Source: Octopus vulgaris
Taxonomy: Eukaryota
DNA length: 64,000 nucleotides
Direction of reading: 5' to 3'
Assembly: GCA_951406725.2 (NCBI GenBank)
Contig: OX597831.1
Coordinates: 70,494,001 to 70,558,000, forward strand
The first letter of the stretch is position 1. The number at the start of each line of letters is the position of its first letter. Below are positions 1-64,000 of this stretch, in pieces. The notes beneath the pieces were generated by a model that searched no databases, was not told the DNA's origin, and worked only from the letters and a program-made list of their open reading frames with translations. The translations under genes were made by a program, and so were the position numbers.

Positions 1-1035
1 GTAACTGCACTGTGTTATCTTTACGAATGTAACAATAAAGACTATAGCTTTGTTTCAGTTTGTTGACCACTCATTAGATTACTGGTATCTTGTCAACTTT
101 CTACCCACAGTGAGAACTTTATGGTAATTGCATGCAATTTCAATCAAATGGAAACCAGAACTTAATTATAATGGCCAGACTAATTTTTATATGCAGATTA
201 TGCAAATCGGTTTATCTATTACAAACAGCCAGTATTTTTGAAGGATACTAGTAGTCATTGGATGATGCATGGAGTTCGTTCTTATTGGTGAGATCATATC
301 ATGTGATCAAAGATTTCTATAAGATAACTAGGCACAGAAGGGCTGCTGAATTTTTATTTTTTCTTTGTTGGTGGGTCTGAAGGAAGGGGCAGTGCCCATG
401 ATCTATGCTAGACATCCAAGACCAGAGAAATTGATGCCTTTACTGTTGATCTTGAACCTTTGAAAGTTAAAACTTTTAGAAAAAAAGATGTGAGCAGTTA
501 AGGAATTCTACAGTGTTGACATTCTAGTAAGGAAAGACCAAGCACTATGATTAGCTATATTAAGGGTATGCTTTAACTAGGAGTGATCCTTAGTGACAGT
601 TAGTCAACAACTGGAGTGATTTTGATGTCCTTAGCCATAGTTAAGAGGAGTATAGAGTGATGATGGCTTTATTTTTTCTTTTCTGATATGAAAAATTGAG
701 AAATAATTGTTTTATTGATATTAAAAAGCACAAGATATCCAAATTGATGAATGCTTTTGTGGTCTATATTCATGGAATGGGTACATATTTAGCATATGGT
801 GCCTAGGCCACAAATGGATAATACATGGCTGGAGAATGTTGAGGACAAATAAATGTTCTGCCATCTGTGTTAGACTTGGTGATGTTAGATGTATTGGCAT
901 GTAAGTCATTGATGTATAGAAGGAAAGACAGTGAGAGACAAAACCGAACTCTGGGCCTTACTAACTTGGTAGAATAGGAGACAACTCTAATGTAATAGAA
1001 AGAATAGTCTTTCTTGCCCTCACAAAAAGTGTCAA

Positions 1036-1196
1036 AACTTGCTTCTCAACCAAACGGTTCTGGGTCCAGTCCCACTGTGCAGTGCCCTGGGCAAGTATCT
1101 TCTACCATAGCCTCAGGCCAACGAAAACCTTGAGTGGATTTGGTAGATGGTAAGTGAAAGAAGTCCATCATGTGTGTATATACATACATACATACA

Positions 1197-1231
<35 letters not shown>

Positions 1232-1260
1232 TAGTGAGGAAAACGGACGTTAAACGATGA

Positions 1261-1297
<37 letters not shown>

Positions 1298-1367
1298 TGT
1301 ATGTATGTATATACACACATGATGGACTTCTTTCACTTACCATCTACCAAATCCACTCAAGGTTTTC

Positions 1368-1415
<48 letters not shown>

Positions 1416-1620
1416 GTGCACGCACGTGTGTGTGTGTGTGTTTGTCCCTCACCACCACTTGACAACTAGTGCTGGTGTGTTTCTGTTCCTGTAACTTAAC
1501 AATTTGGCAAAGGAGACCAACAGAATAAGTACCAGGCTTTCTGAAATAAGTACTGGGGTTGATTCGGGTGACTAAAAAATTCTCCTAGGCTGCAATTTAA
1601 TGACTGAAACAAGTAAAAAA
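1036..1620 (+). mobile_element. tRNA-derived SINE family A, interrupted by an inverted duplication
   Basis: B-box-like GGTCCAGTCC, core GAGTGGATTTGGTAGA..GAAAGAAG, 3' end GACTGAAACAAGTAAAA; matches many other copies in the window. Confidence 0.85.
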
Positions 1621-2640
1621 AAAATAAGAGAAAAAGAAAAACAATGAAACTGAACTATTGGTGGATAGCTTAAAATTGGATAACAGGATGCTTCATTGAT
1701 GACTGCAGTATGAAACTTAAGTCTTCTTGTGAAGGGCTACAGTGTGATGTTTTGATATATGCTGTTTCTCATGAAAATAAAGGCTGGAGTTATGTATCTT
1801 GGACTGCCCCTTGAATATAGCCCAAGTAATTCTGAACAGAGCATTTCCTGATCCACAAGTTTGCAGATAAAACAGGACAGGAAGGTATAATTTTTCTAGT
1901 TTCTAAACCTAAAGGAGTACGTGTGTTAAATGAACCTTGCATTGAAGTCACTGTCTGTGAGTATTACGAAATTCTTTGGAATGCTTTCAGATGGAGTGAA
2001 AGTCATGCTATAAATCACTGCCTCAGAAAAGCAGAACCCTTTCATTGGAGTAAAGGATTGATTTCAGTAGTTGAGATAGGGACTGCATAGTTGTACATTT
2101 TTGTCAGTTGTAGCTTGTGATGTTGGAACAGATATTGTCTAGACAGTAGTAACTAACTTTAGTGTTATGCACATTACAAAGTCTGTGTGGTTGAAAAATG
2201 GTGTTTCATGAAGAATGAGTATTTTATAGATCAACTGAGGGATTGCACCAACTTATATTCTTCCTAACCCTCTTCAAGTTAAGAACAGAAGATGTTTTTA
2301 TGTGTGCTAACTTCTCTCTAATGTTGATTCTTGCAAACAGGTTGTAATGGGATGTGGCTTTATTAAGATATCATCTGAGAATAAATAAAATAGTCTTCAG
2401 CTACTCCCATCGACTAACTTCTTAATTTTATGACGATTTACGGTCTCCTCATTAGGCTTCCAGAAGGCCCATGTTGTTTAAGACTTGTGTTGTTTTAAGA
2501 TGTGTAATAAACAGTTGAACAAATAGAGCTGAATAAAATAAATACCTTATTGAAATTTGTACTGAAATCGATATGAATGAGTAAATCTGTGAAGGGGGAC
2601 ATCCTAGCAAAGTTGTTGTTCAACAGCCAAAAAAGTATAG

Positions 2641-2679
<39 letters not shown>

Positions 2680-2761
2680 CGTGTTGCTTAATGTTGAATG
2701 AATGAGAAACAAGTGCTCAGTATATGTTGCAGAGGATATAGATTTTATGGCTTCAGCTTCA

Positions 2762-2811
<50 letters not shown>

Positions 2812-3665
2812 TACATAATATACATACACATATATGTATGCATATATATATACATATATGTACATATATATATACACATATATGGAATTTTCATCCAGTT
2901 GTATTAAAAACATGACTATGTTGAATCTTGTTCCCTTTTATACAGATTTTTCATATTTCTGCTGCTAGTTCTTTATGTCTAGAACCATATGTTTGAAATT
3001 TTCATAATCTTGTCTTTAAAATAAGCTATTCTAATGACATGCTGTCTGTGCATTCTACAATAAGTTGTAAAGGATCCTGGCAATAATTTTGTAATTGTTA
3101 AAATCAATAATACTAGATTTAAAATCCCATAATAGCAAATTCTGAAAGATATGTTTTATGTGTTGATGCATCTGTGTTTTCAAATGAGGTTTGTATTTTG
3201 CCATTAGTAAAGCTTCCATAATTATTCTCATTTAGTGTAGAATTCTATAGAAAATTGTACTGCTGCCAAGTTGTGTTCTCAATTCATTTTTTAGAGTATA
3301 CTGCATTATAATGAGTTACAATGGCTTCTTGTTGCAAATTCTAGGTCAGTCAATGAGAAAGTGCTGAACTTCTGCGTTTGATGTAACAGTTTGATCGTGA
3401 AGTTTATAACTTTTATGGTTATATTGAAATTTGCATATTAAATTGGTTGTCTGAAATTTATTTCAAAAATGAGATTGTGAAAGTCTCAAAATGTCAGTAT
3501 GATATTTAGGAACATTACTTATAGTTACAAATCAAATATAAAGGATTATTAAAGAAATATGAAAAATCCTGAATAAAAAAGATCAAACTTGAATATAGTC
3601 ATGTTTTAAATATAAGATGTTGAAAGAAAATCTATTTTCTATTTACACATATGTATGTGTGTGCA

Positions 3666-3740
<75 letters not shown>

Positions 3741-4832
3741 ACGTGTGTAGAAAAATGTATGAGAGTGAAGAAATATTGTCACTCTAGGATCAATCTTGAA
3801 AAATACCAGAGAGCCCAGTTTGAAGAAGAAATAATGATAGAAGAAATGTAACTATAAAGCAAATCTTATGTCACTATGAAATGAGATTTCCATTGTAGAT
3901 GGAACTGAAGTAGAGAAACAAGAAAAATGAAAAGAAACTCTGAGAATTCTATCAACAAGGAATAAAAGCTTTATTCAAATTGGTTTCAAACACAACCACA
4001 AAACTAACTGAATGAGATATTGTTGGCAGATTGAGTGAAGTACAAGCTACAACAGCAGAATAGTTGCATAATATTATTGATTCAACAGGGAAATAGTTGT
4101 TTAGAGTATAAGGCTGTTGTCTGATAGACAGATGCCTTTCATTTGTCATCTGTGTTTTAGTTGTTTATATTCAAGTTGTACGTATCTAATGTGTCCTCTT
4201 CCTTTATGATTGTGAAGTGTGATTTGAAGGTGATTTGGTTGTTATTTCTTGCAGATTAGTTGACCATACAGACGTTCCCTAGTAGAATATGCTGCTGATA
4301 TTTAACTCCAGGTCACCCCTGCAAGACAAATCTTTAATCAAAAGCACAACCATTTTGTAATGCTTAATAATATTTCAGAAAGTTTTAAGATAGTGGAGTA
4401 CAATAGGGTAAAAATTTAACTGCTATTTCTAGCAGGTTGAGTAGACATGTAGAATCTCCTTGATTGGTTTTTATCTATATGGTTGAAATCTAGTGTTTTC
4501 AGAGATTCAGAAGTAGCATTATATTCTCAAGTCAATAGGTGTCAATGAAAAATACAATTTCTTTGATAAAATTTTGGTTATGTGGGGTATTTAATGTTGC
4601 CAGTAGTGTTTGTCAAAGACAGACCAAGCGTGTGTTGGAAGTATTTTTTGGTTAGAGACACAATTTTTGGTTAGTGTTTATGAGAATTGGAAACAGAACT
4701 ATAAAAGATTATACTGTAGTTCCGTTTCCTTGACACATTTACCATTTGAGCTGTGTTGACATGAATGTATTAGCAGTTACTACGCTCTGTTGATAGGATA
4801 TTTTTTTCCATAAAAGGATAATAAACTTCAAA

Positions 4833-5172
4833 TTACGGAGATGTACTTGCATAGCAAGTGACTTGATCTGAGATCGTGTGATGGAACGAAAACAATTGCA
4901 GTGTGGAAGGTGTTTATAAGCCATTTAAGAAACACACAAAACCGTTAGATTCATTTCAACATTTAAATTTAATTTGTCAAAATATTTTCATTGGTTTGAG
5001 ACCACGACCTGTTCACTGACAAAGCTGTAATGCAGCACGAAGTTTTGTCCGTGAACAGGTCGCGGTCTCAAAGCGATGAAAATATTTTGACAAATTAAAT
5101 TTAAATGTTGAAGTGAATCGAACAGCTTTTGTGTGTTTCTTAAATGGCTTATAAACACCTTCCATGCTGCAA
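4833..5172. mobile_element. Fold-back element with ~130-bp inverted arms and a hammerhead-shaped motif
   Basis: Arms ~4896-5025 and ~5041-5172 are reverse complements (ttgcagtgtggaaggtgtttataagcc... / ...ggcttataaacaccttccatgctgcaa); an unpaired extension lies on the left. Confidence 0.8.
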
Positions 5173-5524
5173 ACTTCAAATTTTTCTTAGAAAAACTGAA
5201 TTTAGTTCTGTAGTGTTCATAGATTAGTATGATCTAGTTTTCATTTAGACATCTGTTCTGCAATCACATAATTTCTGGTTTGGTCTCATGAATTGTTGTG
5301 CAAGCAGAAAACCAACTGAGTTCATTCCAAATATGCTTCATACATATTAGCATTCTCATGCCTCAGGTTCATCATTACCTTTGTGAATTTGATAGAGGAA
5401 AACTATACAGAGGCCCACTATGAATGTGTGTGTGTGTATGTACGTGTGCGTGCACACGTGCATGCATGCATGTGTGTGCTTGCATATGCATGTGTACGTG
5501 TGTGTGTGTTTCCTAATATACACC

Positions 5525-6230
5525 ACCATTGAGGACACCCATTGTCCTCAATGGTGATATTCTTGAAGAGGTTGAGAGTTTCAAATACCTTGGCGCCATC
5601 ATTACAGCTACAGATCAAGGTGAGGCTGACATTAAAACACAAATTGACCTCGCTCACCAAGCCTTCAACCAACTCAGTGCACAACTCTGGTCAAAGTACG
5701 GATCTACTAAGCACTAGTGCGAATGATTCTCCTTTATGGCAGCGAGTCATGGCCAATGAGAGTGGAAGATATTATGTGACTAGAATCCTTCAATCACCTC
5801 TGTCTATGCCACATCCTTCATGTCCGATGGCATCACTTTGTCTCTAACAATTTGGTGTGACACCAGTGCAGAATCACCTCCCTCCGACAAGTCATCCTAA
5901 CGAGACATCTGCGTTGGCTGGGTCATGCTCTCCGTTGTCAACAGGAGAATTCATCTACAAAGCAATTGCCCCAGCTCCCCTTCAGGGTTAGCAAAGCGAT
6001 GTGGTGGACAATGGAAAACATGGCTGATGACAGTCAAGGCTGATCTGGAACCCAACCTAGGGCCCCATATCTATGGCGTTCGCCGCTGGAATAAGGAGTG
6101 GTTGGAGATCACGTGGTCGTTAGCCTCAAATCGCCAGGCCTAGTCGGCATTTGTGAGAGATGCAGCATTGAGGATGAATTAAGCCAGCTCAACCCACCCC
6201 GGGTGAATGCTGTAAAAGAAGAAGAAGAAA
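5525..6230 (+). mobile_element. RTE-clade LINE 3' fragment (RT C-terminus), decayed
   Basis: Translations LEEVESFKYLGAII, LLYGSESW, LRWLGHALR; ends in a (GAA)n tail; frameshifts and stops present. Confidence 0.85.
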
Positions 6231-6489
6231 AATATACACCAGCAAAGACATGAAAAACTGGCATTCTTCAAATGAAGTCGCTTGCAATATTTGCTTTATA
6301 TCAAGCTATAGACTCCTTTGTCACTCTTCTGATTGGAAAAAATAAAAGCAATATTGCAGTGAATGGCTTTCATTGGAAACTGAAACCAACGATGCTATAA
6401 TATTATTCATGAATTGTAATATACATAAATAAATATAAGTAGAAGTGAACTGTGAAAGGGCTAAAATTAGTAATGATAAAGTTAGTGTG

Positions 6490-6840
6490 CATACAAGACA
6501 GAGTGTAATCTCCCTGAGAGAAAACTTGGATATAAGAGGCATCAGATGTGGTATATAAGAGAGATGACTGTGCTAGTATGGTCATGTGTTACGTATGGAT
6601 AAGGACAGCTGTGTGAAGGAGTGTCACACCCTAACAGTGGAGGGAAGCTGTGGAAGAGGTAGACCCAGGAAGACATGACATGAGATGGGGAAACCTGACC
6701 TTCGAATGTTGGACCTCACAGAGGCAGTGACAAGTGCCAGAGACCTTTGGAGATATGCTGTGCTCAGAGAAGACCTGGCAAGCCAAGTGAGATCAAAGCT
6801 ATGGCCTATGCCAGTGTTGCATAACCAGCCCATTTAAGAG
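6490..6840 (+). mobile_element. RTE-type LINE 3' fragment, decayed
   Basis: Reads ..YGHVLRMDKDSCVKECHTLTVEGSCGRGRPRKT.. with stops, a typical RTE C-terminus. Confidence 0.8.
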
Positions 6841-6869
6841 TTCCTTTCAACCTGTTGATTCAATTGAAA

Positions 6870-7230
6870 TTGTTGTTGTGGCCGATGCCAGTCAGGCAGT
6901 ACTGGCACCCATGCGGGAGGCACATAAAAAGTACCATTCGAGCATGTTCAATGCCAGTGCCACCAGATTGGCTTCTGTGCTGTTGGCACATTAAAAGCAC
7001 CATATGAGCATGGCCAATGCTAATGTCACCTGACTGGCTCCCATGCTGGTGGTATGTGAAAAGCACAATTCAAATTTGGTCAATGCCAGTGCCACCTGAC
7101 TGGCTCCCGTGCCAGTGGCACATAAAAAGCACCTACTACACTTTCGGAGTGGTTGGCATTAGGAAGGGCATTCAGCTGTAGAAACTTTGCCAGATTAGAT
7201 TGGAGCCTGGTGCAGCGATGATGATGACTG
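6870..7230 (+). mobile_element. Family D repeat (RTE-tail-like element with internal ~60-bp tandem units)
   Basis: Units GCCAGTGCCACCTGACTGGCTCCCGTGCC..GGCACATAAAAAGCACC, then GAGTGGTTGGCATTAGGAAGGGCA; homologous to 34512-34866 and 58011-58930. Confidence 0.75.
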
Positions 7231-8302
7231 GTAGTGGTGGTGGTGGTGGAGGAGGAGGAGCAGGAGGAGCAGGAGGATATGCTGTGTTATTATGTATAGG
7301 CCATGAAATTTTTAATTCCCCGGCAATAAAGGCTTTACAGTTTGAAAGTATAGTTGTTGTTATTTTATTGCTGTCATGCCCTGGGTATCCTTTGCTTGCA
7401 TGGAAACTATGATCAAAGATATTCCTTCCATGACTATCACTTCTTTTTGGAGATGTGTAGGATTATGTTATTGTTTATTTAAGCTAATAAGCTATGATTT
7501 AAGAGACCGTAACTGTTATTTTTAGCAGGTCATCTCTGTTTATAGAAGCTTCCGCATTTTCACATGAAGGGAATAGCAATTGCTAGCAGAAACAGCAGAT
7601 ATTATTTGATGCTGCTAGCTTCAGTAAAACTGTGAGAGGGAAACAAGATTATGGGCCTTTGCTTTTTCAATTAAGGTCTACTTTCTCATGGTTTAGCAGC
7701 AATTCCATTAAATTTGCAGAAACATAAAATGACTATTAAATAAGAAAACAGTTGTTATAACATAGGGTATATGAGATAGATGCCATGGAATTTGCCCAAT
7801 AATTTATATCTCTTACACCTCGCTGCTTCACTTAACAGATATGTTTACCAAAATTTATGACCATTTAAAACACAATTCTTGCTATTAGCTATTGTCTTCC
7901 TAGTTAAATCCCTATATCAATATTTGATAATAATGTTGAGGATGATGAGGAAGATGATGATGACAACTTCAGTAATATTTCCATCATAGTATTTCTCTAC
8001 CATTATATTTCTTCAACAAGGAACATTGGCAGCATAGACAGGAAAGAATAAATAAATAGATGAATTAATTAATGTTTATGAATGCTTATACATTGAGTGT
8101 ATGTGTGTGTGCGTGTGTGTGCGTGTGTGTGTGTGTGTGTGTGCGTGCGTGTGTGTGTGTGTGTGTGTGTGTTTAATATACAATAGCAATATAGGTGCGT
8201 GTGTCTGCATGCATATATTTATGTATGAAAATGCATTCAACATTTATTATGGTGCTGAATCTTCAAATTATATAGAACTGAGCCCTGTTGATATATATAT
8301 AT

Positions 8303-8521
8303 AAGGAGAGCTGGCAGAAACGTTAGCACGCTGGGCGAAATGTGTAGCCGTATTTCGTCTGCCGTTACGTTCTGAGTTCAAATTCTGCCGAGGTCGACTT
8401 TGCCTTTCATCCTTTCGGGGTCGATAAATTAAGTACCAGTTACGCACTTGGGTTGATATAATCAACTTAATCCGTTTGTCTGTCCTCTCTGTGTTTAGCC
8501 CCTTGTGGGTAGTAAAGAAAT
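8303..8521 (+). mobile_element. SINE family B
   Basis: GAGCTGGCAGAAACGTTAGC head, GAGTTCAAATT B-box, core GCCTTTCATCCTTTCGGGGTCGATAAATTAAGTACCAG. Confidence 0.9.
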
Positions 8522-8542
8522 ATATATACACACACACACAAA

Positions 8543-8578
<36 letters not shown>

Positions 8579-9719
8579 GATACACACAGATGTATATATG
8601 CACATACATACATATACATAATAGACATCATTATGCTCCTCATTATTTCTTAGCATTTCCTGTATGAAGCTGTAGGATTTTAAACTTTTGTGGAGAGAAG
8701 GCTCCATAACAATTCTCGATGATTCTTTAATGAAAGACAGAAAAAGTCACTTCAATCCTCACTGCAAAGCCTCCAAAGATTTTTGGTCTATGCCTGAATT
8801 CTCTTTTCATAGCAAAACGAAGTGTGTGTGTGTGTGCTTTCATACATAAAATGCATAATGAAGAGAGAGTGAGGTGCCTTTTATATATGAATTTCTTTGT
8901 TGATTGCTAAGTATAGCCTTAATTACAATCAAAGTGGTCTGTTTTGATTGAAATGAGAGCAATCTGTAAAAGCTGCTGTAAACAGGCTTCTCCCTCTTTC
9001 ATAACTACAAACAGGATCAGAGAGTCAAAAACTGAGCTTTTGTGTGATCATTTGTTCTGCGCCAAAATAGTACCAAAATCTCTCCTGTATGACTTCAAAA
9101 CAGAGAGTACACATTGAAGAAGCCCTAGATATACAAAAGATCATTGGTTCATGCTTAAAATGTCTTTGTAGACCTGTTTGATTAGATTGACTTGCAGCTA
9201 AACAAAAAACAGAAACAGCAACAACCAAGATCAAAAGCAAAATGTCAGGTAATTTTTGTGTAAAAGTTATTATCATGGCTGTGTGGTTGAGAAACAGGCT
9301 TCTCAACAGAATTCCATTGCATGGCTACTATGAAATGTGTCTTCTACTATAACCTTGGCTAGACCAATGCTTCATAAGAGGAATTTCGTTGCCACCATCA
9401 TATATGCACACAAACACACACACACACACACGTGCGCGTGCACAGGCACACACATACACACACACACAAACAATTAAACAAGTGTGTTTGTTTTTTTTGT
9501 CTTCACATTCACACAGCTTAAGCAGCTGAAATGTTGGGTTAATTCCTCCATTAATAAAAAGGTTGGCTTTTCAGTGTCTTGCTGGGAAGTGAGAGCAGTG
9601 GAATAAATTAATGACTTGAAACCAAATGAGGCTTGGCCAAAGAAAGGGCATCCAATAATAGAATATTACATGAGTAAATCTAATCCAACTTGTGCTAGTA
9701 TAGAACCAACAAGGGTAAC

Positions 9720-9895
9720 AGTGATGTTGGTATTGGTGATGGTGGTGGTGGTGATGGTTGTGATGATGATGGTGGTAGTGGTGGTGGTGGTGGTGGTGGT
9801 GATGGTTGTGATGATGATGGTGGTAGTGGTGGTGGTGGTGGGAGTGGTGGTGGTGGCAAATCTAGGAATGATGACAATCATAATGATGATGAGGC
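9720..9895. repeat. (GGT/GAT)n compound microsatellite
   Basis: Seen directly; explains the poly-V, poly-T and poly-P ORFs. Confidence 0.9.
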
Positions 9896-10019
9896 TGTCA
9901 GTACTGTTGCTGCTTAAGAGAAAGTAGCACCAAAATTAGAAGATAGATGATTTTATAATGGATTTAATGCATCAATCTATGAAGGTGCTTATGTACTTTT
10001 ACACAGCAAGGAAACAAAA

Positions 10020-10149
10020 TAAGATATATGTATATAATCACATATATATATTTATATATATATATACCTACAAATACTTATATAAGTTATGTATGTATGT
10101 ATGTGTATATGTATGTATTATGTATGTGTGTGTACATACATACATACAT

Positions 10150-10198
<49 letters not shown>

Positions 10199-10350
10199 CA
10201 TACACATATACACATATGTGCAAATATATATATATATATATAAATATATACAAATACATACACATATACACACATGGGCAAATGTATATATATATACATA
10301 TACATGAATGTATTTACACACACATACACGTTCACATACATGCCTACATA
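10020..10350. repeat. (TA)n/(CA)n/(TATG)n compound microsatellite
   Basis: Seen directly. Confidence 0.9.
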
Positions 10351-12309
10351 ACTGATCAGAAAATAAAACCTGTCAACAAGGAATATGTATAATAATTATT
10401 TTCTTTAACCTTTATATATATTTTATAGATAATATATGTAAATAAATATAATATATAATCTATATATGTATAAAATATTTTCTATATATTTTCATTTCAG
10501 TTCCTTTTGTTGTTGTTGTTGTTGTTATTAATAATTTTACTCTTGTTATTATTATTGTTGATATTTTTTCAACATATTATATCAGAAAATATAGTTTTGT
10601 TCAAACTATAAAACTCTATAGAAAACTATAAAACTATAGAAATATTTAGAGATAAAACAAAAAAGCAAAATGAAGGAAGCAAACCATGTAGGAAATAACA
10701 AAATATATTCATCTCCATTACCACGTTTATCTGTGACAAGATGATACGACAGAAATAACTTCTGTTAAGCTTTATTCTCTGAAATGAAAATGATGAAATG
10801 ATCATAAAATTATATTAAGAGCTCCTAGCATACTTTATAAGTTTATGCAAATATATAATAAATAAGAGAGGTTACTGCCATGTGTCATACTAAGGTGGAA
10901 TATATAATCAATATATGCTTAACATGTGGCACAAATTTGGTAAAGTTCCAATTATTTATTGCATATATGTTACATTTTATTTCTGCTTGTTATAATTTAG
11001 TATTATTTTTCCGTATAGTTGCAGGTAGCGGTTGTCTGTGCATGTATGTGTGTGAAGTAATACTGAGGATGATGATGATAATGTTGGTGATGATAATGAT
11101 CCCTACTATATTTGTATATATCTATATGCACATATAATACACATATATATGGTTTAGTGTTTTGAGAATTTTAACTGAAACTTACTTGAGAAAATTTCCT
11201 TTCACAGATATGCTTTAACACACATGAAGAGACACACATATAGACACACAACATGTGCACAGGCATACGTACATGATTAAAATGAAGCAAAGCTTAAGAA
11301 TGAGAAATAGCATTATTTTATTGGATACAGTTTTTGATAGAATATTTCATGTAAATCTTAAAATATACAAAATAATCATGTATGTGTGTGTGTATGCATG
11401 TGTATGTATATGTACATTATGTGAGGTGCAAGATCTGATCACTAAAAACTTGCTACTGGTAACCATGAAATCCTGTACAACCTATTGCATGGTCAGGTCA
11501 TTGGCAAGTATGCTGATAACCCCACTTGGCATACTTGGTTGAGGAGGGTAATTTTTAGACACTGTTCAGGAAGAAAGAGATCTCTCAAAGGGTAGACAAA
11601 CTCATGAGAGTCAGTGGCCATTCAATAGTGTGTGTGCTTGTATGTGTGTGTGTATACACACACACACACACACACACACAGACATATATAAATACATAAA
11701 ATTTTAATTTAATTTAAAATAAAATTTTAAATAAGCAGGAAATGGAGAAAAATTTTGATCAACAAACAAACAAATTGACCAACAAACATCAATTAATCAT
11801 TTTTTTAATACAAAACTTAACAGTGCTTACGGCCATTTTGGCTACCAATGTCAGTCGGTGCCTACAAAGAAAATACCGAAAATAATATTCGTCATCTTTA
11901 TAACACTTTCAATCTTGTACATGGAGCTTCAGCAGAGTGAATACAAATGCATAAAATAAAAGGGAAGAGGGAAGAGGAAAGAACAGGACCTTGAGATGAG
12001 GCAAGAAGGCTCAATATATTAGAATCATACCATTTTGCAGTGTGAAACTTGAAGTCGATGGGCAAAAGAGTAAACTAGCAAATAATCTAGAAATATAATT
12101 GGTGACGTTTATCGCTTTTTATAGGGGTACTAGGGTGTATAAATAATAGTAAAATAAAACTAGTGCTAAAGTAAAGCAGGAATCGTCAATATGTCTAGAA
12201 AAGGATAGTACTTGTGATTTTGTAAATAGAGCTAATTAATATTTATCCAAAAACAAACCCGTAAAGTTTTTATAACAGTGTACTTACTGAAATATTCTAG
12301 AGACCAACC

Positions 12310-13550
12310 ACTTGTTGTCTGTAATGGAACTGACTCTTGGCTTTGTTGATTGTCATAGGGAAGCACAATTGCACTGGGAACTGGAGGCATTAGAATTGAA
12401 ATGGCACATTTGAGTGAATAAGGGGCAAGTGTGGAATGTATGTGATCTCTCCTCGATAGGACGACTTGTCGTCGTAGTTATAATCAATCTTGTAGCATTG
12501 CATAGTTGTGGTGGGTCCAAATTCCTCAAGAGCATGATTGGTGCACCTTTCTTTAGGAACATTTGTGGTAGCAGTCCTGTGAGTTGTAGAGAGTTAAAAA
12601 ATTCAACTGGATGCTCAACAGCGGCATGTTCGTCGATGGTAGTATCAGTGGAGACAAACGTTGAAGCATCTCCAGGTAGAATGTGGAGGAGTTCGTGGTT
12701 TACTTTATCAACACTTTCATTCTGAGGTGCTAAAATAGCTCTCTCTGTGAACCATGCTATGTTTTTGAAGTTGTCTTGCAATATGGGAAATACATTTTCT
12801 TTAAGCTCAGCCAATGTAGACACCATGTGACCACATTGCAAAGACACCATTTCCAAGTAGAAGTTGATGAAAGAATTCCTCAGCTAAGGGGTCGTTGTAG
12901 AGATGAGCTCACATATTGTTGCTTAATGAAAGCTGACAAACAAACCTCCTCAAAGGTGAAGACCTTCAGACATACATAGATGTCATATTTGATGGAAATC
13001 TCCTGCGAGGACAACAGTTATGCCCCCACCCCAATAATAGCAGTATTGTTTCTAACACGGTGGCAAGCTGGAAGAAACGTTAGCACGCCAGGCGAAGTGC
13101 TTTGCGGTATTTCGCCCGTCTCTACGTTCTGAGTTCAAATTCCGTCGAGGTCGAATTTGCCTTTCATCCTTTCGGGGTAGATAAATTAAGTACCAGTTAC
13201 ACACTGGGGTCGATGTAATCGACTTAATCCGTTTGTCTGTCCTTGTTTGTCCCCTCTATGTTTAGCCCCTTGTGGGCAATAAAGAAACAAGTATTGTTTC
13301 TAATATCCCTTAGTGACCTATATAGGGCTTCTAGTGGACCACGGTGTGCCAGCGTGCATTCATCCCAGACAATAAGTGTAGTTTAGAGTAGAACTTCTGC
13401 CGTCGGTGGTCCTTTTGAAATATTACACTTTTGGGCATCACTGAAGTGAGTTTTCTTGAGCACAAATAGAAGCAATTTTCTTTGTGGCCCTTTTTTTGAG
13501 CAGATAAATGAGAATGTCTTCATTTTGGAGGCATTGCTGAAAAGAGTGAA
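12310..13550 (-). mobile_element. Helitron RepHel remnant (PIF1-like helicase domain), pseudogenised
   Basis: Minus-strand reads: LIVWDECTLAH (Walker B), GITVVLAGDFHQ, ERAILAPQN, GAPIMLLRNLDPPQLCNATRL, QFPVQLCFPMTINKA; stops and frameshifts; a SINE is inserted. Confidence 0.9.
13056..13289 (+). mobile_element. SINE family B inserted in the Helitron, 14-bp TSD
   Basis: Family B consensus; AGTATTGTTTCTAA at 13042-13055 and 13290-13303. Confidence 0.9.
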
Positions 13551-15051
13551 CAATTAAGGAACATATAAGATGGAAGACATTGCAATTTGAAGTTGTGCAT
13601 TGCATAATTTGATTTTTTTAGTAACGAATGAAAAGATGTGGAAAAATTCATATGTCAATTTGTATACCGTTATTATGAGAAGCAGTAAACTGTGAATGAG
13701 TTGGCTATGCTCTGTCTTGATAAGCATAATGCATTCAGTTAGCAGATATATAGTGGAGTGGATTACTGGCATAATAGAAGTTATTGTTTGTTCAGAATTA
13801 AAGAGGCAGGGTGTGAAATTTGCATGAATGATTTATGTTCTTAAGAAGGATCACAAACTATGTACAGTTTCATGGAATAAAAAGAGGTTAATATGATTTT
13901 GCCTGGAAATAATATCTTCAAAATTATAATTCCTTGCTCCCCGCAGAAAATTCCTAACTTTTAACTGTTTTTTGAATTTTGTTTTTATGCACGTGGTAAA
14001 ATATAGAGATTACAAATATGGGAAATATAATTTGTTTTTTGAAAATTTAATTTTTCTGAAAGAAATTTTGAATGCCCCTTCTCCCACCTTGGTGACCCTT
14101 CAGCTACCTGCTTTGGGGTGAAATGCAAATCTCCTGTATGGAAAACATAGGAATGTGAGCAAATTGAGGAAAAAAATAAATTGTGGTGGGGTAAGCAAAT
14201 GTCATCTCAGACATGCTAGAAACAACAGGTAAAGGACAAGATTTCTGAGATAACTTTCTTGTAAGTTTAAATGGAAGATCAGATTTTGAAATACACTCAT
14301 CACAAACAAGAATGACTGAACTGGGAAAGGTAATTGCCATAGGATTTGAGCTGTAATTTAGCACACAGCAAAAAATAACATAATTCATACAGAACTCTGT
14401 GTGTGTGTGTGTGTGTGTGCGCCAAATGAAGTTATTTTTGCATACCTTTCTAATTCCAAAAGAAAGAAATGTAGTGAAGTTGTAATATGTTAATAGCATA
14501 AGGTCTCCGTACATTACAATGAGAAATGGAAACAGAAAGAGAATGCCTAATTCTACACACGCATGAAACATGGGACGAAAGTGAAAATGACCTTAAAATT
14601 GTATGACATGCCCTCATTTCCGAGGTTCTTGGTGTCCCCTTCTCTCCCATTTTGCCCCTCTGTGCTGGCTTTCTTTCACCTTCACCCATAGAACATACAG
14701 AGTTAATTTTGTGCTGGCTGCCTTTCACTTTCAACTATAGAACATACATAGGGTATGAAACATCAGCATCCGTCTCTCACCCACTACCCGTCTTTCAAAT
14801 TCTATAGAAACTTGTTTCCTATACTCTTTTACTCTTTTACTTGTTTCAGCCATCCGGCTGAGGCCCTCTTGTCTCTCTGTCTTTTTCTCATTCCATGTTT
14901 TAGTTAGTAGAAATTAATTCCTTTATGCTTTAAAGAGAGAAGAAATTGAAAGAAAAGAGAAAGCGAAAAGGGAAGAGAGCAGAAAGTGAAGGAAATGAGA
15001 AAATGAAAGATGTATGTATGGGTATATGAAATGGATGTGTGTGTATGTGTG

Positions 15052-15100
<49 letters not shown>

Positions 15101-16054
15101 TAGTAAGTGAGTGAAAGTGTGTCATGAAGATGAATGTCTTTAAAGGTACACACTCGTATAGAAAATGTAACGTCATCATCGTTGCCGTCATCGTATAAAA
15201 TGTTTACGATAGTTGACTTATGGAAAAGATTATAATTTTAAATTTTTGTAATGCAAATATGTCAATGAAAATAAAGTTTAGTTAGTAGTGGAAATAGTAC
15301 AGAATCGTTTGATACTCCATACGTCAAAATCAGCAACTTGGTTTTGGAATGCATAAGGAACATTTGCGCACACACACACACATATACAAACTCTCTTTTA
15401 TAGATATAGATAAGAAGCAGCTGACGGTGGATGTGTATATGTGTATGTTTGATATATTTGTCATCAGGGAAACTTTTATATCTTGTGACCCCTTTATTTT
15501 AAGTTGTCCCCCATTCTAATATGGCTGAACTTCTTAAAGGTTCTTGTTTTTTTTTATTTATAATGGCTTTTTTGTTATATCATGCGATACATTGACACTG
15601 CATGATTGTCTTTTAGTGAGATTCTAATTATTGCAAGGGTTGATTCTCAGTTAAGGGTTTCTAGTTTAAGGAGGTTTTGTTGCATACATACTAAAAACAT
15701 GATTCTTATTAATGTTTGTTTCTGGTGGTTTAAATAGGAATATTCAAAGGTATGTTGAAAATTAAAATATATTCCATAATAAAAGTGGAAATAATACTCA
15801 AGCAGCACCTAGTAAACAAAATGATGACAGAAAGCCAATAAGAGAAATTTCTTAGAAAAAGGTTGGAAATCCTGTCAAATGATATTTTGAAGATAAGACA
15901 ATTCTAGTTAAGCAAAAATAATAAGGTAAGAAAACCACAGGCTGAGTATTCCAACAATTATATTTTATTCAGAGAAACAAAAGATTATCGCTATTAAATT
16001 CCAGCAAATTTTCTTTGACCACAGTTTCCAAACAAATGGACACTTATCTTTCAA

Positions 16055-16261
16055 CTTTTATTTGTTTCAGTCATCACACTGTGGCCATGCTGGGGCACCA
16101 CTTTGAAGAATCTTTTAGCCAAATGTATTAACCCCACTACTGATTTTTTGGCCCTGGTACTTATTCTATCAGATTGTTTTAATAAAAAACTAAGTTATGG
16201 GGATGTAAACACACCAACACGGTATGTTGTCAAGTGGTGGTGGGGGACAAACATATATACA

Positions 16262-16335
<74 letters not shown>

Positions 16336-16443
16336 GCAGGCTTCTTTCCGTTTCTGCTTACCAAATCCACTTACAAGGCTTTGATCAGCCCAAGGATATT
16401 GTAGAAGACACTTGGAAGCAAAACTCTTACCACACAGCACCTA
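16055..16443 (-). mobile_element. SINE family A, diverged, with internal (CA)n
   Basis: TTGTTTCAGTCA..GGCCATGCTGG..CCAAATCCACT..CTTACCACACAGC. Confidence 0.85.
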
Positions 16444-17322
16444 TCCAAGTTTCATAAATAAGTTCTAACCACAAAGATTAGTACAGGACTTTAACTATAA
16501 AAGTTTGAAAAATATATTCAGTAAGAGAAAGGTATGTGTACAAAATTCATCAAATGTTCAATGATTTACACAAACAGAAACTATATTCGTTACATGTATA
16601 TCAAGTTTGGTAAAAGTCATGCCAAAAATACTTCTGCTAGAAATAGTAGTAAAAAATGAAATATTCTCTTAAGAACTGTGTCCAATAAAATAATTGAATT
16701 TTTCTTTCTGGATTTTGTTCATGCATTGTATTTTTGTAAATGTATGTATATCTGTGGGCTTGTGGAGTGTGCATGTTTGTGTGTTAAAGTATGTTGCTGA
16801 ATGATAATTTGCCCAAGTTAGCTTTTGTTTTATTTCTCATCATACACAACTGCACATGTGTGCATGTGTGTGTTTTGTGTGCATGTGTCTGTGTGTGTAC
16901 ATATATGTATGTAGTACACCTCAAATAAACATAACATATAATACAAGGAACAAAACAGAAAAATACGGGAATGTCCACCAAAGATATTTTGTTTGCTACC
17001 ACAGTCAATACTTTCATATTTTGTTGGAAAATAAAAGATCAAAGTCCTTGAAAAAATCACAGAAAAAATTTACAACTCGCTATTGCTTCCTTTTGTTAGA
17101 AGGAACTTTTAGCCAAGCAAATTGCTGGAGTTGAAATTCAAACTAAATAGGAATTGAGAAAAAATGTTTGGGAGTAGTCTCCATGGACGTATGATAGGTG
17201 TGTCATTTTGACCAGTTAAATCTAACAGCATAATACTTGTAGATTTCTTTCAAAAGGTTTTAGGGTAAGTATAGCAGATGAGCTTGTACTAAATTGCTGT
17301 TCTGACACAAGTGTAAATTCAA

Positions 17323-17795
17323 TACTCTTTTTACTCTTTCACTTGTTTCAGTCATTTGACTGCGGCCATGCTGGAGCACCGCCTTTAATTGAGCAACTCG
17401 ACCCCGGGACTTATTCTTTTGTAAGCCCAGTACTTATTCTATCAGTCTCTTTTGCCAAACTGCTAGGTAACAGGGACATAAACACACCAGCATCGGTTGA
17501 TTTGGTTTGAGAAAGAAGTGTTAGTTCATGCAATCCCTGGATTATCTTCTGTTAGTCAGAGAACTTTGAGTTCACTTGGTGGAAGCTTATAAACCCAGAC
17601 ACACAAACACACACACGCATATATATACATACGATGTGCTTCTTTCAGTTTCCGTCTATCAAATCCACTCACAAGGCTTTGGTCGGCCCGAGGCTATAGT
17701 AGAAGACACTTGCCCAAGGTGCCACGCAGTGGAACTGAACCCGGAACCATGTGGTTGGTAAACAAGCTACTTACCACACAGCCACTCCTGTGCCT
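17323..17795 (-). mobile_element. SINE family A carrying a 95-bp templated insertion
   Basis: Near-consensus copy; 17498-17592 is foreign to the family and duplicates 17863-17957. Confidence 0.9.
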
Positions 17796-18224
17796 CAATG
17801 TTTATGAAAATGAAGCAACAAAGATGAGCTGCAAAGACATTTTTATAAGGATACTGGGGACGTGATTTGGTTTGAGAAAGAAGTGTTAGTTCATGGAATC
17901 CCTGGATTATCTTCTGTTAGTCTGGGAACTTTGAGTTCACTTGGTGGAAGCTTATAAGGCTATGTCCATGTCTAGGTCACACTAGTTTGCACATGTTTGC
18001 TTATTGACTGCAACTGGTTGTTGGATAGAAAAGTAAAACTAACAAAATGGTTATTATCTGAACAAAATGAACATTTTGGCAGCAAAACAGGAAAATTAGT
18101 GACAAGGCTACTTTTAGTTGACAAAACACTATGATCACTTGGTCTCTACTATATTCTTCTAAGGAGAAATATATATGAGCTGGGGCAAAGTGACTTCATT
18201 GCGAGCAAACAGCATCTGACTCTA

Positions 18225-18298
<74 letters not shown>

Positions 18299-18329
18299 GA
18301 ATGTATATGTATGTTTGTATGTATCGTTT

Positions 18330-18580
18330 GTAGAACCATAAATCCGAAGAAACACACTCTAAGATGTAGAGCAGTATATATTAAAAATGAGGAAGGCTGG
18401 TTTATGGGATTGCCCTGGATTTCCCATTCATAAAGGGTTTAGCTTTCTGGCATATCATCACACTCCAAAACCTGTTGGCCAACAGGTTTTCAAGGCTGAT
18501 GATATTCCATAAAGCTAAAGCGTTTATGGATGGGAAACCCAGGGAAAATCCCATAAACTGGCCTTCTCCATTTTTAATAT
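18330..18580. mobile_element. Fold-back element with a degenerate hammerhead motif
   Basis: Imperfect ~200-bp palindrome 18377-18580 centred on perfect AAAACCTGTTGGCCAACAGGTTTT (18467-18490); CTGATGA at 18496 and GAAAC at 18534. Confidence 0.75.
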
Positions 18581-18891
18581 GTGTGTGTGTGTAGAAGGTT
18601 TAAAAGTAACACATGAGTTGATATGTTTAAGGAAAATAAGACAATGTAGAAAATGCTAAAATAATTTTATCATGAAATACATTTTGTAATGGTTTGTGCT
18701 GGTTTTGTCTTTTCGTCTTTTTAACTAAGAGTAAAACAAAGGTGGATATTAATTAAGAAGAAAAGCAATTAAACTGAAGAAAAATTAAATGAAATGTTTT
18801 GTAAATATTTCCATAGTCTTCAAATACGTAGGGCAAATATGTAGGACTTTTAGGTCTCTTGACCATTAAAGCAGATTCCAGAGACCCTCCT

Positions 18892-19160
18892 GTCTTCTTC
18901 TTCTTCTTCTTCTTTTTTTCATTTTCTTCTTCTTATTCTTCTTCTTCTTCTTCTTCTTCTTCTTCTTCTTCTTCTTCTTCTTCTTCTTCTCCTCCTTCTT
19001 CTGCTTCCTCCTCTTCCTCCTTCTTCTTTTTCTTCTTCTTTTTCTTCTTCTTCTTCTCCTTCATCTTCTTCCTCTCCTCCTCCTTCTTCTTCTTCTTCTT
19101 CTTCTTCTTCTTCTTCTTCTTCTTCTTCTTCTTCTTCTTCTTCTTCTTCTTTCTCCTTTC
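18892..19160. repeat. (TTC)n/(TCC)n polypyrimidine tract
   Basis: Seen directly. Confidence 0.95.
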
Positions 19161-19734
19161 TCGGCTGCTGCTCCTGCTTAAACCATCAAACTTCAGAACC
19201 AAATATTTCTCAATATTTATTCTCACCAATTTTGGAATTGTTCACCATTTCTGAGAGGGTCTTAAACCTAATTTTTTTTGCAAACTGTTCATATGGGTTA
19301 ATGTTTTTATGTAACTAGATTACCAAGCAGTCAAAGAGTTGATTTAGAACTTCTATTTGAAATTAGCCTGTTCCGTCTAAAAATTTCTTTGTGACAATGC
19401 ATTTGGAAGATCAGAATAACATGAGATGCTATCATCATACAAATATTTTGTGTCTTTTTCATAGTGCGCTGTGCTGTTGCCTCAATTTTCTTATTGTCCA
19501 TTAATAAGCAAAAATAAGACAGTATCTGAAGATAACCTTTAAATATGTCAAAACCTCTTACTTGAAATTCTTTTTTTTGTTTCCCAAATGGTTGCAAATA
19601 TTGTACATTCCAGCTTTACCAGTTTGTCATATAAATTCTTTGCAATATTCAAGTTTCTCATCTGAATCTTCAAATATATGATTGATGGTATTCATTTTCA
19701 ATTTACCTGGCTGTTTCATAGTGTGTTTCAGTAT

Positions 19735-20005
19735 CTTCTTCTTCTTCTTCTTCTTCTTCTTCTTCTTCTTCTTCTTCTTCTTCTTCTTCTGCTTCCTCCT
19801 CCTTCTTCTTTTTCTTCTTCTTTTTCTTCTCCTTCTTCTCCTTCATCTTCTTCCTCTCTTCCTCCTCCTTCTTCTTCTTCTTCTTCTTCTTCTTCTTCTT
19901 CTTCTTCTTCTTCTTCTTTCTTCTTCTTCCTCTCCTCCCCCTCCTCCTTCTTCTTCTTGTTTTCTTCCTTTTCTTCTTCTTCTTCTTCTTCTTTTTCTTC
20001 TTCTC
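19735..20005. repeat. (TTC)n/(TCC)n polypyrimidine tract
   Basis: Seen directly. Confidence 0.95.
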
Positions 20006-20477
20006 TTTGTTACACTTAAGCTATTCAAAGCGAAATCTAAATTGCCCTATGTGTTTAAAATTCTTCATCTTCATTGATATCTAGAAAAGAAAACCTACAG
20101 CACTTGCAAAATGCCAAAATATTCAATAACTTCGGTGTCTAATAGGCATTGCCTTTCTCCAACAAGGTTTCAGTGTATGAGCTACACATTGCACATGATC
20201 TACTAACATGTTAATGGCTTTAAAGCGTGCTTGTATTACTTTCTCTAAGCCCTTCATGTCATGCATTTTCATAGGACTGACCATGGATTTTTTTTATGTG
20301 AAAGCTTATCTTCCCTCAGCACCTTTATTTTGTGGGTCAAGGTCCTGTATGAATGGTTTTCTATCAGTAAAAGCATTAAAAATCTCTCATGGGATTTTTG
20401 CATCAGTCCTCTCCCCACCCACTCCCATGTTCATTTGCACATTTTTTTTCTTATTCATTTGCTTAATGAGTTCAATA

Positions 20478-20680
20478 AAGGCAACTGGTTTCAAATTTTG
20501 GCACAAAGCCACCGACTTCAGGGGAGGGGTAATTCGATTACATCGACCCCCAGTGCACAACTGGTACTTATTTTATTGACTCGAATAGGATGAAAGGCAA
20601 AGTTGACTTTGGCAGATTTTGAACTCCAAACAGATGGATGGACAAAATGCCACAAAGCATTCCACCCAGTGTCTTAATAT
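20478..20680 (-). mobile_element. SINE family B, diverged
   Basis: CGACCCCCAGTG..CTGGTACTTATTTTATTGAC..GGATGAAAGGCAAAGTTGAC. Confidence 0.75.
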
Positions 20681-22615
20681 CATGCTACAATTACCAGCTG
20701 GAAGTTATAGTAATTGTTTAGTATTTGGTGTCTTTGTTGCTAATTCCTCATTCAAAAATTGCCTGAACTCTGCAGTAAGTTCAGTAGCTCCCATAAAGTT
20801 TCCACTGTTCATTATTCATCTCAACACAATATTGCTCTCTTATGTTCCATACTATCTTCATAATTCACTAGAATTTTAAGTATATTCATCCAGTCAAGAA
20901 AACCAATGTGTTATAAATGATCCGGGCATTCAGAAAATGATTAAATAAACAAAACAATATTTACAGTATTCACTCTTTGAGTATGCTAAGATCTGATTAC
21001 CCACTGGCCATTTTGCAATCTGTTTTTTCAAAATATTTGTTTGACAAATGTCTGTTTGCTCCCTGTAAACCCTAACTGCTTTCATATATGCATCAGCTTT
21101 ACTTTTTATTTAGAAAAAACTTTGTCATACATTAGCCAATTCTGTATGAAATAATTATCAACTGTTGAGGGTCAGTTTGAAATCCCTGAATTTGTTTCTT
21201 GAACGATACTCTGTCCTGTCTTAACTTATTCTGTGGTACTTTCATGTTCACTATGACTATTTGTAGTAAAAATGTCAACAGTAGGTTGAAAATAATCCAA
21301 AAAACATCCCAGTTTGTGTGTTATCACTAGTATCATTAGGATTTTTTCTCAGCTGTAGATGTTGACAAACTTAACATTGTAAAATAGTTTGACCTTTCGA
21401 TATTTAGAAATTTCATCTTACTGTTATTTTCCTTTAATTTGTGTTTTTGGTATCTATGTAAGCACTTCCATGAACTCATTGTTATTCCTCTTGTATTAAG
21501 AATAGGTAAAATTTCCTTAATCACAGTAGGACAGGCCTTGATTGTGGTAGGTAGATATGAGTGAAGCACTTGCAAGATACTTTTATTCAAGTTTTCAAGT
21601 CAAGGATCAGGTTGAAATATGATGAAACAGAAATTGTCATTGATGAAATAAAAGCATTAAAGGAAATATTTCTTAAACTATTCCCACAAAGCTAATTATG
21701 TTATAGTTAATGGTTTGTGAAAGTTGTTTAGTGCAAACTGTTTAAATAAAAAATTAAATACAATATTACAGTGTTATTTTAATTTCTTCCATAAGATTTT
21801 TCAATCACCACAAAAAAATTTTGTGTATGCAGTTTAACTCTTGACAATTAATATTCACTGAAAACAATGTAAGTATAAACTTGGAATGGTAGTTTAGTTC
21901 ATTGTCATAAAAATGATTGAGTATTCATGATGATATTAATATTCTAAATTATTCGTTAGGGTATATTCTAACCTCAAAGATTGAAGTTACTCTGTTGCTA
22001 ATTCTAAATGATAACTGAGAAAACTAAGAACTCAAGCTAGTTGTAATTCTCTGGAACACTTAAATAAATTTAAATTTTCGAAATGTTTTATAGTATTCAA
22101 TATCTCTTATTAGCATTGTGAACAGGACTATTGTTAGGTTTTTATACTGGAGAGTAATCTCTTAGATTTTTTAGCTTCATATTAATTCATAACAATTCTG
22201 AGACAGAGTTTCAGAATAAGCAAGCAATCATGATTATTTTAAACAATTTCCTTGATTTAAATACATCAGTATTTTATAATAACAGTCTTCATTATTAACA
22301 ATTGACAGACCTTTTATAGAGGAACAAAATAAAAAGTAAACATTTCAAAATTCGAAACAGGAAAATATTTTAATATGAATTAAATACAGTAAATTTTTAA
22401 CGCAAAGAAAATAAAATTTAAGTTAATCAAAATAGACTTAAAAAAAACAATATATATTCAGTAAATTTTTTGATAGACTTGATCTCAGCTGAAAAACGAT
22501 GTCTGGCAAATTTGTAAAAAATGAAGAATTTCTCATTTTTCATATAAATTGTTAAGTCATTAGTAATATTAATGTTGAAGAATTTGAGCAATGAGTGTGG
22601 TATAATGTATGTATG

Positions 22616-22780
22616 AAGGCGGTGAGCTGGCAGAATCATTACCATACTAACGAAAATACTTAGTGGCATTCTGCCTGTCTCTACATTCTGAGTTCAAATT
22701 CCACCAAGGTGAACTTTGCTTTTCATCCATTCAGGTTCAATAAAATAAGTACTAGTTGATCACTGGGGTTAATGTAATTT
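22616..22780 (+). mobile_element. SINE family B, 3'-truncated
   Basis: AAGGCGGTGAGCTGGCAGAA..GAGTTCAAATTCC.. Confidence 0.8.
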
Positions 22781-24132
22781 CTACTTAGTATAGGGGACAT
22801 TTCCTTTATGAAGACTTACTCCTGTATTTCTCTGAGTGATGGATCCTTCGGGTGCTTGGATAAAATGTGGATGTCAAGTCAGTCCATCATGTCTCCATGT
22901 TGGTAGAGTATGGAGGACTGCTTTTTGTCAACATGTTGCTTCAAGTGTGCTTTTATTCTCTCCACAATACTTCTAGATGTCTCTCCAATGTATATCATGT
23001 TTTTTGTTCTTACAAGCACTCTCTATGAACCTTATGGTGTAGACTACATTTATAGTTCTACACCTGATGCCAGGCTGAATCTTACATACCTCATTACAGT
23101 TCTCATTAGTGCATGTGGTATTTTCGAAGGGCTACATTCTATATAATTGTGATCTTTCTGGCTTTTCAATGATTTTAATGTTGAGTTTGGTTTCCTGCAA
23201 AGCTTCCTAAATCTATGAGCTAGTTCCCTAAAGGGTGTGGTCTCGACAAACATCACTCCTTGATATTTGTCAGCCCTGTACTATCTGTTCACTCTGCTTT
23301 GTCACAAAAACTCTGTATACTATTCCAGTCTTTACCTCTGTATCTAGGGTGGGTACCACTGGTTTCATTACATATAACATTATCAAACTTCTTCCAAGCT
23401 CCCCTGTATACACGAATCCGGAGAATTGCATGTGATGCATGAAGTTCTGTATATGTTTCTTTGTTTCATAGTGTTCACATATAGGGGCACGTTATTCATT
23501 ATCCTAATAAAGTCTGCTATCAGTATGTTAATTTTCGTATTGTGTGACAAAGCTGAGTTCTTGTGAACAATGTATTTAGAAGCTGTGGGTTTCATGTAAT
23601 AGGAGTGGAGGGGCTGCACTCTGTTGTTCCCAGTCTCTAACCAAAGTTCAGTATCAAGGACAGGGAATCTATTGCTAGGGTGCCTAGTGGTGTAACCTAT
23701 AGTTACCTTGATACTTTGGTGGATGGAGTTTGCTACATGCTGGATGCTCTCCATTATGCTCCTCTTGGTTTCTACACTACATTTACTAGGGTTTCTCCTA
23801 ACTAGAATATTGATATCATCTACATACCTACAGTAAGGCAATACAGTTGTGGATTGTTCAGCTAAGGATTGTTTAAGTTTTCTGTTACACCAGGTCATGA
23901 AGAGGTCGACCACATCTCTAGCCTCATTGATACCAATGGCTGCACCCTGAACCTGCATGAATAGTTTCCTTTCAAACTGCACTTTGTGGTTCTTCAAGGT
24001 GGTTCTTATGCCAGCCCCTATAGCATGCACCATCAATCATTGCACCTGATTGTTGTTCTCAGTGTCCTGGTTGAGGATGGTCCAGCCACTCCAGTACTTT
24101 GTAGTGCTTTTCTTCACTGCTGAGGTGATGGC

Positions 24133-24677
24133 CAACAAAAAAATGAAAGTTGGCTTGTGGTCCTTCAGTGTAAAGTAAGTTGCTGGTTTGCCTGTACAAG
24201 CATCACAACTTATTCACTCACCAATACTTAGAAATTTCAAAACATGTTGTCAATTGCTAATCTAACACAAATTTCAGCTGACCTAATCATAAGTTTTCCA
24301 GGTTTCTCCAATCTGTCACTGATGTTAGGTGGCACTACTTGCTGATACTTATATGGTCAACAGTACTTACAAGGTAGACTATTTGTTTTTGTTTGTTTTG
24401 TTCTATTTATTATTATAACCTGTTTGCTTTTAGCTTCAGCCATGGTTCCAATGAATAAAGAAAATACTATTCCTGCTAAATACAAACACCAGATATTGTT
24501 CAAGACAAAATTGAACTTTTGAAAAAAAAAAACCCACTCAAAAACTCGACTAATGCATCTGTAAAAAGTCTACGAGAATTATACAGCACTGGATCTTTCA
24601 CGATTTATGAGAAAAAGAAATATGAAACCTGACCTCAGAAAAAGGAAGACATCTCAAGAAGTACAACAGATCATAAA
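24133..24677. other. 545-bp insertion of unknown origin inside the Penelope RT, flanked by a 19-bp direct repeat
   Basis: TCACTGCTGAGGTGATGGC at 24114-24132 and 24678-24696; RT homology resumes on both sides. Confidence 0.8.
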
Positions 24678-25639
24678 TCACTGCTGAGGTGATGGCGGGT
24701 GAACTTCCCCTCTGTGACCTGGTGGAGCAGAAACTACTTAAATCATAGTTGCCTAGGTAGTTACAATCAGAGCAGAGTTTTAGAAGGAGGCCCAGTTACA
24801 GAACTCTACTTCACTCTCACAGATAGTCTCAATGCATTTTTCCACAGCGAAATCTATGTCTATAGATGGTTTGAGGGAAACCACATACATACTACCCATT
24901 ACACAACCTGCAAGGTTGTTGGAGTGGTAGCAACTACTGAATTCTACCGAGGAGGTCCTCCATGCTCACACATATATTCAGGGACATTTCAGTGAGTAGT
25001 CATAACACCTGTGAAAGGAAGTAGAATAGCTTATAATTACTGGAAATATTTGCTCTGCAAACTGGCTGGGCTGGGGGCCCCATAATAGGGTCTACAAAGG
25101 TTTATTGTCCTTTTATAGCCTGTACATCATAGCAACATCGTTGATGTATGCTTGAAAATTTTGTGCAATCTGTTTTCTGGGCCGGAGTATGTTGCACCTC
25201 ATTCCTATATGTGCATTTAGAAGTTTTTCTACTTTTCATGTTCCAGTGGTGCAACTTCTCTCATGCTACTGATGTGCTGTCGCATGGTCTGGACATAGTT
25301 CTGTGGGCCATCTATCGACAGATTTGTCCATAGGGAAGCACACTAATTCCCTGTTCCTAATTTGCTGTTTCGGTTTTTGTAGGTCTTTGGTGACTGTTGA
25401 ACTGAGTTAGTGGCTCTCCTCCTCATTATATTTTTTAGTGGGTTTATTATATTGGTCTAAGATATGTCAGAGTTTATTTCTAGTTAAAGAAATCTTTGCC
25501 TCTGTCTCACTGTCTGTCTGTGGTGGAATACACACCCTTTTGTTGAAGGGTAAGTGTGCAGGGTAGATCCTCGTCATGTCGTACGGTTTATCATAGGAGT
25601 TATAGAAGACAGAGTCAATGGTGCAACCGGTGTTACTAT

Positions 25640-25803
25640 AACTGTTGTTGTTGTTGTTGTGGGTGTTGATGGTGTTGAAAGTGGTGGTGGTACTGGTGGT
25701 GGTGTGGGTGATGTTGTAGCTGGTATTGTTGTTTGTGTGTAGGGCGTTGTGGTTATCATTGTTGTTATTGTAACTATTGCTGTTGTCATTAGCATAGTTA
25801 TTG

Positions 25804-25835
<32 letters not shown>

Positions 25836-26180
25836 GGTGGTGGTGGTGGTGGTGGTGGTGGTGGTGGTGGTGGTGGTGGTGGTGGTGGTGGTGGTGGTGG
25901 TAGTGGTGGTATTTGTGGTGGTGGTGGTAGTGGTGGTGGTGGTGGTGGTTGTGGTGGTGGTGATGGTGATGGTGGTGGTGGTGGTGGTTGTGGTGGTAGT
26001 GATGGTGATGGTGGTGGTGGTGGTGGTGGTTGTGGTGGTGGTGATGGTGATGGTGGTGGTGGTGGTAGTAGTGATGGTGGTGGTGGTGGTGGTAGTGATG
26101 GTGGTGGTGGTGGTGGTGGTGATGTTGTAGCTGGTATTGTTGTTTGTGGTGGTGGTGGTGGTGGTGGTGGTGATGGTAGT
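25640..26180. repeat. (GGT)n/(GTT)n expanded microsatellite within the Penelope-like element
   Basis: Seen directly; explains the poly-P, poly-G and poly-V ORFs. Confidence 0.95.
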
Positions 26181-27287
26181 ATTGTTTTACAGTGTGTTGG
26201 CGTTGAAGTCCTTAGGTAGATCACATTCCGACATGATGGTCCTGTCGATATTGTTTGGGTATCTGTGTTGACTCTGACCAGGCTGAAACCGTTGTTGCTG
26301 TTTGTTACATGCATGGTTTCATTCAGCAGTATTCTTGCCAGATGAGAGATGCGAATCTGTCTGTTTCATGTGGTGTAGTGGTGTTCATCAGTTCATGCGG
26401 TAGGACACACTTCTGTTTCTGGTATTGGTGGATTTCTGTGTATATCGTGTATTTTAATTTTCTTAAACGAATGGAAATTGAACTGGCGAATGTACTAGAT
26501 ATTAAGGCAGTATGACTCTCTCCAGACACAACTAAACCCTACTACTACTTCTACTACTACTACTGCTACTGCTGTTGCTTCTGCTACTACTACTACAATT
26601 ACTATTCATAATAATAATGATAGATATGGAGTGAGATGATCATGATGATGCTGGTTAGAGAGCTGAACAGTTGGAGCCGGTTTATTGGGTCGTAGGCAAT
26701 AAAATATTAAACCAAGAATATCTCAATGAAGAGGAAAAAGGAACAACAGAAAATAGCAACATCATATATACATACATACATATATGTATATACACACACA
26801 CTTGCACACATTTACATATATATATATACATACATACATATATATTTACATGCAAAATTTATTTACTGTATTTTTTTACATTGCTTCTAGTTTTTGTTTT
26901 AGCTTCTTCATTTTTGCTTTCATCTTGCTTCTGTATCTTTGGCTCCATATTAGTGTCCCTAGACAATTTTCCCATCTTTTGGTCTGAGTACACTCTTATT
27001 TATTTTCATTCTTTGTTTTTGACTTCAGAAAACATTTAGCAAAATCAAAGCTTCAAAGTAACATAGCAGACAAAGGGTTTTATATCTGCATCTAAATTTG
27101 AGAGTGCAGAAAAATGCATTCGTTGAAATACTATCGCTCCTGTGGCCCCTCCAAGATGAGGTGCCATTAATATTAAGCTTTATTAGTCTTACAGTAAATC
27201 TACCACTGATATATTCATATAGCTATCTGGCTGTCTAACTGTCTGACGTGCGTACGTACAGACAGATGAATGGACAGATAGACAAGT

Positions 27288-28528
27288 GCATAGGCTGACC
27301 AAGATACTCTCATGGAATGTGACCAATTGAGGTTTATTTTTCAACATGGTCTCCCTTGTGGTCCACACATTTCTTCCATCGGTGTTGCAGTGCTTTGATT
27401 TCCTTGAAGAAGTTTTCATCTCAGTCAAAAAAGACATCAACAGCAGATATGACATCATCATCACTGCAATACTGGTTCCTAGCCAAGTGTCTTTTCATGA
27501 CGGGGAACAGATGATAGTCAAATGCAGCCAAATCAGGAGAACAGGGAGGTTGATCAACCAGTTCAAAGCCACAGTCATGGACAGCAGCCATTGAAACCAA
27601 GCTGGAGCATTGTCCTGATTACACAAGACCCCTTTCTTCAGTTTTCCTATGTGTGACATCTTGGTAGCTTTTTGTTACTGTCTCAGTACTCTCCATTGAT
27701 GCTGTGACCCTTTTGAAGAAGATGGTCTGTAAAGCATGATGTATTTTCTATCCGAAAAAACTGAGGCCACCATCTTCTCTGCAGATGAAACGACCTTGGC
27801 CTTCATTGGAGCAGGTGAGGAGGTGTGTTTCCACTGCACGGATTGTCTCTTTGTCTCTGGGCTCAAAGTGATGAACCCAACACTCATCCTGGGTTAGAAA
27901 ATGTTCAAGGAAACCATTTGGGTCTGCTTGAAACAATGTCAGATTTTGCCGCGATGTGCTCAGCCTGGTATGCTTTTGATCGGGTGTCAAAAGACATGGC
28001 ATCCCTTGAGCAGAAACCTTCATAATGCCAAGTTCATTGTGCAGAATATTCTTAACTCTCATGGGATATGATAATAGCATTGGCTGTTTGATTTGTAGTC
28101 AATCACCAGTTATTCATCACTATATGGTGAACACAATGTTTTCTTTGGTGATGGCAGTTTTAAGACATCTGGATGTCGGGTTTTCTTCAAGATTCTCTCT
28201 TCTCCTAAATTCAGCTGCTTCCTTTTGCACTATTGATAAAGCTGGAGTATAACCCACTAATATAGCAAGCATGTCAGCATGAATGTCCCTGGGAGCTAAA
28301 CCCTTTTTCTGCAGGTGCTTGATAATACCAGATGCTAAATTTTGTCCATCTTTAAGAGAAATACTTACTTGTTAACTCTTGAAATCCCCTTTGAACAGTC
28401 AGATGTCAGTTTAGCTGAAAAGAATCAGCACAATAATAAAAAGAGGGGAAATTAAAGCCTGCAAGATTTCACAGCTCTAGCAACACTCATTCATAGTCAG
28501 CCTATGACCTTTTGAACCCACCCTCGTA
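27288..28528 (-). mobile_element. Tc1/mariner transposon, decayed
   Basis: ILHNELGIMKVSA..CLLT, TQDECWVHHFEPETKRQSVQWKH, KMVASVF; TIR remnant CATAGGCTGAC at the left pairs with GTCAGCCTATG..CCCTCGTA at the right. Confidence 0.9.
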
Positions 28529-28703
28529 CATATATGAATATTATTGGGCAAAGTAACTGTGACTTAGAAATATTGCTGCCATTGACCCTGTCTTACAAAC
28601 TACTGCCAAAGAAATTTCGAAGTCACAGTCACCTTGCAATTCATTTAAATGATATGTTTAAATTCTCTCCTAGTATTGAATCATTTTTAAAGTTTTCTAT
28701 AAT

Positions 28704-28937
28704 TTATTTCTTTACTGCCCACAAGGGGCTAAATGCAGAGAGGACAAACAAGGACAGACAAACGGATTAAGTCGATTATATCGTCCCCAGTGCATAACTG
28801 GTACTTATTTAATCGACCCCGAAAGGATGAAAGGCAAAGTCGACCTTGGCGGAATTTGAACTCAGAACGTAACGGCAGACGAAATATGGCTACGCATTTT
28901 GCCCGGCATGCTAACGTTTCTGCCAGCTCGCCGCCTT
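28704..28937 (-). mobile_element. SINE family B, full length, 14-bp TSD
   Basis: Consensus match; AAGTTTTCTATAAT on both flanks. Confidence 0.92.
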
Positions 28938-28959
28938 AAGTTTTCTATAATGACACACT

Positions 28960-29375
28960 GTATGGTCATGAGGATTGGGTAATAATCAAAAGACTACGAT
29001 TACAAGTGGGCATGGTTGAAATTCTTCTGAATCATATTGGGAGTAATGTTACCCAACAGGGTGCATAACTTAGAGATCAGGGTGTCGCTATAGGCTGTGC
29101 TGCTACTTCTCTGCATTGAGAGATCACAGCTCCAGTACTATAGCCATGTGATCAGAATGTTAGAGAAAAGAACTGCAAGACAAATTCTTCAAGCTGAGCC
29201 AACTGGCAGGAGACCTAAAAATGGACAAAGAATGAAACAGTTGCATAGTATTTATGCTTTCATTTGGTTACACTTGGGAATCCAGCTGAAGAGTGTAATG
29301 ACAGTTGCTTTTTATATGACCCAGTGGAGGTGTCTGAGAACCCTACCCCCATGACCCACTGGGGAACAGTGGGCA
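28960..29375 (+). mobile_element. RTE-type LINE 3' fragment, decayed
   Basis: IERSQLQYYSHVIRM..RTARQILQAEPTGRRP. Confidence 0.7.
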
Positions 29376-29627
29376 GAGAAGATAGATGATATATAAAAAC
29401 CCTCATCATCGCCATCATCAATATCAGTGTTGTGATATCCACTTTCCCATGCTTGTATGGGTAAGATAAAATTTTTGTTGACATAGATAATTGTTCTGTG
29501 GTTGGATTCTCTTCTGGTCACCAATCCTTACCTGTTTTCTAGTCATATTTCCCCAGGGGCTGGAAAGGATTTCGGGAAAAAGTGCAAACAAATGAAACTT
29601 TTGTATGATGTTTAGTTTACTCTCTCT

Positions 29628-30020
29628 TTTACTCTTTTACTTGTTTCAGTCATTTGACTGTGACCATGCTGGAGCACAGCCTTTGGTCAAGCAAATCGAT
29701 CCCAGGACTTATTCTTTGTAAGCCTAGTACTTATTCTATCAGTCTCTTTTGCTGAACTGCTAAGTTACGGGTACGTAAACACACCAGCATCAGTTGTCAA
29801 GCGATGTTGGGGGGGAGGGACAAACACAGACACACAAACACACACACACACACACACATATATATACATATATACGATGAGCCTCTTTCCACTCACAAGG
29901 CTTTGGTCAACCCGAGGCTATAGTAGAAGACACTTGCCCAAAGTGCCATGCAGTGGGACTGAACCCGAAACCTTATGGCTGGTAAACAAGCTACTTACCA
30001 CACAGCCACTCCTATGCCTT
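29628..30020 (-). mobile_element. SINE family A
   Basis: Consensus match with a small internal deletion. Confidence 0.9.
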
Positions 30021-30152
30021 GCAGCTTGGTTACTATTAGCCTGCTCGCACACATACACGAATATATTGATGCACAGTGGGCTTCTTCCAGTTATCATATT
30101 TCACTCACAACGCATTGGTCAACCAGTGGCAGTAGTAGTACTCATATATGTA

Positions 30153-30388
30153 CAGGCGGCGAGCTGGCAGAAACGTTAGCACGCCGGGCGAAATGCGTAG
30201 CCGTATTCCGTCTGTTGTTACGTTAAGAGTTCAAATTCCGCCGAGGTCGACTTTGCCTTTCATCCTTTCGAGGTCGATAAATTAAGTACCAGTTACGCAC
30301 TGGGGATCAATGCAATCGACTTAATTCGTTTGTCTGTCCTTGTTTGTCCACTCTGCATTTAGCCCCTTGTGGGTAGTAAAGAAATATA
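30153..30388 (+). mobile_element. SINE family B, full length
   Basis: Consensus match; flanked by ATATGTAC repeats. Confidence 0.9.
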
Positions 30389-30519
30389 TATGTACTCTTT
30401 TACTCATTTCAGCCATGTAGCTGTGGTCATGGTTGAGCCCCACCATGAAAGCACATGACATAATAGTTTGGATATTCAGCTCATGAATATCCTAACTATT
30501 ATATCAGTTCAATAGCCAG

Positions 30520-30760
30520 AGGTGCATTGTGTTCTTGAGCAAGACTTTTTATTTCACATTGCTTCAGTCCACTCAGCAGGCAAAAATGAGTAGTGCCTGT
30601 ATTTCAAAGGGCTAAGACTTGTCCTATTCTGTGTCAAACTGAGTCTCCCTGAGGACTATATTAAGACCATGTGTGTCTCAAGAGTGCTCAGCCACTTGCA
30701 CATTAATTTCCATTCATCAGATCAACTGGAACATCCATCGTCATAACCGATCAAGAGCCA
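30520..30760 (+). mobile_element. SINE family C fragment
   Basis: TTGTGTTCTTGAGCAAGAC..TTTATTTCACATTGCT.CAGT.CACTCA shared with 34105-34430. Confidence 0.65.
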
Positions 30761-31380
30761 GATATTCACAGGTAGACAAACAAACAATTACATACATTTA
30801 AAAAATTGTAAACCAACAATGAGGGCAAATCTATAAGAATCAAATAGTCAAGTTTATAAATATATTAAAAAATTGTGATTCTGTCCCTCAGAACTCGGAA
30901 TTTTACATTTCTGCTTTTTACAGCAAATGTTATTCTTAGTCAATCAGAAAACTTTATAGGTATTTGAAATTTACAAAGTCGATATTAATTGATAGCAAAA
31001 CCATTTTTCGTCTATTGCAGTATATGTATATAAACATTTGTACATATATGTATACATGTGCATATGTGTGTATGTGCATGTGCATGAGTGCATCTACGTT
31101 TGTGTCTGTATAGGTATATAAAAGTAATCTTTGAAGGTGTTGACATTAACAGACATAAAATGTATATATTTAAGAATTAAATCGATTGATTTACCTACTC
31201 ACTACTATAATCAATATTTGCATTATTTACATACTAGTAATTTTATAAGACTCTCATCAAATGTCACTTTACTCACAAACACTATTAGATGAAGCCACCA
31301 TTACAATTTTTAACATGCTTCTAGATTTATATACCCCTCCACGCATGCACACACACATACACACACTCTCACATATATAC

Positions 31381-31411
<31 letters not shown>

Positions 31412-31685
31412 TATATATGCAAGCATATACATTTATATATACATATATATATATATACATGCACACACTCACACAAACACACACACAACTCACACAGACA
31501 CACACATATATATAAAGAGAGAGAGAGAGAGAGAAAGAGAGGGAAAAAGAGAAAGATAAACCAAGTATTTGTGAAGCAAACTTCTCAACTGTGCAGTCAT
31601 GCCTTTCAAGTGTGTGTCTGAGTGTGTACATAAATCACTTTAATTCAGGCTTCTATACAGTTTCTCTCTCTCTCTCTTTTCCTCC

Positions 31686-31876
31686 CTTTTACTTGTTTCA
31701 GTCATTTGACTGTGGCCATGCTGGAGCACTGCCTTTAGTCGAGCAAATCGACTCCAGGATTTATTCTTTGTAAGCCCAGTACTTATTCTATCAGTCTCTT
31801 TTGCTAAACCGCTAATTTACGGGGACGTAAACACACCATATTGTCAAGCAATATTGGGGGGACAAACACAGGCACA

Positions 31877-31956
<80 letters not shown>

Positions 31957-32118
31957 CATACGAACGGCTTCTTTCAGTTTCTGTTTACCAAATCCACTCA
32001 CAAGGCTTTGGTCGGCTCAAGGCTATAGTATAAGACACTTGCTCAAGATGCCACACAGTCGGACTGAACCCGGAACCATGTGGTTGGTAAACAAGCTACT
32101 TACCACACAGCCACTTCT
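31686..32118 (-). mobile_element. SINE family A
   Basis: Consensus match; internal (CA)n(TA)n. Confidence 0.9.
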
Positions 32119-32179
32119 GTTAATTTTTTTTCACTTTCATGGCTTAGATTATCCCAAAGCTATGGTAATCCGTAATCCT

Positions 32180-32392
32180 TTTTACCAAAGGCAGAAGGCC
32201 TGAAATTTTGGTTGCAGGTGCTTGTTGATAATAACACCATTTTATTGGACTGGTACTTATTTCATGAACCTTAAAATAATGAATGGCAAAGTCAAACCTC
32301 AGCACACTTTGAACTCAGAATGTGAAGACAGACAAAATTCTGCCAAGCATCTTGTCTAACAAACTGAGGATTCTGTCAGCTCACTGCCTTAC
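32180..32392 (-). mobile_element. SINE family B, diverged
   Basis: CTGGTACTTATTT..GGCAAAGTC..TTTGAACTCAGAA..CAGCTCACTGCCTT. Confidence 0.7.
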
Positions 32393-32753
32393 CTGAGGTC
32401 ATGATAATATCATTTTTTTATGGTGCCATGCTGGAGTATTGAACCATGAACTTCATTTTGTGATGTCAGATTTTTTAACCATTCTGCCATTCATGCACCT
32501 ATGTTTAATATTGGGGCTGTTAAATTATGACGTCATTGATTACATTGCATTTACTTAATAAAGAATTCCATTTTTTGGTGCAGTCAGGTTTTTTCTTATA
32601 TGTGTGTGTTTGAGTATGTGTGTGTTTGAGTGTGTGTGTGTACACAATAATGTAATGGAGTCTTAGCAGTAGCTTAAGTTTCATGTTCAAGTGAAACATC
32701 TTTTCAATAAATAACTTTTTACAGTTCTAGAAACTTAACCTAGTTTTCTTTAA

Positions 32754-32974
32754 CCCTTTCATTACTGTATTTATTTTGAGATGCTCTGTGTTTCTTTCAA
32801 TTACTTTAAATATAACAAAGAATTTGGTAAAATAACTTAGTTATCATTTACCTAGTGTTAGGAACATAAATTGTGACTAAGGTTTGGTGGAAGATTTTAA
32901 TTCAAAACTTATGTAAACAAGACATTTGTACTACAGAGCCAGAAGTGGTTTCCGCTAGGTTGGTATCAAAAGGG
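32754..32974. mobile_element. piggyBac-type MITE, copy 1
   Basis: TTAA-CCCTTT...AAAGGG-TTAA termini. Confidence 0.85.
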
Positions 32975-33005
32975 TTAAGAATTGTTTCTCTATTAAATAT
33001 TTTAA

Positions 33006-33225
33006 CCCTTTTGTTACTGTATTTATTTTGAGATGCTCTGTGTTTCTTTCAATTATTTTAAATATAACAAAGAATTTAGTAAAATAACTTAGTCATCATT
33101 AAGCTAGTGTTAGGAACATAAATTGTGACTAAGGTTTGGTGGAAGACTTAATTCAAACCTTATGAAAACAAGACATTTGTACTACAGAGCCAGAGCTGGT
33201 TTCAGCCGGGCTGGTAATGAAAGGG
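33006..33225. mobile_element. piggyBac-type MITE, copy 2
   Basis: TTAA-CCCTTT...AAAGGG-TTAA; highly similar to copy 1. Confidence 0.85.
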
Positions 33226-33570
33226 TTAAATCAGAGTAACTTCCCTTCTACTATCACCATATCTTCTTGCAATGTCGTGTAAATCCCCAACAGCCACATT
33301 TTGTATATTTTCCAGCCCATTCCTGTTGAATCCGTAATATTATTATGTTCCATTTATCCCAAATAAAATAAATGCTTTGCTTGAACATGGAACAGCAATT
33401 ACTGCTAAGTTTCCATTGAAATACTGAGTAGAGAACATTTACAACTCAAGAATTTAGTACCTTTATTTATCAAACTCTATCCATATATGTATATGGGTGT
33501 GTGGATATATGTGTTTTCGTATTTGTTTGGATGAATGAACTTATATAAAGAAACATTTATATACACATAA

Positions 33571-33969
33571 GGCGCAGCAGTGGCTGTGTGGTAAGTAGCT
33601 TGCTAACCAACCACATGGTTCCAGGTTCAGTCCGACTGCGTGACTCCATGGGCAAGTGTCTTCTATTATAGCCTCGGGCCGACCAAAGCCTTGTGAGTGG
33701 ATTTGGTAGACGGAAACTGAAAGAAGCCCGTCATATATATTTATATATCTATATGTGTACGTATATGTTTGTGTGTCTGTATTTGTCCCCCCCAACATTG
33801 CTTGACAACCGATGCTGGTGTGTTTACGTCCCAGTCACTTAGCGGTTCGGCAAAAGAGACCGATAGAATAAGTACTAGGCTTCCAAAGAATAAGTCCTGG
33901 GGTCAATTTGCTCAATTAAAGACAATGCTCCAGCATGGCCACAGTCAAATGACTGAAACAAGTAAAAGA
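33571..33969 (+). mobile_element. SINE family A, full length, flanked by an 82-bp direct repeat
   Basis: A-box TGGCTGTGTGG, B-box GGTTCAGTCC; flanks 33489-33570 and 33970-34051 are near-identical. Confidence 0.92.
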
Positions 33970-34104
33970 GTATGTGGGTGTGTGGATATATGTGTTTTCA
34001 TATTTGTTTGGATGAATGAACTTATATAAAGAAACAGTTATATACACATAACTACATGGGACTATATGAATGTTTGTAAATATATCTGTATATATTAGCT
34101 TTAA

Positions 34105-34430
34105 AGCACATGGCTCAGTGGTCAAGAGCACATGGCTCAATGGTTAGAGCGTCAGGCTCATAATCATGAGGTAGTGAGTACAATTCCCAGACGGGGCTGT
34201 GTGTTGTGTTCTTGGGCAAGACACTTTATTTCACATTGCTCCAGTTCACTCACTTGCAGAAATGATTTGTGATGTCACTGGTGCCAAGCTGTATCGACCT
34301 TTGCCTTTCTCCTGGAGAACATTAGTGGTGTGGAGTGTGGAGGCTGGTATGCATGGGCGACTGCTGGTCTTCCATAATCAACTTTGCCTGGACAACCTCA
34401 TGGTCATTCATGACCAAACGGGGTCTTTTA
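34105..34430 (+). mobile_element. tRNA-derived SINE family C, with a duplicated head
   Basis: GCACATGGCTCAGTGG occurs twice (second copy with one change); tRNA-like GGTTAGAGCGTCAGGCTCATAATC; core TTGTGTTCTTGGGCAAGACACTT. Confidence 0.75.
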
Positions 34431-34511
34431 AGATGTCTTTACCGTTTTATTGGCCTTGATGTAGGGATGGATGATGAGCAAACATAGTTCTTTGGATATC
34501 TAAATATATGG

Positions 34512-34828
34512 GTATACTGGTTCCAGTGCCGGTGGCACATAAAAAGCACCATCCGAACGTGGCCGATGCCAGTGCCGCTTTGGCTGGCTTCCATGCCGGT
34601 GGCACGTTAAAAGCACCAAGCGATTGTGGCCGATGCCGGACTCCCCTGGCACCTGTGCAGGTGGCACGTAAAAAGCACCCACTACACTCACGGAGTGGTT
34701 GGTGTTAGGAAGGGCATCCAGCTGTAGAAACTCTGCCAGATCAGACTGGAACCTGGTGCAGCCTTTGGGCTTCCCAGACCCCGGACGAACCGTCCAACCC
34801 GTGCTAGCACGGAAAACGGATGTTAAAC

Positions 34829-34866
<38 letters not shown>
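34512..34866 (+). mobile_element. Family D repeat ending in (GAT)n
   Basis: Tandem ~60-bp units; tail GCTAGCACGGAAAACGGATGTTAAACGATGATGAT. Confidence 0.85.
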
Positions 34867-34868
<2 letters not shown>

Positions 34869-35494
34869 TTGACATGTGCTTTTGTATGCATAGACATGCA
34901 CACACACATTAAATTTCCGTTAATATTACATCTGCTGATATAAGATAATAAGTACCTACAACCAGTGCTCAGTTTGACTTCCTGCCTAAATCCAACGAGA
35001 ACTGTAATTAAAAATGTAAAGGTGTTATAGATGTCTAGATAAGGATTGTTTATAGGCAGTTCTTCAATCGAACTGGTACCTGTTTAATAGAATAAAGGTA
35101 GAGGCAAGTAAGCAACTGGTATCAAGCCAGATAATGACATTTATTTATTTGTACATTTATACTAAGGCAGAAATAGATGGTCACTAAAATGCTTGCAGGG
35201 AAATGTGCCAACAACACATCTATTCTTGAAACAGCTGTAGGAGACTACCTGTACAGCTTCTTTCTTTTCTCAACCAGCTTTGGAGTCTAGCTATGATTGT
35301 CTGCATTATTCTACTATCTAACATCAACAATACAGACTTTCTTTATAACTGTGTGTTTGTGTATAAATCTGTGCATGTGTCTGTATTGGATATACACATA
35401 CATGGCTGTATACACAAGCATCATGGCAGAATGCATATGGAGATCAAATCACATGCATATATATATATATATTCGTTTTGCAAGATTCTTCAGG

Positions 35495-35544
<50 letters not shown>

Positions 35545-35548
<4 letters not shown>

Positions 35549-35978
35549 TTAGGGAATAAATCCAAACTTACAGGGAAAAATCAGATTTAGGATTGAATCC
35601 AATTTATAGTAAAATATTATATTATAATAAATTAGAGACAAAACCACTATTATGCAAATCAAACAAAGAAAGACTTAATCCAATACATAAATTAATTTAT
35701 ATTATTTTGAAATTTAACAATTATTAATATCCACTACGATCGTTTCATGTCTTCTTTTCATCACATCTTTGAGTAGTAGACATTCTTCAGGTGGTTTCAA
35801 ATATTCTTGGCGAGTTTAAACTATGAACTCAAAGATGTGATGAAAAGAAGATATGAAACGATCATAGTGGATATTAATAATTGTTAAATTTCAAAATAAT
35901 ATAAATTAATTTATGTATTGGATTAAGTCTTTCTTTGTTTGATTTGCATAATAGTGGTTTTGTCTCTAATTTATTATA

Positions 35979-35983
<5 letters not shown>
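35545..35983 (-). mobile_element. Fold-back Penelope pseudo-LTR-like element inserted in (TA)n
   Basis: ~157-bp near-perfect inverted arms (35618-35774 and 35827-35983), a ~70-bp unpaired tail on the left, (TA)n on both sides; contains a hammerhead. Confidence 0.85.
35731..35794 (-). ncRNA. Type I minimal hammerhead ribozyme with an intact catalytic core
   Basis: Minus strand: CCAC-CUGAAGA-AUGUCU-[25 nt]-AGACAU-GAAAC-GAUC-GUA^GUGG; stem I 4 bp, stem II 6 bp, palindromic stem III loop. Confidence 0.85.
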
Positions 35984-36050
<67 letters not shown>

Positions 36051-36057
<7 letters not shown>

Positions 36058-36178
36058 TACTCAGATAGCATATGCATATATATATTTTTGCGTAGATATA
36101 CTAAATACTTCGATATATACACACTTGTTTATTTTCATATATATTATTATACATATGTTTCATACATTAATACACATG

Positions 36179-36232
<54 letters not shown>

Positions 36233-36404
36233 TTCATTTTGCAAGATTCTTGATGTGAATATATATATATATACATGGCCATGTGTATTAATGTATGAAA
36301 CATATGTATGATATATATGAAAATAAACAAGTGTGTATATATCGAAGTATTTAGTATATCTATGCAAAAATATATATATGCATATGCTATCTGAGTATTT
36401 TTAC
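36051..36404. repeat. Inverted duplication with ~130-bp arms around (TA)n
   Basis: 36051-36184 is the reverse complement of 36274-36404. Confidence 0.9.
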
Positions 36405-37039
36405 ATTTTAAGACTACATTTATAAATGTACCAAACATAGATTGCATTTATTTATGAACTTTTCCAATTTATTATAATCAATTAATCATTGATTAAGTTA
36501 AGTATATCTTTACTGCATATTATTCATACATTTATTCATTTATTTATCAATACATTTACATATTTGCATATTTCTTATACTTGTTTGTTTGTATGTATTT
36601 TCAAATATTGATCTTGTGGCAGTTTTATGCCTGTGTATTTTACTTAGTTTCAAATGATATCTTTGATCACACTGTCTACCTCTAATTCTTTGTTGTTATA
36701 TATATTTTGGGGAGGAATTATTTTCATTGTTAAGTATCAAATTTGTTCTAAACATTGGAATTTAAAAGAAAAATTCACTGAAATAATACAACAATATTTA
36801 TTGGAAACTGATAGCTTCACAAATCTTTACTCAAATTTTCTCATTTCTGGTCAACAGAGAATTGTTTATCACACTTATCATCTGTAGATTATCAAAACTG
36901 AGAAACAGAATGTAATGATTTGGAAAATTAATTATCACACACAGATGCACATGCACACATGCACACACACACACAAGTGAGTGGACAAACAAAAGAAAGA
37001 GGCACTCAATACATGTAGTAAGAGTTATAAACAGCTTAT

Positions 37040-37390
37040 TGCATTAGGTTCCTGTATTAAGCCTACAAAACTTTAAGTTGCATCAGACCAAATATAACTG
37101 TTGAAGAAAAACAAAAATGCAATCTCTTTAGATTTGAAATGGAGTACAGTAAAGATGATGCCAATTATAATTGGTGAGTTGGAAACAGTAAGCCAAGATA
37201 TAGACAAATGGCTGAAGGAGATTGAAATAGGATGCCCAGTAGAGATCCTACAGCAAGGATTATCAGGAGGGTTCTAAGCACTTAAAAGACTGCTGAAAAC
37301 TTGTGGATACCTAAGGTTACAGGTAGTAACCTGCTACCCACATAAATCCTAGACAAAATAATAATAATGATAATGATAATAATAATAAAT
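37040..37390 (+). mobile_element. R4/Dong-type (REL endonuclease) LINE 3' fragment ending in (TAA)n
   Basis: VKMMPIIIGELETVSQDIDKWLKEI..RIIRRVL, followed by (AAT)n. Confidence 0.65.
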
Positions 37391-37403
37391 TCTGCCAAGG
37401 TCG

Positions 37404-38270
37404 ACAATGTGTATATGTATCTATGTATCTACTTCTTTTGTGATGTGATAAACATTTAAAAATACAAAACGAACGCTGTCACCACCCTCTCTCTTTCTCT
37501 CTCTCACTTCCTCTCTGTCCTCCTCTCTCTCGCTTTGCCACTTCTTCGAAGTAAGTGTGACGCACACTACAGGTACATACAAAAACAAAAAGCATAGTAA
37601 TATAATTGATGATGATGATAGTAATAATAATAATAATTGTTATTATTATTTCATACTTTTTGCCACAAGGGCAGCTTGGGGAATGTGGAGATGAGTCAAT
37701 TACATCCACCCCAGTGTCCAACTGGTACTTATTTTATCAACCCTGAAAGGATGAAGGACTAAGTCGATCTCGGTGGAATTTGAACTCAGAGCATAGCAAC
37801 AGGTGAAATAATGCTGGACACAATGCTTAGTGGTATTTCACCCGTTGCTATGTTCTGAGCTCAAATTCCACCAAGGTATAGACTTAGTCTTTCATTCGTT
37901 CAGGATTGATAAAATAAGTACCAGTTGAACACTGGGGTGGATGTAGTTGACTCATCTCCACCTTCCCCAAGCTGCCCTTGTGGCAAAAAGCTTGAAATAA
38001 TAATAATAATTATTATTATTATTACTATCATCATCATCAATTATATTAATATGCTTTTTGTTTTTGTATGTACCTGTTGTGTGCATCACACTTACTTCGA
38101 AGAAGTGGCAAAGCGAGAGAGAGGAGGACAGAGAGGAAGTGAAAGAGAGAAACTGAGAGAGAAAGAGAGAGAGTGAAAGAGACAGCGAGTGGTGACGGCG
38201 TTCGTTTTGTATTTTTAAATGTTTATCACATCACAAAAGAAGTAGATCCATAGATACATATACACATTGT
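37404..38270. repeat. Long inverted duplication (~410-440-bp arms, 23-bp spacer) containing a SINE B portion
   Basis: 37404-37810 against 37834-38270; the ORF track shows near-identical peptides on opposite strands. Confidence 0.92.
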
Positions 38271-38548
38271 TAAATCAAATGCAAGAGAGAAAAGGGACAC
38301 AAAACAAGAGAAAGTGAGAGAGACAGTAGATACATAAATCCAAAGAAAAGTTCATACATAGATACATACACACAGCAAATATTGGATGTCAATTTCACTT
38401 TTCATTACCACACAAGGATAAAATTAACTCACAAATGGCTGAGTACTCCACAGACATGCATAACATTAACGTAGTTCTCGGGAAGATTGAGCCTCACACA
38501 GAAAATGGCAAGGTTGGCCCCTTTGAATTACAGCTACAACTCGAGACA

Positions 38549-39370
38549 TCTATATATATAAAACTCAACTTGTGTGTCTGTGTGTGTGTCTGTGTGTTAA
38601 CTTCCCGGCACATCTCCTCCTAGCCAACAAATCGTAGAACCACCAAAAATAAGTCACTTAAAGTTTAGGTGAATGAAAGTTGATCTGCGCTATTTCTGTT
38701 CCGAAATTCATCTCGCAAGTGCAAATGTCGATAATGTGTTTGTTTAGGCCTTATCCCATGCATTGAATAGTGAACTTTACTCAGTCAGCTGTTTGATGTG
38801 AACTGTGTTCCCCATGCGTGCAAGCATGCGTAAATTGCTTGAAAAAAAAAAATCAAGATATAAAAACGAATCACCGTAAACATTGTAGAAATTCGGCAAA
38901 GAAATGAATTTTCGGGATGTAGCCTGGAGGGTTTTTTCGTATTAATCGTTTGGACTTTGTGAACACATACCAATTGTTTTCATAACATTTTTAACGCTTT
39001 GAATTAAATGTGACCATATTGCGTTGAGTCTGCAGTTTGAATCACTTTAACCAAATTTTAGCAGGCCGGATTTTTGATCATCATGATACATCACCAGCGA
39101 CTCCCTGAAACTCTCCCCTGAAATCCCCGTTGAGAAATACTGATCTAAAAGAATAATTCAACAATGCAATTATTTAATCAACAAAAAATTATGAAACGCT
39201 TCTACGTACTTTCTACAGAGGAAATGGAACACATAAGTGCAAAAATAGAGGGCACTAAATGCTTGATTTTAAAACCAAAATAATTGAATTTTGATTGAAC
39301 TTCATCCAAGTTTAGCTTAATTCACACGTGCATAGAACGCACGAGCGCACGAGCCGGGCAATACTGCTAG
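38549..39370 (+). mobile_element. Non-autonomous Helitron
   Basis: A|TCTATATATATAAAA 5' end, GC-rich subterminal segment, CTAG|T 3' end, no TSD. Confidence 0.8.
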
Positions 39371-39884
39371 TATATATATATAAAATCAAAATTCAAATAG
39401 GTATTCATTATCTTTAAAGAATATAGATAAAATGTCCAGCAAACATAACCCAAATAGACAAAATATGTATTATTAAAAGTCAGAGTACAATATGTACCTC
39501 TTTGCTAGAAAGAAGAGTTAAAACTCTTGAAGCCACGCATCTCTCACTATATCATTACTTTCTTAAAGGTAATGATAACTTATTTGAATTTTAAATTTAG
39601 GGCCTTCAGCTGAACAGATGCACACAGAATGGTAAATATATATTTAAAATAGTTTATGTAGCAAACCTAACTGATGATCTTTAAGTGCCATTCAGCACAG
39701 AAATTGAAATCAATTGATACTGGGATGTCTACTCTTTACTGTGTGGTTTTACAAACGGGGGGGCTTTTTTTTAGTATATTTGCTACATTTTCCATGCATG
39801 TTCACATATAGTGAGAGATATGTGGCTTTGGAGAGCTTTAACTTTTCTTTCTAGCAAACAGGTGCATATTGTACCCTGACTTTT

Positions 39885-39928
<44 letters not shown>

Positions 39929-39931
<3 letters not shown>

Positions 39932-40071
39932 GGAGTAAACACATAAATGTGAAACAAGGTGGAAAAAAGAGTACTCAAATACCAGGGGTAGAGTAATGTG
40001 CTTTATTACGAACGGGAACGTGAAACTCCGAGTAACAGGTTTTGTTGAATTTCTGCTGCTTTTAAATTAAG

Positions 40072-40072
<1 letters not shown>
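39929..40072 (+). mobile_element. Short element in (TA)n carrying the 3' half of a hammerhead motif
   Basis: ACGA-ACG-GGAA-CGT-GAAAC-TCCGA-GTA-ACAGG at 40008-40039; flanked by (TA)n. Confidence 0.65.
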
Positions 40073-40145
<73 letters not shown>

Positions 40146-40225
40146 TATTTCGTTTTTCCCCAGACACAACAGAATATAGATAGATAGATAGATAGATGGA
40201 TATAGATATAATCATCGACATATAA

Positions 40226-40620
40226 GCACGGGAGTGGCTGTGTGGCAAAAAGCTCACTTCCCAACCACATGGTTCCAGGTTCAGTCCTACTGCATGGCAC
40301 CTTGGGCAAGTGTCTTCTATTACATCCTCAGGCCAACGAAAGTCTTGTGAATGGATTTGGCAGATAGAAATTGAAAGAAGCCCATCAAATATATATATAT
40401 ACATGCATGTATGTGTGTATCTTGTGTTCTGTATTTGGCCCCATCATCGCTTGACAACCAGTGTTGGTGTGTTTACATCCCTATAACTTAGTGGTTCATC
40501 AAAGAGACCAGTAGAATAAGCTTTAGGACTTAAAAAATGTCCTGGGGTTGAATTGCTCGACACAAACACTTAAAGGCTGTGTTCCAGCCATGCATTCAAA
40601 TGAGTGAAAGAAATAAAAGA
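40226..40620 (+). mobile_element. SINE family A
   Basis: GGAGTGGCTGTGTGG..GGTTCAGTCC.. Confidence 0.85.
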
Positions 40621-40652
40621 ATAAAATAATACAACAGGACATATATCTGATT

Positions 40653-41071
40653 GGATCTTTTCGGTTTGGAAGGCAGTTTTTTCTAGCGGTGTCATATGAA
40701 ATTGTCACCCATAATTATGACCCTAGTATCGATCTATTGCATTTCAATCTGTTTTAGGGTTAGTTAGGGTTAGGGTTAGGGGTGGGGGAAGGGTATCTTG
40801 TTTTCTTCACAAATTTAAATAAACCCAATCTGTTTCTTAAACGAGGGACATGTTCATACGGCACAGAATGTTTTTTTATCTCAATACATGTCAGTGATTG
40901 GTTGAAATTGCAGAAAAAAAAACAACAAATATCTTTCAAACTATAGAATTTTCTCAATAAAGCCAAGAGAAAAAGATGTTTTATAAACACATTCTACCAG
41001 TATACGAAGTTTAAAATTATTTATTTATTTAGAAATTATGTTAAAAACTGCCATTCAAACCAGAAAGATCC
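40653..41071. mobile_element. MITE with ~28-bp TIRs, an 8-bp TSD and internal TTAGGG repeats
   Basis: TIRs GGATCTTTTCGGTTTGGAAGGCAGTTTT and AAAACTGCCATTCAAACCAGAAAGATCC; TSD ATCTGATT on both sides. Confidence 0.85.
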
Positions 41072-41537
41072 ATCTGATTCAATTTGGTCACCCCTATTAA
41101 AACAAGAGTTATTTCACAATGTAACAGTATATGTTCCATCATTTTTTTTTTTTGTCTCGTGTATTCTGCACAGTATTCTGAGTTATAATGAAAAGGATAT
41201 AAATTCAGCATCAATAAGATCAATTGTGTTTTTCAGTTATTTACATTTGTCTCATTTTTGTTGTTTTACATCATCAGCTGTTTGGGCCTTCTTTGCAAGA
41301 CGATGCTATCATGTAAACAATTTGAAAATTGTCCATGTAAGAAACTTTGCATCAACTGTAATTGGTAAGGTTCTTGTATTTCCTAATGCCCTTTACCTCA
41401 TAACCTTTCTATGGATTCCTAGATAATAAGAATGTTATCCTCTTAAACTGAAGGTCATCCAGTTGAGTGAGTGGCCATGACTGATGTCATGGTATTTCTT
41501 CAAAATATTTAGGAATCTTTCTGTCACATGAATTTAA

Positions 41538-41752
41538 CCCTTTCATTACCGCATTTATTTTGAGATGCTCTGTGTTTCTTTCAATTATTTTAAATATAAC
41601 AAAGATTTTAGTAAAATAACTTAGTTACCATTAAGCTAGTGTTAGGAACATGAAATGTGACTAAGGTTTGGTGGAAGATTTTAATTCAAAACTTAAGAAA
41701 ACAAGACATTTGTACTACAGAGCCAGAGGCAGTTTTGGCCAGGTTGGTAATG
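41538..41752. mobile_element. piggyBac-type MITE, copy 3, right end damaged
   Basis: Same sequence family as 32754-32974. Confidence 0.85.
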
Positions 41753-41913
41753 AGTGTAGGCTGTTGTCACAACCAATCATTGTTACTGTGGCCTGTTATC
41801 ATTCACTCCATATTTTAGTTCATATTAATATCAAAAATAAACCAAACTCTCCCTGTCTCTATCTTTTTCTCTCTTACTATATTTATACATACATACATAC
41901 ATACATACATACA

Positions 41914-41949
<36 letters not shown>

Positions 41950-43089
41950 CATACATACAAACACATACTACATACACACACACACATATATATATGCACA
42001 GATTCTTTTGATTGCATAATGCAAAGAAAACTAACAAATGGACAAATAATAAAAAAAAGTCAATTTTATACATATTTAAAAAATATGTTCACATATACAC
42101 ACATATGTATACAAATAAATATATTGGTGTTATATATATATAATATATATATATATAGTTTGAAGACAACATTACAAAGGACAATGCAAGTCTCACAAAT
42201 ATGGTGTTAGTTTAATGCTTCAATAAGTAAGCAAAGCCTTAAAATTTTTGATATTAGCTCTTAATGAGAAGAAGAGAAAGAGAGAAGCATAAGGAAGTGA
42301 GAAAGAGAAACAGTCAATACATTAAAAAAGGAATGGTTGGTAAAAAAGGCACAGGAAAGAGGCAAATGATTAGAAACCAGCTGGGAATCCTGTTCTGTGA
42401 CAAGAGTAAGAGTTACAAAGAGAGGAAGCAGGTTAATTATGTTCGTTAGTGTTGAATATGTGTATTTGTATAGATGCATATCATTTGGGAAGTATAATGG
42501 TATTGGTTCGGGGTGTGAGGCTGTTTATGTGTATGTAATTGATAGGTGGGTAATGTGGAGATATATAGGCGAGGAGGTGAGAGAGCATGTGCAGGTATGT
42601 AAGAATAAAGGTATTGGAAAAGGACATGGGATGGCAAGGTGGAAGGAGTTATTGATGTTAGCACAAGTGCATGATAAAAACACACAGAGGTGAAAAAGCA
42701 TTTTTCCAGGCATGTTGCTGAAAAACAAAGAGGGGAAGTTTAAACACCCCAACAATACACATAGAAAAATTAATATGTGACTACTTACATGGAAACCAAA
42801 CAGTCGAATAATTTGACTGCAACATAACAAAATCAAACAGAATTGCTAATGTGGGAGCCTAACAGCAAAAACCCCTTTGCTGGGAAAGTCTATATACATT
42901 CAGTGAGTATAGAAGAAGCACCACAGAGGTTAAAACCTATTTCAGTTCTTTAAAATGTGATTGTGAAGGTTTGGAAATGTTGAATAAGGATTTAGTAACA
43001 TCTGAACTGACCACAGCAAGAAACAGATATGAAAATATGAATAGTTCATAATAGAAAGATAAAACTATTTTTAATGAAGCATATCTTTT

Positions 43090-43455
43090 ATTTTTTACTT
43101 GTTTCAGTCATAAGACTGTGGCCATGCTGGAGCACCACCTTGAAGAATTTTTATTTATTTGTTTCTTAAGCCTGGTGCTTATTCGATTGATCTCTTTTGC
43201 CAAGCTGCTAAGTTACTGGGACATAAACACACCAACACTGGTTGTCAATTGGTAGCAGTGGACAAACACACACACACACACACACACACAAAGCTGCAAT
43301 GGGCTTCTTTTAGTTTCCTTCTACCAAATACACTCACAGGGCTTTGGTTCAACCTGTAACTATAATAGAAAAGACTTGCCCAAGGTGCCACACAGTGGGA
43401 CTGAACCCAGAACAATGCAGTTGTGAAACAAGCTTCTTTCCACACAGCCACACTT
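43090..43455 (-). mobile_element. SINE family A, diverged
   Basis: Consensus match. Confidence 0.8.
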
Positions 43456-43742
43456 GGTCCCATATAAGTATTTATATCAAAGGTTGTTTCTAGTCCTGCA
43501 TCTTTGATTTTGTAAAGTTTTTGTTCAACTTTCTTGCAGTATCCTTGTTCTAACTTGTCTGTCCTATTCAGCTTTTATAATTACTTTACCATTTCTTACC
43601 CTTATTGATCATTGATTACCAGTAGCTTTTTACTCGTTCTGTTGATGGGATGTCTTCACTGATATTGCATTAATTTTGTTAAGGCTCTGAGAGACTGATT
43701 TGGGATCTCAAAGCAAACAATCTATTCAGTGTTTTCCATTTA

Positions 43743-43940
43743 TACTCTTTTACTTGTTTCAGTCATTTGACTGCGGCCATGCTGGAGCACCGCCTTTAGT
43801 CGAGCAAATCAACCCCGGGACTTATTCTTTGTAAGCCCAGTACTTATTCTATCGGTCTCTTTTGGCGAACCGCTAAGTAACGGGGACATAAACACACCAG
43901 CATCGGTTGTCAAGCAATGCTAGGGGGACAAACACACACC

Positions 43941-43972
<32 letters not shown>

Positions 43973-44145
43973 CATATATACGACGGGCTTCTTTTCAGTT
44001 TCCGTCTACCAAATCCACTCACAAGGCTTTGGTCGGCCCGAGGCTATAGTAGAAGACACTTGCCCAAGGTGCCACGCAGTGGGACTGAACCCAAAACCAT
44101 CTGGTTGGTAAACAAGCTACTTACCACACAGCCACTCCTGCGCCT
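43743..44145 (-). mobile_element. SINE family A, young full-length copy
   Basis: Near-consensus; ends CCACTCCTGCGCC. Confidence 0.92.
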
Positions 44146-44474
44146 ACTCTTTAGGTTTACATTTTAAATTTTCAGCTGTTGCTGTTTGTTGTTGTTTCAG
44201 CTGCTGGAATTTAAGGTTTTAGCTTTCGCGTCCCCAAGTTTTGCCTTCCAAGTTTATCTTTCAACCACTTCTGATGAATTTACTGATCATGTTGCACATC
44301 ATAATTATGGTAATTGGCAAGATACCTCTTTGATGAAACAAAATTCTATTTTTCAGATTGTGAACCTAACTCAGCCCTGAATGCGTACCTTTGTCTTTAT
44401 TGTACAACTCCAGCTGCTTGTGGTAGATAAGTGATAACACATATATCAAGTGTATATAGTCTCATATGTAGGGA

Positions 44475-44510
<36 letters not shown>

Positions 44511-44582
44511 ATCTCTCTGAAGCAAAAATCTAGGTGAAAACTTTGCTTCTAGCTAAAAGGTTAACAGTTCATATCCCATCTA

Positions 44583-44816
44583 AGGCAGCGAGCTGGCAGA
44601 AACGTTAGCACGCTGGATGAAATGCTTTGCAGTATTTCGTCTGCCATTACGTTCTGAGTTCAAATTCTGCCAAGGTTGACTTTGCCTTTCATCCTTTCAG
44701 GGTTGATAAATTAAGTACCAGTTATGCACTGGGGTCAATGTAATCGACTTAATCTGTTTGCCTGTCCTTGTTTGTCCTCTCTGTGTTTAGCCCCTTGTGG
44801 GTAGTAAAGAAATAAT
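44583..44816 (+). mobile_element. SINE family B, 15-bp TSD
   Basis: TTCATATCCCATCTA on both flanks. Confidence 0.92.
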
Positions 44817-46281
44817 TTCATATCCCATCTACAGTCTAATGTGAGAAGTCAGATTATATCAGAATTTAAAAGCTATTGTTGGTTGTATTTATTTTACAGT
44901 TTCTGTAATGGGATACAAACATGTTGCGACATCACATTCAGAAATTTAATTAACAATTTGAGTATTTTGAGTCCAGTAGTCATAATTTGGTCCTTATTTT
45001 GACCCATGAAAGGCAAAGTGACCTGAGTAGGATCTGGGCTTAAATCCTGAAGAGACAACCAAATAGCTTAACAAGCTTTGTTTTGCTATCAAATTCATCC
45101 ATCATTGTCCTTTGTATGGCATACAGACAAGCAGCCTGTCCAGGAGTAGAGAATAGGATGCTTGGATGTTAAGTAGGATGTTTTTCCTCTCATTGCTTAA
45201 ATGTCACAGCTGCTTTGTAAACTAATTCAATTGAGCAAGTGTTTCACTTCAAGGCTCCGATGAGTGTCAAAAGAATTAAATTTCTCAGCAGTTTATGGGA
45301 GGTAGCTGTTGAATTTAAATATTTGATCTTGTTTAGGGAAGGCTTACAAGGACAAAGCCATGCCTTCATCAATATAGCAATTACAAAATAGCAGAGTATG
45401 TTTCAATGATCCTTTGGCGTCATTATATTGATTCATATCAAACAAAGTTGTTTCTTATGATAGAATGATTTCCTAAATATTTGTACAATATCAGCCAATT
45501 TTATGTGTTCCTGTTTTCCCATTTTTGTACATGTGTATTATGCAAAATTAGGGTTAAAACAAAAACTAAATAAATTTCTAAAAAATCTCACCAAACTTGG
45601 AATTATTATTAATATTAGTTTTAATCACATTATCTCAAGTAAAGATCCATAAAGAATGGCTTTAAAATAATTTTAAAAATAAAATATAACAAAGAAGGAA
45701 AGCAAAACAATCTTCCTTTTGCTTCCTGTCTTTCCATCCCTTTTTTATATTGTTCTGCAAAAATTAACCATTCTCATACAAATGATTGTTAATGTATCAA
45801 ATAAATCTCTGAAATTAGAATAAGCTTTAAAAATAAAACTTTCTTTGATGTTTGCATTATTTTCAGAATATTGATTTCTGTTTGATCTGGCAGAATCTAT
45901 GTTTAAGGAAAGAGGGAAATATGAAGTATATATATATATTACTGACTTTCCCAGAGAGTATTATCAAAATTATAAAACTAAGCATTGGAATCCTATCACA
46001 GTCTCATATTGCTGCATGCATTACTTTCCATTCTATGAATCTCACTGTTCCTTCCACATTCATAATTTGTAACTGTTATATTGGTCAACCAATGAGATTT
46101 TCATCAGCATCATTATCATCAATATCATCATCATCATCATCATCATCATCTACATCATCATCATCATCATCATCGTCATCATCATCATCTCCACCACCAT
46201 CATCCATTTGCCATCTTCGTTATCATTATTATCGTTGTCAGCTTCATCATCATCTTCATCATAAACAACAATGCTTTCACC

Positions 46282-46563
46282 CAGTGGTTCCCAAACTTTT
46301 TGGGCTGCCACCCGCTTGGCACTCAGGCCACTTTTCTAGCACCCTAACCCCAACTAACCATCACATACGTAGACCTCTTTCTGAAGCAAATTCAAAGCAA
46401 CTGTATCTCACAAATATAACTTAACCTAAAGAACCGATTATTTTGTTGTTTTTTAAAAGGATTGCTACCCCGTTATTGCCCCACTTATCAACCCCATCAT
46501 TGCCCCTTTGGAACTTCCTCCTCCCTCGCAAGGGGGCAATACAGATCACTTTAGGAAACATTG
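46282..46563. mobile_element. hAT-type MITE
   Basis: Termini CAGTGGTTCCCAAA and TTTAGGAAACATTG. Confidence 0.6.
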
Positions 46564-46570
46564 TTTAACC

Positions 46571-47322
46571 TATAAGGTGGTATCAAGAAGTCCCTAAACT
46601 AGTTCTCAAACATGTCAACAGATAACAACATACAGCCGAGTGCACAGTGATACTACACTCTGATCTTAGCCGAAAGGCTAAGTGAGAGCTAGCAGTGATC
46701 TACATGAGGTAGTGGGTCGAATGATATTGCTGTGTTTACTTTGCAAGTTGTGAAATTTGTGTTTTTGTGATCATGTGTATACTGTAGTCTGTGATTTTGT
46801 TATGGACAGGAACCAATGTGAAGTTTTGCTTTAAACTTGAAAAGTCTGCTACAAAAACATTGAGTATGTTTCATCAAGCTTATGACAATGAGGAAATGAG
46901 TTATATGCAATGTTTCAAGTGGTATCGGTGCCTCAAAATGGAAGGTCATCCTAGGAAAACAACCAGATCTGTGGAGCTCAAAGAATTGGATTCTTTAATT
47001 TTTTTCTCGCCACCCTACAGCAGATAATTACATTTTTCTCTCCCCAAAACAACATGGTATCACTTCCACACCCACCCTATTTGTCAGATTTAGCACCTGC
47101 TGACTTCCATCTCTTCCCCAAGATGAAAATGCAGCTCAAAGGTCACCGTTTTAACACCATTGTCCAGAGTGAATCGCAGAAAGTCCTCAACTTACTTACA
47201 GAAAATGATTTCAAAAAGTGGCAGGAATTCTGTACAAGGTGACTATTTCAAAGGTGATGATGTTGAAACTTAGGTAAATAAGTTAATTTTTATTCAACAT
47301 TATTTTTCGATACCACTTCATA
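46571..47322 (+). mobile_element. Internally deleted mariner transposon
   Basis: NVKFCFKLEKSATKT (HTH), HPPYLSDLAPADFHLFPKMK; TIRs TATAAGGTGGTATC and GATACCACTTCATA. Confidence 0.88.
46649..46682 (-). pseudogene. U2 snRNA 5' fragment
   Basis: Minus strand CTTAGCCTTTCGGCTAAGATCAGAGTGTAGTATC resembles the U2 5' end (..GGCCTTTTGGCTAAGATCAAGTGTAGTATC), including the branch-site pairing sequence GTAGTA. Confidence 0.75.
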
Positions 47323-48564
47323 TTTGAGTTCATTACATCTTCAAAAGGATGTTAGTACAATTAATTTTGATCATTCCATCATCTGTGAAATCTGGTTTTT
47401 TTTTTTCATTTTTGTTTCAAATCTGACATCATAACATTTGTACAACATACAAATTGTTTTTTTTCAATTCATGTTTAGTGTAACTTTGACGTTGACTTGG
47501 CTGAATATACCTTTTCCTATGTCTGTCCATGACATGTCCATTTCAATAATGAACATTTTTGCTTAATTCATGACAGATTTCTTTGTAAAGAGTATCACCT
47601 ACATACATAAACGCATATACACATACTCTCCCTCTTTTCATCTCTCTCTCTCTCTCTCTCTATCCCCCCCTCTCTCTCTATCTCTTGCACACACACACAC
47701 ACACAGAAACACATAAATACACAACCTTAATACTGACTTTTTCTACTTTATTTCTGAATATGCAAAAGATGAAAAATGCTAATTAGATCTAATAGTTCAG
47801 TGCCATCAGATTTCCTAGCATTCAAAATTATACTAATTAAGCCCTCATTGATTCCATAAATAGAGACTGTGTTAACATCTTTCAGTGGGGCCATGTGAAC
47901 TTTGTTACTTTTAACAACAATATCTCTCACATTTTACTAATATAAAAAAAGAACTGCACAATACCACATACCCCCTAAACAAGATCAGCACTCAGCTACA
48001 GTCCTCAAAGGTTAGATCTTATTATAACTGAGTTTCTTTCCTGGAGAAAGTAGCAGGTCCTTAACATAGCTATAACTACATCTCAAATACTGGCTTTTCT
48101 CTTCAGGGTCAGAAAATATTTCAGCCTCCAATAGTTGTCCATATTCAATAATGTTCATGTGAGGCTTGCAATAAAGTACTGCTCCCACATTTCACATATG
48201 GTCACTGGTCCACACATACATTATCCTGGACTGAAACCGATGGAAGGGTCACTTAACTGGCTAGCATTCTATCCCTGACATGATCTAGCTTCTGATCCAG
48301 AGGCATATTGTCTGCACTCTTTGCCATTTCTGTTGCTATTATAAAGGTCTCCGTTCCTTGAAGCTAGCTGGTCTTATACCCTCATCATTTAGGCTCCCCT
48401 GAACTATCTGTTTCATCGTCAAAACCATTGGCCTCCATGTTAACCACCATGCCCAGTCCTTCCTTTAAGAAATATTTCTTTCTGGAACCTTCTCCATATG
48501 CATGTTTTTCTTACAAGCCTATAAAAGTGACACAACAACTACAAAATAATGAGTCTCATTTATA

Positions 48565-48796
48565 TATTTCTTTATTGCCCACAAGGGGCTAAACACAGAG
48601 GGGACAAACATGGACAGACAAAGGGATTAATTCGATTGCATCTTCCCCAGAGCGTAACTGGTACTTAATTTATCGACCCCAAAAGGATGAAAGGCAAAGT
48701 CGACCTCGGCAGAATTTGAACTCGGAACGTAACGACAGACGAAATACGGCTACGCATTTCGTCCGGCATGCTAACGTTTCTGCCAGCTCGCCACCT
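48565..48796 (-). mobile_element. SINE family B
   Basis: Consensus match. Confidence 0.9.
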
Positions 48797-49290
48797 ATAG
48801 TGGAATATATATTGTTTCCAAGTTCTTGCAGGAGTAGTCCCCTTGGGAGTGATGGATAAAATTCCATTCAAACTGGATAAACCTGAAGCTGAGTTTATTT
48901 TTGATACAGTTAAACTATTTAGTACTGGAATCACTAAGCTTCCATTGTGTTAAATTTGTGATTTATTTAATCCTTAAATTGATATGTGCTTACTAAATAT
49001 ATTTAATTTGCTTTTAATGGAATTTATGAGTCTACAGTTATGTTTCTTACCATATTTTTGTTTGTGGTTCTTTAATGTTTGATGCAGCCGACATTGATTG
49101 AAGCATTTATTTCTGATTGTCTAATTTCAAGTTAGTAGCTATGTCTATGATTTATGGCTGATTCCTTTTTGTAGAACTTAACTGTCTGATGATAATCTAA
49201 TTCTACTGAGTTTACATTTTTGGCTTTTAGATACTATATCAAAAACTACATTATCCTTCCTTCTTTTTGTAAAATGGTATTCTTTTTTTT

Positions 49291-49679
49291 TACTTGTTTC
49301 AGTCATTTGACTGCGGCCATGCTGGAGCACCACCTTTAGTCGAGCAAATCGACCCCGGGACTTATTCTTTGTAAGCCCAGTACTTATTCTATCGGTCTCT
49401 TTTGCCAAACCGCTAAGTGACAGGGATGTAAACACACCAGCATTGGTTGTCAAGCAATGCTAGGGGGGACAAACACAGACACACAAACACATACATATAT
49501 ATATATACATATATACGACGGACTTCTTTGAGTTTCCGTCTACCAAATCCACTCACAAGGCATTGGTCGGCCCGGGGCTATAGCAGAAGACACTTGCCCA
49601 AGATACCACACAGTGGGACTGAACCTGGAACCATGTGGTTGGTTAGCAAGCTACTTACCACACAGTCACTCCTGCGCCT
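49291..49679 (-). mobile_element. SINE family A
   Basis: Consensus match. Confidence 0.92.
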
Positions 49680-50314
49680 ATGGTGTTGTTTAAAGAGAAT
49701 TTTAGTTGCCATTTCTAGCATGTCAGTTGACTGTCAAAATTCTGCCTAATATACTACAATTACAAAAACCTAGGATATAACAGCCTCTCCTATAAAAGTC
49801 TCAAAACTTTTGGAACGCATCTCATATTCCTCTCAACCACCAGCTTTGCCTCACTGTTATCACATTCTGTTTTCCTCTATTCACCCTCCTGTTGGTCATA
49901 CTGCATTGGTTATCATCATCATCATCATCGTAATTGGTGTTGTCATCATTATCATCACCATCCTTTTATGTCCACTTTCCATGCTGGCATGACTTGGACA
50001 TGTTATCACAGTCCAAGTCAGCCCTTTTTCATTATTATTGCCCTCCTGGATGAGTTGGAGGACCATGTCTTACTCATACATTCCAATTTTGATTAAATTC
50101 CTCGATGCCCTTCCAAATACAAACCACTTATACAATGTACTGGATACATTTGCTGATGCACCAACAATAGAGAGATTGTCATGTTCTTCACAAGACTCAG
50201 GGACTTACTTGATCCTGTGATGTATCTATCCTTCAAGGCACTGGGACAAAGCAGTGTGAATAAAAAAAAAACAGAATGTGGTGACAGTGAGACAAAGTTG
50301 GTGACTGAGAGGAA

Positions 50315-51279
50315 TATGAGAAGCATTCCAGAAGTTTTGAGGCCTTTTCAAGAGAGGCAGTTATAACTGCCTTAGATTATTGTAATTTTAGTATATCATC
50401 CCTATACATTTAATACGCTGACCTGCCAACCGTTGTCAATCCAGATTGAAGGAAACGACTGTAACAACACTTTGAATACAACCTCCTAAACACTGCTTGT
50501 TACAGTTGGACTAGTTTACAGAATACAGTCAGAATGTTTGGAAGCTCACTAAGCAATAAAGTTTTGTACTAAACTGAGGAAAACACCACAGAAAATATGA
50601 AATGCTCCACACTGCTTATGGATTGACATTTTCACTGGCACAACAGGATCAGAAATTGTAGAGAGGAGGAGAAAGATATGATGAGAAGCATGGAAAGGAG
50701 AGGGAGATCAGAACATCAGAGCTGGTTGAGAAAATTCACAAAGTTTCTTGATGAAGACGGTTATGTGTCTGTAAAGGCAATAAACATACTTTTTGGAGTT
50801 TCTGTGGCAACTGTACGCAGAATTATTTATGTAGATCTGAACATGAGCAAAATTTGGACAAAATTTCTGAGTATCTCTGAGTATTCTGAGTATCTGAGTA
50901 TCCTAGGATACTCAGTGATGAGCAGCCTAGTAACCAACTACTTGACAGAGATGGACATCAAAACTGTCTCTTACCCTCCCTACAGTTCAGACCTTGATCT
51001 TTGTGACTTTTGGTTGATCCCCAAGCTGAAGAAGCCGAAGGAGTACCTCAGGGACAGTCATTTTAAAGACTTTGAAAAGATGGAGGCTATGATAAAAATC
51101 CTGGACGCCTTCATTTTAGAGAACTTCCATTAGGTTTTCAAAAAGTGGCTGGAGTGCTACAACAAAGGCATTAAAGTCAGAGGAGCCTACGTTGAAGGAG
51201 ATGAGAGTTTTATATTTCTTTGAAATTTGATAAATGTTGTTTTTGAAAAAGTCTGAAAACTTCTGGAATGCACCTCATA
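50315..51279 (+). mobile_element. Internally deleted mariner transposon
   Basis: TIRs TATGAGAAGCATTCCAGAAGTTTT and AAAACTTCTGGAATGCACCTCATA; YPPYSSDLDLCDFWLIPKLK. Confidence 0.88.
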
Positions 51280-51862
51280 CATACAATAAGTCACTGACAT
51301 TTACCCATATTTTACCAATCCACTAAACTAGGTAGCTATCATGGTACGGTTGAACAGTTAAAAGCAAGTATATCATATATTATCAAGTTTCTCATTGATT
51401 TGCATTACTGAGACCAAACTTTGGTATGAATAGTAACACCATCACTGCCACCCTTTTAATAAATACATTTGATTATGAAAAGTTAAGCAATCGACTGCTA
51501 ATCGCACTTCCATGAAATATAGCTACCGACTGATTGATTGATTAGTAGATAAAAAATAATGATATTTAATGAGGAGACATCAAATAAAATATATCACATA
51601 TAATTAATAGGGTTTTTTTATAATATTTTTTTTCACTTGTCTGATAAAAAAAGATTGATATTAATAATATTATATCCTTGATATCACTTAAGAATGCTTA
51701 GCTTCAATCGAGGAAACACTCATAGTGATTATATGGAACGATTTTTTTTTTTGTTTCATATATGTGTGTGTATCTATAGATATATGTGTATATGTATATA
51801 TATGTGTGCATGTATGCATATATGTATATATCTACCTAACTATCTATCTGTGTATATATATG

Positions 51863-51907
<45 letters not shown>

Positions 51908-52259
51908 GGTTTTGCCAACTTTCTCTTTATGAAGGCAGCTGAACTTGTAAGATCTTCGTGTAACCGTTTACTGGTTGCATATCCAAGTGTTTTTGCATAT
52001 ACCATCTTCAAATTATGAATATAACAATTATTATGTAACTCCAAGCTTCCTGAAACAGCTGCTGGGGTTAGAAATTATGCATTCTCTTCTCTTCTTGGTT
52101 TGTGTACTGTTTTATGCTCTGCTTAAATATATTTGTTTGTTTGTTTGTTTGTTTGTATGTATGTATGTATGTATGTATGTATGTATGTATGTATCTATGT
52201 ATGTATGTATGTATGCATGCATGCATGTATGTATATATATGTATGTATGTATGTATAGT

Positions 52260-52500
52260 TCAAATTTACAGAAAACAAAAGATGAAGATGAGTTTAGGAA
52301 CAACCAACAAGCAGGTGTATTAGTTTAACACTCAGGAAGAATGAAAAAGTTTTCAATGTTTCGAGCTTATGCTCTTCGACAGAAAGGATTAAGAAGAAAA
52401 AAAACAAAGAGAGAATGTAAAAAAAATTGAGAGAGAAAAAATTGTGTATGGATTAATGGTTCAACATGATGAAATGGCCAGAAGAGGCTGAGTGAAAGGG
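52260..52500 (-). mobile_element. Short element with a degenerate hammerhead-like motif, related to 58998-59202
   Basis: Minus strand TTT-CTGTCGA-A-GAGC-ATAA-GCTC-GAAAC-ATT at 52351-52386. Confidence 0.55.
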
Positions 52501-52719
52501 AGATAATAACAGTGACCTGAAACTAAGGTGTGCAAGTGTATATGTGTATGTTAATGGGGACCAGTGCATGTGTATGTATGTGTGGGTGAGCTTGAAATTA
52601 TCTGGGCCTGTGTGTGTGTTTGTGTATAAGTGACCCAGTGTGTGTGTTGTTTGGAGTGATGTGCATTTTGTGTATTTGTGATAGATTTGTCAAACCCATC
52701 AAAAAATCATCTTACAAGC

Positions 52720-52912
52720 CACTGGTGCTAGTGCTATATAAAAAAAGCTTCTGGCCCATTCTGTAATGTGGTTGGCATTAGGAAGGGCTCCAACCATAAA
52801 CACCATACCAAAGCAGACAGTGGAGTTAAGTACAGTCCTTTGGCTTGCCGGCTCCTGTCAAACTGTCCAACACATGCCAGCACGGAAGATGGACTTGAAC
52901 AATGATGATGAT
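52720..52912 (+). mobile_element. Family D 3' fragment
   Basis: GTGGTTGGCATTAGGAAGGGC..CATGCCAGCACGGAA..GATGATGATG. Confidence 0.7.
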
Positions 52913-52977
52913 GTGTGTTTATCTGCAATACTACCTCTCTCTCTCTCTCTCTCTCTGTCTCTTTATAAATCTATCTC

Positions 52978-53017
<40 letters not shown>

Positions 53018-53180
53018 GCAGATTAATTCTTTGTAAGCCTAATACTTATTCTATCGGTCCCTTTTGCCGAACTGCTAAGTTTTGGGGATGAAAACACATG
53101 AATATCGCTTGTCAAGTGATGGTGGGAGGACAAACACAGACACACAAACATATATATGTATAAATATATATTAGATAGAC

Positions 53181-53223
<43 letters not shown>

Positions 53224-54159
53224 CAGACAGACACAAACACACACACACACATACACACACACACACACAAACACACAGATTTCTGTTAATAGTTTTTCTT
53301 CGTTATTACAGTTCCATTTTCTAATTTCATTAGAATCAACAGTTGCCATCTCTGCTCTCAAAGTCATTGAAATAATTAGCAAAAATATACACAAGTTGAT
53401 TCGGTTCTTATACCACGATCATAAGAAAATAATGTACGAATCAATTGAGAAAGTTCTGTCACTTTTAAGATAAGCATCAGCTCTTGGAATAACTGAGGGA
53501 TTTTTAATGTAGTTTTGTACTGTTTAGCTTTTGTTTTTCTGTAATGAAAAACAGTGAATAATGTCTTCTTATAAACAATGTTAAGTCTGAAGAGTGTGAG
53601 GGTAATGATAAGGGGATTGAATTGACGATAAAGGTGTCTATGGGAATTGATTATGGTGAGGGTGGAGGTGGCATCACTGATGAAGGTGATAATCTTAGCA
53701 TAAAGTGTACCAAAGAAGACAATGGGAGCATTGATTTGGTGGTGATGATGGGGATAACGATGATGGTTGAAGATGGAAAAGGAAGGAAAAGAAGGAAAAG
53801 AAGGATAACTACTACACAGCTCCATTTTGGTTATTGTCTCAGTTTTAATAATATTATTTTGAATAAAGTAGACAGAAAGGGTTTTAGGTTTTCTTTGAAA
53901 TATTGTCTGAGAATTCCCAAAGGTTATCGCCAACAGGATCTGTATTTTTGAATTATAACCTTCTGAAATTCTTTTCTTTGTTTTTTTTTTCTTTTTATCA
54001 CTGTTTCTTTTTCTATGATTATTGCTAAATGGTGCCAAGTCAAAAAAATTAAAGCTGATTATTGGAGATGACTAAACAAGTTTAATCAAGTGTACCAGTA
54101 CTAAAGGAACAACGGTAACTGAGAAATATAGAAAGCTTTCATACAGGATGGAAACAAAG

Positions 54160-54550
54160 GCAAAGGCATAGCTATGTGGTAAGAAACTTGCTACCCAACT
54201 ACATGATTCCAGATTCAGTCCCATTGTGTGGCACCCAGGGTATCTTCTACTTTAGCCTTGGGTTGACCAAAGCCTTGTGAGTAGATTTGGTAGATAGAAA
54301 CTGAAACTTGTTGTTGTTGTTGTTGATGTGTCTATGTGTGTGTGTGTGTGTTTCTGCAATTGTCTCCACCACCACTTGACAGTCGGTGTTGGTGTGTTTA
54401 CATCCGCATAACAGCTTTTCAGCAAATGAGTTCGATAGAATAAGTACCAGGCTTAAAAGAAAAGTATTAGGGTCAGTTCAGTCAACTGAAAATTCTTCAT
54501 TCCCCAGCATGGCCACGGTTTATTGACTGAAACAAGTAAAAGATAAAAGA
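54160..54550 (+). mobile_element. SINE family A, diverged
   Basis: GACCAAAGCCTTGTGAGTAGATTTGGTAGA..GACTGAAACAAGTAAAAG. Confidence 0.8.
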
Positions 54551-54634
54551 AACTAACTTCAAGTGGTGGGCAGCATTTCCTATTGGGAATTGAAATTGGA
54601 AGTTTAGCTCTATATTATATGAAGTATGGAAATA

Positions 54635-54840
54635 TTGGTTTCAAAATTTGGCATAAGGCCAGCAGCTTTGGGGGAGGGTGTAAGTCAATTACATCGACCC
54701 CAGTGCTCAACTGGTATTTATTTTATCAACCTCCAAAAGAATGAAAAGCAAAGTCGATCTTAACAGAATTTGAACTCAGAATGTAAAGATTGGCGAGATA
54801 CTGTAAAGCATTTTCCCTGGTGTACTAACAATTCTACCAA
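54635..54840 (-). mobile_element. SINE family B, diverged
   Basis: CATCGACCCCAGTG..GAATTTGAACTCAGAA. Confidence 0.75.
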
Positions 54841-54841
54841 C

Positions 54842-55190
54842 TTTTACTCTTTTACTCTTTTACTTGTTTCAGTCAGTTGACTGCGGCCATGCTGGAGTAC
54901 CGCCTTTAGTCGAGCAAATCGGCCCCAGAACTTATTCTTTGTAAGCCCAGTACTTATTCTAGCAATGCTGGGGGGACAAAGACAGACACACAAACACATA
55001 CACACACACACACATATATATATACATATATACGACAGGCTTCTTTCAGTTTCCGTCTACCAAATCCACTCACAAGGCATTGGTCGGCCCGAGGCTATAG
55101 CAGAAGGCACTTGCCCAAGATGCCACGCAGTGGGACTGAACCCCGAACCATGTGGTTGGTTAGCAAGCTACTTACCACACAGCCACTCCT
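54842..55190 (-). mobile_element. SINE family A with an internal deletion
   Basis: Consensus match lacking the central segment. Confidence 0.9.
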
Positions 55191-58010
55191 TGCTGACTCA
55201 AATGAAGGAAATAATAATAAAAGTTTACAATGAACATGAAGTATGGAAACATTGGAAGTATTCCAAGTTCTTTACTGTTTTCTATATTGGATTGTGCTAG
55301 AATCTTCATTTGTTACACTACATCCTCTTTCAACACAGAATACTGTTATGTGATGTAATAAAAACAGTTCCTAAGTGATGAGAAGCATTTAATAGCCCCT
55401 GCTTAACTCTGGTATCAACACGTAGAATGGATGAAAGAGTTAAAATGTTCACTGGATAGGATGTTTATGTATCATTAATAACCTTTCCAAATATTAAGAT
55501 ATCTCTTGCTAATATAGACGGATAGGAGTTTATAGAATATAACATCCTGTCCAGATTGCAAATTAAATGTTTGCCATGAATTTGAACTCACAACCTGTAA
55601 ATTTATAGTCCACTAACTTATCCTGTTTACAATACACTAAACTATGTTATGCTTTTCTCTTTAACTTTGCTGCTTTGCATTGTACCTTCCTATAATTCTT
55701 CACCATACTATTTAACACATACATAAAAAAAACCCACTAAGATATGTGCAGGCTCATGTGTCTTGATAATCCATCTATCTTTAGCCTATGAAACTATTTA
55801 CAGCAACGACAACAACAATGACAATATCAACAATAATTACAATAACTACAGTATCATTATCAGCTGCAGCAACACAGTAACAGCAGCAATTATGATCACT
55901 AGTGCATGAAAGAGCAAACTAGCAACTGCAATGCAGTATGAAAGCAGGATAAATGAGAACAAACAAAAAAAAAATGTTGGTGGGCTTTGGTGACAAGTGG
56001 AAATATGGATAACCAATTGCTGTTTCAGGTTGTTTCATAGAAAGAAATAATATGCTGATTTATGGGCATGCACAATGGCTTCCTCGTGTCAGCAATTTGT
56101 GATAAAAGGGGATAATAATAATGAATTGTGCTGCAATAAAATAAAAAATAGCATTTTTGCATCCATTGTACTTTATGATATTTCTCTGATAAATTTCCTA
56201 GTGTTTTTTTCTTTGGTTTATTTTTGATTGAATTATTTCTTTTTATTTTCTTTCTTTTTTCTGGGTTTTTTTTTTTTTTGTAGTTTAACTTCTGCTTCAT
56301 TCTGAGAATTGGGTGAATTTTGCTTTCTTTTTCGATTTCTAAGTCTTTCAACAAAAGCCATATCATAAATATGCCATCATTCCACCATTGAATAATCAAA
56401 AGTAGAGTAATGAATTCTCCCTTTTAATTAATGCTAGAAAATACAAAAGAAGGCAGCAACAAGATTGGGAAATAATTGATACTGAAAATATATGAATGGT
56501 TATTAGGGTGGTGGAGTCATATAATACAATAAGATACCAGACTAGATGTAATATTTAGTTTTTTCCATCAAAGTTCTGAATTCCAGTCTCAATGGATTAA
56601 TTTTATATCTAATTCTTTCAGGGTCGATAAAATACATGACAATCAATGAAATTTAAAGTTCATTTTACTTTGTCTGATCTAATTCTTCAAGGTTTTGAGT
56701 ACATCCACTGCAGTAACAAACTTTACTTATCTCCAGCCTCTCATACAGTATGCTCTACAATATATTATTGCATCTTACAGTATTTTAAGTTCAATTTTTA
56801 TTGCAACCAAGATCACCTTTCTTTCTTCCTGGGTCAAAAACTGATGCTTGAAATGTTATTGTGATTAACGAAGAGAAAAATGTCCGTTGTGGTGGTTTCT
56901 TATGTTAATTCTGAGTTTTCTCTTGGAATCTATTTTTCATCACATCAGACTTGTCTATGGCATTCTTCATGAATGACCCGAAAAGTTCCTCTCCAAATTG
57001 TAACCCTGCCCATGAGTGTAAGTCTCCTTTCTCCATACTGCTGATCATGTCCTAGAGGAAGTTTAAAGTTAATACAACCTGGTGCTACTGTTGTCACAGA
57101 CACTGACATCAGACTACAGAGAACCAGAAAACATATCACAAGGCCACTCTTTCGATCCTCAAACAATTCCACCAAAGATTATTAACATTATATGGCATCA
57201 ATTCAATCAACCATAACCACTCTGACAAAAATTTTCTTTTTCTTAATAAACGAAACAACTATGGCATTTATCTCTGATTACTTTAACCTTTTTCTAGTTA
57301 ATCATTTTATTTTATTTTATTTTATCTTACTGTTTAAAATATTTGTTTGTTTTTGATTCAGTGTTTTCTGATGACATTTTATGGACGATTTCCTTTAAAC
57401 TTTACTACTTGGATTCTTTTTGAAAGTTTTTAAGAAACATTTCAACAACATTTTCTTTCCATCCTCACCCATTCCTAAATGTTATTCTTCCTTCTTCTTC
57501 CTTCTCATCATCATACTCCACCACCACTGCCACTACCACCACCACCACCAATATCAATATGTGGACCACCAGCATTGTTGTGACTGACATCTTTCAACAT
57601 CCACATTTTCTCTATTCCTATCAACTCTACCATCATCATGATTTCAGTTTTCATTAAGGCAGATATCTCAGACACCATCATGATCGTCATCATTCACATA
57701 CCATCATCATCACCATCATCACCGCTGGTTTATTGCTCAGTTGTTTTCAAGTGACATAACAGCTGAATAGCTAATGGATAACTAATCTATTTCCCAGCAA
57801 TATTATTTCATTTGTAAGACAGAACTATCTGGTGCTAAATTTGATACTGATTAGTTATATACATATAATGTGCTAAAAACTTATCAGAAAATATTGGAGA
57901 AATTAGTTTCTTTTCACAGAATTGATGCCCTTCTCAAAGACATTAACAACTTATACACAACCAAAATCACTACACCCGAAAATCAAAATGAAGTCATATA
58001 TATATATATA

Positions 58011-58926
58011 TCATCATCATCATCATCATCATTTAACGTCCGCTTTCCATGCTAGCATGGGTTGGACGGTTCAACTGGGGTCTGGGGAGCCCGAAAGCTG
58101 CACCAGTCCAGTCAGATCTGGCAGTGTTTCTACAGCTGGATGCCCTTCCTAACGCCAACCACTCCGAGAGTGTAGTGGGTGATTTTATGTGCCACCGACA
58201 CAGGTGCCAGACGAGGCTGGCAAACGGCCACGCTCGGATGGTGTTTTTTATGTGCCACCGACACAGGTGCCAGACGAGGCTGGCAGACGGCCACGCTCGG
58301 ATGGTGTTTCTTTTTTTTATGTGCCACCGACACAGGTGCCAGACGAGGCTGGCAGACGGCCACGCTCGGATGGTGTTTTTATGTGCCACCGACACAGGTG
58401 CCAGACGAGGCTGGCAGACGGCCACGCTCGGATGGTGTTTTTATGTGCCACCGACACAGGTGCCAGATGAGGCTGGCAAACGGCCACGATCGGATGGTGC
58501 TTGTTACGTGCCCACAGCACGGAGGCCAGTCAATGCGGTACTGGCTACGGCCACGTTTGGATGGTTTTCTTATGTGCCACGTGCCACCGGCACTGGTACC
58601 ACAAAGATACAAATTCCATTGATGTTCATCTATTTTGATTTGTTTTGATTTTCACTTGCCTCAACAGGTCTTCACAAGTGTCACAAGAAGGAAGGTATGC
58701 ACAGGTGGACTGACTACGTCCCAGGTAGGGGCCATGGGTTATGGCCTGACTAGTCTTGCCGGGTCTTCGGATGGTGTTTTTATGTGCCACCGACACAGGT
58801 GCTAGATGAGGCTGGTGAACGGCCACGATCGGATGGTGTTTGTCATGTGCCCACCGCACTGACTACAGCACTGATGGATTTCTTGTGTGCCACAGGCACT
58901 GGTACCACAAGATACAAATTCCATTG

Positions 58927-58930
<4 letters not shown>
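58011..58930 (-). mobile_element. Family D element with an expanded ~61-bp tandem array
   Basis: (CAT)n tail; five near-identical units TTTTATGTGCCACCGACACAGGTGCCAGACGAGGCTGGCAGACGGCCACGCTCGGATGGTG at ~58183-58500. Confidence 0.88.
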
Positions 58931-58965
<35 letters not shown>

Positions 58966-58997
58966 TACACATACATATATATATATATATATATACA

Positions 58998-59202
58998 TGA
59001 CCTCGTGTGTACCGTTGGCGATTTTTTTTCCTCTGTCTTCCCTTCTCTGGATCTTTCGTTCTCCTATGTTTCCGACAAAGAGCTCCGCTTGAAACGTTAA
59101 ACCCTCCTTCTTTCCTTCTTTCCTGAGCGTCCAATAATACTATATTTGTTCCACGTCCTCGCGTTGTTGTGTTTTTTTGTGCTTTCTTGTTTGGATTAAC
59201 TT
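58998..59202 (+). mobile_element. Short element in (TA)n with a hammerhead-like motif
   Basis: GTTT-CCGACAA-A-GAGC-TCC-GCTT-GAAAC-GTT-AAAC at 59068-59102. Confidence 0.6.
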
Positions 59203-59242
<40 letters not shown>

Positions 59243-59384
59243 TGTATGTATATATATTTATATATATATATATATACATATATGTATGTATATATATGTA
59301 TATATGTATATATGTGTGTGTGTGTATATATATATATATGTATGTATATATACATACATATATATGTGTGTATATATATATATC

Positions 59385-59740
59385 CATCTAAGAATCCATA
59401 AGTCAGGAAAAATATACACACAAATATTTGTCAATAGAGTGGGTATATTAGTTGAAGTGTACAATATTATATATCAATTACAGCCAATCTTACCAATCCA
59501 TTTCACAATAGGGGTTCAGCAGTGTGTTTGGTAACAGACCGATTATGTAACCCTGCACTCTTCAGAAATGGCAGTTATGGAATGAAATATGGTGCCATAT
59601 TCCATTCCATAACTGCAATATCTGAAGAGTGCATAGTTACATAATCAAGCTGTTATCTAACACTCTGTTGCACCTCTACTGCAAAACCGATTGGTAAGAT
59701 CAGCTTTAAAGGATATATAATACTGTGCACTTTGATTAAT
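59385..59740. mobile_element. Fold-back element with two opposed degenerate hammerheads
   Basis: Imperfect palindrome 59447-59740; CTGAAGA..AAAACCGATTGGTAAGAT (+, 59618-59700) and CTGAAGA..GAAATGGATTGGTAAGAT (-, 59487-59569). Confidence 0.75.
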
Positions 59741-60402
59741 CATCATCATCATCATCTTCGTTTAACGTCCGTTCTCCATGATAGCATGGGTTGGATGGTC
59801 ATATATATATGTATGTGTGTGTGTGGTTTTCTTAGAGTTTAACTTAAATTTAAATGTCTACAATATACTTAAAGTAAATATCCAGATTTGTACATATGTT
59901 ATATTTTCTAATTTTCTTTTTATTCAGTGAAGGAAGGACAATGGCATGAACCATTTGAGGGCTTCCAAAACTGGTGGGAGGATAAGAGAAATTTGTCTTT
60001 AGATATGAGACTTGATATGAATGCTTATAACAGATGTACAACACTAAGGTGATTAAAGAGTCAGGTGGTGGTATTAAACCGAGAAATGGATTAAGTCACT
60101 GATACAATCTAAATAAATGATGCATGCAGATTGGAAAAGTGTTTATGAGAAAGTTCTTGTATCAGAAATAAATCAACAAAATCACTGAGGAGAATGTTGT
60201 TCCTTACATATGAAATGAGCCATGCTATATAGCATACTCCTTCCAAGCCACGTGAGCCTGAATAAAAGGATATTGAAATTATAATCATGGAGGTGGGGTG
60301 GTCGCTTTGTTGCTCTGCACTGGACAAGCTTTGATCTAAAAGTGTTAGCAAAGATACTCCACCTGTCGTTTTCCCTGATCTCATAACTTTCTTTTTTTTT
60401 TA

Positions 60403-60793
60403 TTTTGTCAGTCATTAGACTGTGGTCATGCTGGAGCACTGCCTGGAAGGGTTTTTAGTCAACTGAATCGACCCCAGTGCTTGTTTTTTAAGCCTTGTAC
60501 TTATTCCATTTGTCTCTTTTGAACTTCTAATTTACTGAAATGTAAACACACCAACGCTGGTTGTCAAGTAGTACTGAGGGACTTACACACACAGACACAT
60601 GCACACACATACACATGCACACACACACACACACACAAAGTATGCTTCTTTCAGTTTCCACTCAGCAAATCCACTCATAAGGCTTTCATCTGCCTGAGGC
60701 TAGTAGAAGACACTTGCCCAAGATGCCACATTGAAGGACTGAGCCCAGAACCATGTGGTTGGGAAGTGAGCTGCTTACCACACAGCCATGCCT
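60403..60793 (-). mobile_element. SINE family A, diverged
   Basis: Consensus match. Confidence 0.8.
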
Positions 60794-61959
60794 TATATGT
60801 TTAGGACTACAATATTTTAACATGTCCTTCCCTTTCACAAGATAGTAGGAGGTTGAAGAAGATTTGACTATTCTCTCTAGCAATCTAGGTGATTAGCTAG
60901 AGACTTTCCTACGCTGGTGTATCATGATAATGGTTGATGTGAAATGGAAGAAGCTAGAGCAGCATGATGAAAGAGATGCAGAGGAAGCAGAGATAGATGT
61001 GTTGGGAGACGAAACTTTTTATAGCATGCATGATTCTCACTAAATTTTGTTGATTTTGTGAGTAAAATTTCAATATTCACCTTTTAAAATTTATTGTTTT
61101 TATTTCAGAAAGTTAGTTGAGCTTAAATGCTGATTCTATCGAGAAACATCTAAGTTGAATATGTTCAGTGCACATTCGTGATACAAAATTAATTATATGT
61201 TTGATTCCAACCAAAATACATATACTGCAGTGAAAAATATATATTTTCTAGAACAAATAACTGGTAGTATTATCCTTTAAATCAATCTACACCAATATAA
61301 AAGCAGTTTTTAGTTTCAGATTCAGTGGTCTGAAAAGTCAAAGGGATGGCTGATGCCTTGTTGTTGTTACAGCTGCAGCTAATGTTGATGATGTGATGGT
61401 GGTGGTGACGGTAGCAGCAGCAGTGGTGGTGGTGATGGCACTGGTGGCACTGGTGGCAGTGGCACTTACAGTAACAGTGGTAATAATGGTGGTAGGGATG
61501 ATAATAATAAGGAAGAGGATTTTGATAGTTTTATCGAAGGTGATGCTGTGGATTTTGGTAGTGATTGGATGAGAATGATAGTAATAAGAAAGATAATGAT
61601 AATAATAGTGACGAAGAAAAAGAATTGCATTTTAATTAGAATTACATTTTAATTGTCTTGTGAATTACCACTATTATCAACAGGGCCTGACTCATTATCA
61701 TCGTCGTCATCATCATCATCATTGTCATCAGGGAAGATATAATTAAATCAATCATTTTTCAGTGAGAAATTTACCTGTCACTTTTAATTTGATTTAAAAC
61801 CACGAGCTTCATATTTATATATATTTATATTCTTTTCTTCTTTTATTGGTCTCAACTAGAGTTGGAGACCATGCTGGAGCACCCCCTTTCAGTGTTTTTC
61901 GTTCTCCTTTCTGTACTGCTCTTCGTGAAGAAGCGAATTGGACAGAGCCACTCTTTTTT

Positions 61960-62940
61960 GTACCTCTTGCTGCAATATGGGTTCATCTGGATTTCAGATA
62001 GAAATTTTTCCAGGTGCTCTTTGAGAGTTTCCCCATTTACCCCTCACAAATCACTGAGATTGTTTGGTGAGATGTAATGTATCCAATCACAGGTTTAGGT
62101 GAGGCTACCCTTCCTGTCAATGCTGTTGGTGTCCTCTAACTTATGGGATATGTACCTATTCATTGCATTTTGTTGATATGGTGCCTGCTTTTCCTCCAAG
62201 CTTCTGTTTAGGTAGAGCAAGTCTAGCTTCCTTTGGGTCATATGTGACAGTTGTATTCTTAGAGTACCTTCACAGTAATTCTCCAGTTCTGAAGATGTTG
62301 TTGCTCCTACTTTTGAGTATGCATGGAATTTACTCATTTCTTTCTTTACTGTTCAGTGCGTGTTGTCTGAGTGATACAATACAACATTCAAAGGCTTTTT
62401 TGACTGACATGCCTCAACCACTATCACATCTCACATAAATCCTGTTGGTGTCGGTGTTAATATGAAAGTTACCAGTGGTGGTCAGTACCTTTCTGGTTTT
62501 GATGTCTAGGTTGCATATCTCATCGAGAGTCTAGTGCAATATACAGATGTTGGTACTAGCACTGGTACTGTAAAAGCATTGTGAGATATGGTCTTGTTAA
62601 ATGCAGATAGCTCTGAGTTCCATATTTTCCAGAGTCTACAGAAGTGCACCTTTATTTTTCTGGCTTTGGTCACAGCACCAGCATATGAAGCATTCTCATC
62701 AACTCTGATGTACTTGTAGTGCTGATCATTAGCGAAAGGGGAGATAGACAAACTGTTGATGTACATGGTCTCTGCTTGGTTGACAATCTTTCCTTGGTTG
62801 ACTATCATGTATGAGTATTTTGTCCATATGACAAAATATGAGTATCTTGTCCGTACCCCATTTCTATATCTCGTGAAAATGTCATGACTAGTTCTAATTG
62901 TCTCTTGATGTTGATCATATTACCTGAATACAATTTTTAT
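61960..62940 (-). mobile_element. R4/Dong-type LINE RT fragment, decayed
   Basis: YKYIRVDE, KIWNSELSAFNKTISHNAFTVPVL, LDIKTRKVLTTTGNFHINTDTNRIY. Confidence 0.8.
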
Positions 62941-63069
62941 GTGCATGTGCATATTATAAAGTAGTGAGAGAGGTTTATTGACTAATAACACAGATATCTT
63001 AAGCATAAGGTGTGTATTGTACAAGCTGCAGTTAGTGAGAATGCTGAATCTTGCAAATGGTAATAAGGT

Positions 63070-63430
63070 GGAAAGTGTTAAAACATTTTGTTACTCAGGA
63101 GACATGCAGAAGGTAAACTGAACTCAGCAATAGTGGTTAGAATGTGATGTGCATGAAAGCAGTTCCAGGAATTGTATTGGTTAATGAGGAATGATGTGCC
63201 ACTAAAACTGAAGAGAGAAGTGACTGTTACATGTAACAGTAGAATGAGAAGTGTTTTGATGTTTGGGAATGAGACAATCTCAAGGAATGGTGAGCAGCAA
63301 AGACAACAATTTCGAAAGACATTAAATGTAAATGGTTCAGTGGATAAGTGGTATGTCACTAAGAGAGAGGGGGGAAAGAGGTGGGGAAACAATGAATTTT
63401 GGGTAATTTGCTTAAGAAGAATGAAGAGAA
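63070..63430 (+). mobile_element. RTE-type LINE fragment, highly decayed
   Basis: ..CA*KQFQELYWLMRNDVPLKLK..RSVLMFGNET. Confidence 0.55.
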
Positions 63431-63459
63431 ATTGACTTCTTAACCACACAACCATGCAT

Positions 63460-63791
63460 TCATAAATATAAATGTTTTGCTCATGGTAGCATTCTTGTAA
63501 GCTGTTTGAAGCATGGCAACAGTTTTGATCACCATTTTCCCCTGTAGAAAACAGAATTTCACAGAAGCACGCTTTTCCTTCATTTCAGCCATAGCAAAAA
63601 TCAACAAACAGTGGGGAAGCACTGCAAAACAATGATGCACCACATGACGGTATGACTCCACTAAATGCCGCCAGTTGGCGAACTGATGCCTGCCCGTTTT
63701 ACGGTTTCATAAATTGGCATCTAGCAGTAGAAGTCTAAGCTATGACTGGCTTACCCCACAGAGAATGTTTCCAGTTACTTTTGCGTACCTC

Positions 63792-63797
<6 letters not shown>
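63460..63797 (-). mobile_element. Mariner 5' fragment
   Basis: MAEMKEKRASVKFCFLQGK..TVAMLQTAY; terminus TATGAAGAGGTACGCAAAAGT next to (TA)n. Confidence 0.75.
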
Positions 63798-63824
<27 letters not shown>

Positions 63825-63832
<8 letters not shown>

Positions 63833-63968
63833 TATATAGAGGGTATTATTACACACAAATGTTGCACGCTAGGAGGGACTTTTAAAGTCATAACTACCAA
63901 ATATAGATATTGGTAGTTATGGCTTTAAAAGTCCCTGTGTAATAATGCCCTCTATATAATATAAATAA
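63825..63968. repeat. Fold-back element adjacent to (TA)n
   Basis: Nested inverted segments ATTTATATTATATAGAGGG..TATTACACA and GGGACTTTTAAAGTCATAACTACCAA, each with a right-hand complement. Confidence 0.8.
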
Positions 63969-64000
63969 ATATTTTGAAGTCAAAAAATTTACAGATTTTT

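Follow-up and report, generated by a model that had tools for sequence, protein, structure and literature searches.

Hammerhead-bearing ends of Penelope-like elements in a genomic window of Octopus vulgaris and candidate copies of a spliced leader RNA

The window, a stretch of 64,000 nucleotides from the genome of Octopus vulgaris, contains seven short elements, all of which were located where a sequence-only reading had placed them. The first, F4 (4834..5170, minus strand), consists of a 62-nt tail (4834-4895), an arm with a hammerhead whose core GUGAACA at 5016 carries a G3-C8 swap and whose stem II is damaged, and an inverted arm with its core at 5051 on the plus strand, the whole being flanked by a target-site duplication of 11-12 bp (left copy 4823..4833 on the plus strand, right copy 5171-5181). 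F18 (18325..18580, minus strand), the 3' end of a Hydra-like Penelope-like element (PLE), combines a tail of about 53 nt, an arm with a damaged core at 18461 and an inverted arm with its core at 18496 and a damaged cleavage site. F35 (35545..35988, minus strand) is set in (TA)n and contains a 69-nt tail (35545-35613), an arm and an inverted arm (35827-35988). On the same strand, its arm harbors an intact type-I hammerhead (35731..35794) with stem I CCAC/GUGG, the core CUGAAGA (35790-35784), a 6-bp stem II, GAAA at 35746, the palindromic stem III CGAUCG and a predicted cut after 35735, followed upstream by an exon-exon junction (35802..35803), where a 1,377-nt GT-AG intron resides in longer genomic copies, and by a spliced first exon of 27 nt (35803-35829).

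The remaining elements are F39 (39930..40071, plus strand), the 3' end of a Hydra-like PLE with a reversed tail, a 7-nt arm stub and a 5'-truncated arm, whose core, CCGACGA (U4C) in the family, is truncated in the window; F52 (52257..52540, minus strand), the 3' end of a PLE whose endonuclease is Neptune-like, with a minimal hammerhead, a damaged core CUGUCGA (A6U) at 52382 and no inverted arm; its relative F59a (58998..59202, plus strand), a minimal hammerhead in (TA)n with the family core CCGACGA, altered at G8 in the window copy (59072); and F59b (59384..59740, minus strand), again the 3' end of a Hydra-like PLE, with a tail of about 63 nt, an arm with the core CUGAAGA at 59565 and an inverted arm with its core at 59622 on the plus strand. 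The described layout of tail, arm and inverted arm was thus found in four elements (4.8, 18.3, 35.5 and 59.4 kb), and at 39.9 kb as well, where one of the two arms is only the 7-nt stub. BLAST detects no similarity between any of the elements at E<0.01. As claimed, the 52.3/59.0-kb pair is related, with a local alignment score of 66 compared to a maximum of 46 over 300 shuffles. Each element has 1,300-4,500 candidate copies. In F35, the inverted arm begins at query positions 70-80 in 18 of 30 copies and the element spans 261-547 nt, with a fixed outer end and a variable center; the pLTR is found in partial tandem or inverted form with a fixed 3' end and a one-sided tail. No head-to-tail hammerhead array is present at the seven sites, and the family copies that were viewed are single or inverted.

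Judged by sequence, every family can be read as a type-I hammerhead, the core variants being G3-C8, U4C and A6U. The type-I order of core, three stems and NUH cleavage site occurs above chance in F35, F4, F59a, F59b and F52, and in F39 if a stem II of 3 bp, as found in this family, is permitted. A strict type-I descriptor is passed by 24/30 family copies of F35, 16/30 of F4, 14/30 of F59a, 4/30 of F59b and 3/30 of F52, and by none of the 30 copies of either F18 or F39, compared to 0-1 of 600 shuffled controls per family. F39 passes once the descriptor permits 3 bp, and in F18, where the core and a long helix are present together with stems I and III, the base of stem II is bulged and irregular. 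In the window itself, only the 35.5-kb copy is intact by the strict descriptor; the hammerheads of the other six rest on their family copies, because their own cores or stems are broken. A second strict match in the window, at 10,619, is TA-rich and looks like a chance hit, and no hammerhead model is found among the 150 listed of 164 Rfam matches to the window.

Covariation was found in the form of compensatory changes between F35 subfamilies, in stem II (AUGUC/GACAU versus UUGUC/GACAA) and stem III (CGAUCG versus CAAUUG), and at the core pair 3-8, which is either C-G or G-C and, by eye, U-A in the L251 family, with few independent lineages contributing; the length of loop II ranges from 6 to 27 nt across subfamilies. 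Within families, the core is about as conserved as the flank, with values of 0.990 versus 0.982 in F35, 0.990 versus 0.984 in F4, 0.947 versus 0.987 in F59a and 0.903 versus 0.902 in F52, and among the families measured (all but F39) the core lies above its flank only in F18 (0.950 versus 0.927) and F59b (0.947 versus 0.895). Such similar values are expected for neutrally decaying copies, lend no support to selection on inserted ones and make this comparison uninformative. Self-cleavage upon transcription within introns, as had been suggested, appears doubtful, since six of the seven window copies are damaged and minimal hammerheads reportedly require either dimers or a PLE protein.

The Penelope origin of the elements is manifested in longer copies elsewhere in the genome. 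Here, GIY-YIG ORFs are joined to five families, namely F18 (L081, L088, L267), F35 (L261), F39 (L356/L465), F52 (L458, L459, L460, L462) and F59b (L144), with the continuity encompassing a full RT and GIY-YIG ORF for F35 and only the C-terminus of the endonuclease for the other four. By this continuity, the five families are identified as ends of ORF-bearing PLEs. The ORFs were assigned by motifs and BLAST, the F35 partner showing RWK-like, DKT and CxCX5C motifs as well as a GIY-YIG at its C-terminus. In L329 and L331, which contain intact ORFs of about 840 residues, a relative of F35 is located just 5' of the ATG and repeated about 3.4 kb past the stop codon. None of these ORFs exceeds the Pfam cut-off: L251 and L244 give sub-threshold RVT_1/GIY_YIG_2 matches only, and the pieces of L261, L266 and L267 give none. 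The labels Hydra-like and Neptune-like are likewise motif-based, the latter referring to the Neptune motif in the F52 endonuclease. Longer copies of F59a extend for more than 1.1 kb with no ORF within that reach, and those of F4 add about 0.2-0.3 kb of shared CA-rich sequence with no ORF in the approximately 0.9-1.5 kb read upstream of five longer copies. The decayed RT and GIY-YIG ORF in the window (22760..25400, minus strand) is real and belongs to another family, related to L251/L244; as partner of the seven elements it was rejected, as it matches none of their ORF partners. The proposed Penelope origin and hammerhead motifs stand, but a new system of dedicated mini-element families is not supported, five families being parts of larger, coding PLEs.

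With respect to the insertion sites, the 24 nt next to the 3' end contain (TA)4 in 30/30 copies of F35, 29/30 of F39, 25/30 of F59a, 16/26 of F18, 14/29 of F4, 14/29 of F52 and 8/21 of F59b, compared to 3-7% of control 24-mers. The presumed (TA)n bias is therefore supported, although the F4 copy of the window lies outside (TA)n, and the presumed absence of target-site duplications of fixed length fails for F4, which generates duplications of about 12 bp (10-14 nt in 16/29 non-TA copies).

The F35 copy of the window lacks exactly the 1,377-nt GT-AG intron, which is kept in long copies of the family and absent from short ones. Exact matches comprise 24 spliced copies at 23 loci and 17 unspliced copies at 16 loci. 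At 22 of the 23 spliced loci an initiator-like site marks the end of the sequence, 13-28 nt above the junction, and one locus extends further, to 43-49 nt, whereas at least 13 of the 16 unspliced loci run on for 48 to more than 2,700 nt. The wall itself is placed 27 nt above the junction, and only four spliced loci reach it, two of them with a G. Two copies (L019, L024) have used a second, distal donor with one common acceptor. Four runs presumed to be RNA were compared with part of the unspliced copy. One contig of run X8 lacks the 1,377-nt intron and covers 28 nt on the exon side, which is no evidence of expression because spliced DNA copies exist.

A sharp end is also observed in F4, where, of 60 sampled arms, 53 terminate at a single base and share no sequence further upstream; 211 arms reach this base. 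The base preceding this stop is a G in 34/53 cases compared to a background of 13% (p=2e-17), and seven longer copies have a C at this position. The stop point also resembles a 3' splice site, with a branch-point-like motif, a pyrimidine tract and CAG, and either a very small first exon or a master copy bearing it could alternatively supply the G. In F39, a wall with a G was sought and not seen, since about 45 among the first 100 matches (463 in all) continue upstream as judged by eye, and the 5' ends of F18 and F59b show an ordinary spread; leader copying is thus not general across families. For F59a, a strict wall was dropped after a further sample of 28 copies contained 8 that continued for more than 130 nt beyond it, leaving a pile-up of 5' ends with no G.

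We assign a probability of about 80% to the reading that the seven elements represent terminal pLTR fragments with hammerheads from at least six PLE families, probably made by internally primed reverse transcription, with likely leader copies in F35 and F4. In this mechanism, target-primed reverse transcription would begin internally, at two positions immediately downstream of the ribozyme, giving rise to a tail-bearing arm and a tail-less inverted arm; for a PLE of an anole, in vitro experiments have shown both internal priming and the tail (PMC11167929). Most copies would be 5'-truncated products of a long read-through RNA, and most are probably dead on arrival. In spliced F35 and in F4, priming would instead take place in the first pLTR of a capped mRNA, yielding a cDNA of the leader only, which would be spliced, end at the transcription start and often gain a G opposite the cap; in full-length L1 insertions, an extra G has been described as the mark left by the cap (PMC11702581). 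Such priming would explain why copies with ORFs keep the intron while the short ones lose it. We lean towards the view that PLEs in this way make a second product, a cap-terminated leader cDNA with a hammerhead copied from capped, spliced mRNA as sense template, which may seed short families such as F4.

For F4, and perhaps spliced F35, a tentative alternative that we find rather unlikely is a self-propagating, non-autonomous unit of about 215 nt that is transcribed from an internal promoter and that a PLE protein copies in trans. The approximately 2,800 F4 candidates, the 211 arms with a common end, the duplications of about 12 bp and the five longer copies devoid of an ORF are all in line with it, as are the internal promoter of Penelope (PMC2377424) and descriptions of non-autonomous PLEs and PLE-related retrozymes (PMC8557442; bioRxiv 10.64898/2026.07.22.740005). 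Conversely, no tandem arrays exist among the F4 loci viewed, and 7/60 arms enter shared CA-rich upstream sequence that resembles introns or UTRs of other PLEs, so that a longer parent exists. Such a unit, whether SINE-like or akin to a monomeric retrozyme, could also be a later stage of leader copying.

Still less credit is given to the proposal that simple 5' truncation of PLE insertions accounts for all short copies, with walls reflecting pausing of the reverse transcriptase or short masters and the spliced form an intronless subfamily. Truncation at the 5' end is the norm in PLEs (PMC8557442, PMC8969392), F18, F39, F52 and F59b fit this account, and so do the F59a pile-ups lacking a G and the single exon base by which spliced F35 copies differ from L261. 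However, pausing leaves unexplained the G in place of C in F4 as well as the exact GT-AG loss and the joining of two donors to one acceptor, and an intronless long master predicts copies passing the wall, as seen at only 1/23 loci. An origin as MITEs of DNA transposons, with hammerheads arising by chance, as the long inverted arms and the fairly uniform F4 duplications might suggest, is exceedingly improbable and refuted for five families by their continuity with RT/GIY-YIG ORFs, and it conflicts with the asymmetric tail, the variable center and length, the intron loss and descriptor matches far exceeding shuffles; the earlier warning against such a label was justified.

Since PLEs have already been described with the tail, the inverted arm and a preference for (TA)n targets (PMC8557442, PMC4209133, PMC11167929), the earlier finding as stated is largely known PLE biology. 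New here are the exact intron loss of F35 with an end near the junction and the fixed end of F4 with its extra G; a genomic copying of capped, spliced PLE leaders was not found described in the literature searched. If true, it bears on why PLEs retain introns, the meaning of which is described as unknown by Craig et al. 2021 (PMC8557442), and on which RNA they copy: for F35 and F4, spliced, G-ended genomic copies point to capped sense mRNA, as opposed to the antisense template proposed for PLEs (Arkhipova et al. 2013, PMC3846280). The genome sequence alone would then suffice to read where PLE transcripts start and are spliced. The octopus genome also supplies young intact PLE ORFs and naturally varied hammerhead cores that could be studied in vitro, and in annotations these repeats should be labeled as PLE ends instead of MITEs.

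Among known systems, the Hydra-clade EN+ PLEs described by Craig et al. 2021 (PMC8557442) share the C-terminal GIY-YIG, the RWK-like, DKT and CxCX5C motifs found in the F35 partner, the pLTR hammerhead, the (TA)n targets, the inverted 5'-truncated copy and the one-sided tail, the latter with a length of 30-40 nt compared to 53-69 nt in our case. They differ from the elements studied here, whose 3' region extends over kilobases with an intron of 1.4-2.5 kb and whose spliced, 5'-walled copies are common, whereas PLEs are described as intron-retaining. With the minimal PLE hammerheads of Cervera & de la Pena 2014 (PMC4209133), the elements share the type-I order with a short stem I, an extra nucleotide before stem II, a stem III that is palindromic or absent, thousands of single or opposite-strand copies with many families per genome, the U3-A8 covariation and an intron ending near helix I. 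The natural G3-C8 (F4), U4C and A6U cores were not found in the available text of that study, and the variant paper of Lunse et al. may cover them. PAc, a Poseidon element from Anolis (Frangieh et al. 2024, PMC11167929), resembles our families in its AT-rich targets and has two internal RT start sites that define the tail, as proposed for our families, and its C3G/G8C double mutant, which partly rescues cleavage by a ribozyme that requires protein, corresponds to the swap in F4. It is modeled as being copied from tandem read-through RNA, with neither spliced copies of a leader nor cap-terminated ones described in the consulted portions of that report, and its tail ends inside the ORF while that of F35 ends about 60 nt before the ATG. 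Finally, the metazoan non-LTR retrozymes (PMC7229834; bioRxiv 10.64898/2026.07.22.740005) are similarly short and non-coding, with a type-I hammerhead and a relation to pLTRs, but are described as head-to-tail tandem repeats, whereas the octopus elements occur singly or in inverted form and for the most part run into PLE ORFs.

The seven short elements, named F4, F18, F35, F39, F52, F59a and F59b for their kb positions, lie where the sequence-only reading had placed them in this microsatellite-rich window, and BLAST and local alignments likewise confine relatedness to F52 and F59a. Self-BLAST of the window recovers closely spaced inverted arms at 4896-5172, 18378-18580, 35614-35988 and 59447-59740, and each of the four corresponding elements (F4, F18, F35, F59b) carries a one-sided tail. 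Searches of the genome (2.8 Gb, 227 contigs) provided first-look candidates numbering 2,837 for F4, 2,021 for F18, 1,864 for F35, 1,328 for F39, 4,518 for F52, 2,275 for F59a and 1,847 for F59b. For each family, the 30 top-ranking of 40 scored candidates were retrieved; since these samples are biased towards window-like copies, further ones were drawn with queries avoiding the 5' part. Among family copies, the outer ends are constant and the centres variable.

Instead of the proposed system of mini-element families, linkage to open reading frames, structure and TA bias identify these sequences as ordinary debris of several families of Penelope-like elements (PLEs). The suspected link to Penelope ORFs is found in longer copies of five families, which continue into PLE endonuclease ORFs: F18 in loci L081, L088 and L267, F59b in L144, F39 in L356/L465, F52 in L458-L460 and L462, and F35 in L261, where a 422-residue frame with thumb and GIY-YIG domain resides 2.7 kb upstream of the ribozyme. 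The F35 partner group also includes intact ORFs of some 840 residues, and its RWK-like, DKT and CxCX5C motifs are in keeping with the Hydra clade (PMC8557442). In L329 and L331, a close relative of F35 immediately precedes the ATG and recurs beyond the 3' region; in their ORFs an asparagine-rich insert separates the RT thumb from the endonuclease, resembling that described for Adineta PLEs (PMC3846280). No ORF was reached within >1.1 kb of extension in F59a or within a few hundred bases of CA-rich extension in F4. The decayed ORF at 22.8-25.4 kb of the window belongs to a different group from the ORF partners found for these elements, and that group includes a young family with its own variant hammerhead. 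Members of this family (L244:6218-6270, G000:C17) encode intact 1,310-residue ORFs, contain the core CUGAUGC (A9 replaced by C) in the hammerhead of their terminal repeat (pLTR) and terminate 15-90 nt into the ORF start. In the family of the decayed ORF itself, reading by eye suggests a motif resembling a hammerhead, its core having U3-A8, at L251:6660-6720 (G000:C8).

The expected (TA)n at the 3' end is present in 38-100% of anchored copies, compared to 3-7% of controls, with the exception of F4, where 17 of 46 distinct copies are located in TA. It is also F4 that contradicts the presumed absence of fixed-length target site duplications, as 10-14-nt duplications flank 16 of its 29 non-TA copies, with none of ≥10 nt in controls.

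Type-I hammerheads can be read in family copies of all seven elements, tentatively in those of F18, although within the window only the F35 copy is intact (CCAC-CUGAAGA-6-bp stem II-GAAA-CGAUCG-UA-GUGG). In F4, a 7-bp stem I is followed by the core GUGAACA with a swapped 3-8 pair (G-C), an extra G and GUCGC/GCGAC; the core is CCGACGA in F59a and F39, CUGUCGA in F52 and CUGANGA with a long stem II in F59b and F18. Published counterparts of the F4, F39, F59a and F52 variants may exist in subscription papers, Repbase entries or supplements, beyond the literature covered. A strict descriptor of core, stems and cleavage site was passed by 24/30 copies of F35, 16/30 of F4, 14/30 of F59a, 4/30 of F59b, 3/30 of F52 and 0/30 of both F39, which matched once a 3-bp stem II was permitted, and F18, where the base of stem II is bulged; shuffled controls passed in 0-1 of 600 cases. 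In F35 subfamilies, stems II and III are altered in pairs and loop II spans 6-27 nt. Conservation of core and flanks is about equal within families, the pattern expected of insertions under neutral decay. No Rfam hammerhead model appears among the 150 of 164 matches listed for the window.

The window copy of F35 contains a short exon joined 7 nt before stem I, where longer copies harbor a 1,377-nt GT-AG intron; in two copies a more distal GT donor is joined to the same acceptor. A contig from sequencing reads crosses the identical joint, which spliced DNA copies would also explain. Exact matches comprise 24 spliced copies in 23 loci versus 17 unspliced ones in 16 loci. Of the 23 spliced loci, 22 stop 13-28 nt upstream of the junction, at TTAGTTC, which we take to be an initiator-like site, and the remaining one extends to 43-49 nt, whereas at least 13 of the 16 unspliced loci extend 48 to >2,700 nt above it (two values were set aside as likely inverted-arm matches; one arm is short). 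In L018 (G000:C15:74540881-74544139), an F35 copy meets unrelated AG-ending sequence exactly at the splice acceptor; that sequence might represent a host exon that splicing has attached to the element.

In F35, the wall, meaning such a sharp 5' end, is attained by few copies. In F4, 211 arms extend to one and the same 5' base. Sixty of the first 64 listed were read, leaving out four previously sampled copies: seven run on into common upstream sequence, with C before the wall base, and 53 stop there, 34 of these preceded by G (background 13%, p=2e-17), without shared letters farther upstream. F59a shows piled-up 5' ends without G, F18 and F59b spread ends, and the negative control F39 neither wall nor G. 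As the F4 wall coincides with acceptor-like sequence, its G might derive from a very short first exon or from a master copy that begins with G. In the cap-based mechanism that we propose, the PLE protein would have two priming sites, located some 200-260 nt downstream of where transcription begins. With read-through RNA as template, use of the downstream pLTR would generate intron-retaining, variably truncated copies, some maybe reaching the ORF; with capped mRNA, the first pLTR could be used, giving cDNA of the spliced leader alone, whose synthesis would end by running off at the cap, with a base added opposite it. We infer priming sites, start and run-off from copy structures and counts. An extra G is described as cap mark of full-length L1 insertions (PMC11702581). 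Spliced or cap-terminated PLE leader copies were not found in the literature searched, though subscription papers, Repbase entries or supplements may describe them, and the walled, spliced, G-ended copies are probably a new variant.

Transcripts of the inverted copies, if made, would fold into strong hairpins (predicted at -123 to -237 kcal/mol), in which arm-arm pairing and ribozyme folding would compete with each other. Since most window copies are damaged, the suggested self-cleavage within host introns appears unlikely.

Elsewhere in the window, two pieces of about 30 nt with the core-like start CACCUGAAGAAU (35465-35500 and 36230-36262, minus strand) lie between TA tracts and, together with a TA-split inverted repeat around them (arms 36053-36190 and 36270-36405), possibly constitute another PLE end nested with F35. 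An 867-nt inverted repeat (37404-38270) has arms flanking SINE-like pieces, and short inverted structures at 1121-1369 and 63819-63972 have TA or SINE-like arms. A Pif1 2B-domain match (12356-12883, minus strand, Pfam E 1e-11) is likely a Helitron remnant, and transposase-like remnants at 27751-28098 (minus) and 50627-51130 (plus, with a Pfam HTH match alone) presumably resemble the mariner type. Tandem repeats of 62-66 nt at 58178-58512 and 6901-7133 are found inside a common dispersed element.

A curated octopus repeat annotation reports 30 recently active Penelope families and, in the portion accessible to us, does not mention hammerheads (PMC13282606). The preference for microsatellites, the tail and the 5'-truncated copy in inverted orientation are shared with published PLEs (PMC8557442), for which minimal hammerheads in their thousands, arranged singly or on opposite strands, have likewise been described (PMC4209133). 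The one-sided tails agree with PMC11167929, where two internal sites of RT initiation delimit the tail. Finally, the F35 leader layout is similar to that of Penelope, whose start site is placed 46 nt above its pLTR intron (PMC2377424).
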